From positions 15,562,001 through 15,626,000 of the forward strand of contig OZ365111.1 in assembly GCA_977030845.1 (NCBI GenBank): a stretch of 64,000 bases of DNA, written 5' to 3'. This document shows, piece after piece, positions 1 to 64,000 of the stretch. This stretch comes from Fimbriosthenelais zetlandica (lineage: Eukaryota). The position numbers and the translations under genes are program-made. Position 1 is the stretch's first letter. Every line of letters starts with the position of its first letter. The notes beneath the pieces were generated by a model, which was not told the origin of the DNA, did not search any database, and worked only from the letters and a program-made list of their open reading frames with translations.

Positions 1-1968
1 GCATCCAAAGTTCTCTACAGTGCCACTATAGCTGCTCTCCTCACCCAAATAGCTGTTGCTATGTCAACTGAAGCCCTCAGTGGAAAACTGGAAAGTTTCC
101 ATCCCACTATCCACCACTGCATGCCTCATAGAGGGCAGTGTGAAGTGGCAGGGAATATTTTGAACCTGCTCACTGAATCTCAGATATCTGTCTCTAAGCT
201 GGATATGGATTTGCCTGATGAAGATAGGTCACTCAAGCAGGACCGTTATGGTTTGAGGACAGCAGCCCAGTGGCTTGCCCCAGCCATTGATTTACTAGAA
301 AGGGCTATAGACACAATAAACATAGATCTGAACAGCAGCAATGATAATCCAATTATAGACCATGTTAATGATACAATCTTACATGGAGGGAACTTCCAGG
401 TATTTATAATTTAAATTTAAATTTCTTACCTGAGCTATTTTTTTTTGTTCAATGCCACCTATATCATCTATGTCGCTCTAAGATATCTTCCATTGAATCT
501 GACTTTTTGATAAGTTATGATACGATTTACATGCCTGTTCTGGACCGTGAATAATATTAAAATATTTTGTTTGTAATAGTAAATGTAAAAATGAGGATAA
601 TATAAATTTTCACTTTCACTCAATCAAATCCATAGGGTACCTCAGTGGCAGTGGCCATGGACAACACCCGCCAAGCACTTCAGCTTTGTGGCAAACTTAT
701 GTTTGCTCAGATGTCCGAAATCGTTAACCTAAACCTCAACAAGGGCCTACCACCTAATCTAAGTGGATGTGACCCCACCTGTGACTTTGGCTTCAAGGGA
801 ACTGATACTGCAATGGCTTCCTACATGTCTGAATTGGATATGCTCACAAGTGAGTTTTTCTTTACTTCTACTCATCAAAAAGATGCTCGAATAGGGCACT
901 GAAAGAAAACCAAAGTTTAAAAAAAAAATTAGGACATTTAATGAAGTTCATAGAAACCTGAAATAAGGCAACTGAATGATTGAATATGTTTTTAATGAAA
1001 AAAGAACAAAATAGTTTTAAGAACACTGTATAATCTAATCACAGGTCCTGTAACTCGTCATGTACTCTCAGCTGAGATGGCGAACCAAGCTGTCAACTCC
1101 CTGGCTCTCCTCTCAGCTAGATGGAGTGAGCAGGCACTCTCTGTACTTCAACAAATGTTAGCTAACATCCTAGTCTGCCAGGCACAGGCCATTGATCTCA
1201 GATGGTTACAGGACAAAGTGAGGCAAAGTCTGAGGGAAATTGGTCAAAAGCATGATGTCCACGCCTCAAAACTAGACGACAGGATCTGGCCTTGGTAAGT
1301 TTTGTATACTCGGTAGAGTATTAAAGGACTTTATTTTTCTTTTTTGTTAAAGGAAATTCACAAATGTCCATTTAATATGATCGACAATAATTGTGTTTTT
1401 TTCTTAAATTATACCATGGTATAACTGATTTCTAGTTCCTATTATATATGAGATAAAAACCTTATAAGAATTTACAGTTGGTTTGATTTATATTTCTTAT
1501 AATTATATCTCTTCAGGTATGAGTTCTTATTCAACGCAAACAGAACGTGTGCCAAATTTGGTGCTGCTGTGAGGAATGGCCAAGATACTCTTGGATTCAC
1601 CAAACAAGTGGAGGAGAAAATGAACAAGTTATATGAATTGGTGAAGTCAGGTCATCATGTGTCTCAAGTTGAACAGAAGCTAGGCAGAGGTAAGTGAGAA
1701 TGTATCTATTGACACTGATCTTCAAAGGAACATTTTATAGTTTCATCATATTTAAAAATATTTAATAGTTTTATCATATTTTATCCTTTTAAATATATCT
1801 TAAATATTTTATATTTTAGGAACCCGCAAGATGTATAAATTCATTAGGGAGGAGCTAGGTATCGGCTTCTATGATGGTGACCACTTTTTGGATATGGACC
1901 TCCAGAAAATGCACTCGGCAATAGTTGATAGAGCAGTTGAAAAGGTTTTGTTAGAAGCACTGGATTGA
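1..1968 (+). CDS. Aromatic amino-acid ammonia-lyase, PAL/TAL type (MIO family); 5'-truncated by the window edge
   Basis: Exons <1-399, 636-849, 1045-1294, 1517-1689, 1820-1968 (TGA), all GT-AG and phase-compatible. Motifs: QDRYGLRTAAQW, SSNDNP, HGGNFQG, KGLPPNL, SPVTRHVLSAEMANQAVNSLALLSAR, QAIDLR, GTRKMYKFIREELG. The ASG (MIO) motif lies upstream of the window. Confidence 0.9.
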
Positions 1969-2351
1969 CAATAACTTATTGATATTCTGAACGGACATCT
2001 AAGATTTGTTAATACTCCACTTTTTTTAAGAGTATCTTGCATTTTATGGTTTTTGCTGCTCTTTACACTATATACATGTATTACTTTATGGTATTTTTTT
2101 TAGGTAATATTTGAATTAAATCAGACGAATACGTTACTTAATATCTTAGGGAATTGACATCACATTTTTATTTGCACTATCTAGATTATATACAGCCACA
2201 TGGAATGAGTCCATAGTAGCCGGGAATACTTTTGTATAATTATTATACTGAAGCAATAAAATCTCACCTTATTAAAAGGTCAATGAATTTCTTAAAAGTT
2301 AAAATGGTCGTCATATTCTTTAAATTATACATAATTTGTATTATCACCCTC

Positions 2352-4539
2352 TTAAAAATTGGGATCACTGATGTCAGAAAGTTTTTGTCCGAACAGGTCT
2401 TCTTCGAATTGTGAGAGCTGGGTAATAAACCCACGGTTTGGTCTCGCTGATGTACAACACTTCAAAAGATGTGCATAAGCCTCCTGAAAATATGATAAAA
2501 TTAAAACCAATGACATAAGAGTCGACATAATAGTCTATTTTATAAATGCATACAAGTACATTGTATTTTTATTAAATAAGGATATCAGTTTGGCTCCACA
2601 GTAGATTTAGGTAGATGTTTTACAAGGCCAAAAATTTCATGTTGCCATGCAGAGAGGTCCCTTTCTCTATACTACTCGTACAAATACTATCGAATGAGAA
2701 ACACCTAAAATTAGTCTTGCAAAAGATCTATTAAAATATATCCTTTACACCACATCTTGTTGAGTCAAGTTTGATACTCACTTTTAACGGCCATTTGTGA
2801 TGGTGCATTAGATAGGCGAGGACTACAGCAGAACACCGACTGATGCCCAGCTCGGAGAATACTAATACACATTGGTTCTTGGCTTTTTGCTTATCAATGA
2901 ACTGACAGGCTGAGGCAAGTTTGGAATGCAGGTCTGATTCCGCATTATCTTCAACTGAAACTTGTACGAGAGATTCTCCCTCTTCAAAGCTGTGAAATGA
3001 AGAAAATAGATAGCATTAGAGATCAAGTTCATATAATAAATAATGATTTATAAAATTGCTGCCATTTGAGATCGGATTATTGAAACATCAAATGAAGCGT
3101 ACTGTACACTTACAATGACTCTTTCTCTGTACAGCAGTTGACATGGGCCTGTATTTTCAGATCCTTCTGGATATAGGCGGCATTGCCTTGTCTCCAATTG
3201 CCCAAATATAGGAAGCCTGGTAGTATTTCTGTAGGATAAGTCTTTATGTCATCCAGTTCCTAAAAAAGGATTATATATGGTAATAAATGTTACTATACAT
3301 TTGAAATTATTTTACACCTTTAAAATAATTTCTACCAGATTCAATCGATTAAAATTAAAAGACAATTTCATGATTTTCCAATTAAAACCAAATCAAATAA
3401 GAGATATGGCAGATAATTATTATATGAAACGATGGATGGATTGTTAACTCACTCTAGGCATGTAAATGATCTTTTGTGTCCTTAGGAATGGGTAAAGTGC
3501 TGAGAAATCCTCATAACCGCCTCGTAGGATTCTGACAGTTTGACGACTTCCCATTTCCCACATTATCTTACCGCATGATAATGCAGCTCCTTTTGACAAA
3601 AGAAATATAAATTATGATGATAAGTAAATAATCAGGTCCAATCTGTTCACACAAAACTTTCAAAGCAGTTTCTGCAGATTTCTTAAGACTTAGCGTACGG
3701 TAACAATTTTCTACCAATTCTACTAAAAATATATTGAAAAAAAAGAATCTACTGACCTTCCTCCTTTAAAGTCCGTGTGTTCCCATCATAGATAATTACG
3801 TGGGATTTACATTCCAGCTCAGCATCATAGGGAATAATGAATTCTCCATTTTCATTCTACAAATGTAATAAAATAATATTTTCCCATTTCGATCAGAAAA
3901 GTCAGTACCGGTAGCACAATGAAATTTGATCATCAACGCATAAAAAAATTATTCTTTGTTACTGTTAGGTCTATATTCAAGCTCAATTTAACTGGATGTA
4001 GGCCTAAATAATTTAAATGATGCAGTGCAAGCTAGGAGAACTTACCACGGGCGCCCTCTTGGCTGTAATTACATGGCTTTCTTCATAATCTTCTTTACAC
4101 CTTGCATCTAAATAAAACAAACAAATATTCGTAAGTTCGCCAAAGCCAAAAGACAGTACCGTACGGTACCGACTACCGGTAGATCTAGCACGGTACCGGT
4201 ATCGGTAACATTATAAAGTAGGCCTACAGTATAGTATTACCATCAAAATTCAAGCTTGATTTTTGCTCAAAGGCACTACCAATAAATTCACTGTACTAGT
4301 CTATCTATAGAACTAATAAATGTACTGGACTATAGTCTAGCGGTATATCATATATAGTTAGGCCAAGGACCAGGTGGTCCACTGGATCACATTCAAGTCA
4401 TCGAGCAGCTGTCAAAAATAAAATTAGTGTTTTTACCCAGTAGAAGTAAATAATTAGAATCACTCAGCACTGGGTGCTTCAATCCTTGGTTGAGCAAGTT
4501 ATACAAGTCAGTCGGCCCAATTAATTCTAAACCATCCAT
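2352..4539 (-). CDS. STYXL1: STYXL1 / MK-STYX pseudophosphatase (rhodanese-like CH2 domain plus inactive DUSP domain), 295 aa
   Basis: Exons 4539-4437, 4107-4046, 3856-3757, 3589-3453, 3259-3114, 2989-2782, 2483-2352; total 888 nt. Motifs PTDLYNLLNQ, DARCKEDYEESHVITAKR, ILRGGYEDFSALYPFLRTQKIIYMP, VFSELGISR (FS replaces catalytic HC), RPNRGFITQL. Missed by the ORF track. Confidence 0.93.
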
Positions 4540-5276
4540 GGTTTTGACAAGTAATTATCTGATGCCTTCTGTCCCAACACGAGCAATAGTGATCCGCCAT
4601 GTGCACCACCAAAACATTGGACCTAAGAACAGTCGGAATAAAGCGCAGTGAGTCCCTCATGTAAAAAGAGTCCCGTGATAATATAGAGAATGTACAATGA
4701 AAATTAACAGTAGAGGGAGACTTTGGGCGAAATAAAAATATGAACACTGTTTTTTACTAGTAAAACATATAGTGTGTATTAAAACTAAGACCAAAATCAG
4801 AAGCGCAATGATATTAGCTTTCGGCTCCGTTGCTAATCACGCGGTCTATTGTAGTCCGCTTTAAAGCTTCACTACTGCCACGGACGGCAAAAGTCAGAAC
4901 TAAACGGAAATGCAATGTAAGGAAGATTCTGATTGGTCCATTACTTCTTGGCAGCCATTTTGTAATCCGCTGTGGGAGCCGCCATATTTAGTTTCTGCTT
5001 CCAGCAGATGGCGACTCTGTTTAATATTCTACACCACTTAGGCCCTTATACTGGAGATTAAAGCTAGAAACAAGAAATATAAAAGTTATCTCATTCATTT
5101 TATAAATAAAATGATGATTACTTCGCCTGATGAAGGGAATATGTGGGATTTAGGGAGCCTATATTTCCATGGTACACATTTCTTCTGACACAGCCGCCGC
5201 CATTTTGACCTCGACCGGCTGTCCAGCAGAAACTTCACCAGCTTATTTGTCAAAGTCCTGCAGATCAAGTGTCATC
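4540..5276. promoter_or_regulatory. Bidirectional promoter / 5' UTRs of STYXL1 and MDH2
   Basis: 737 bp between divergent ATGs. Reverse CCAAT at 4932-4936; YY1-like GCCAT(T/A)TT motifs at 4953, 4979 and 5197. Confidence 0.7.
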
Positions 5277-7513
5277 ATGTTTTCCAGTCTTCTCCGCCCC
5301 AGAACTCTGCAATCTGCAACTGGATTACTGAGGAACTTGTCTACAACTGCACGGGTAAGTATTTGGCGGCATCAAGCTTCCAAAGTGTGTCTAAGATCGA
5401 CGAAGTGGGGCGTTCAGTAAATGCCCTCCAACAGTAACACCACTCTCACCGGGCACTACTGTAGATGACTAGTACTAAAAGTTCAACTCGGTCTCAGAAT
5501 TAGTATTTTTATTAGTACTGTCTGAAGCTGTCAGATATGTCATTAACTTTTTATTGTGTATGCCATGACTAATATTTATTACATTGCTTATGCATTTCTT
5601 GAATTATAATATTTAAACTTTAATTATTAAAAATACATAATCTTGCTAAGACTAAGTCTTATTACTATTAGAAGGTCAGTATATCTCCAAGGCGCTTGTT
5701 CGGCTGGGGTTGGCGCTCGGCAAACTGTCCTAGCCAAAGTTACAGTTTGGCTAGGCCTAGGACTAGGTTTGAACTGAAAAAAGGGGCGGGGCGGGTTCTC
5801 GTCTATTAGTTACCATGACGATGTAACTTTTTAATTCTAAAAATAATTTCCTTTGCAGAATGGCACCAAGGTGGCTGTGTTGGGAGCCAGTGGTGGCATT
5901 GGCCAGCCAATGGCCCTACTCCTCAAGACCAACCCAAACATCACACACCTGTCCCTCTACGATATTGTACACACGCCAGGAGTAGCTGCTGACATCTCCC
6001 ACTGCTCCACGCCTGCTAAAGTCAGCGCCCATCAAGGACCTGAGGAGCTAGGTAATGCCCTCACAGGTTGTGAAGTGGTGGTCATACCAGCTGGGGTACC
6101 AAGAAAGCCAGGCATGACCAGAGATGATCTCTTCAACACCAATGCTTCCATTGTCCGCGACCTCGCAGAAGCATGCGCTGTCAACTGCCCTAAAGCAATG
6201 ATCTGTATTATTGCAAACCCGGTACGCAAGGCTACTAAAGATGCCCTGATTCTTAACTCCTATAGATTAGGTCATAGATAGATGTACAATTCAATGAACT
6301 TTAGTCCTTGAAAAATTATTTTAAACAATAAAAAATGTTCAAGTTTCTCTAAGATCCCAGATTTAATTATAGGGAATGCTTTAATTCACTTTGTATATTG
6401 TCATGTTAAAACCTATTTAATGTTACTTATAACCATTAAATGTCTAATTTGCTTTACATTCTAGGTGAACTCCACAGTACCAATCGCAAGTGAAGTCTTC
6501 AAAAAGCATAATGTATATGATCCAAACAGGATATTTGGTGTAACTACCTTGGATATTGTCAGAGCCAACACATTCATTGCCGAGGCTAAGGCAAGTATAA
6601 ACTGATGTGCTCCAAAAATGTGATTTCACAAATTTCCATCATTTTAGAAAACTGTCTTATTTGTGTGCATATTTTGGCAGGGTCTGGACGTAAGCCGCGT
6701 GAATTGCCCGGTAGTTGGAGGCCACGCTGGAGTGACTATTATTCCACTCATCTCTCAGTGCACACCTCCAGTCTCCTTCCCTGAGGCTGAACGTGAAAAA
6801 CTCACTGTCCGTATCCAAGAAGCTGGAACAGAGGTTGTCAAGGCAAAAGCAGGAGCTGTAAGTCTTTATAGGGTTCTTTCTTCCACATATTTAAAATAGT
6901 AATGAAAGAAGGCAACTTTAAAACAAATTTAAATAATTGATTTCTAGATTATTGACAAATAGTCCTAAAGCTTTGGTGCAGTCATCTCAACTACGAATGT
7001 ATGTTAAGTTATATAATATAGTTTATTTAACCATTTTAATACCATAAAGCAGAAGGTTTAAATTATTATTGTTACACAATTTTTTTTCTTAGGGCTCTGC
7101 CACTTTGTCTATGGCCTACGCTGGTGCCAAGTTTGCGAGTTCGGTTGTCCAAGCATTGAACGGAGAGCAGGGAGTGGTCGAGTGTGCCTTCGTTAAATCA
7201 GATGAGACAGAAGCCAAGTATTTCTCCACCCCCATTCTTCTCAGCGTAAGTAATAATACAAGTTGCATTACTCAAAAATCAAACGAAACTAGAAATTCTC
7301 ATATCTGCAGTTTTCTTTTTATAATAAATCGAATAATCTAAAATATTTCATTAAAAAATTATATTTTATTTTTTTCTTATGCAGAGGAACGGTATGGAGA
7401 AGAATTTGGGGCTCGGCAAACTGATGGAACACGAGGTTAAACTAGTTGAGTCCGCCATGCCCGAGCTTCAGGCCAGCATCAAAAAGGGAGAAGATTTCGT
7501 GCTAAGGAACTAA
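5277..7513 (+). CDS. MDH2: Mitochondrial malate dehydrogenase, 341 aa
   Basis: Exons 5277-5354 (targeting peptide [26 protein letters not shown]), 5859-6221, 6465-6590, 6681-6857, 7093-7245, 7385-7513; total 1026 nt. Motifs [46 protein letters not shown]. Intron 3 is GC-AG. Confidence 0.97.
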
Positions 7514-8206
7514 AACCTTCACATCCTAAAAACAATTGGTGAAAAAAAACAGCTGTCTGAGTAGGACAGGAAGATATAAAGAGTTCAAAAACTAGTTCTA
7601 AGGATGGAATCGATCCGTGCAAGGCAATGATAATGACAAAGGCATTTTTGCCTTCAGGAAAATAAGGACACTGCTTTGGTCATTTCAATCCATAGATCAT
7701 TTCAAGCTTAACGGGTCTTTTTTCGTGACTTTCTACCAGCGAAGCACAATAATTAGGAAATCTCAATGGAAAAAACCTAGAAAATGTTATAAATAAGTAG
7801 GCAGGGGAGCAAGCTTGAATAATATAGGTGGACTGCAGAACTAACAGTAGTTGATAGGATATAATGTTAAAATAAGTTATAATCAATTACACGCGGTTCT
7901 GGTTTTTCTCCTGGTGGTTTTTTCTTGGTCGGCCTTCATTATGTTGTTGTTGAGTGCGCTGTACATAAAAGCTGCTTTCGTGAGTGTGAAAAGAGAACAA
8001 AAGACAAATTCTGTGTTTCGTACAATCTTGTGTAGAAAGAGTTTGACGACCATCGTTATAAGAGCGGCCGTGGTGCATCTTAGTGGGCTACGATTAACAC
8101 TCATGTCCTACTCCGTTTTGAATAAATCTAATGAAACGTGAACTCTATTGACTTTTGATTGATAGTGCTAGATTTGGATGAAGCAGAATATTGATTGAAT
8201 ATCGAT

Positions 8207-9259
8207 TTAGGTACATCTAAAGACAGATGTGTTTCTTCCAGTTTTAAGAGTGGTCTGATCGGTTTGTACTTGATTGCCTATAAAAAAAACAATTTCCGAT
8301 GGGAAGGGTGTTGGGCGTGGCTGTATGAATCTTGGATCTTGTCCAACAGAACGGTTCAACTCCCAATACGATTCTACAGGTGGGTTATCTAAATGGATAA
8401 TAATAAATTAGTATGGGTTCCATAACGCATATGATATTTAATAGCCACACCCCAAAATAAAACTAAGTTTTAAACAAATGGTTCCTTGAATAAGTCCTTC
8501 CAAGATCAAGAAAAATAAGAGAATGTGCTACAAGGAAAGTTGCTTGTAAAGTTTGACAGTTTATTATCGAGTCGTCAATACATCATATATATTGTACATG
8601 GCACAGAATAGAAAGCAGAGAAGACATAGGCGCGTGGTGAGAGAGATAGAGATGATGCTGTACAATACAATACACTCGGGCTACTCTTATAGGAACTCAG
8701 TTACTTTTAGTCCTGGATATCACGATTTCTTACTCACCCAAAAATGGTTAGAAAATATACTAATATTTCAAAAATATAGGCAAAATTTGTTGATGTTTTT
8801 CCAAAGAGTAATCAATGTAGATTTTCTGAGGTATGACTTGAACATTTATTGAAATTAAAATTTAAACAAGAGCGACGTCTCGGAATAACATGTTCACAAG
8901 ACAATTTCAATACAAGTCAGATACCAATATTTAGAATTTTTGTCATATTTCCCAACTTAAAACCAAAAAAGACACCCATTAAACATTGTTTTTCAGAGGG
9001 AGTAATCTAGTAATTAAATATCGAATTTAAACTCACTTAGATAAGGAATAGCCCTGGTGTAGTGTTGATTGTCTATCTTGAGGTAAGCTAGAAGGGAGGT
9101 ATACAGAAAAACTCCGGGAGGTATAGTCACATCCAAAACTAGCAGTACAGTGGTATCTAGACAGTGATATGTAACACTATAAAGGGCCAGTATTCTATAC
9201 TCGTTGGTATGATGACGCCAGTAGAATTTCTGTAAACACCATTTGAGGGTGCGTGTCAT
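8207..9259 (-). other. Candidate unannotated two-exon transcript (orphan ORF of about 134 aa, or lncRNA)
   Basis: ATG 9259 is open to a donor A|GTGAGT at 9037. An acceptor with TACTAAT branch-like motif and TTTAG lies at 8388; the phases join and the frame stops at 8207. No recognisable homology. Confidence 0.22.
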
Positions 9260-11045
9260 ATCAGAAGAAAATATTAACTAATTTACTGCAATTTCTCAAA
9301 TCCTTTTGCATACCAACCCATTATGGGGTCAATGAAACCAATGGGGAAAAAACAGAAATTCAGTAAAATATTTTCAGGAAAAATGGTCCCAACTAAACAA
9401 AATCCAACATTCAAGAATATCTTAGAGAACAGAGAACAGTGTGACGTTAGTTAAAGGACATGCATGGCATTGAACCAAGTTGGTGTACAACAAAACTTTC
9501 TATACAACCAATTTAAATAAATCATCACATCCACGTCTCTATGAATACTATATTTATACCTAGAGCGGCTAAATGCTTCCGTGATTTGCTTCTCGTATAC
9601 ATTATAGTGTTCAAAGTTGGACCTTGGTGGACCAAAAAATGATGAGATAATCAAAATTGAATTGTTCCTGACTTCTAAACCGGCCGTCAAGGAACGCAAT
9701 ACTGGTAATCTGGCATATCTCACATCGATTCCTAAACTGATATATTAATTTTTTCCACATTGCTTAGATCAATATAATTATGATCCCTGTATTACAATAA
9801 TTTTATTGTCATATATTAAAAACGTTAGGAAAACCCCGTGAAAATATGTCAAATCCCTCTCAAAAACTACAATTGATTTAACGTTTTTAAATACAATAAT
9901 TTGGTTATCATAAATTGACGTCACTTTTTTTTTTACACAAACTGTAGGCTATAGCATTAGCTTATTAATTTCGCACTAAAATGACTTTAGATCTATCTCT
10001 GAATATTGTTGTCATACACAACGTATAAGTCAGGATAATGAAGAGATACTTTTCATCCAACAGTATATAAATTATAGCAGATGCAAATAACATTTCTGGC
10101 GAGTAAAACTCGATTACATTTTGTCGTTTTATGTTTTTATATCAAACAATATTAGAAAAACTCAAACGGTCTTAGACAATTGTACCTTACTTACATTGCA
10201 GTAAAAGAGGTGCAGAAATTTAAATGGTCTAAAAGATTAGGAAAAAATAAGAGAAAAATCAATGGTTAAGCTATTCATAAGTCTTGAGCCATGTGAACAC
10301 GTGAAATACTGAAGGTTTTTTTCTGTGTTGCTATTCTAAATCTAATGAAAAGAGAAAAGAGCTGAGGCGAAGTAACGGGGGTATAGATATTCTAATACAA
10401 AAACTCCGTGCTTCACAAGCATAGAGGCCATGACAAAGGAAAACACCAAAGGAAGCAGATGGCCAGAAAACAGTTAGAGACATATTTCTTATGTCCAGAG
10501 ATTATAAATTTAGTCAGCTGTCAAACTTGTACTGCGAGTCGTCCCTATTGAACACAAATAATAGATAAAGTTAATTTAAAATCGATCTGTGTGATACAAA
10601 ATATAATTAGCAAGGTGATGGCAGAGTTAATGCAAAACAAAACTGCAATTTTTGAAAAATACCTTCTTACTTAACCGAGAATGGGTCTATTTAATTTTGT
10701 TCATAGTGCAAATGGATGATTAAACTGTGAAGCAAATGGAGAAACTATACAAAAAAACCCTTTACTAAAATAACTCCTCGGGTATGATGACTTAGAAGAG
10801 ACGCAGCAAAAGGTCATAACAATTAACAATATCCTAGAACAAACAGCTACAAGTGTTATTAAAATGTATCTCCGATCAAAATATAGACAAGACAAGCCGT
10901 GAGGAATTTGTGTTGCTGCACCAAATATACAAAATAGCAATCAATCCAAGATGGCCTAATATCATTATTATTCCCTCCTACTGATATCAGTCTACACTCA
11001 GTGTAGGCTTTGACACGAGAGGTGAGGGAAAAGTCTAGAAAAGTT

Positions 11046-11061
11046 GGGGGGGGGGGGGGGG
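11046..11061 (+). repeat. Poly-G tract (about 16 G)
   Basis: Direct reading; downstream of the ANKRD13 stop codon. Confidence 0.85.
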
Positions 11062-12029
11062 ATGATTATGATGATAATCAATAATGAACAGTAACAATAA
11101 TAAATTACTAACAAAACATGTACAAAAAGCTATACTTGGATATACACAAATATACAATGGCAGTTAGAACAGCCACGCACCCGTGGGGGTGGTGGAATGG
11201 AATCAGCTATACACATTTATATTATATTATAGTTATGCTTGTACAAATCATGCATCAGGTACATAAAAAGACACTAGCTCTAGTGCCTCAAACACGAGCC
11301 TTTTGTTTGACGCTGACAAATAGCATTAAATACACACATACCACTACACAACTGTCTGCGCTGCAAAGTTCGGGTGGTCATTCCACGCTGCATATATTAT
11401 ATGTAACTCGAGTTCAGCATAAAAATTTATAAGTTTACGGGGATCATTCCTTTAAAAAAGAAAACGAAAAAAGACCCACTCTCACCTTACAAACTTTCAG
11501 ACATTTTCCTTGTGTGGTTTGGGTTTTTTATAGTATTCACGTAGCTAACATATAAGTGAGCAGAGACACACAAATAGATGAGAGAAAGAAATTCTTACCA
11601 AGAACATTAAAATAAAATAAAATACATCTGTCGTCAGATGTTGACAAATCAAAAAGAATGATCTGAATCTAGGAAACTTTATCTCTAAAACTTTAGTAAA
11701 ACTAGTGAATTTTTCCTCGTAGATTACCTTCTTTCAAGAGGATCCTTCACAAAATGTGCAAAAGATGGCGAGGATTTTGGGATGCAGTGCATTGAAATTT
11801 TTAAAAGAATGAATGTACATAGAGTAGATATATATGTACCCCTTGATACATTGTAACAACTTGCATTGAGGCATCCTTTACGACGAATCCAGTGTGTACG
11901 TGTGTGCATTTTTCTTTCTCATAAACATGACTTCAAAAAGGTAAGAGACCCTAAGCAATATACAATATGTCTTTGGCCAGTTGTTTTATATTACTAGTTT
12001 AGCATGTTATCAATTGTTTTAGCATTGTT

Positions 12030-15000
12030 TTATTTCTCGGTTAAGGAGAGTTCTAATATCCGCTGTAAATCGTCATCTTCTTGTCGACGTCGCTGAGCGT
12101 CTGCCTCCATCTCTTTTTTAGAGAGTTCCATTACCAGGCGTAGTTGTTCCTCCTCGTCCGTCTCCCCGACCTGAGAGTTCCCGGTACAGCCGGTTATAAC
12201 GCCAGGTCCACTTGTTAACTTCATGCTCTCCTCTAGTGCCCTGAAAATATTTTTTAAATATTTTATTATCAAGTTTATTATCAAGTTAAAAAGATATTTT
12301 GAACAGGGAGATATTCACCATTTAGAAAGAAACCATGTCGCCTTAAAAATAAAATAAGTTTTTCGTTCTATTTCACTAGCATATTGAGTAACCTGAAAAA
12401 AGCCATACCATAGTTAAAACAAAATAAAAATCTTCTCCTGTCCATTGCATTAGCATAACATATTTGACTACCGGTAATTCCAGCACTGGTCAACGAGCTT
12501 TCAGTAATCTCCACGTGAAAAACGTAATTCTAAATTAAAATATTTAATATATTTTCTAAAATAAAATAATGTATATATTGACTAACCTCTGTAGGAGCCG
12601 TTCCTCCTCAGCTTGGATGGAGGCTGGAGACCTAGCACCTGGCGGCCCCGCCTTGTTCAAAGCTTCCCAGAATGTAACCTAAAAATAGAGACAACAAGCT
12701 CAATGTTGTTTGTTCAAATAATTAATGATGGAATGTTGGAGATATTGGGCGAGGGCTTTTCAGGAAGAGCAAGAATCTCTATTGGAACACGATGGCCTGC
12801 TCTTCTTGAACGGCAGCAATTGTTCCTTTAAAATGTGTCTAAGTATGACAGTGGAAGACGTGGCTGGCCATTGATCCATGTGAGCAGCACAGAGTGGAGA
12901 AGGACAATGGGTTGAGATATTGGGAGATACCAGTTATGTAATTGATCCTACCTGGTCGTTTTCAGTTCCTGGCTCCAGTAGACTCTGCTGTATGGCAAAC
13001 TGGAGAAGTTCATCATCTTCGTCTCTCATCCTGCCCGCATCATGACGACCTGCGTCACCTAAAACAACCACACACATTTCACTTATCATAATTGTTTAAA
13101 TTAATTCAATTAATTTAGACCGATATTTAACTGCTGAAATCCAGTCGAAGTGTACATGTATACAAATTTAACCTAAAATATGGGTTTAGTGTAGTGTAAT
13201 TATTACAGGGTAGCTTGCCTAGCAGAGCCCGAGAAACCCGAGATTCTCTACAGTCCTGTATGGGATAGTCCTTATGTGTAGCAGAGTCTGGGTCTCTCGG
13301 GCTAGCCTAGAAGTACACCTAAACTTGCAACAGGCAAGCTGTTGACCGTTCTTTAGATTTTTGATTTTTTTAAAGAAAATAAAAAATACTTCTTGGCTTA
13401 CTAACCTACAACAGAGTAAGATTCCGGCGCCTCGAAACAGGCCTCATCTACAGCACAACAGGTCGGCACTTCCTCCGCCTCATTCCTGATAGGATGTACT
13501 CCCGGAGCCTCGCTGTCAGCCGCAAATATGTTACCAAAGGTGATACGAGCATTTAACACGTGGAATAGTGGGATCTCTGAAAATCAGATAATAAGTGTCA
13601 GGAATTAGTTTTGACATAACTTTTGTCTGTCTTTAAAGTCGCAGAAACTGTTGAAAATGTTGATCATTTAGTTTAGTTAAGACTTTAGAAATGACTTTAT
13701 CTGAAAAAGCGCAGTGAACGCAGATTTTTAGTCAATAAAAGACTTTAAAAAGAAACAGAGATACGTTGAAGCAAGGAGGAAACATGCTGTCGGCGCAAAA
13801 GATTGTTTTATCGATAAGCAGTATTAGATCTTTCACATACAGTACTTTGTGTTAATATATAATTTAACTCACCTATCTTGACAGGGAAGCCAGCCGGTAG
13901 TTGAAGGGTAATGAAGTCTTTAAGTTTCTTGAAGTGAGCATTACTTGCTGCCATTAAATCAATAATTGGCACCACCTGTAATACAATATTTCACTTTAAC
14001 AAAATAATAGCTCCTATGGAATGATAAATTACTATTAAATATATATAGATTTCCTAGCAATAACATAAAGACATGATGTATAGAGACATAAAGAGTAAGA
14101 CTAACCTGTTCTGGCAAGGACAGTGGGTAATTTTCACTAAGCCAAAGATTAGCTTTGAACTTCTGAGTTTTAGTAGTTTGTTCGATTGGGCGTCCGATAT
14201 CCCGCCCTGCTAGGTCTATCATACTATTAAAGTACTCTTCAGGAGTGATGGATGTTGGGTTGTTGGCAAGCGTCGTCACCTCCTAAAAAATTAAAATAAT
14301 TTTTAGATACAGTTCAATCACATTCAATTCATCAGCCGAACAAGAAGTGTATTGCTGACCCCATTGGCAGTAGCGCCCTGTTCAGAGGTGGGTGAAGTCA
14401 CCGACTTCTCGGTTTGTTCGGCGATCCCCAGGAAGGATTCCAGCGGTGTCCTCACCACTTTCTTTGTCTTCTCCTTGTCTTGTTCTGTCAGATGTTCGGT
14501 GCGTGTCTTGGTGACTAGTTCCACATTAGTAGCACTGAACACCTGAAAAAAAAATCATTTTCTACATTACTTTCAATTTCACTTAGCAATATGAAAGTTA
14601 ATATCATTTTAATATCGTAATTTATATAATTAAAAACAGATAATTAAGGGAAGATCTTACCTTACAGTCAAATCCGTTGACTGGCTCTGATTTGTCGCTT
14701 TTCCAGCCCCATATTCCTGATTTATTCCTGAAAGAAATATGGTAACATTAATTTATAGGTTTATTTTAATAGAATATCTAATAATTATTGTTCTTCACAA
14801 ATATGTATGTCAGAAATGGCAAGAATTAAAAATATAGTTACTCTTTGCTAATGAGACTTAATTACAAAGAAAAAACTAGATATTTCTCCAATATCTCAAG
14901 GAATAAACATGCAATTCAAATAAGAAAGAATTCCTTTGTTAAACTCAAGGATCAAAAACTGAATTTGGGGCGTGGGGTGGGGTAGTGTCCAAGAAGGGGT

Positions 15001-18000
15001 TAACTCGAAAACTGACAGGCAACTGTAGGGGGAAATTTATCATAACAATTAATATTATATATTGTGAAATTTAAAATGTAAAATAGACAGTATGAGATCG
15101 CCTTATGATGAACTACGTACGATATAAATATATCTGAAACTCTTGATTTCTATTAAATTCAATAAAAATATGCTAAACTTGGTAGAAATTACTCGAACCA
15201 ACATATCTCCAATTTAATTGACCCAGACCAGATGACTTTGAAAAGAAAGCAAATTACATTTTATAACCAATCAATAATCAACTTACTGTCTTGTGCAACT
15301 AAACACTGGGACCCTAGCCCTACCACTCTTATTCTTATGTATCAAAGTGAACAATTCCCCATTGAAGCCCCAATTAATTGGAGACGGCAATACATTTGAA
15401 ACCAGGCACAATGCAGGCACTCAGTAAATTCCATAATAACATCACCAAATGCCACACATACAGTATGAACGAATCGATCCCAAGTGAAAAAGTAAACATC
15501 ATTTAGATGCAGGCAAAGCTTGCTTGTGATCCATGGTCAATTAGCAGTGCCAATAATAAAAACGTCAAAATAAACATTAAACTTTAGTGGACTCGACTTG
15601 TGAATATGGGAAGGCCAATTTGCATGCATTGCTAAATGAGTGAAAAATCCTCACTTGCTCCTTTCAAGCACATAAAGGAGGAAAATAGGTGAGACAAGTT
15701 TAAGCTTCTCTCTACTAGTTTTAATAGTTAAGAGTGAATATTTTTATATTCAAATATTTAAATTAGAAATTAAGAATGAAGTGAAATGTGGGGTGGGAAT
15801 GTGACGAGTTAAAATGTGGCTGGTGAGATACGCATATCTATTTTTATACTATTAAAGTGAAAGAATTTCCTATATAAATCCCCAAACATTTTAGATACCA
15901 AGCGGTTTCATATCCAGCTCTTACTAACTTAGGTGTTAAGACTGTCTTAACAAGTAAATAAGAATCAATCATATAGATAAACACTTTGCATGGTATATTC
16001 CTCATGTCAAAATGGTAGAATAGTTCAAGCTTGATCTAAATAAAAAAGATCTAAGATTGAATACACATCGAATCAAATACTTATATTTCAAAAGGTTAAC
16101 AGTTGTGGATTTTAGAATAGATGTCTTAAATAGTTAATAGTTTTAATAGTTAAGAGTGAATATTTTTATATTCAAATATTTAAATTAGAAATTAAGAATG
16201 AAGTGAAATGTGGGGTGGGAATGTGACGAGTTAAAATGTGGCTGGTGAGATACGCATATCTATTTTTATACTATTAAAGTGAAAGAATTTCCTATATAAA
16301 TCCCCAAACATTTTAGATACCAAGCGGTTTCATATCCAGCTCTTACTAACTTAGGTGTTAAGACTGTCTTAACAAGTAAATAAGAATCAATCATATAGAT
16401 AAACACTTTGCATGGTATATTCCTCATGTCAAAATGGTAGAATAGTTCAAGCTTGATCTAAATAAAAAAGATCTAAGATTGAATACACATCGAATCAAAT
16501 ACTTATATTTCAAAAGGTTAACAGTTGTGGATTTTAGAATAGATGTCTTACCTCTCAAAGGATATTTTCTCTGTATCGATGAATGTAGTGACAATGGGGG
16601 CAGTGAGACGGGCAGCAACCTGATCATCCGATGGTACCAGTAAATCTATGTCAGGAGACTCGGGCAGTACTTGCATTGTTTCTGTATAAATCTGGTGGAG
16701 GTCGTGGTCTACCTCCATTACCAGGGCGTGGTCAGCTAAATCAGAAAACAAAATACCATTACCATTTTAATGATTTATGAACATTTTAAAAACGAAATAG
16801 TTGAAAAAGCTATACAATTAAACAAGACATGGACAATGTGTGATTGTACTGTGTTATAACCAGCATTTTTTGTCAAAAGGCATATATCAAAGTTCCACAA
16901 CGTTTAACCGATTAAAATTAGAATATTGCGTTGTCAAAAGGGACATTTTTGTTTAAAATTCAATTTACCAGTTCCTTTGAAAATGTAGCTCCTGCTTCCA
17001 CGTTGCCAATTCATGTTGTCAAATCCTAATAAAGTTGTGTCTATGCGTACATTTGGACCTGGAAAAAGTAGTAAAATTACCTTGTTAAAAGTTTAAAATA
17101 TTTTACACCGTAGGTAATGACATTGAAAATGACATGTTGATTTCATATTTCAGGTATAATTTGGATGGCTACTTACCACTTTTCCAAACTTTGTACACAT
17201 CACTTGGACACATTCTGGAAACTAATGGTACTGTAAGGAAAAAAAGATTTGCTTAAGAATTGACATTGAGGGTAGACAAATATTGTAATTATCACTGTGA
17301 CTGAATTGCACTATTGCTCTAACCAAGTAGCATACTAACTGCAGACAATTATAAAAAAACATCAATCCTGGAAAACCCATACAATTTTGGTTGACATAAT
17401 CTTACCCCAGCTCGTAAACTCCCATTTCATCTCTACATAGAAATCTGGTGCATCACGGAGCTTCTGTAGGAGTTCAGGCACGCCTTCGGTGCGTCGCTGA
17501 TAGCGCTGGAAGTCCCTATACTGGAGTGCTAGTTGGACCAGCTCAGGGTCTCCAGTACTCACAGCTTCCTGGGTAACTACAAGATATAAAACAACAAATA
17601 ATACAGGAATCAGGCAAGGCTTAATCATGAAGATATTGCCACTACCTCTGACCCGATTTTCCTTCTAATTTTAGATGTTAAAATACCCTCCTGAAGTGAC
17701 CACCTCCTATAGTATAATTACATGTACAAAAGGTGTTCGCATTAGAGGATGAGCAGTGTACATGTGTATATATATTTGTATTCAAGTCTTCTTTTGAAAT
17801 ATATCTAGCACTTTATTGTGCTCCCAACCCAACAATTTTGAACCACTAACTACTTCCTGCGGTTCACATACGAAATTAAAAATGATAAATTTATTTTAAA
17901 ACAGTGGGATTTTTAACTTTTGAAAATAGAAGATATCCCTGTACTGACCACTCCAGTATTTGGCGTTTTCACCATTGGCATTTGCTCCGTGTTTGAAGAG

Positions 18001-19530
18001 AACTCTCGCACATTCTAAGTGACCGAGGGTCACGGCGAGATGGACCGGGGTACGTCCACGAGGATCCTTCCTCTCCAAATCGTGCTGGTGTTAGAAAAAA
18101 ATGTAAAAGTAAAAACAGAACTGACTTTCACAATAGTGTATTGTGTATTATCCAGGTCAAAAGCATAGGCAGACATAATCCATATATATTATATACCGGT
18201 ATTTATTCCGAAAAGTACACATTAAAGTTTTGGTACATATGAGAGCATAATATACCGTATATTATGGAATAGAGCTAGATTAATGCATACATGAACATAT
18301 GAACTATTTGATCATAATGACATCGGACCTATACCGTATAGCTATGGTAAAATCCTTCTCTGGATTATTAAAATGGGTCGGTTTCAATGGATTATTGGAA
18401 TAGGGACTTATCAATGGTATGTTAAGATTCAAAATGTAGTATATATATGACTGTCAAAATCACTGTGCCACATATAGGATGTGCCCATTAAGTTATTGAT
18501 TAATGATTCATTTCAGATTACTACAGTTATTTTATTGAGCCTTGTCAACTATTGCCAAATATGCACACTGAAGAGGAGGATCAGAATACACATTGGGAAA
18601 GTTTTGCTGATTAGCAAATATTATCTACCAGGAACATCCATAGACAGTACCTATCGCTCTGATGCAAAAAAAACCCGCTTATCATCGATCTAAATAGTGG
18701 GCGTGGTCAAAAGCCTGTTCGACTATTTTTGACATGGTTCCAAAAGCTTGAATGAATGGACAGTGCACCATGCGGCTTAACATCTCGTCGGTTTAGCAAG
18801 ATATACATGTTCTGGCCTTCCTTAAACACATCATCATCTGACTAAACAGTGCCAAATGGCCATGAGTCATATATACTGTGATGTGAGGTAACGTCAAATA
18901 ACCTTGTGCAAGGCTACTCTACCTGGATATATCCATCGATGTTAAAAAAAAATAGGCTAATTCACACATAAATTGGATATTTACAGATTACAATTTAAGC
19001 CATGAGGACGAAGTAAATTAAAAGTACAAAGCTAATAGCTATATTAGGTAAATGAAGATAAAAGTTAATTACAAAGAGAAGTGTATTCTAATGTCTAGTC
19101 TAGGTAAACCAATTATAATATACCCGTACTTATATTATAGCCTAGGCAAATGGAATGGCCGGTATCACCAGGAAGAAAATTATTGCAATGTTGTGCAAAT
19201 AGAATACAGAGCTAATGTCTTTCTTCATGAAAAGAACCAACCACATCTTATGTGCGTTCAGAACAGATACCACGGCTCTAACCCTAAAAGTGGGCCAGAA
19301 AAAGGCAAATTCATCATCTCAGATGTTACGTACCACAATCTTCTAACTAATGCCTCCCCAAGGGGAAAGAGCCTGGGATGGAGGCGGGGACAAGATACCA
19401 CGGCTTCTTGTGGAATTTTCAACCCATAACTCACCTCCCCTGCTTCCAACAACTGATTGAGTTCTTCATTCTGGTTATGCCAAACTAGCCAATGCACTGG
19501 AAATGTTTCACGTATATTTTTGGCCGACAT
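12030..19530 (-). CDS. ANKRD13: Ankyrin repeat domain-containing protein 13 (ANK + GPCR-chaperone domain + C-terminal UIMs), 613 aa
   Basis: 14 exons: 19530-19435, 18084-17949, 17576-17406, 17230-17177, 17058-16969, 16735-16552, 14727-14661, 14542-14360, 14282-14106, 13975-13873, 13576-13406, 13058-12952, 12678-12587, 12240-12030; total 1842 nt. Motifs [72 protein letters not shown]-like [11 protein letters not shown] and [14 protein letters not shown]. Confidence 0.95.
15716..16550. repeat. Tandem duplication: two apparently identical 413-bp copies (15716-16128, 16138-16550) with a 9-nt spacer
   Basis: Both copies read identically by eye, offset 422; located in ANKRD13 intron 6. Confidence 0.93.
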
Positions 19531-20292
19531 CGAAGCGTGAAAATAAAATGACGATGCACAAGATAAGTCCGGCTGCGATGAAAACAATATGCTGACAGCG
19601 ACAAGTGACAGCAGACAAGAGGCTCTGATGGAAGGAGAACCAATCAGAAAGGAGGACTCAAATAGGTTCTGGGATTGACCGGAAGTTGATAGTTGATCGC
19701 TAATCAGATCCTTTCTTTCATATTGCTTTGGCTGGCCCATCCGGATGTTGAAGGTCTCCAGCCAATCAGATGACTTCTTTTAGGCAACTTCGGTAGAGTG
19801 GGCCATGTTTTTGTTTGACTGATCGAGTGTCGCTTAAAATGGACACTTGGGACTTAACACTCAAAATAAACACTTTCCAAACAAGTCTATATGCAAAAGG
19901 ATAAAGCAGCCGTGGCCCCATGTCTGTCACATCAGCTTGTTTCAAATAAATGTGTCAGGGATTTTCGGTTAGTTTCTGTACAGTCCGGTGGTGGCGTAGT
20001 CGTACAGTGTCTCTATTAGTTTCGCATTCCATCCCCCTAAAAACAAGGAAATCAGTTATCTATTGTTGTATTTTATAATTTTGAATAGCACATGCATTTT
20101 CTCGTATGAAATAAATTTACTCTGAAAATGGAAGTAGATTTCTAAAAAAACATAGAATTCATACGAAAATGTTATAGGCGCCAACTCTGCACCCACCATA
20201 TTTACTTCTTCCAGCAAGGAAGAGATTTTGTTCTTGGGTCTATGACTTTGGCTTCAATTTTTTGGATATTCGCATGACCCTAGGCGATCCCG
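19531..20292. promoter_or_regulatory. Bidirectional promoter of ANKRD13 and GIT
   Basis: 762 bp between divergent ATGs. CCAAT boxes at 19640 and 19762; ETS/GABP-type CCGGAAGT at 19679-19686. Confidence 0.7.
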
Positions 20293-35975
<15,683 letters not shown>

Positions 35976-38458
35976 ATCCACGAAAAGGTATTGGGAACAG
36001 ACTCTTGTCAAATCCATCAAGCATGGAGATTTTAGAAATTGTCAAAATTAATAATTTTCACATAAATATTGAGATTTTCAAGCGAATAATTATGACCATT
36101 CTCTAGGTTTGTATAAATCAAAAACCACTGTAAGAGAAAAGTGTATTTAGTGAATTTTAAAACTTATTATGATAATTCCAGTGGTATCGTCTGTCCAGTG
36201 GTGTCTCGGAATGATATGTGTACCTATAGATGATTGAACAAAGCCGCGTTGTTCCCGCATAATAAAATAATACTAGGATGGATTATACATTATATGAGAT
36301 GTAAAATCCTTGTAGTAGATAGTCAGAGGTTATAGATCTCTTCACAGGTCAGAATACAGTGACCACTATAACTGTGAGTTAATAATACGTGCTTTGTATA
36401 GTCTCCAGTCCCCCAGTCACACAAACAACTGCCACCGTAATTCCCACTTTATTGCAGGTTTATAATAATTATTCATTATCCTCAGTCACATTATATAGGA
36501 GCTACTGAATGATCTCCTCTTCACATAGATTTATTTGCACAAATTTTTATTATTTCTTTATATATATATGCACACGTGTGAGATCTGTATGTGTACATAT
36601 GCAAATGTACAGACATAATTATTGAATATATTAGCATATGATCACATACAAGCATGTGCTAAGCGCCCTGTGCTGCCGCACCTCAAGATTGAGGGTGTTT
36701 ATATAATGTATTTCAGTTTTTTATATGTTGGAAAGTTGACCACTGGAAGAGTTTATATGCATAATTATGATTGGCGATAGTTCCAGGCTTGATCAAACAC
36801 TGAGTTGGTTTCATTACTTAAGAAACCGCGTAAAAGAACCAACTGGCATTGGTCCCCGAGCGTTCACTCTATGCTCCTATACCACCATGACTATAATATA
36901 TTTAAATTGAACTTTTTTATTTTTACACACATCTCTTTATGCATAATTCTCTCGAAGTTTTTTTCTTGACCACATATTTTTTCCATTAGATCATTTACCT
37001 GCAAGGAGGACTAGTGGACCCTTTCTTTTTGTATTATGAAACTATGATATTCTGCATTAGTAAATTGTATTCTAGTGGCTAAAATTTCTAAGAAATATTG
37101 GGAATAGGGTAAATAAGGGTAAATATTTAATACTGGTCTTCATGGCCATAGGGGCAGACCATCCCACCGAAAGAAACAATAATATTATCAGCCCTTGTGT
37201 TGCCTGTCTTAGACGGGTGAACTTTGTAATATTTGCCCGATTGGTGCTCTTAGTATCGTAGATTGTGATTTTTTTCTCCATTATTTAAATTATTCCTCCT
37301 CGGATTGTATCGCTCGTGTTTAAAAAGAATAACTTGGTAGTCATGACAACGTGTCTTATTGGGCGCCAGTTTTCATTAGTTCTGGCCTTGTGCTCAACCG
37401 CTAAAACCATGTTGTTATGGAGTTTTTACCTCATGTTGGTATTTCTCTCTCCCATTCAAAAAGGTTTGTGTATGATAGTCCTTTTTGATTCACATATATA
37501 GTCATTTTAACTAGAGGCATGAATATTAAAAATAGGTTGCTCATATTTCATGTATATGTTATGATGTGGATACAATGTTAACCATGGACTTTCCACTGGC
37601 AGTTATCAGTAACTATGTATCACTATTAGAAGTGCATCTTCCAAGTGTTGTGATGCTAAAATACATGGGATGTTTTACAAAAAAAATTATTACCACTAAA
37701 TTAGTCAGATATATATGATATCACTCGTTCTTGCAATGTGTCAAGTGGATATGTGTGGGTAGCATTCAGATATATATTGGCCTGCACTTCAATAAGTTGC
37801 AGCTTGGATAACCAATGTATGTTTCTAGGGTTTGCCTCAGTGTAATTATTCCTGTAAATTTTCACATTTTATATTTCTAGCGGTACATACTATGTCATCA
37901 ATGTTACCTTTCACTCGCCATTTTTGAACTATTTTTCCCTGAAGAAACCCTCGATGGTTCTAGGATTTGTACATTGATTGCGCTGTGACATTTTCTTACT
38001 GTTAAGGTCTATGAGGGTGGTAGAGGGGTAGAGGGAAGTTGTATTATAAATTGATATTTTCTCTCCGCTTATTTGCTGACAGGGTTCTCAGATTTTAGTA
38101 ACAGAAACTCCTCATAAAATCAATGAATCTTCTGGCCCAGGAATATGTTGATACGAGAGTAACTTTGGCTGATTTTCTATTCTTATTGGGGTCGTTATGC
38201 AACAATACTTTAGCCCATGATTGTACCGTGGGTCGATTCACCTTAAAATGATATACCTCTCAAATAGATACACGATCATGTAGGGGCATTTTGTTGTTAA
38301 CCTTACTATCCGTTAACACTTCTAGCCACAGAATCCTTGCCTTTCTAACTCCATATAATATTATGTGGGACACAAACGTCTGATTGAATGGGGGGCCATG
38401 CTAAAAATAACACAGCATTACATCAACCACCATCTGGATTAATATCCAATGCCAGGAA

Positions 38459-38561
38459 TGCATTATCACAGCTTGGGGGAAATCTCTGACATTGAAGTTC
38501 ATTATAGGAGTGCATTATCACTGCTTGGAGAAAATCTTCGATATTGAACTTCATTATAGGA
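38459..38561. repeat. Two diverged 52-nt tandem copies
   Basis: TGCATTATCAC(A/T)GCTTGG...TTCATTATAGGA occurs twice, downstream of the GIT stop. Confidence 0.75.
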
Positions 38562-39067
38562 CGAGGCACCCAATCGCAATATCCACAACTTTCGATTCAA
38601 AAGCGATGTAAATTGTCTGCATCTATATAATAGACAGAGCTAGCTGGATTCAGAAAGATGTTGGTTTCGAGAGCAGTTCCAATTTAGTTTGATAACGGAA
38701 TAGTTGGGTTTCATGAGACGTTTGTAAATGTTTTGAGTATGGGGGCCATACCCCCCTGGAGCACCATCCATACAGGCTGTCCCTGGGTGTGTAAATACTT
38801 GTACTTATAGTCCTTCACTGTACATTCATCGATTTTTCATCCATGTGTCTAGTACCCATCTTACGAGCTAGTAACACATTGATATGTTGGTGTTTTCTGT
38901 TGTTGCTTTCCTGTGTGGTGGTCCATGCTTTTGTGGACCGAGCTGTTGTCTGCTTCTTAGTGCTGGCGCTGTTACTTTCATAGTGTGATCCAAATCTGAG
39001 ATTCTGCTCTCACATCACAGAACAAAGGGTGATCAAACTTTCCCTAGCTTGGAATATATCGTCCCAT

Positions 39068-39182
39068 CAGTGGCGGATACAGCATTTTATAAAGCCTTGT
39101 CACCCCTCAAAATCATTTAAACATCAAAAAACCATCTCTGAAATGGGGTTTTGACCCCCTGGACATCCCCACTGGAGCCCTG
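39068..39182. mobile_element. Degenerate MITE related to the 53602 element
   Basis: Left end CAGTGGCGGATACAG; decayed right end CTGGAGCCCTG; similar size (about 115 bp). Confidence 0.4.
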
Positions 39183-40779
39183 AGTTTATTATATAGAACT
39201 ATACATAGTTCTATGATATATCTGACCCTTTAACCCTAATATCATTGAGTTGATGGGTTAATTTCGTTGAGGTTTTTTTATGAGTATATTTGTAGTTAAT
39301 TTTTGTATTAATTTGCCTTTTTGAATCTCATGCAACTTAATGTTGTCACATTCAATCTGTGTTTTGTCAGAACAAGAATTATTCATCTTTAGTTAGAGTC
39401 CTAGCAAATATTCAGATAGCACCGCTTCTATGAGAATATGACATAGGTTTTTGTTGGTTTAAATCTTCCATTCTCATTTGATAATGCTCTTCGACTTTAT
39501 CTGCATCTAGCACTAGAATATACATTTTTCTTATCTTTATTGTGCAATACGTGGGATGTTCTTTTTCGCTGCAATTCTTGTGGTTGGAACCTTCAAAGTA
39601 AATGGATTTTCTGAAACCTCTTTTTAAACATGGATTTAAAACATTGATATATATCATAATGGGCTGTTTTTGTAAAAAATAATATTTGAATTCTTCAGAC
39701 TATATTGCTTTTATGCGAGATTCTGAGTTTTGAAAGGCATTTTGTCCGATTCAAGATCATTCCTTTACGGAGTTGTCTATATGAAAGAGAAATTATTGCT
39801 TAAAATATTTAAAAAGATATAATAAAGTATTTAAGTACTTAAGCATTTGACCATCCAGGGATGTGTTAAAAGCTAGCTATTAAAATTATAGTGTTAATCA
39901 AACGAGAGTTGGGGAGCCAATCTTTACTAAAGTATCAATGTATAAATGAATGGCATATAAATGCCCCATCTATTGTATGTGACCCTATGTCTATGATAGT
40001 GCCCTGGTTAGGGTTAAATCTATGTATGAACTCGATTCATGAGTCATAAAATGAATATACTGCTGGGTTATAATGATTAAGATTTCTACTCTTAAAAATG
40101 TTAGATACTTGTATCAGAAACATGGTCTGGGCACATGGTTAGAACGTGGAATGTTGTATTTGTAGATTGCCATATTGGCCAAGATACAAAAATACGATAT
40201 AATATTTGGCTATGGTAGACCAGTGTTGTTACCATACCGGAAAATCCGTGTAACCCAATTGTAAGTACTTGTATAGTAGTTCTAGCACTTTTTGTACATC
40301 CAAATATATAGGTAATAAATATTTAACTTCAATAATCGTTTTTTTACCTTTCTTACGACAAATTTCTGTTTAGGAAATATGTTTTACGAAATCAGTTTGT
40401 ATTAATAATTGTTGTAAATTTATTTCACTCAAGAACAAATTCAATTCAACAGATTCATTCGGTATTGGAAAGCCAGCTCCTTCATTTAGACCGACCCTAC
40501 TCTGCCCTTTCTCCCAATTGTAAAACAAAATATACAATGAAAACATTACTACTTTCGTAGTGCGACTCTTGCAATTCTTCCCTGCATGAGAAGTGTCAAT
40601 ATTGTAATGAACCCCTTTGAAAGTGTCCATTCGTTCAGTATCTATTCAATCTCATTGAGACATGTCCATTCATCTCTCAAACCTTTATCGTTACCTGCAC
40701 TCTCATATGAACCTGAACCTTCTGGGGTTGTATACTAATTTTTCACCTCAGAGGTTCTCTGTCCTCTTGCGCCATTTTT

Positions 40780-41190
40780 ATCTTCGTTCCTCTCACTCCA
40801 CCTCTATCTACTTATCCTCTTGCTCCGTTTTTACCTCAATGTCCTCTTGCTCGATTTTTTTCTTGTCTTCTCGCTCCACTTTTATTTCCTTGTCCTCTTG
40901 CTGCAAATTTATTTATTTCTCCACTTTTGTCTCCTTCTCCTCTTTGACCACTCCTTTCTCCTTCTCTTGGCCCGCTTCTTTCTCCTCCTCTTGGCCCACT
41001 TCTTTCTCCTCCTCTTGGCCCACTTCTTTCTCCTCCTCTTGGTCCACTTCTTTCTCCTTCTCAAGGCCCACTCCTTTCTCCTTCTCTAGGTCCACTCCTT
41101 TCTCCTTCTCAAGGCCCACTCCTTTCTCCTTCTCTAGGTCCACTTCTTTCTCCTTCTCCTCTTGGTCCACTTCTTTCTCCTTCTCCCCTT
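40780..41190 (-). repeat. Purine-rich 24-nt minisatellite at the TRMT2A 3' end (E/K-rich in one frame)
   Basis: Units such as GAG AAG GAG AAA GAA GTG GAC CAA and GAG GAG GAG AAA GAA GTG GGC CAA; decays with stops below 40913. Confidence 0.85.
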
Positions 41191-44100
41191 GTCTCCTTGT
41201 CCTCTCGATCTAATAGCATGATGAGTTCACAATGTTGAGCGTGAGGGAACATATCCACAGCCACACAGCGAGTCAAGAGGAAGGGCTTTCCTTTGATTCT
41301 ATTCGACTCGGTCCGTGTGAAGCTTAAAATAAGAGATTTTTAAAAAATTAATGATATTAAGAAATAGTTATAACAAAGTCAGTGTATAGCCTTAAACCTG
41401 AATTGGTCACGTCAGACTAAAAAAGAAATGTCAAGTTAAAGCGAACATAACTGATATCATTGTACATTTATCCTAGCCTATATAAAGGACTATCCTACTT
41501 ACTCCACTATGTTTTGGAGTGCACCATTTGGATTACAGGACACATAGACAACGCGTTTGATGGCCAAACACTTCCTTATTGCTTTAACAACATCCGGATC
41601 TGGAATACATAAAATAGGTTTTAACCGACGAAGAATTGTCGCGGGAAATATAGCATAGAAATATCCATTAAACTGTTTTATTAAACAGATAAAGGACTTA
41701 CGTAATCCTCCCCTTGGTGGATCTACCACTGCTACAGCTGGGGCTCCATACAGCCCACGGACAAAACCAGGCATGAATTGTTCAGCCTTAGAACAGACAA
41801 ACTCTGTGTTGGTGAGACCTGCAGAAGAGGAATTGATGGTTAAAAATGGATAAATTTTTTTGGATTATTTTGGGGGTTTCTTTCGCATAGATATATGAAG
41901 AAAGAAGGTTGTACAGTTTACACATACCGTTTAGTGTTGCGTTATATTTTGCATCTTCCACGGCCTCCGCACAAAGTTCTACACCGACGACTCTTTGAAC
42001 TCTCTGTTAAATATGCAATTTACAACATCAGTATAATAACGTATAATTTTTGTTTACTACAGTAAGAATCCTAAATATGCTTCTGGTATGAATAATTGGC
42101 CTAATGTTTGCATTAGATCTGATTTTAAATAGTTGTCTAACGTTAAATGAATTCTACTTTACCTTGGCCATTGTAATACCGATAGTTCCTGTACCACAGC
42201 ACACATCTAATAGCACGGTCTTATCAGAGACGCAGCACCAGTCAGCAACGGTAGAATACAGCACCTCAGCTGCCTTTGTATTAACTACAATAAATCGAAA
42301 TAAAATGTATCCCTTTGTGAAGAAAATGACAATTCTAAACGGGAGATTCAAATGGTGTCCACATTAAATTGGTGCAGGATCAATCTTTGAAGGCATTGGG
42401 ATGTCTTACTTTGGAAAAAAGCACTAGGCGATATTCTAAACTTCAGATCCAATAAGTCCTCTTCGATATACTAAAATAGAAATATACACATTAAGTAATC
42501 TTCATAAATCAAGGCACACCGAAATAATTTCCAGGTTAATTTTCTAAATTTCCAAGAAGACGAACCTGATCGCCAAAGAGATGTTCGTCCTTAGTTGGAT
42601 CCGCAATCCTGATGAGGGAAATTAATAGCAAGATATGAGTCACAATCTGTTAAAAAATATTTAAAAGTTCGAAATGCACATAAATTAAAGGTGATGAGAT
42701 ATTAAATTAATATTAAAATACCTATCAGTACGGACTGTAAAGTACATGGAAGTGATTCCACACTTGGATCCATCTCCTGTTTCAAAATAAGCTTTTACTT
42801 TCTCCCTTTCAGCGTTTACCTCCACCTAAACCAAACAAATCAAAAATATAAATGAATGGAGAGAGTAAATTGTGTCAGAAATTGCTACTTCACTGTTCCA
42901 TCTAAAGTTTCTCGAGTTTTCAAGAATATAAGTGTATGTCATGTATGTGTATACCAAAATGATAGGCAACACCTATAATAATCCATGGGCTTTAGTTTAT
43001 ACGATGCATTCAAAGCTAGATAAGGAAGGGATGGAAGGGTGATAGCATACCTCAGTCAATTTGTGAGGATGAAAGACTAGTAGAAGCATTATGTCACCCC
43101 TACAGTTTGTTCTTACAGACGCCTGGCGCCAATTACCAGATTTGTCTTCTGGCACGTAGCCTGGATAGATGGAATGCTCCTGGATATATGTCTGTACAAC
43201 CTAATAGAGACAGGTTATGGTAAAATTAAAACGATTATCAACGACGATTAGAAAATCCATATCATTTAGAAAAATTATATAATGAAAATTAGGAATGCTA
43301 CTATAGAAAATATAGGTCTAGTCGCTAATTGGAAAGATCTGACATGCACATTATAAATGCGGCTATTATTATTTTCGTAAATGTACGTGAATATATCTCA
43401 AAATCACTAGCTTTATTTCTTCCACAAGTAACATCGGGGTAGGATAACCCACCTTAGTTAGTTTTTTCATGGCATCTGGCACATGGACGCACTCGTCTAC
43501 TTCCAGAACACTAGTGATACCCTTACTATACCGGCCAAAACGGAAGCCAACCGTCTTCTCTGAAATGCAAAATGAATGGGGATTAACTCAAAACGTGATA
43601 TGAAATTTGGATAAATTTAATTTTGATATTGTTATATGAAACCCACCTTTTCCATCTGGAGAGGAACCGATTGTGAATTCACATTTATTTCTGTAGTTAT
43701 TTTGCTCAGGCTGTAAGATAAATGTTTGGCATTTAATATGAAGAAATATTATACAAGAAAATTGGGTCTAAATGGGGTTTTACTTAGTACATTATGATAC
43801 CCATAGACATTATAATATACTGTATATAAAATAGATTTAAAAGATACTCACCGAAGGTTTAATTGGATCCATTGGGCAACACATTCCCTGGTTCTGACGC
43901 CTTTGAAATTAAATAATAAAATTGTCATGAAATAAGCTATTGTCGCTTAGTTTAGAAAACCCAAAAATATATTTTAAAACATTACGTATATGCACTGTAT
44001 TTATGAAAAGAACTAAACTGGGTCCGAAGTATTATGGATATACAAGGAACACTTACTTCTGGTTGATTATGTGTTGTTTCAAGGTGTTATTGTTCTTCTC

Positions 44101-45685
44101 TATTTCCCGACCAAGTTTTTTAATGTAGGCTCGTATTTCTATTTCTTTAGACTGAAAGATTAAAATGATATCTACAGAGACCAGACAAAAGGAAGCATTA
44201 TAATTGAATAATTACCTGTATAGTAAACATGATTTCAATTGTAGCCTTCTTCATGAAAGGGAATCTTGGTCATTCTAATGGGCAGTGTGGGTGTAGGGGA
44301 AGAACTCATACCCTAAAATTTTACAATAATTTCAATCTCTACTTCTAAATAAATATAATTTACCTCAAGTTGATTGGAATACGGCTGTTTATAGAGAGGC
44401 GTGACAGCCAGGTTCAATCTGGATGAAGAAAAAAGTGATCAATTAGATTCTTTGAACCCCTAAAAATAATTTTGTGCAAAATAGCAGTAATATTTATGAG
44501 AGAATATGAGTTGGCTTAAAATACCTCTCGGCGGGAGGGATGTTTGGATCTTCTTCTTTAGCCGCTTTATTCTTGTGCTGGTTTCCATCTTCTGTTAAAT
44601 AATAAAATCCTGGTTATATTTTTATTTTTAAAAACCCACTGAAAGATTATGTCATATTGTGAGTTGTAGATCTACTGCTATCTGTCCAAACCACGAGATT
44701 ATTGACCTTTCAGAACAAGAAAGAAAAGTAGGACAACTGACCGGCTTCATATTTCCTCTTGCGAAATAGCGGATCAGCAGCGGGCAGGGCTTTCTGTAAA
44801 ATACAGAGGATCAAACTGATTTTAGTAAAGACAACCAATAGTTCTACGTAGGTAATTTTTACAAAAATTACAATTCTGTGATGAATGGTATAGATATGGG
44901 AGGTAAATGTGATGCTACTATAATGTACCTTAGCCTTCCATGTTTTGCCTTTCCACACGTGTCCATTGCATTTCTCAAGGGCCGCATCACGATCCTCATC
45001 ACACCTGAAATAAAACAGATGAATTAAAAGTGCAAAATTTGGAAAGGTAGATATGTGTATTAGATGCTCCTGTTTAAATTAATAAAAAATTAAGTGAGAC
45101 TTTTTTATGTTTACCTGAACGTCACAAAAGCACATCCTTTCTGGCCAACCATTTTCACCTTTACGGGTTTGAGCTCCAACGACAGTATTCGCTTCTTTAA
45201 TTGCTAAATAAGAAAAGGTATACATGCTGAGCATAGACAAATATTTTACATCTTACAATGATATTAAACATCTGATAAGACTTATAAGTCGAACTAAGAT
45301 ACCATTTTTTAGCTGATTTTAATTAGGAACTGCGGTACAATATCACACTTACCCCGAATCCAACGAAATTAGGCAAGTTAAATATTTCAATTTTGAAAAT
45401 CTCTGATGTAAATTGCCCATCTTTTGTATAAGCGTACATATCAATATCTGGATCACGATTGGATGCTGCTGCATTAGGGGCATCTTCAGGGCTTTTGCTT
45501 TCCTCTAGTTCCATTTTTGTCTCACTCTGGTCTTCTGATTTGACGGAGGGGTTGGGGTCCGAAAGCACCTTGGCAGATGAATCTTCACCATGGGTTGTTT
45601 TCTCCACTGCCATTGGTGTGTCCTGATCCGTGATTTCAGTCTCCATTTTGGGTTGCTCAGGCTCGGTGGCAGTGGTATCTGACAT
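41109..45685 (-). CDS. TRMT2A: tRNA (uracil-5)-methyltransferase homolog A, 656 aa as written
   Basis: 19 exons: 45685-45353, 45203-45115, 45004-44929, 44793-44742, 44591-44525, 44418-44364, 44151-44057, 43900-43852, 43710-43647, 43559-43453, 43200-43051, 42825-42722, 42608-42566, 42470-42410, 42284-42163, 42003-41928, 41818-41702, 41599-41503, 41322-41109; total 1971 nt. RRM (FTSEIFKIEIFNLP), YRNKCEF, FRISPSAFFQ, LLDVCCGTGTIG, DPPR, YVSCNP (catalytic Cys), DMFPHAQHCEL. Confidence 0.95.
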
Positions 45686-46212
45686 GATGATATCAATGGG
45701 TCAATGAAAAAAGATCGACCCTTTACCAAAATATCAACAGACAACACAAGTTGGAAGCATTAAACTTTAGTTTTATACAGATTTCAAATAATATGGAGTT
45801 AATCAATAGGTGTACAATTACACCTACGTAGGTCATGCATTGCCACAGCTTTACAGTTTCACATATAAGTTTATAAGTTCTTAACTGCGAAGAAATTTAG
45901 TATTTACCGTAACTTTTTACTGCTCGCACGCCGCAATGATGGAGGCAGACATATTGAATTACCGCCAGTCGGTTATAAATCACGACATAAATCTTATGAA
46001 ATATTTCTTTATTTTAAGGAATCTTAGAGTGAGAAACATAATTTAAGATAAATATAAAAGCAGTAATGTTACTGTTTAAGTGTTTTTTGGCCTTTTAATG
46101 TATTTTGTATCCATATGCCGTAAGTGAGTTCTGTGACCCAACGTCTTGGTATTTCAGCGGGAAACGTACGCCTTTCGCCACAATTAGAAATCTGTAATCA
46201 TCTGTTCACACA
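45686..46212. promoter_or_regulatory. Bidirectional promoter of TRMT2A and RANBP1 with E2F-type sites
   Basis: 527 bp between divergent ATGs. GCGGGAAA (reverse complement TTTCCCGC) at 46157-46164; TTTCGCCA at 46173-46180. Confidence 0.7.
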
Positions 46213-48758
46213 ATGGCCGATGAAAAGGTATTTCTTTACAAATCTTCAGAGTATTATCGTAAATGAAATTTTGGAATGGTTTATAGATGTACCATTGCAT
46301 CTTTGACATCGAACTGCGTTTGTTTTTCTTTGTTCATTCATTCACCCTATCTTCGCCCATCCCGTCTTTCAAAACAAATTTGACAGATAGGAATGCTTGC
46401 TCGCCAGCAACACTCTTTGATAAAGGAAATGAAATCTGGGATCAGTACTAAATGTAATCATCTGTTTGGGCTGAATCTCGTGGCTGTCAGGCTTTATATC
46501 TCAATATTTAGCCTAATTTTGCAATGGTTACTTGAGTCTTGACCTGTGTTTTAGGCCTTGGCCAGCCTTTTCTTGCCACTGACACTCGTATTGCCGGAAT
46601 TCAAGCACTTTCTCCCTCAGACAGCTGTGAGTTTAAAAAAATGATGAAATGAAATAATCATTGTCCATCGATCTTTTTTGCGGGGTGATAACTCTACTAG
46701 TATGATTTTTTTCATTAGGCTTATGCCCTAGTAATATCGCCCTATGCCATGGTAGTCAATATGCTATGGCCTAGCCCTAGGCCTATGCAGTGCCAATGGG
46801 TAGCCCTTGTCATAGATAAATCTGATAATGATCTATGGCATAGTCTTCAATTAATTCAATAATTCTACCAATTGAGAGGTCAGAGGTGTGTCATATAATT
46901 GAATATAATCCTACCTGAGTTACTGAGTAAGAACATTATAGAACTGATAGGAGCTGGAAGATATTCGAGGTAAAATTGTAATTTATAAATAACTATAGGC
47001 CTAAATGTGTATTGTATATAATTTGATTGACTTCTGTGTAAGCCCTACATGTATGTTATCAAAAATGTCTAGATATCGGTGCATGTACTTGAATAACTTG
47101 ATTTAACTTCGCAGCCTAAGATTAATGTTGATTATATGTTTAAAGGGTTTTATACTAAATTATTTTAATCATTTCCCCGAAGGAGGAAGTAGTAGAAAGT
47201 CCGGACGTCTATTTTGCGCCGTTAGTGGATCTTCCCATCGTAAAAGTTGACTCGTTAGAAGAGGATGAAGAGTGTCTGATCAAATTGTGAGTAGAAATAT
47301 ATTTTACCCAAGTAATGTAAAAGTCAAGATTTTAAAAATTCCTTCCCCCATGAGTTGATTAAATAAGGTTTAATATTTAATTAATTTATTATAACATTGT
47401 ATTTATGGTTTCTTTTTGTTTCAGGCGTGCCCGCTTATACCGGTATGACAGCACAGCAGATCCTCCAGAGTGGAAAGAGAGGGGGACAGGAGACGTGAAA
47501 ATTCTCAAACACAAGGAAAGAAAAACATGTCGCCTTCTCATGAGGAGAGAAAAAACATTAAAAATCTGTGGAAATCATTACAGTAAGTTCCTTAAAATTG
47601 GGCTTAATTATCCTATCGAGCCTTGTAAATCTATTTCCTCGATTTTATTAGAACTGAAATTAATTATTAATAATGAAAAGATTGCTGAGATATATGCCAT
47701 TTCGTTTACAAAATTTGTATGGATTTTAGGAATTATTCCAACAGTTGTACAGTTAAATATTTTGATAAAAATGTGATTTCCCTATGAGAAATTATATTTT
47801 TTGTAAATCATTCTATCATATTTTCTGTTTTCATATCTCTGAGATATCTTTCCGTTTATAAAATATTTCAGTATTGCCTACAATGGTGCTGAAGCCTAAC
47901 TGTGGTAGTGACAAAGCTTGGGTTTGGAGTACACCGGCAGATTTTGCTGATGAGGAGGCCCGACCTGAATTGTTAGCCATCCGCTTTGGTAACGCAGAAA
48001 GTAAGTGATAATTAAGTTGGATGTTGAAAGAAATAGACTCTTTCTGCTAATTAAAACTCAAAATCCCAGTTCGAAGGTTTATGTGAGCAGAAAAATTAGG
48101 AACATTTTGTTCTGGAAAATTTATTTTTATCCTTATTGCGAATTATACAACATTCGCAACTGACTTATGGATCAGAAAAAATCCTTTGCTGCCAATGTGT
48201 GTTCATTTTTGTTTTTCAGATGCAACGAAATTTTTTGACAAGTTTGAAGAAGCAAAGAAACAAATGGAAGAATACATGAAAGACAAAACTAATAAGAAAG
48301 GTATTTACAGAATTTACATTTTAATATCAGTTATAATATATGATTATAATATGGGTCTATTCAGGTATTTCAATATATAATATTTAATTTTTGTCCGTCA
48401 GTAATTGTAAGTTATTTTAGAATACCTTCTAAAATTGTGGCATTTTAGGAGGTAGGTTTTTCTATGAGTGAACTTTTTTTATTGATTTTAAAATGTAATA
48501 AATTTGTTTAATACTTGCCCATTTATTTGAGAAAAAAAAAATGAATGTAACCTTTTGTTTGGGAATTGGATATATACATTTTGTTTTAATTCTGGACTGT
48601 GTTTCCTTTTTTCAGACGAGAAATCAGAGAAAGAAGAGAAGGAAGAAAAGGCAGACGGTACTGAAGATGTAGCTGAAAAACTTGGCTCCATGTCCGTCAA
48701 AGAAAAGAAGGAAGAGGAGCAAACTACAGACAGCAGTGAGAAGGAGGCGGAGAGGTAA
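46213..48758 (+). CDS. RANBP1: Ran-specific GTPase-activating protein RanBP1, 209 aa
   Basis: Exons 46213-46227 (MADEK), 47183-47286, 47425-47582, 47872-48000, 48220-48300, 48616-48758; total 630 nt. Motifs [47 protein letters not shown], acidic tail. The first-exon assignment is less certain than the rest. Confidence 0.93.
46555..46626 (+). other. Candidate in-frame cassette exon in RANBP1 intron 1 (72 nt)
   Basis: CTGTGTTTTAG acceptor, GCT|GTGAGT donor, phase 0-0, open frame [24 protein letters not shown]. Confidence 0.4.
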
Positions 48759-49204
48759 ACGAGTAGTCCACAACACCGTATTTTCAATTTGACAAAAAGG
48801 ATTTTCTTTTTCTTGCAACATTTGATTTTACCTTAGGGTTGTCCATGAAAGCTTATGGCAGGGAACATGTTAACTTATAATAGAAAAGTGAATTGAAGTG
48901 TAATCTTTCACGAGCCTGTCCATCTGGGTATTGCTTTGTATCAATCAACTATTCCCTTACATTTGTCTTGGTTATACTTCTGCTGTAGCTAGATAATATG
49001 ATAAGAACTGTACAGCCTGTTTATGTATATACTGTAAATTGCATTGGGAGGGTAGTATCGTCTGCCAGGCTTGGTTTCTCCCCTTCTCTCTGTTCAGTAT
49101 ACAATGGATGGTTTTATGCAGTCAAACAGCCTGCCCAATTATAACGTCATGACTATTTAATAGGGATGCAAGTTTTCAGGTAGTCTGAATTCAGATTTTC
49201 AGGA

Positions 49205-49292
49205 GAGCCGGCCAGACCGGGAATCTGAAAACATCCCAGCCGACCTGTCAGTGAGGTACGACCGTCTAACCTTCTCGGGTATAGGCGGTCTC
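49205..49292 (-). mobile_element. Highly decayed tRNA-derived (SINE-like) remnant
   Basis: Minus strand shows GGTTAGACGG... and a B-box-like TTCAGATTCCCGG. Weak. Confidence 0.25.
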
Positions 49293-50325
49293 TGATGCAT
49301 ATTTTCAGATATCTTTTTTTTCGCAATACATGTCTTGCATCCCTAACACTAAGAGTTGTGATAGTGGAGTTTCTGTTCGCATCTGTTGAGATTTCAGATG
49401 TTGGATATCCGTGACTGTTTATGAATGAGTGTAGCAGGAGATAAATGACTTTACCTCAGCTCTTTGATCCTGTATTTATATAACCCAATAATAGGAAAAC
49501 ACACCACACATTCATGGCAGCAAAATTATATCTTTCAGTCTGTTATCACATCACATTGGTTTCTGCATTTTGTCCATCATCAGGGATCATTTTGATATGA
49601 AAAGCAAAGTTTTTGGTGTTACATGCTTCGAAGAAATATTTAAATCAAGCAGCCTAGATAAATCTAGATATATTCCTTATCTGTAAAAATAGCAGCCGCT
49701 TTTCGTAGAAAGTACTATTTCATTTACAGTATAGCCACTCGACGGCTTGATTTACCCTTGTAATATTTGCTTATTTGATAAATTACATATTTGCAGTGTG
49801 TGAAGTTCTTTAAATCGGCACCTCTTTAATCATTTTTCGGTTGTCATTCTTTTATGAATTTAAACAGTTTGTCATATTCTCTCACCAATATTTTTCTTAT
49901 ACTATAAATTAATCCCCTCCTTATTTAGAAGTATATGCCAGTTTTATTGTCACGCACCAACTGCTTTCTCACATAACCTTGTTTTCACTTGCAATTATAC
50001 AATATATGCTCAGATTATGCTTTCAGCATAAATCTTTTCATTTTCATCACAAATCAATATTTATTTGCTTTGGAAACTTTGAGAAGTACAGCACGGACCA
50101 AAATATATAAAATCTCCACTGGTAAGTTGGCGTGCCGACACATTTTGTGATATGTCCATAGGATTTTTACCTTTTTAAATAATCACAACCTCAGCTGTTT
50201 TAATGTCTCTGATACAGTAATAAAAGTTGAAAATAAAAATCGTGTTTTTATTTTAATGACAAAAATATAATAAATTTGCCTGGAATTTTTAATAAGATAT
50301 AAACTGAGGTTCTTGGTTGTCGGTA

Positions 50326-51573
50326 TTATATCTTGGATGATTTTCGTAGATCAGAATTAAGAATGCGCCCCCACACAGCATTGTAAGGATGACAGAACGC
50401 TGTGAATGTTCCTTCTTCATCCACCATTGGACGACCTTCATTGGCCCACTTGAAAATGCTGCCTTCTAGATTATAAATTTTGGGAATTTCTGGAATAAGA
50501 TGGGTTAACATGAAGTTTACAGGCGAGATGTAGAAATGAATATAATGTATCGAATTTTCAGTTTAGTTGTAAGGGAGAAAAAAATTAACAAATACGGAAT
50601 TTAATATGGATGTGTAAAGTACCTTCTGATTGGTCAACTTTGAACTGCTTATAGAGTTGTGAGGCATATTTTGAAGATCTATATCCCAAAGAACAATAGC
50701 AGACCACAGTTGATGCTTGTTTCTCTGAAATGAGATTTAAAAAAATAACCAATAATATCTCCTATCTTGTCTCCCTCTAGCGCTCTGCCCTGTAAATACA
50801 ACTGACTACGTATGTAATGTAGAAACCAAATATATATCTGACTTAATGATAAATTGAATCTATAATTTATGAATGCTCACCTTTAATTAATTGTGAAGTT
50901 TGTGCAATATCATCACAATTAGGATCGACCCTGACTGCACCATCCAAATGGCTGATTTCATATTCTTCAGCAGGTCGGGTGTCCTGTTTCCAAAGAAAAT
51001 AAACAATTGTTAAAAGGAATTCGGTTAAGTAAATAGAAAATGAAACTTATGTAGGCTTTATTTGCTTCCAAACTGACCTCACCCCTTTAAATATTTTACC
51101 ATACGGGATAATATTTTAACGCAATGCTTTACCCACCCCCTCCACACATTGTGAACAACCCATAATTAGAACGAAAAAGGTAAAATTCAAACATGTTTTT
51201 TTTCCATTTTTCTTTTCAATGTTATTTTTAAAAAAAATAATTCGCACTGTAACTGTAAAAACTGTTGAAAAGAAATAAATGCACGTCCTCTATGAGGGGT
51301 GGAAAGATAAAAAAAGAACAGAACCAAAACAGGGTCATTCCGAAAGATAGAGTGTTCATGATTGTCTAATTTTACCAGAATAATGAGGTTGTCAGCGCGG
51401 GAACTTGTAGTTCCGGTATCGGTCGTTGGAGTCGCCTGTGCACATTTTACCACCAAGTTATGGAGGTCGGCGGTGGACATGTTCCTCACGTTTGGCCATT
51501 TCATCTTCATGGAGGCGATTGCAGTTTTCATGGACCATGATTGGTCTTCTTTATGTTCCGTTGGGGAAGCCAT
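50326..51573 (-). CDS. Single-domain rhodanese-like sulfurtransferase, 188 aa
   Basis: Exons 51573-51376, 50983-50881, 50724-50623, 50489-50326; total 567 nt. Motifs LDTRPAEEYEISHLDGA, active-site loop VCYCSLGYRSS, YNLEGSIFKWANEGRP, HPYNAVWGRIL. Confidence 0.88.
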
Positions 51574-51910
51574 CCTCCCCCGTTATACACTTTGAAGCCA
51601 AATTCTTAGAGATTTGTTTGTCTTTGAGTTACACTGTCGTCTGGTCGACCTATGGAACGCCACCGGAAGTTCATACGATGGTGCACCGAGCGGTGAGATT
51701 ATGAAACTCCCTTCCCGCTCTTATTATGCTAGTCTGCTCTTTCTAAATTTAAATCAATATCTGTCTCTCAGGTAAAAATCTAGTCAAATAAAAGATGTTT
51801 TGTTACGTGCACTCCTTGACGCGTTAGCCTCTTTCTGCTATACCGTTCCGTACTTATAATGCAATATGACGTCAAATTAATTCGAGGACCATGTTGAATA
51901 TCCGGAAGTA
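51574..51910. promoter_or_regulatory. Rhodanese gene promoter
   Basis: ETS-type CCGGAAGT at 51663-51670 and 51902-51909; perfect CRE TGACGTCA at 51867-51874. Confidence 0.55.
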
Positions 51911-53330
51911 TAATTTAAAGGGCAAATGTGACTAGTATCATATAGGCCTAGGGTTGTACGGACAGAAAAACTTGAATTATTGATCCTGAAATATATATTT
52001 TTTTTTAAATGAAATATTTATCAAGTTATATCAACCAGCGGAGTCATCCAATCAGATCATTTGTGACGCAAGCTGACCCTTCCTGATCTCTGAGCAGCAT
52101 GAATTGCATATTACGGACTACAATGCTATCATTTTGGGCCACAAACAAGAGGGAATAATTTACTCTGATAGTGAAAGTGGGGAAGAGAATGTTGTTTCAA
52201 CAGCTTTTTATCATTGGGCGTTTGTCGTATGTAGCGGGAAAGATTTTCTATGTGTTAAGCGATCGTTTCCTTGCCTTCGAGGCCCCTTATGTTGTGCATA
52301 ATAGAAATACAGATGGCTACTCTGAGGCCTAAAACACGTGTCTGGCTCATTCAACTCTAAGGCTAACAACCTTGTTTCTCACCATATTACAACAAATTGA
52401 ATAACAGCAACGGAGAGTATCTGGCCTATATTAAACAGAGGGTTCCAGTGGCAGTGTGACAAACGGTAGGTCCATTGTTTTCTTTCTCTCTCTACTCTCT
52501 GTTTGGGGTGGCCTCAAGCATGCAGGGGACTCCCTAAGGCTAATCCCATAGTCATAGACGTATGTCTATGCTAATCCGAATGACGAATGATATGCTGTCA
52601 TTCCACCAATGACCGTGTCATTCCAGGTGTCATTCCGTTTATAGTATTGTCATTCTCTCAGGGGGTCAAGATGGGTGCCACCATGAATGGTGATGATTTG
52701 TAGGCCTATAGCTTTTGACAATGTGAAAATGGATTTTTCTTTCACAAAGGATCAATTGATGCAATTTTTTGGGTAGTGGACAGTGCACCCTACATGATAC
52801 TAGTCATTATTTTCCATTAACAGATATGCCTACATGTATGTATTTCAATTTTATTGTTAGGCCTACTCGTTTGATGTGTATATGCATACATCGTTGTATA
52901 ATACTTATGCTGATATTCATAAATTCATCAAATTAAAGAGGGGACAAAATTCATAGCAGTGATAGCACAGTCTAAACACCATATAAGTTTCATAACAATA
53001 ACACATTTAGCGTGAATAATGTTTACCATCAATGATGTGAATTTACCTCAAACTAAACCCAAAGAATTTACAATTATTCTGATATATTACATAGGCCTAT
53101 ACATACAAAATGTACATTCTTAGGCTATCTATAAATGCATGAACCAAATAGCCTAAGTGTCTAAATAGGCCCCTATCTAACCGGCACAACACAGTAACAT
53201 GGTACGAACACATTAATTAACATGTAGGCTTCTGATATGTCAATTCTATTTGAAAAATATTTGACACAATATCGTTTGGGATTACGCCCATTCATGGGTC
53301 TGTGATATTGTCATTATTGTGTCCGAGGTC

Positions 53331-56300
53331 TTAGGAAGAAATACCAAGGAGTTGAGAGCAGTTATGGTACAGTGTGTTGTTAGGATCTAAAGTATTAATA
53401 ACACCGCTGCTTATTGTCTCGTTGGCCCAGTCTGGGAAGGTATGAAGCTTGAAGTACGCATACCCCCATGTATTTATACTGATGGTTAGAATCACTATAC
53501 AGACTATGTTCATCACAATGCCAGCTTTGACCTGCAAAGAGAATTACGAGAATATTAAATGTTGTCAGATATCTATGCAATCGTAGATTGTATTCTCTTA
53601 TCAGGGGCAGATCCAGTGGGGAGGTCCAAGGGGCCAGAATGATTTTCTGACACTCCAATAATGAAAAGAAAATTGGGTTCGCTTATCGAAGGGCTTACTA
53701 CCCCCACCCCCTTCCAGCTGGATCCGCCCCTGATCCTATGAAATTAAACTTACCATATCTATTATCTTCATGTTTCCATATGCAAATACAATAGCATTTG
53801 GAGGGGTAGCAACGGGCAACATAAATGCAAATGATGTTGAAACCGTAACAGGAACCAATAAATACAAGGGATTCACTGATAAACTCTCAGCCTGAAATTG
53901 AGAAAAAATGTTGATTATTGTTACTTTTAAAAAGATCCTGTTAAAAACGTGAAAAATGTGAAGGTAGATCTAAAACGTGAAGTTGCACTGGTAGGCCTGT
54001 ATTCAGAACACGGCATCTCTAATATTAAAAGTTTTCTGTTCCATTAAAATGTGTGTAGATAACCATATACCATCGTGTAGACATTCAAATAAAAAAATGT
54101 CATTTCAGCGTTTTAGTCAACAGCTTCAGATTCAGGTCATACATAGACAACTATAATCTCTTTGGCTAGACTTTTCAGAATAATAAGGAATAACATAATG
54201 TTTGCTTACCAGCTCAGCCAGGATGGGTAAAAAGATAGTGGCTGTAGCCACATTGGACGTGACTTCAGTAAAAGTTGCAGTGATGGTACAGAGAAGCACT
54301 ACCAACAGCCAAGTTGGTGTATCAGAAAATACATTAAAGGCATTACCTATGGCGTCTGACAGCCCTGACACCTGTATCAAAGACGTTTAAATTTTGTTTC
54401 ATTTTACCCTTATAGAAACTTGGGTCTGTTCACATAATATATTGAATGTAATTTGCAAGGCCTTATCTCTCAGAGGCATTATAATATTATACGTGCATAG
54501 TATTCTAACTGATATTTTTTTACTGCGAAGTCCATCTCACCTTGCATGAATGGGCCAAGGCAAACCCACCCCCCAACACGAGCACCACACCCCAGGCCAT
54601 TTTCTGATGCACTGTCTCCCAGTCCAATAAAGCTGGCACAGATCCTGGCTCACTCTCATCTGAAAATAGTAATCAATGAAATATTCTGACTCAATCTTCC
54701 TTTATCTTTCTTGGATGAAGCTGATTAAATTTTTGTGTTGTTTAGTAATGCTTTAAACCTTTCTAAATACTTACCATTGGCTTTTCTAAAGCAAAATATA
54801 TTTGGTACTCGTGAAGGGAAAATGAATAAGGCAACCGATATTGTTATGGCAACACATGCATCTGTGATATATCCTCTGGTTCTGTAAAAGGGAAGGGCCC
54901 CAAAGTTTAATAACATTTACAGCTCTTTAAAAAAAATCAAAATATTTAAATCAATTCAAGCATTTCATTCCTTACTCTTCAGGAAATATTGCAGACCATC
55001 CAGGTATAAATTCGGGTTCCCTTGTCAACCACAGCAATGCCAGGAGAATGAAATGCCCCAACACCGCCAATTCTGCAAAACTGTTAATATAATTGTTTGC
55101 AGGATGCTGTTTTACTGAGGTTATAAATTATAGTGAGAATTCAAAATATATACAATTTCTGAAATTTCCATTGTACCAAGTAGAATTCCAATCTTAAATC
55201 ACTAATAGTAATAAATATTATCTGATATATAAATAATATATAGATAAAGATGCTGAACCTAAATGGACCAAGTTTGTTGTATTCGAGCCTTATCACCTGC
55301 TTCACGGTTTCTGTATTGTATTTAGTATCTTTTTTGCAGCAGTTGAACGTTTGTCTGCAAAAGTTAGAATGACATAATAACATTTGCAGAATATGTATTA
55401 ATATATATGTATACGGTAATATTATGATATATATTGTTTTGCAAAATGTTTGAGACTCGCAGCAAATGGCAAGAAGCTATGCCCCTTTCATCAGCCTAAG
55501 GTAGTGTGGACTTAATTTGTAGGATCTGCTTTTAGGCTTACTCACCTGCATCCTAGAAATAGTATTTGTAGCCAGATCCATGCAAATAACAGTGTAACGA
55601 GCATGTTCGGGAAGGAGTAGATGAACCAAGAGCTGAAGTTGATCCCTGCGCCGCCCCCATATATTCTGCAAAAAAATACATCGCATGAAAATCATTTATT
55701 ACCCAATAATATAGATGGACTGTTGGATGGATGGTTTGATTGATAAAAGATTGGTTGGATGGACGGTTAGTTGGATGGATGAATGGATGGTTAATTTTGC
55801 ATGGTTGGATGGATTGATGGTTTGAACATTGGAAGGTTGGGTGAATGGATTATGAATTTTTTAATGGTTGGATAGATGGATGGATGGATGGATGGTTTGA
55901 TGGATGATTGATTCATTTATTGTAATCTGGTTTTTCTCTGTTCATAATAAATGCTGTGTACATTACATGCAGGTAAATTTCGGGATGGGTTGACTGGAAT
56001 TTGGAGTGTATAATCAATTGTTGTAAGAGACCTTCACATAATATTTTGATTTGTCTAGGATACGAATAAGCCCATCCTCCGTCAGTGTAGGTAGCATACC
56101 TCTATCAATGAAACTGCTGTAGGGGCAAACAATGGTATCACAACCACAAGAAATAACTGGGAAGGATCAAGAATAAACAATCTTCTCAGTGGTGCTCGCT
56201 CCTTTTCAATGGTATCCAATTTATCCTTTGTATAAATTTCCTTTCACCTCTCGTAGACGAAATAACTTAGGTGGGACCAAAGGATCACAACGAACATGCT

Positions 56301-59300
56301 ATATGTGTGTTTTCTGTAGCTAGGAGTGCAAATGGAACTATTCCATCCATATACGCATAATTCTTTCAATGGTTCTGGCACTGAAGAAGAATTTGGGGTT
56401 GATCTTTCCAGCACAAATTCTAGATTCTGGATCTTCCAAATATGAAATTTTTTTGGGGGGGACAAATTACTATATAGTTGTTCGGAGTTTTCACTTTCGG
56501 AAGAATGAGCAAGAGTACCCATATTCTATAATTCCACCCCCCTCTATTCCACCTTCATTTAATCAAAATTTAATTTGGTACAAACTCACGTGTCCACCTG
56601 TCCTTTCATAACGAGATTTGGTCCTGTACCAGTTAATGTCGCTGTACCTCCTATGTTAGCAGCATAGGCCACACACAACGTGATACCTTTACACATCTCT
56701 TGAAATGCTTGATCAGCCTTGCTTTGTTCAGAGGGTGGTGAAGCTTGCACCGTGTCCACATCCCTGCAAAATGAATGCAAAGTAGTCCAATCTTGCATTT
56801 GACAAATTGTACAAATCTTCATGAGTCAAGCTTGGTTATTTCACTTACATGTCTGACATGTGCATTGTTTCCATATTAGGGTTCACTTTAGATTCCTTTT
56901 TATCCAGGGTGAGTCTCACTTGATCTGAATAATTACAATTCAAAATAAATTATAAGAATTGTTATTATTTTATTGGATAAATTGTTATTATTTTATTGGA
57001 TAAATTTGCACTCAAATTTATTTAAGTTATTTTTAATTTGATACAACTATAATATTTAATTGACCAATGCATTTATTAATGCTTTGACCGCTTTGAAACA
57101 AACATAAAATTTGATGGCGGCAGACAAAAGCATCTTTAGTCTTCCACCTATAGATATATAATGTACAGGCAAGTTGCTCTAGGGTCAAGAAAACTATTAC
57201 ATAATAACGTGATTGAGAACTATCTCTGACAATAGATAGAGATTGTGTGCTGACAATCGACAGATAGAGATTTGTGCTGTCTATGGAAAGTATAGGCCCT
57301 CTTGAAAGCTAGAACGAAATGGTGAAAAAACGATAGCTCAGACTCCATGGTAAAATAAAAGTCTATCTTTATGCAGTTGAGTGTCTATATTAAGTGGGTT
57401 GTATTGTAGCTGTGCTATGAAAGAACATGGAGGAAACAGTGGATAAAATTATGAAACAATGAAACAGTAAATGCATAGAAGCTGCAGCGAGAAATAATCT
57501 CTGGAAAAGAAACACGAGAGTTGAAATTAAGTGCATGTAACTCCTTACCAGCAGCAGGATATGATAACATCTCCGTGCTGAAAACAACCAGCAGAAGATG
57601 ACCAAAAAACTACCTGGACCACATAGTTGTAAAAACTACCTTTGGCAATTCATTAAATATACCAAATCTGTTTTATATACTGCCACAAAATTCAGGAAAG
57701 ACTGAAAAAGGTGTGTACTATTGAGACAAATATTGCTCACCAAGAATCAGCACTCTCGGCTGAGAAGCTTCGTGCATAGTTACCTGTTTATGGATTGAGG
57801 GGAAATAAATAAAAATGATAAAATGGGCTTAAAATATAATTGGAAAAAATGAATGGATTAGCAGAATACAAAATAAGGGAATTCCATAGTACTTTCATAA
57901 TAAAATAACCATGCAATAGATTAGTTTTTACTCTTATGAGACTAGAAATATGGCTATTAAAGGTTATGTTAGTTTGCCAACATATTATGCTTGGTCTACC
58001 CTTCGAGATAAATCATTTTACTGTAAGGGATAATGGTACATATTTTTATGAAACAACCCCCAGGAGCAAACGCAGCATTCTAGCGCTTAGACGTCAGTTA
58101 TAAGCCTATTTTAGTGTTCGCACCACTCCCATATAAGTATATAGGCATACATTCTCCTACACTTGTTTTCTCTGATTCAGACATTAAATTTACAGTCCTT
58201 GTCCAAGCTATTATAGTAATAAATAGTAGATATTTCATGCACCCTAATCTTAATAGCCGACTTGCACATGCCTTTATGTTACTCTCATCATCAATTTAGA
58301 CTGAGGAACTGGCATGGCGTGAAATCACTTGTCAATTCATTCATTCATTTTTCACCTGACTTGAGCTGAGAGCCGTTTCAAAAGCTGCAAAAACGTCTAT
58401 GGCTAATATTCGTTTTGTTCTGTACTGTACTGTACTGTACTGTAAGTACTGGTCACATTTTCCTTCTATGTAATAATATGTGAGACAGCCCTGGAGCGAC
58501 CAACTTCCCCACTTTTGATAAGCACCAAATGTGGTCGCATTAGGGGTGGAGCACTGTAATTATCTGTTGATATTTTTTATTAGTGACCTATATTAGCTAT
58601 TAGTAAAAAGATCTTCATGCTTCACCCGGGTGCATTAGTATAAAGGCATAGACCTGGCCCACTTTTGTCCCATGTCCTTTATGGACTTGAATTAAATATA
58701 AAATGTATATTAATTTTCTAGATTAAATGGGAGCAAATGGACCAGGTGAGAATTACCATTCAGATAGATAAGATACATTGAAAATCGGAAGAGGGGTACA
58801 AGGGAGGAGGGGGCTGCAGTCCACTATCATGTTACCTGTCCCAAGTCTGGCAGCAGGTGCTCGAGAGGTCTGTGTAGGGATACTTTCTTCAACCTCATTT
58901 GAACCCGCGACTGTTTTTGTGGTAGACATATTTATACCTTGAGACCCACTTTTCCCCGAAACACTCCCATCCGTGTGATCAAAGCCTACAATAGCCAATT
59001 AACAACTGAGGAATTTAAATATGGGATTCTTCAATATTTTTGGCATAGAAGTATATGCAATTGCAAGCCTAAACGCTGCTGCTGTTATTTAATTTCCACT
59101 TTGAATATTAATAATTATATTAAATATACTTAGAGTGAAAAACAATTCTTAGGTTAATAAAATTTTACAGTTTAAAAGAAAACAACTGATGGGTGCGTAT
59201 ATTGCCTAATACATTGTTTGTTATCAGTTGAGTCCTCTAGACAAGAGGAAGAGATTACTATGCAACATAATGGTTTATCTGACCAGTCGACTGGTGTTGT

Positions 59301-61711
59301 CGATCTAGGTATCTATAAATCTAGATACCTAGGTCGACGACGCTTCACCACTTCAAACGGGTACATGTAAACATCACTTTGTTTTCAATACAGTCAATAA
59401 CAATTGGTAAGTACTGGTATCTTTTTTTGTTAAAATTCCTCTTCTCAATTTTTATGAAGCTGCCCTGCTTTTGCAAAATACACAAATTAATGCAACAAAG
59501 CATTTCGTTGAAATATTTGCTTCAGGTACAGAACGGTAAAATACACTGAAAATAAATGTATTTAACTCTCATTGAACTCACCCTGGTTCTCTTCCCCGTC
59601 TGTAACATTATCTTGTCTATGTTTCTCCAGCTCACCAAGTACAGCCTGAGCTATGGGAACCATCATGGCTGTGGTGGCAGTGTTACTGATCCACATAGAC
59701 AGGAAGGCTGTAGTTATCATAAAGCCAAACATCAACCTGAAAATTACATTTTATAAATTAACTGATACATATTGTAAATTGCAACATTGGTTGGATTAAA
59801 TAGTCCATTTGCACAAATTGGACCAGAAACTTTGCTAATCAAGTAAGTTATGAAGTTCTGCACCCAAGCTTTGCATCCAAAGCTTGGGTGTAGGTCAATG
59901 TGAAAATCCGCTAATGTTCTGTGAAAATAGGTGAGGGGGTAATTCACTATTGTTTTCCCATTGGAGCTACATTTTGACAACACTAAATCAGTGTTCTTTG
60001 ATACATCTTGAGCAATTAAACTTTTGTTATGGGGTTTAAAAACGTTTACAAATGTATTACCATCTCGGTTCTGATCCCACAAGCAGGAGTACCCTCAAAG
60101 CTATCCGCTTGTGAAGATTCCATTTTTCTACAGCTACAGCCACGATGAGACCGCCAAAAAATAACATGTTGGTATCCTGCAAGCAAATATATCGAATTAA
60201 CATATAGCTTATAAATGAATTATATTATTTTATCCTAGTTTTTCCCCGACTAGATTTTATTACATATTATCAAATCCAGCAAAATTTCTAAGAATTTTTG
60301 AAATGTGGGCGCCAGTACATATACATTATAAACATTAGAGCATGTGTCCATGTAGATTCATGTATGTATTTGTATACATTTAATATGTTTCGCATGCACT
60401 CTATTCACAGTAAAATATGAATAAAAGTGATGGACGTTTAGCGCAAGTTCAACTGTCACAAAGCCTGCACAGCATGTACATCGTATTTTAAGTATAATAA
60501 ATCAACAGAAAATAATAGGCCATGATATTTAGATCAGGATCTTTCGGAGGGATGAATTCCCCGCCCTCCCACTTTCTAAGCACAGTACAAGAAATGCCTT
60601 TGTTATAGACAACGGATGAAAGCTCAGGGGAAATATATTCAAAAGGCCAGTTTCTTGATCTGGAGTAATATTATTTATATCGAAGCAGGTCCCAATTGAT
60701 CTTGAAATAATTGAGCGCTGTATAGAAATGATACCTTGAGGTAGTTTACAGCGACGTCCTTAGAACTGACCACCCCTAACCAAGGCATGATGACTATTGG
60801 TAAGAGGGCTGTGACGGCCATGGGGATGGCTTCTGTCATCCAATATATAGCCATGATAGCCACCCCATACGCGCAACGTCCAGCCTGCCAAATAGAAAAA
60901 TATAACAAGACATAACAGGAAGAACTTTCCTTTTCTATACTTTTCTCTGATTAATCCATTATTGTAGGCCGTAAATTTATAAAAAGTAAAAAGAATAGAT
61001 GTCTTAAGGGATGTAACAGTGAATGTTGTCAAGGTTTTTTAAAATTAAATATAATACAATGCTTAAGACTGGTTTATAATTTGTGGCGATACTGTAGATC
61101 TTTTCACACTTGGATGATCAATGTGCTGGCTATCCCAGCTACCCCTTCATTCTATGTCACCCACTACATGTTTTGTGTACACAAATGTAAGTGTGGTATT
61201 GAGAATATGCCCTATTTTTCCATCTCATGGTAAATAACAGGATTAAAATTTTACTTCCTATGTGCCATTCTGCGACCTAAAATTCATGGAAACTATTTTC
61301 ACATACTAAGCAAAGATGCTGGCCATTTCACTATTGACTGATAACCCTCAAGTCAGAAGAAAATTATTTTCTTCGAATATATTATTATCATGTGAAAGTA
61401 CTTGCAGGGGGTGCATGGGTTTCCCGGAAAAATTATGGAAGGAAACTGCAAAATTGCAGAATTTGAAAGAGAAAGGTGGAACAAGGACAAATGAGATTTT
61501 GAGTATTTACCTTGGATGGGTGAATGATTGGCAGGGGGAGGAAGACAATTGGTGTTAGAATGATGACCCATGTCCTCCACAGAGAGAATATCTGTCTTCG
61601 GACTCCCATCTTTGGTGACTGAGTTGAAGTGAGGTTGGTGACACGCCCGTTCACCCCTATATCCACCTGGTCTCCATTGTGGTGAGATTCTCCCGAGGCG
61701 TTTGATGCCAT
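53331..61711 (-). CDS. SLC13: SLC13 family Na+-coupled di/tricarboxylate transporter (Indy/NaDC-like), 676 aa
   Basis: 15 exons: 61711-61511, 60884-60735, 60176-60061, 59736-59582, 58985-58836, 57783-57741, 56763-56590, 55665-55546, 55354-55259, 55080-54976, 54875-54775, 54659-54541, 54371-54210, 53891-53754, 53531-53331; total 2031 nt. Motifs [32 protein letters not shown] (SNV as in carboxylate carriers, not SNP as in sulfate carriers), [12 protein letters not shown]. Confidence 0.94.
53602..53732. mobile_element. 131-bp MITE with 15-bp terminal inverted repeats
   Basis: CAGGGGCAGATCCAG ... CTGGATCCGCCCCTG (1 mismatch), AT on both flanks; in the last SLC13 intron. Confidence 0.8.
55713..55912. 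repeat. Degenerate (GGAT)n microsatellite
   Basis: Direct reading; SLC13 intron. Confidence 0.85.
59294..59343. other. 22-bp hairpin/palindrome with 6-nt loop
   Basis: GTGTTGTCGATCTAGGTATCTA-TAAATC-TAGATACCTAGGTCGACGACGC; all pairs are Watson-Crick or G-T on the + strand. Confidence 0.8.
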
Positions 61712-62785
61712 TCGCCACACTCGAGCGGCAAACGAGTAAAAGTTTGACTGAAAAAGTGACGATGAAATATATAATTTCATCCAATTTAATATATGGCGCT
61801 ACATATATTAAATAGCCTTCAGATCTGTTCCCATTACTCAAGTTTCGGCTATAGGGGGAACGTTAATAAAATGTTAAAGGTATACACCTTTAACATTTTA
61901 TTGATTATTGATTTCATGATTTCGCACTCTTCTATAGAGGTGGTAAATAGTCCTCACCCCCGATCCATCCCTTGGGATCAAACTCTCGTTTGTTTCTATC
62001 ATAGAATAATTATTTAATGTACAATTATAAGAAAGAGATTTGTGTGCAGAGATATGATTAAAATGCCTTACTTTCATTTTGGTTCAGATCTGTTCCTGGG
62101 TATAGAGAGGATAGCTATAACGATCCTATACTGGCTGCCAGGTGTGTATTATGTTTTGTATTTGTGTATATTTTGAGCTCAGTCACAGGAACTTCAGTTT
62201 AATAAAATCAATATAGTATACTCATACAGGTTAAGTGTGTGGGGGTGTCATACATTAGGCCTATACTCTGCTCCAGGGCGTTTACTCAGGAAAATTAAAG
62301 TTATACAGGTACACACTATAAATAGATAGGCCTACAATTATATAAAACTGATATGAATAGCCTACCATGTACATTATACATGTATGTACAGGGCTAGCTG
62401 CGTATGGATGTAATTTCCTTTCTCTTCTCTCTATTTTAGGGTGTCTAAAAGGGGGTGGGTGGGGGTGTCGTAACCCCGCAAAACCCACCCCTGGACCAGG
62501 TCTTGATATATTAGGAATACTTTATGTAGTACGTACGTCTTGTCACATATAAAATGGGCTACGTCTCAATTTATAATGGTGCGGGTATGTATACTGTCGG
62601 TCACTCTTTATTCTTTTGTAAAGCTATGATATAGAATAGATTATACCACTCCAACTCCAATTTCTGCCCGATATACGAGGCATTATTTCACGATATACCG
62701 CCCTAGGGCATTATTGTCTTCCACACATAGCCAAGAATTATCATGTGTGGTAGACATGAGCGCTAGTGTCAAAATTCACAACCAA

Positions 62786-62856
62786 CACCAAGTGACTTGA
62801 ACTCACAACCTGGAGTTTACAAGTCTGACGCTCTACCGATTAGGCCATGAAGGCTT
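62786..62856 (-). mobile_element. tRNA-derived Pol III head (SINE-like or pseudo-tRNA)
   Basis: A-box TGGCCTAATCGG, B-box GAGTTCAAGTC; anticodon and acceptor stems do not pair. Confidence 0.6.
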
Positions 62857-63199
62857 GGATGAATGGGACCCAAGACAGTAGGGCTATAATATTCCATTTG
62901 CACACCTTGACCCAGAAACTGACGAATGTATATATACACAGGCGAGAAGCGAGCGAGAAAGACAATTATTTTGTATCTAACACATGGAAAAGGGAATCAA
63001 TTTAGAATATTTCTCGACTATTCATGGTATAAAGACAATATACCGTGGTATATACAGTGCCATGGTATATCCTCTAAGTAAACATATGATTCTATAAACA
63101 AAATGTCTCTTCTCGAAATCTTCCTGGATTATTGCAGGAATCCAACTCGTAAAAAAATCCTAAAATTTAGAAATAAGTAAGAAACAAAATCAAAAAGTG

Positions 63200-63272
63200 A
63201 GAAGCTCCGGGATTCGAACTCGGTTCGCCCACATAGGGAGCAGCCATGCTACTCATTCAGCCATCGAGGCCA
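63200..63272 (-). mobile_element. Second tRNA-derived Pol III head (SINE-like)
   Basis: A-box TGGCTGAATGAG, B-box GAGTTCGAATCCC, followed by a T-run; no complete cloverleaf. Confidence 0.6.
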
Positions 63273-64000
63273 AGCTGACAATTGCTGTGTATAAACCCAT
63301 GTGATGAAAAAAAACTGTTACATGCATGCAGGTAATGACCCAAAATGAGGTCATGTTGAGGTCAAACCTTCCCACCTGATTCTAATAATAGGATCAGACT
63401 AGTGGCAGTGTGTTGAATGTATACACAGAGCTCTGGTGAAAAGTGAGCGAGAAAGAGTTATTTCGTATATAACACAAGGAAAGGGGAATCAATTTACAAC
63501 ATTTGTGAACTATTCGTGGTATAAAGAAAATACATCACGGCTATATTCCTCCCTCGTGGGTATATGGTGAAATATTGCCGTGATGTATCCTCTAAATATT
63601 TTACAGGTTGTATCAACATCTATCATAATATGCCATTATATATCTTGTCATTTATTTCCAGGTATCGCAATTAATATACCATAACCTAGCAGAAACATAT
63701 TTGTATTGAAACACACCCTTTTCGCAGTATATGACATTTAATCGTACGAATTTAAATTTTCCTGGGCCTGTTTCAAAAGAAAAATAGTGTATATAGCGCA
63801 TCTATGTTATAACACAGGTCCTTAATCTTTTGATATTTTGCCAGGAATTAAAAAAAAACTAGAATATCATCATACGTTGGGGACTTTTCCCACCAAACTC
63901 TGACTAGTACATCATTACAATGTACCAGCTGAACTCAAAGATTTCCATTGGGAACATATGTTTTGTTTCATGTGAAAAAAGAAATGATGCGAACATTCCG

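Follow-up and report, generated by a model that had tools for sequence, protein, structure and literature searches.

Three successive divergent gene pairs shared with human in a lophotrochozoan genome

Deep conservation of 5'-5' gene pairs is already established (Irimia et al. 2012, PMC3514665), and our analysis does not overturn current views. Davila-Lopez et al. 2010 list GIT2-ANKRD13, RANBP1-TRMT2A and MDH2-STYXL1 on the 'Divergent' sheet of Table S4, and their Table S5, on potential bidirectional promoters, includes TRM2A-RANG (256 nt) and STYL1-MDHM (72 nt) (PMC2871058). That survey recorded the three pairs from no group other than vertebrates, except that STYXL1-MDH2 was also found in Ciona. 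For TRMT2A/RANBP1 (Htf9) a shared promoter has been described (PMC6554986, PMC9857238), which in mammals was found by experiment to be bidirectional (PMC9857238). UFD1-CDC45 of human 22q11 possesses a bidirectional control region (Igaki et al. 2001, cited in PMC2871058 Table S5). A search of the full-text literature yielded no article naming GIT2-ANKRD13A or STYXL1-MDH2 as bidirectional, and the three pairs are unnamed in the main text of PMC3514665. The human divergent arrangements, given in the first-pass annotation of the locus, are documented (PMC2871058 Tables S4/S5, PMC6554986, PMC9857238), and a wombat locus shows ANKRD13(-)/GIT1(+) in divergent orientation.

In the window, i.e. the whole stretch of 64,000 nucleotides of Fimbriosthenelais zetlandica DNA that was analysed, the divergent pairs STYXL1(-)/MDH2(+), ANKRD13(-)/GIT(+) and TRMT2A(-)/RANBP1(+) are contained in 47 kb. 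Start codons were placed by peptide search, and for each ATG the first coding exon showed supporting homology. By this means the gaps of 737, 762 and 527 bp claimed previously proved to be exact to the base; they are ATG-to-ATG distances, and the distance between transcription start sites, which in head-to-head pairs is below 1000 bp by definition, is bounded by them only if neither gene has a remote 5' non-coding exon. The span of 2352-48758 was exact as well, because the located stop codons of STYXL1 (2352) and RANBP1 (48758) fall at both limits. All six genes are intact and contain introns, and in Pfam searches with single exons both domains and strands were as expected. No tRNA or Rfam families were detected in the window, the pairs are not separated by any further gene, and none of the three spacers contained an ORF with a family match, a tRNA or an Rfam match. 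In all three pairs, adjacent coding genes thus lie on opposite strands and diverge from an empty spacer. Strand alternation by itself is ordinary; the signal is the orthology of all three pairs to human divergent pairs. Readings of flanking genes as BCR/ABR and DPM1 obtained no support from PDB matches and were discarded.

STYXL1 covers positions 2352..4539 on the minus strand (ATG 4539, stop 2352). A DSPc match was obtained with Pfam for exon 2734-3015, and in PDB sequence comparisons of two separate exons STYXL1 was either the top match or the sole one (1.4e-10 and 1.1e-10). In the pseudo-active site, as in STYXL1, Ser replaces the catalytic Cys, the loop VLVFS-x-LGISR being aligned to the STYXL1 chains 9fqr_Xs and 9d2f_H. 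Exon 3447-3611, whose sole match was STYXL1 and which lacked any Pfam family match, was read as the putative end of the rhodanese-like part. These properties identify a STYXL1 (MK-STYX) orthologue comprising a rhodanese-like part and a dual-specificity phosphatase domain predicted to be inactive. Spacer 1 (4540..5276, 737 bp), a presumed shared promoter region, separates its start codon from that of MDH2, which extends with six coding exons over 5277..7513 on the plus strand (ATG 5277, stop 7513). Pfam identified Ldh_1_N and Ldh_1_C, and the top PDB matches were human mitochondrial MDH2 (4wle, 2dfd; 6e-55), ranking above plastid, glyoxysomal and bacterial malate dehydrogenases. With its Arg-rich, presequence-like N-terminus encoded by the first exon, the gene represents the orthologue of mitochondrial malate dehydrogenase with a predicted presequence.

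The second pair begins with ANKRD13 at 12030..19530 on the minus strand (ATG 19530, stop 12030). Its exons gave Ank, ANKRD13_C, UIM and UIM_2 matches with Pfam, and the exon series aligned with the ANKRD13 gene of Patella. C-terminal ubiquitin-interacting motifs are present in ANKRD13A/B/D and not known from ANKRD13C, and the UIM-bearing gene of the window belongs to the A/B/D type. The genome has one further ANKRD13_C locus on chromosome C10; a reading of this locus as one long open frame was ruled out, as it is multi-exon. Spacer 2 (19531..20292, 762 bp), again a presumed shared promoter region, is followed on the plus strand by GIT (20293..35975; ATG 20293, stop 35975). About 16 coding exons of this gene, the first intron of which measures approximately 4.7 kb, were laid out by tblastn with full-length GITs. 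ArfGap, Ank, GIT_SHD, GIT_CC and GIT1_C matches are ordered along the gene, while a second Spa2-homology repeat had no separate Pfam score. Domain set and order place the gene in the GIT1/GIT2 family. It is approximately 62% identical to GITs from six phyla, and GIT1_C is single-copy in the genome. In the GIT tree the window sequence fell outside the vertebrate GIT1+GIT2 clade and inside the lophotrochozoan clade (93/99 support), the position of a GIT1/GIT2 pro-orthologue. The first exons of both ANKRD13 and GIT match Patella, GIT exon 1 also Owenia.

On the minus strand of the third pair lies a TRMT2A-type tRNA (uracil-5) methyltransferase gene at 41109..45685 (ATG 45685, stop ~41109), the 3'-end of whose coding frame enters a 24-bp tandem repeat (40940-41185). 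It showed a tRNA_U5-meth_tr Pfam match, whereas no RRM was disclosed by Pfam on single exons; its N-terminal exon weakly matched PDB chain 7pv5_A (1e-3; depositor's name FI05218p). A genome-wide search with PF05958, which is blind to short exons, gave zero matches. Since it missed even the TRMT2-type gene of the window, it is uninformative on any TRMT2B paralogue. The probable assignment to TRMT2A rests on the adjacency to RANBP1 and on exon matches, twelve of them to the Capitella gene lying head-to-head with RANBP1 (exon 1 included) and five to the Patella gene behind GIT. Spacer 3 (45686..46212, 527 bp), likewise a presumed shared promoter region, leads to RANBP1 with six coding exons at 46213..48758 on the plus strand (ATG 46213, stop 48758). 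Exon 1 consists of five codons followed by a GT donor and, when joined to exon 2, matched the N-termini of RANBP1 from Lingula, Sinanodonta, Capitella and amphioxus. About 215 codons long, the coding sequence contains a single Ran_BP1 Pfam domain and aligned from the N-terminus onward with named RANBP1 proteins, every named best match being a 'ran-specific GTPase-activating protein'. The gene is single-copy, the sole other RanBD locus of the genome being a four-domain RANBP2-like gene on C21; all these data argue for RANBP1.

Capitella revealed TRMT2A(-)/RANBP1(+) head-to-head. In Patella vulgata 753 bp separate ANKRD13(-) from GIT(+), which are likewise head-to-head, and GIT is followed, in the manner of the window, by a TRMT2A-type gene(-) in tail-to-tail orientation. 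An ant and a tardigrade have not retained the GIT pairing, the 10 kb flanking GIT on each side in Pinctada contain no partner, and none was found within 10 kb at the loci of Potamilus and the spider Trichonephila; the constraint on the pairs is not absolute, because partners are not within 10 kb in the last three. As conserved microsyntenic pairs they extend over vertebrates and Ciona (PMC2871058), wombat, Capitella, Patella and the window genome, the protostome evidence coming for STYXL1/MDH2 from the window genome only, for ANKRD13/GIT also from Patella and for TRMT2A/RANBP1 also from Capitella. Since the lophotrochozoan window genome has the pairs like vertebrates, and Capitella and Patella each have one vertebrate pair, the pairs predate the protostome-deuterostome split, in agreement with the first-pass annotation. 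Judged by gene order, this shows that the head-to-head arrangement of each pair goes back to the last common ancestor that protostomes share with deuterostomes. These pairings of six ordinary housekeeping genes, common to a worm-like animal and human, are more than half a billion years old.

The chromosome of the window, C11, makes up 12.5% of the genome and contains seven markers of human 7q11.23/12q24/16p11/17q11/22q11, namely TMEM120, UFD1, CDC45, BCL7, aldolase, ATXN2 and NOS (two of three copies), which are not fully independent because they occupy only about five separate places. GIT and RANBP1 are on the same chromosome in nine of nine chromosome-level mollusc assemblies and not in five vertebrates. 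C11 is probably the counterpart of the linkage group that was ancestral to human 7q11.23, 12q24, 16p11, 17q11 and 22q11. Its gene order is well mixed, as the markers of the human regions are 18-39 Mb distant from the window. The chances are about even that the succession of three pairs in 47 kb is a lineage-level accident, by which pairs of the same ancestral chromosome were shuffled together and a six-gene array never existed in the bilaterian ancestor. Besides the distant markers, this is favored by a WD40 gene instead of GIT behind TRMT2A of Capitella, by the hundreds of genes between GIT and RANBP1 in Solemya and Bradybaena (locus tags), by the GIT gene of Pinctada without a close partner, and by a rough estimate of ~0.3 chance runs of three per genome, which assumes ~300 conserved 5'-5' pairs genome-wide. 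However, ANKRD13(-)/GIT(+)/TRMT2A(-) is identical in order and orientation in Patella. The same order arising twice is very unlikely, so at least the ANKRD13-GIT-TRMT2A part was inherited; because the limpet has the same stretch, it predates this species.

The previously suggested unduplicated ancestral block was corroborated insofar as the ANKRD13-GIT-TRMT2A order is common to Patella and the partners reside on one conserved chromosome, but the adjacency of STYXL1-MDH2 within it was seen nowhere else and the block is not kept in Capitella, Pinctada and several molluscs. It is unlikely that the array [STYXL1<>MDH2][ANKRD13<>GIT][TRMT2A<>RANBP1] is the relic of a single pre-duplication bilaterian block, with the pairs tail to tail, from which reciprocal loss, following both rounds of genome duplication in vertebrates, distributed the intact pairs to different sister chromosomes (7q11.23; 12q24 and 17q11.2; 22q11.21). 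If true, the unit of selection would be the pair rather than the block.

We consider it probable, with good confidence, that three orthologous divergent pairs are ancestral and lie on the C11 linkage group; compact spacers that would act as shared promoters may account for their retention. The CpG o/e ratios of spacers 1, 2 and 3 were 0.75, 0.75 and 1.05, respectively, versus 0.56 for the window, the value of spacer 3 (GC 34%) being among the highest in the window. Spacer 1 holds three of the four GCCGCCATnTT (YY1-like) matches of the window (4951, 4978 and 5196) and one inverted CCAAT box, spacer 2 one CCGGAAGT (ETS/GABP-type) site at 19679 and two CCAAT boxes. One E2F consensus is situated in spacer 3, 56 bp before the RANBP1 ATG. 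Its four matches in the window versus 2.6 expected are not significant alone, and as no E2F consensus occurs within 600 bp of the RANBP1 ATG in Capitella, Potamilus and Trichonephila, this site was dropped as evidence. In Patella the ANKRD13/GIT spacer of 753 bp showed a CpG o/e of 0.77 versus 0.51 for its locus. CpG enrichment and motifs are hints that the spacers may function as shared bidirectional promoters. Within a spacer shorter than 0.8 kb and enriched in CpG against a methylated genome background, the core promoters of both genes would interleave with activator sites used in common (YY1-, NF-Y- and ETS-type). Nearly any breakpoint between the partners would then disable one of the promoters, and the stretch open to breakage is small, which may be the reason for retention.

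Rather unlikely is the reading that the pairs are ancestral and were kept passively as small breakage targets in slow-rearranging lophotrochozoan and vertebrate genomes, shared promoters or co-regulation being unneeded. That intergenic distance predicts how well gene order is conserved is known (PMC2871058), the GIT pairing was lost in fast-evolving ecdysozoans, and no function common to both partners is obvious in any of the pairs. The ANKRD13|GIT spacers of Patella and the window also lack sequence conservation, since blastn gave chance-level words only and no alignable sequence. Against passive retention, the ANKRD13/GIT ATG distance is nearly equal in two phyla (762 versus 753 bp), 5'-5' pairs are co-expressed and over-represented among conserved pairs in published surveys (PMC3514665), and the mammalian TRMT2A/RANBP1 promoter is bidirectional (PMC9857238). 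That the likeness to the human pairs is spurious, caused by paralogues or independent origin, is highly improbable and already largely refuted: the second ANKRD13 locus on C10 and the failure of the exon-level family search to separate TRMT2A from TRMT2B would allow it, but the expected orthologues were the best named matches for five genes, the UIMs of ANKRD13 resemble the A/B/D type, the TRMT2-type gene adjoins RANBP1 as in Capitella and vertebrates, and three independent coincidences among ~20,000 genes are negligible. On these matches and this adjacency the orthology asserted at the outset holds, and the window pairs are orthologues of human STYXL1/MDH2, of ANKRD13A-GIT2 together with ANKRD13B-GIT1, and most probably of TRMT2A/RANBP1.

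Three gene-named divergent pairs have survived since the protostome-deuterostome ancestor, one of them (ANKRD13/GIT) with a spacer of almost equal length across two phyla, and a fourth, CDC45/UFD1, lies elsewhere on C11. Such pairs are good test beds for the question whether bidirectional promoters themselves are selected; spacers of this length are suited to reporter assays, and ecdysozoans that lost a pairing provide natural controls. At the level of single genes, the window further illustrates how former neighbours on an ancestral chromosome reached different human chromosomes of one paralogy group.

The mammalian Htf9 locus, formed by TRMT2A (Htf9-c) and RANBP1 (Htf9-a), and the window have in common an orthologous divergent pair whose spacer is shorter than one kilobase (human, 256 nt, PMC2871058 Table S5; window, 527 bp ATG-to-ATG) and an E2F consensus just upstream of RANBP1, as in mouse (PMC9857238). 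Unlike the GC-rich CpG island of Htf9, the window spacer is AT-rich (34% GC) with a CpG o/e near 1, and its E2F match is without counterpart in Capitella, Potamilus and a spider. UFD1-CDC45 is head-to-head in this genome too, with ATGs 741 bp apart on C11, but it lies 33 Mb from the window and outside the array. The conserved ancestral microsyntenic pairs (CAMPs) of Irimia et al. 2012 are non-paralogous neighbours retained across metazoan phyla, mostly 5'-5' and with short spacers, and the window pairs belong to that class (PMC3514665). All three human pairs are among the conserved, divergently transcribed pairs of Davila-Lopez et al. 2010; unlike that study, the present analysis adds a lophotrochozoan genome, Capitella and Patella, and this cross-species evidence beyond the vertebrates and Ciona of PMC2871058 is what is new here.

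In the 447 Mb animal assembly, the window occupies positions 15,562,001-15,626,000 of chromosome C11 (contig OZ365111.1). It is AT-rich (37% GC) and CpG-depleted (o/e 0.56), and its genes contain introns according to a six-frame reading. By peptide searches, the start codons of the STYXL1-like gene (ATG 4539, minus strand) and MDH2 (ATG 5277, plus strand) were placed 737 bp apart, those of ANKRD13 (ATG 19530, minus) and GIT (ATG 20293, plus) 762 bp apart, and those of TRMT2A (ATG 45685, minus) and RANBP1 (ATG 46213, plus) 527 bp apart, exactly at the positions and distances proposed in the first-pass annotation. The genes end with stop codons at 2352 (STYXL1), 7513 (MDH2), 12030 (ANKRD13), 35975 (GIT), approximately 41109 (TRMT2A) and 48758 (RANBP1). 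Successive pairs are joined tail to tail, with stop-to-stop gaps of 4.5 kb and 5.1 kb, and searches of the window disclosed no family-bearing open reading frame, tRNA or Rfam match between the pairs.

Homology of the first coding exon backs every start codon. The five-codon exon 1 of RANBP1 and its exon 2 together encode the N-terminal sequence known for RANBP1 of Lingula, Sinanodonta, Capitella and amphioxus. Exon 1 of ANKRD13 and of GIT is matched by Patella, that of GIT also by Owenia, and that of TRMT2A by Capitella. The RANBP1 mini-exon (46213-46227) and the intron following it were also seen in Capitella, Potamilus and a spider; being common to four genomes, this intron position is therefore very old. 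At the end of the TRMT2A frame, a 24-bp tandem repeat resides in about ten copies (40940-41185, also 40760-40914), from which a repetitive Gly/Glu/Arg/Ser/Pro tail extends to the stop codon; the Capitella and Patella TRMT2A matches stop short of this repeat. An intron of ANKRD13 harbors a perfect two-copy tandem duplication (15716-16550; 422-bp unit, 100% identity); either it arose recently or the unit was duplicated in the assembly.

The identity of the six genes was examined by Pfam searches with single exons, which gave matches on the expected strand throughout: DSPc for STYXL1, Ldh_1_N and Ldh_1_C for MDH2, Ank, ANKRD13_C and UIM for ANKRD13, ArfGap, Ank, GIT_SHD, GIT_CC and GIT1_C for GIT, tRNA_U5-meth_tr for TRMT2A and Ran_BP1 for RANBP1. 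The closest relative of the MDH exon was human mitochondrial MDH2 (6e-55), with plastid, glyoxysomal and bacterial enzymes ranking lower, and the first exon of the gene resembles a mitochondrial presequence. Among solved structures, STYXL1 was the best or only relative for each of two exons in the phosphatase-like gene, and the alignment revealed the dead active site of the STYXL1 type with Ser replacing the catalytic Cys. With an open frame around the RanBD exon as the query, every full-length protein recovered bore the name ran-specific GTPase-activating protein; the sole other RanBD locus of the genome is a four-domain RANBP2-like gene on chromosome C21. GIT is single-copy, and the GITs compared with it (nemerteans, one annelid, one brachiopod, molluscs and one hemichordate) are all about 62% identical. 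Maximum-likelihood analysis placed it within the lophotrochozoan clade (93/99) on a branch separate from molluscs and nemerteans, and vertebrate GIT1 and GIT2 were sisters (100/100). The gene in the window is therefore the undivided counterpart of both. ANKRD13 bears UIMs, as do human ANKRD13A, B and D. The other ANKRD13_C gene of the genome, presumably ANKRD13C-type, is located on chromosome C10 (45,630,001-45,639,000, minus strand); the 745-residue 'open frame' reported for it by the genome search is not one ORF, the gene being multi-exon. The weakest assignment is TRMT2A, whose catalytic domain is clear and whose N-terminal RNA-binding domain gave a weak match; its position and exon-by-exon matches to Capitella and Patella genes suggest this identity.

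The divergent human arrangement given in the first-pass annotation was found in the literature for all three pairs. They appear in the 'Divergent' sheet of the metazoan table of Davila-Lopez et al. 2010 (PMC2871058): GIT2 is paired there with the ANKRD13 cluster and RANBP1 with the uracil-5 methyltransferase cluster, each in eight vertebrates, and MDH2 is paired with STYXL1 in Ciona, chicken, human and mouse. Among the potential bidirectional promoters of Table S5 in the same paper, the human distance is 256 nt in TRMT2A-RANBP1 and 72 nt in STYXL1-MDH2. The TRMT2A/RANBP1 (Htf9) promoter is shared, and its control by E2F has been described (reviewed in PMC6554986 and PMC9857238). A wombat locus contains an Ank and ANKRD13_C gene (minus) upstream of GIT1 (plus).

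Among protostomes, the annelid Capitella teleta possesses a gene for a 549-residue uracil-5 methyltransferase (minus) and RANBP1 (plus) about 3.2 kb apart. In the gastropod Patella vulgata, the start codons of ANKRD13 (minus) and GIT (plus) are 753 bp apart, compared to 762 bp in the window, and GIT is followed tail to tail by a gene for a 663-residue uracil-5 methyltransferase, an arrangement also found in the window. The GIT pairing was absent in one ant and one tardigrade, and in Pinctada, Potamilus and the spider the partner exon was not found within 10 kb. Given this distribution over vertebrates, Ciona, an annelid, a mollusc and the lophotrochozoan window, by far the most parsimonious explanation is that the pairs arose once, before protostomes and deuterostomes diverged, and were subsequently lost in some lineages. 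The proposal that the pairs predate the split of this lineage from vertebrates was thus corroborated, for STYXL1-MDH2 by the window and chordates only.

CpG o/e values of the spacers were 0.75 (STYXL1|MDH2, 4540-5276), 0.75 (ANKRD13|GIT, 19531-20292) and 1.05 (TRMT2A|RANBP1, 45686-46212), the window mean being 0.57 (sd 0.19), as expected for unmethylated promoters in a genome whose gene bodies are methylated. A YY1-like element has four matches in the whole window, three of which reside within the 737-bp STYXL1|MDH2 spacer. All three window matches to the ETS/GABP-type motif CCGGAAGT are promoter-side; the ANKRD13|GIT spacer contains one, and the other two precede a rhodanese-like gene on its upstream side. 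CCAAT boxes occur in two spacers. Motifs of these types have been reported to be enriched in human bidirectional promoters. The ANKRD13|GIT spacers of Patella and the window have no alignable sequence in common; each is enriched in CpG over the sequence around it. Judged by CpG content and motifs, the spacers probably act as compact shared promoters, whose disruption would be costly. The neutral alternative, in which they are kept as small targets for breakage, appears less likely.

It had also been suggested that the window preserves an unduplicated ancestral block. Seven family markers chosen by human position were looked up in the genome: TMEM120, UFD1, CDC45, BCL7, aldolase, ATXN2 and NOS, with human members at 7q11.23, 12q24, 16p11.2, 17q11.2 or 22q11.21. 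All are on C11 (55.7 Mb, 12.5% of the assembly), NOS with two of its three copies (C11:33.15-33.24 Mb and C11:54.30 Mb; the third at C19:14.75 Mb). Enrichment on C11 is clear, although the independence of the markers is limited, since they are grouped at some five sites within the 33-54 Mb interval. The RANBP2-like gene on C21 and the second ANKRD13 gene on C10, incidental controls from other human regions, lie elsewhere. Taking contigs of identical size as the same, GIT and RANBP1 share one chromosome in every chromosome-level mollusc assembly listed (nine of nine). They do so in none of the five vertebrates. On this evidence and that of the C11 markers, the three pairs are parts of one ancestral chromosome. 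The immediate neighbourhood of the pairs is common in part to Patella and absent in Capitella and Pinctada and, by locus tags, in Solemya and Bradybaena; support for the proposed ancestral block of six genes is thus partial.

RANBP1 is followed tail to tail by the small rhodanese-like gene (50329-51582, minus), upstream of which the window reaches its highest CpG density and CCGGAAGT occurs at 51663 and 51902. The SLC13-type sodium-coupled carboxylate/sulfate transporter gene noticed previously (53739-60950, minus) has Na_sulph_symp matches on five exons. On the left flank, Pfam identified a RhoGEF and RhoGAP gene (C11:15,543,000-15,548,300, L012:1028-6321 in the fetched stretch, minus); PH and C2 parts were read in its ORFs, the C2 exon without a Pfam match, and the architecture suggests a putative BCR/ABR gene, an identity that PDB matches did not confirm. 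Human BCR is at 22q11.23 and ABR at 17p13.3. The right flank (C11:15,626,001-15,656,000, stretches L014-L016) contains PLC-gamma (plus; PI-PLC-X, two SH2, PI-PLC-Y), beyond which exons of a putative DPM1 were read on the minus strand. About 33 kb past the right end of the window, an intronless frame of 518 codons encodes a Core-2/I-branching glycosyltransferase domain (stretch L017:2422-3975, minus). Human PLCG1, SLC13A3 and DPM1 are all at 20q12-13; therefore, the SLC13 gene may correspond to 20q in addition to 17q11.2, and two ancestral linkage groups may be fused in C11.

On C11, CDC45 (minus) and UFD1 (plus) are also head to head (49,078,738-49,079,480; L019:4738-5480), with 741 bp between the start codons. 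In human 22q11 the two genes are likewise divergent, 721 nt apart, and the bidirectional control region between them has been characterised (PMC2871058, Table S5), which makes CDC45/UFD1 a fourth conserved divergent pair on C11. Deep conservation of 5'-5' pairs was already established (PMC3514665; PMC1487180; PMC2871058), and the three pairs were published as conserved in vertebrates (PMC2871058). To this our data add that the pairs occur in lophotrochozoans, that one spacer has nearly the same length in Patella and that part of the block is shared. These additions are not surprises, and they may already be within the published supplementary lists.
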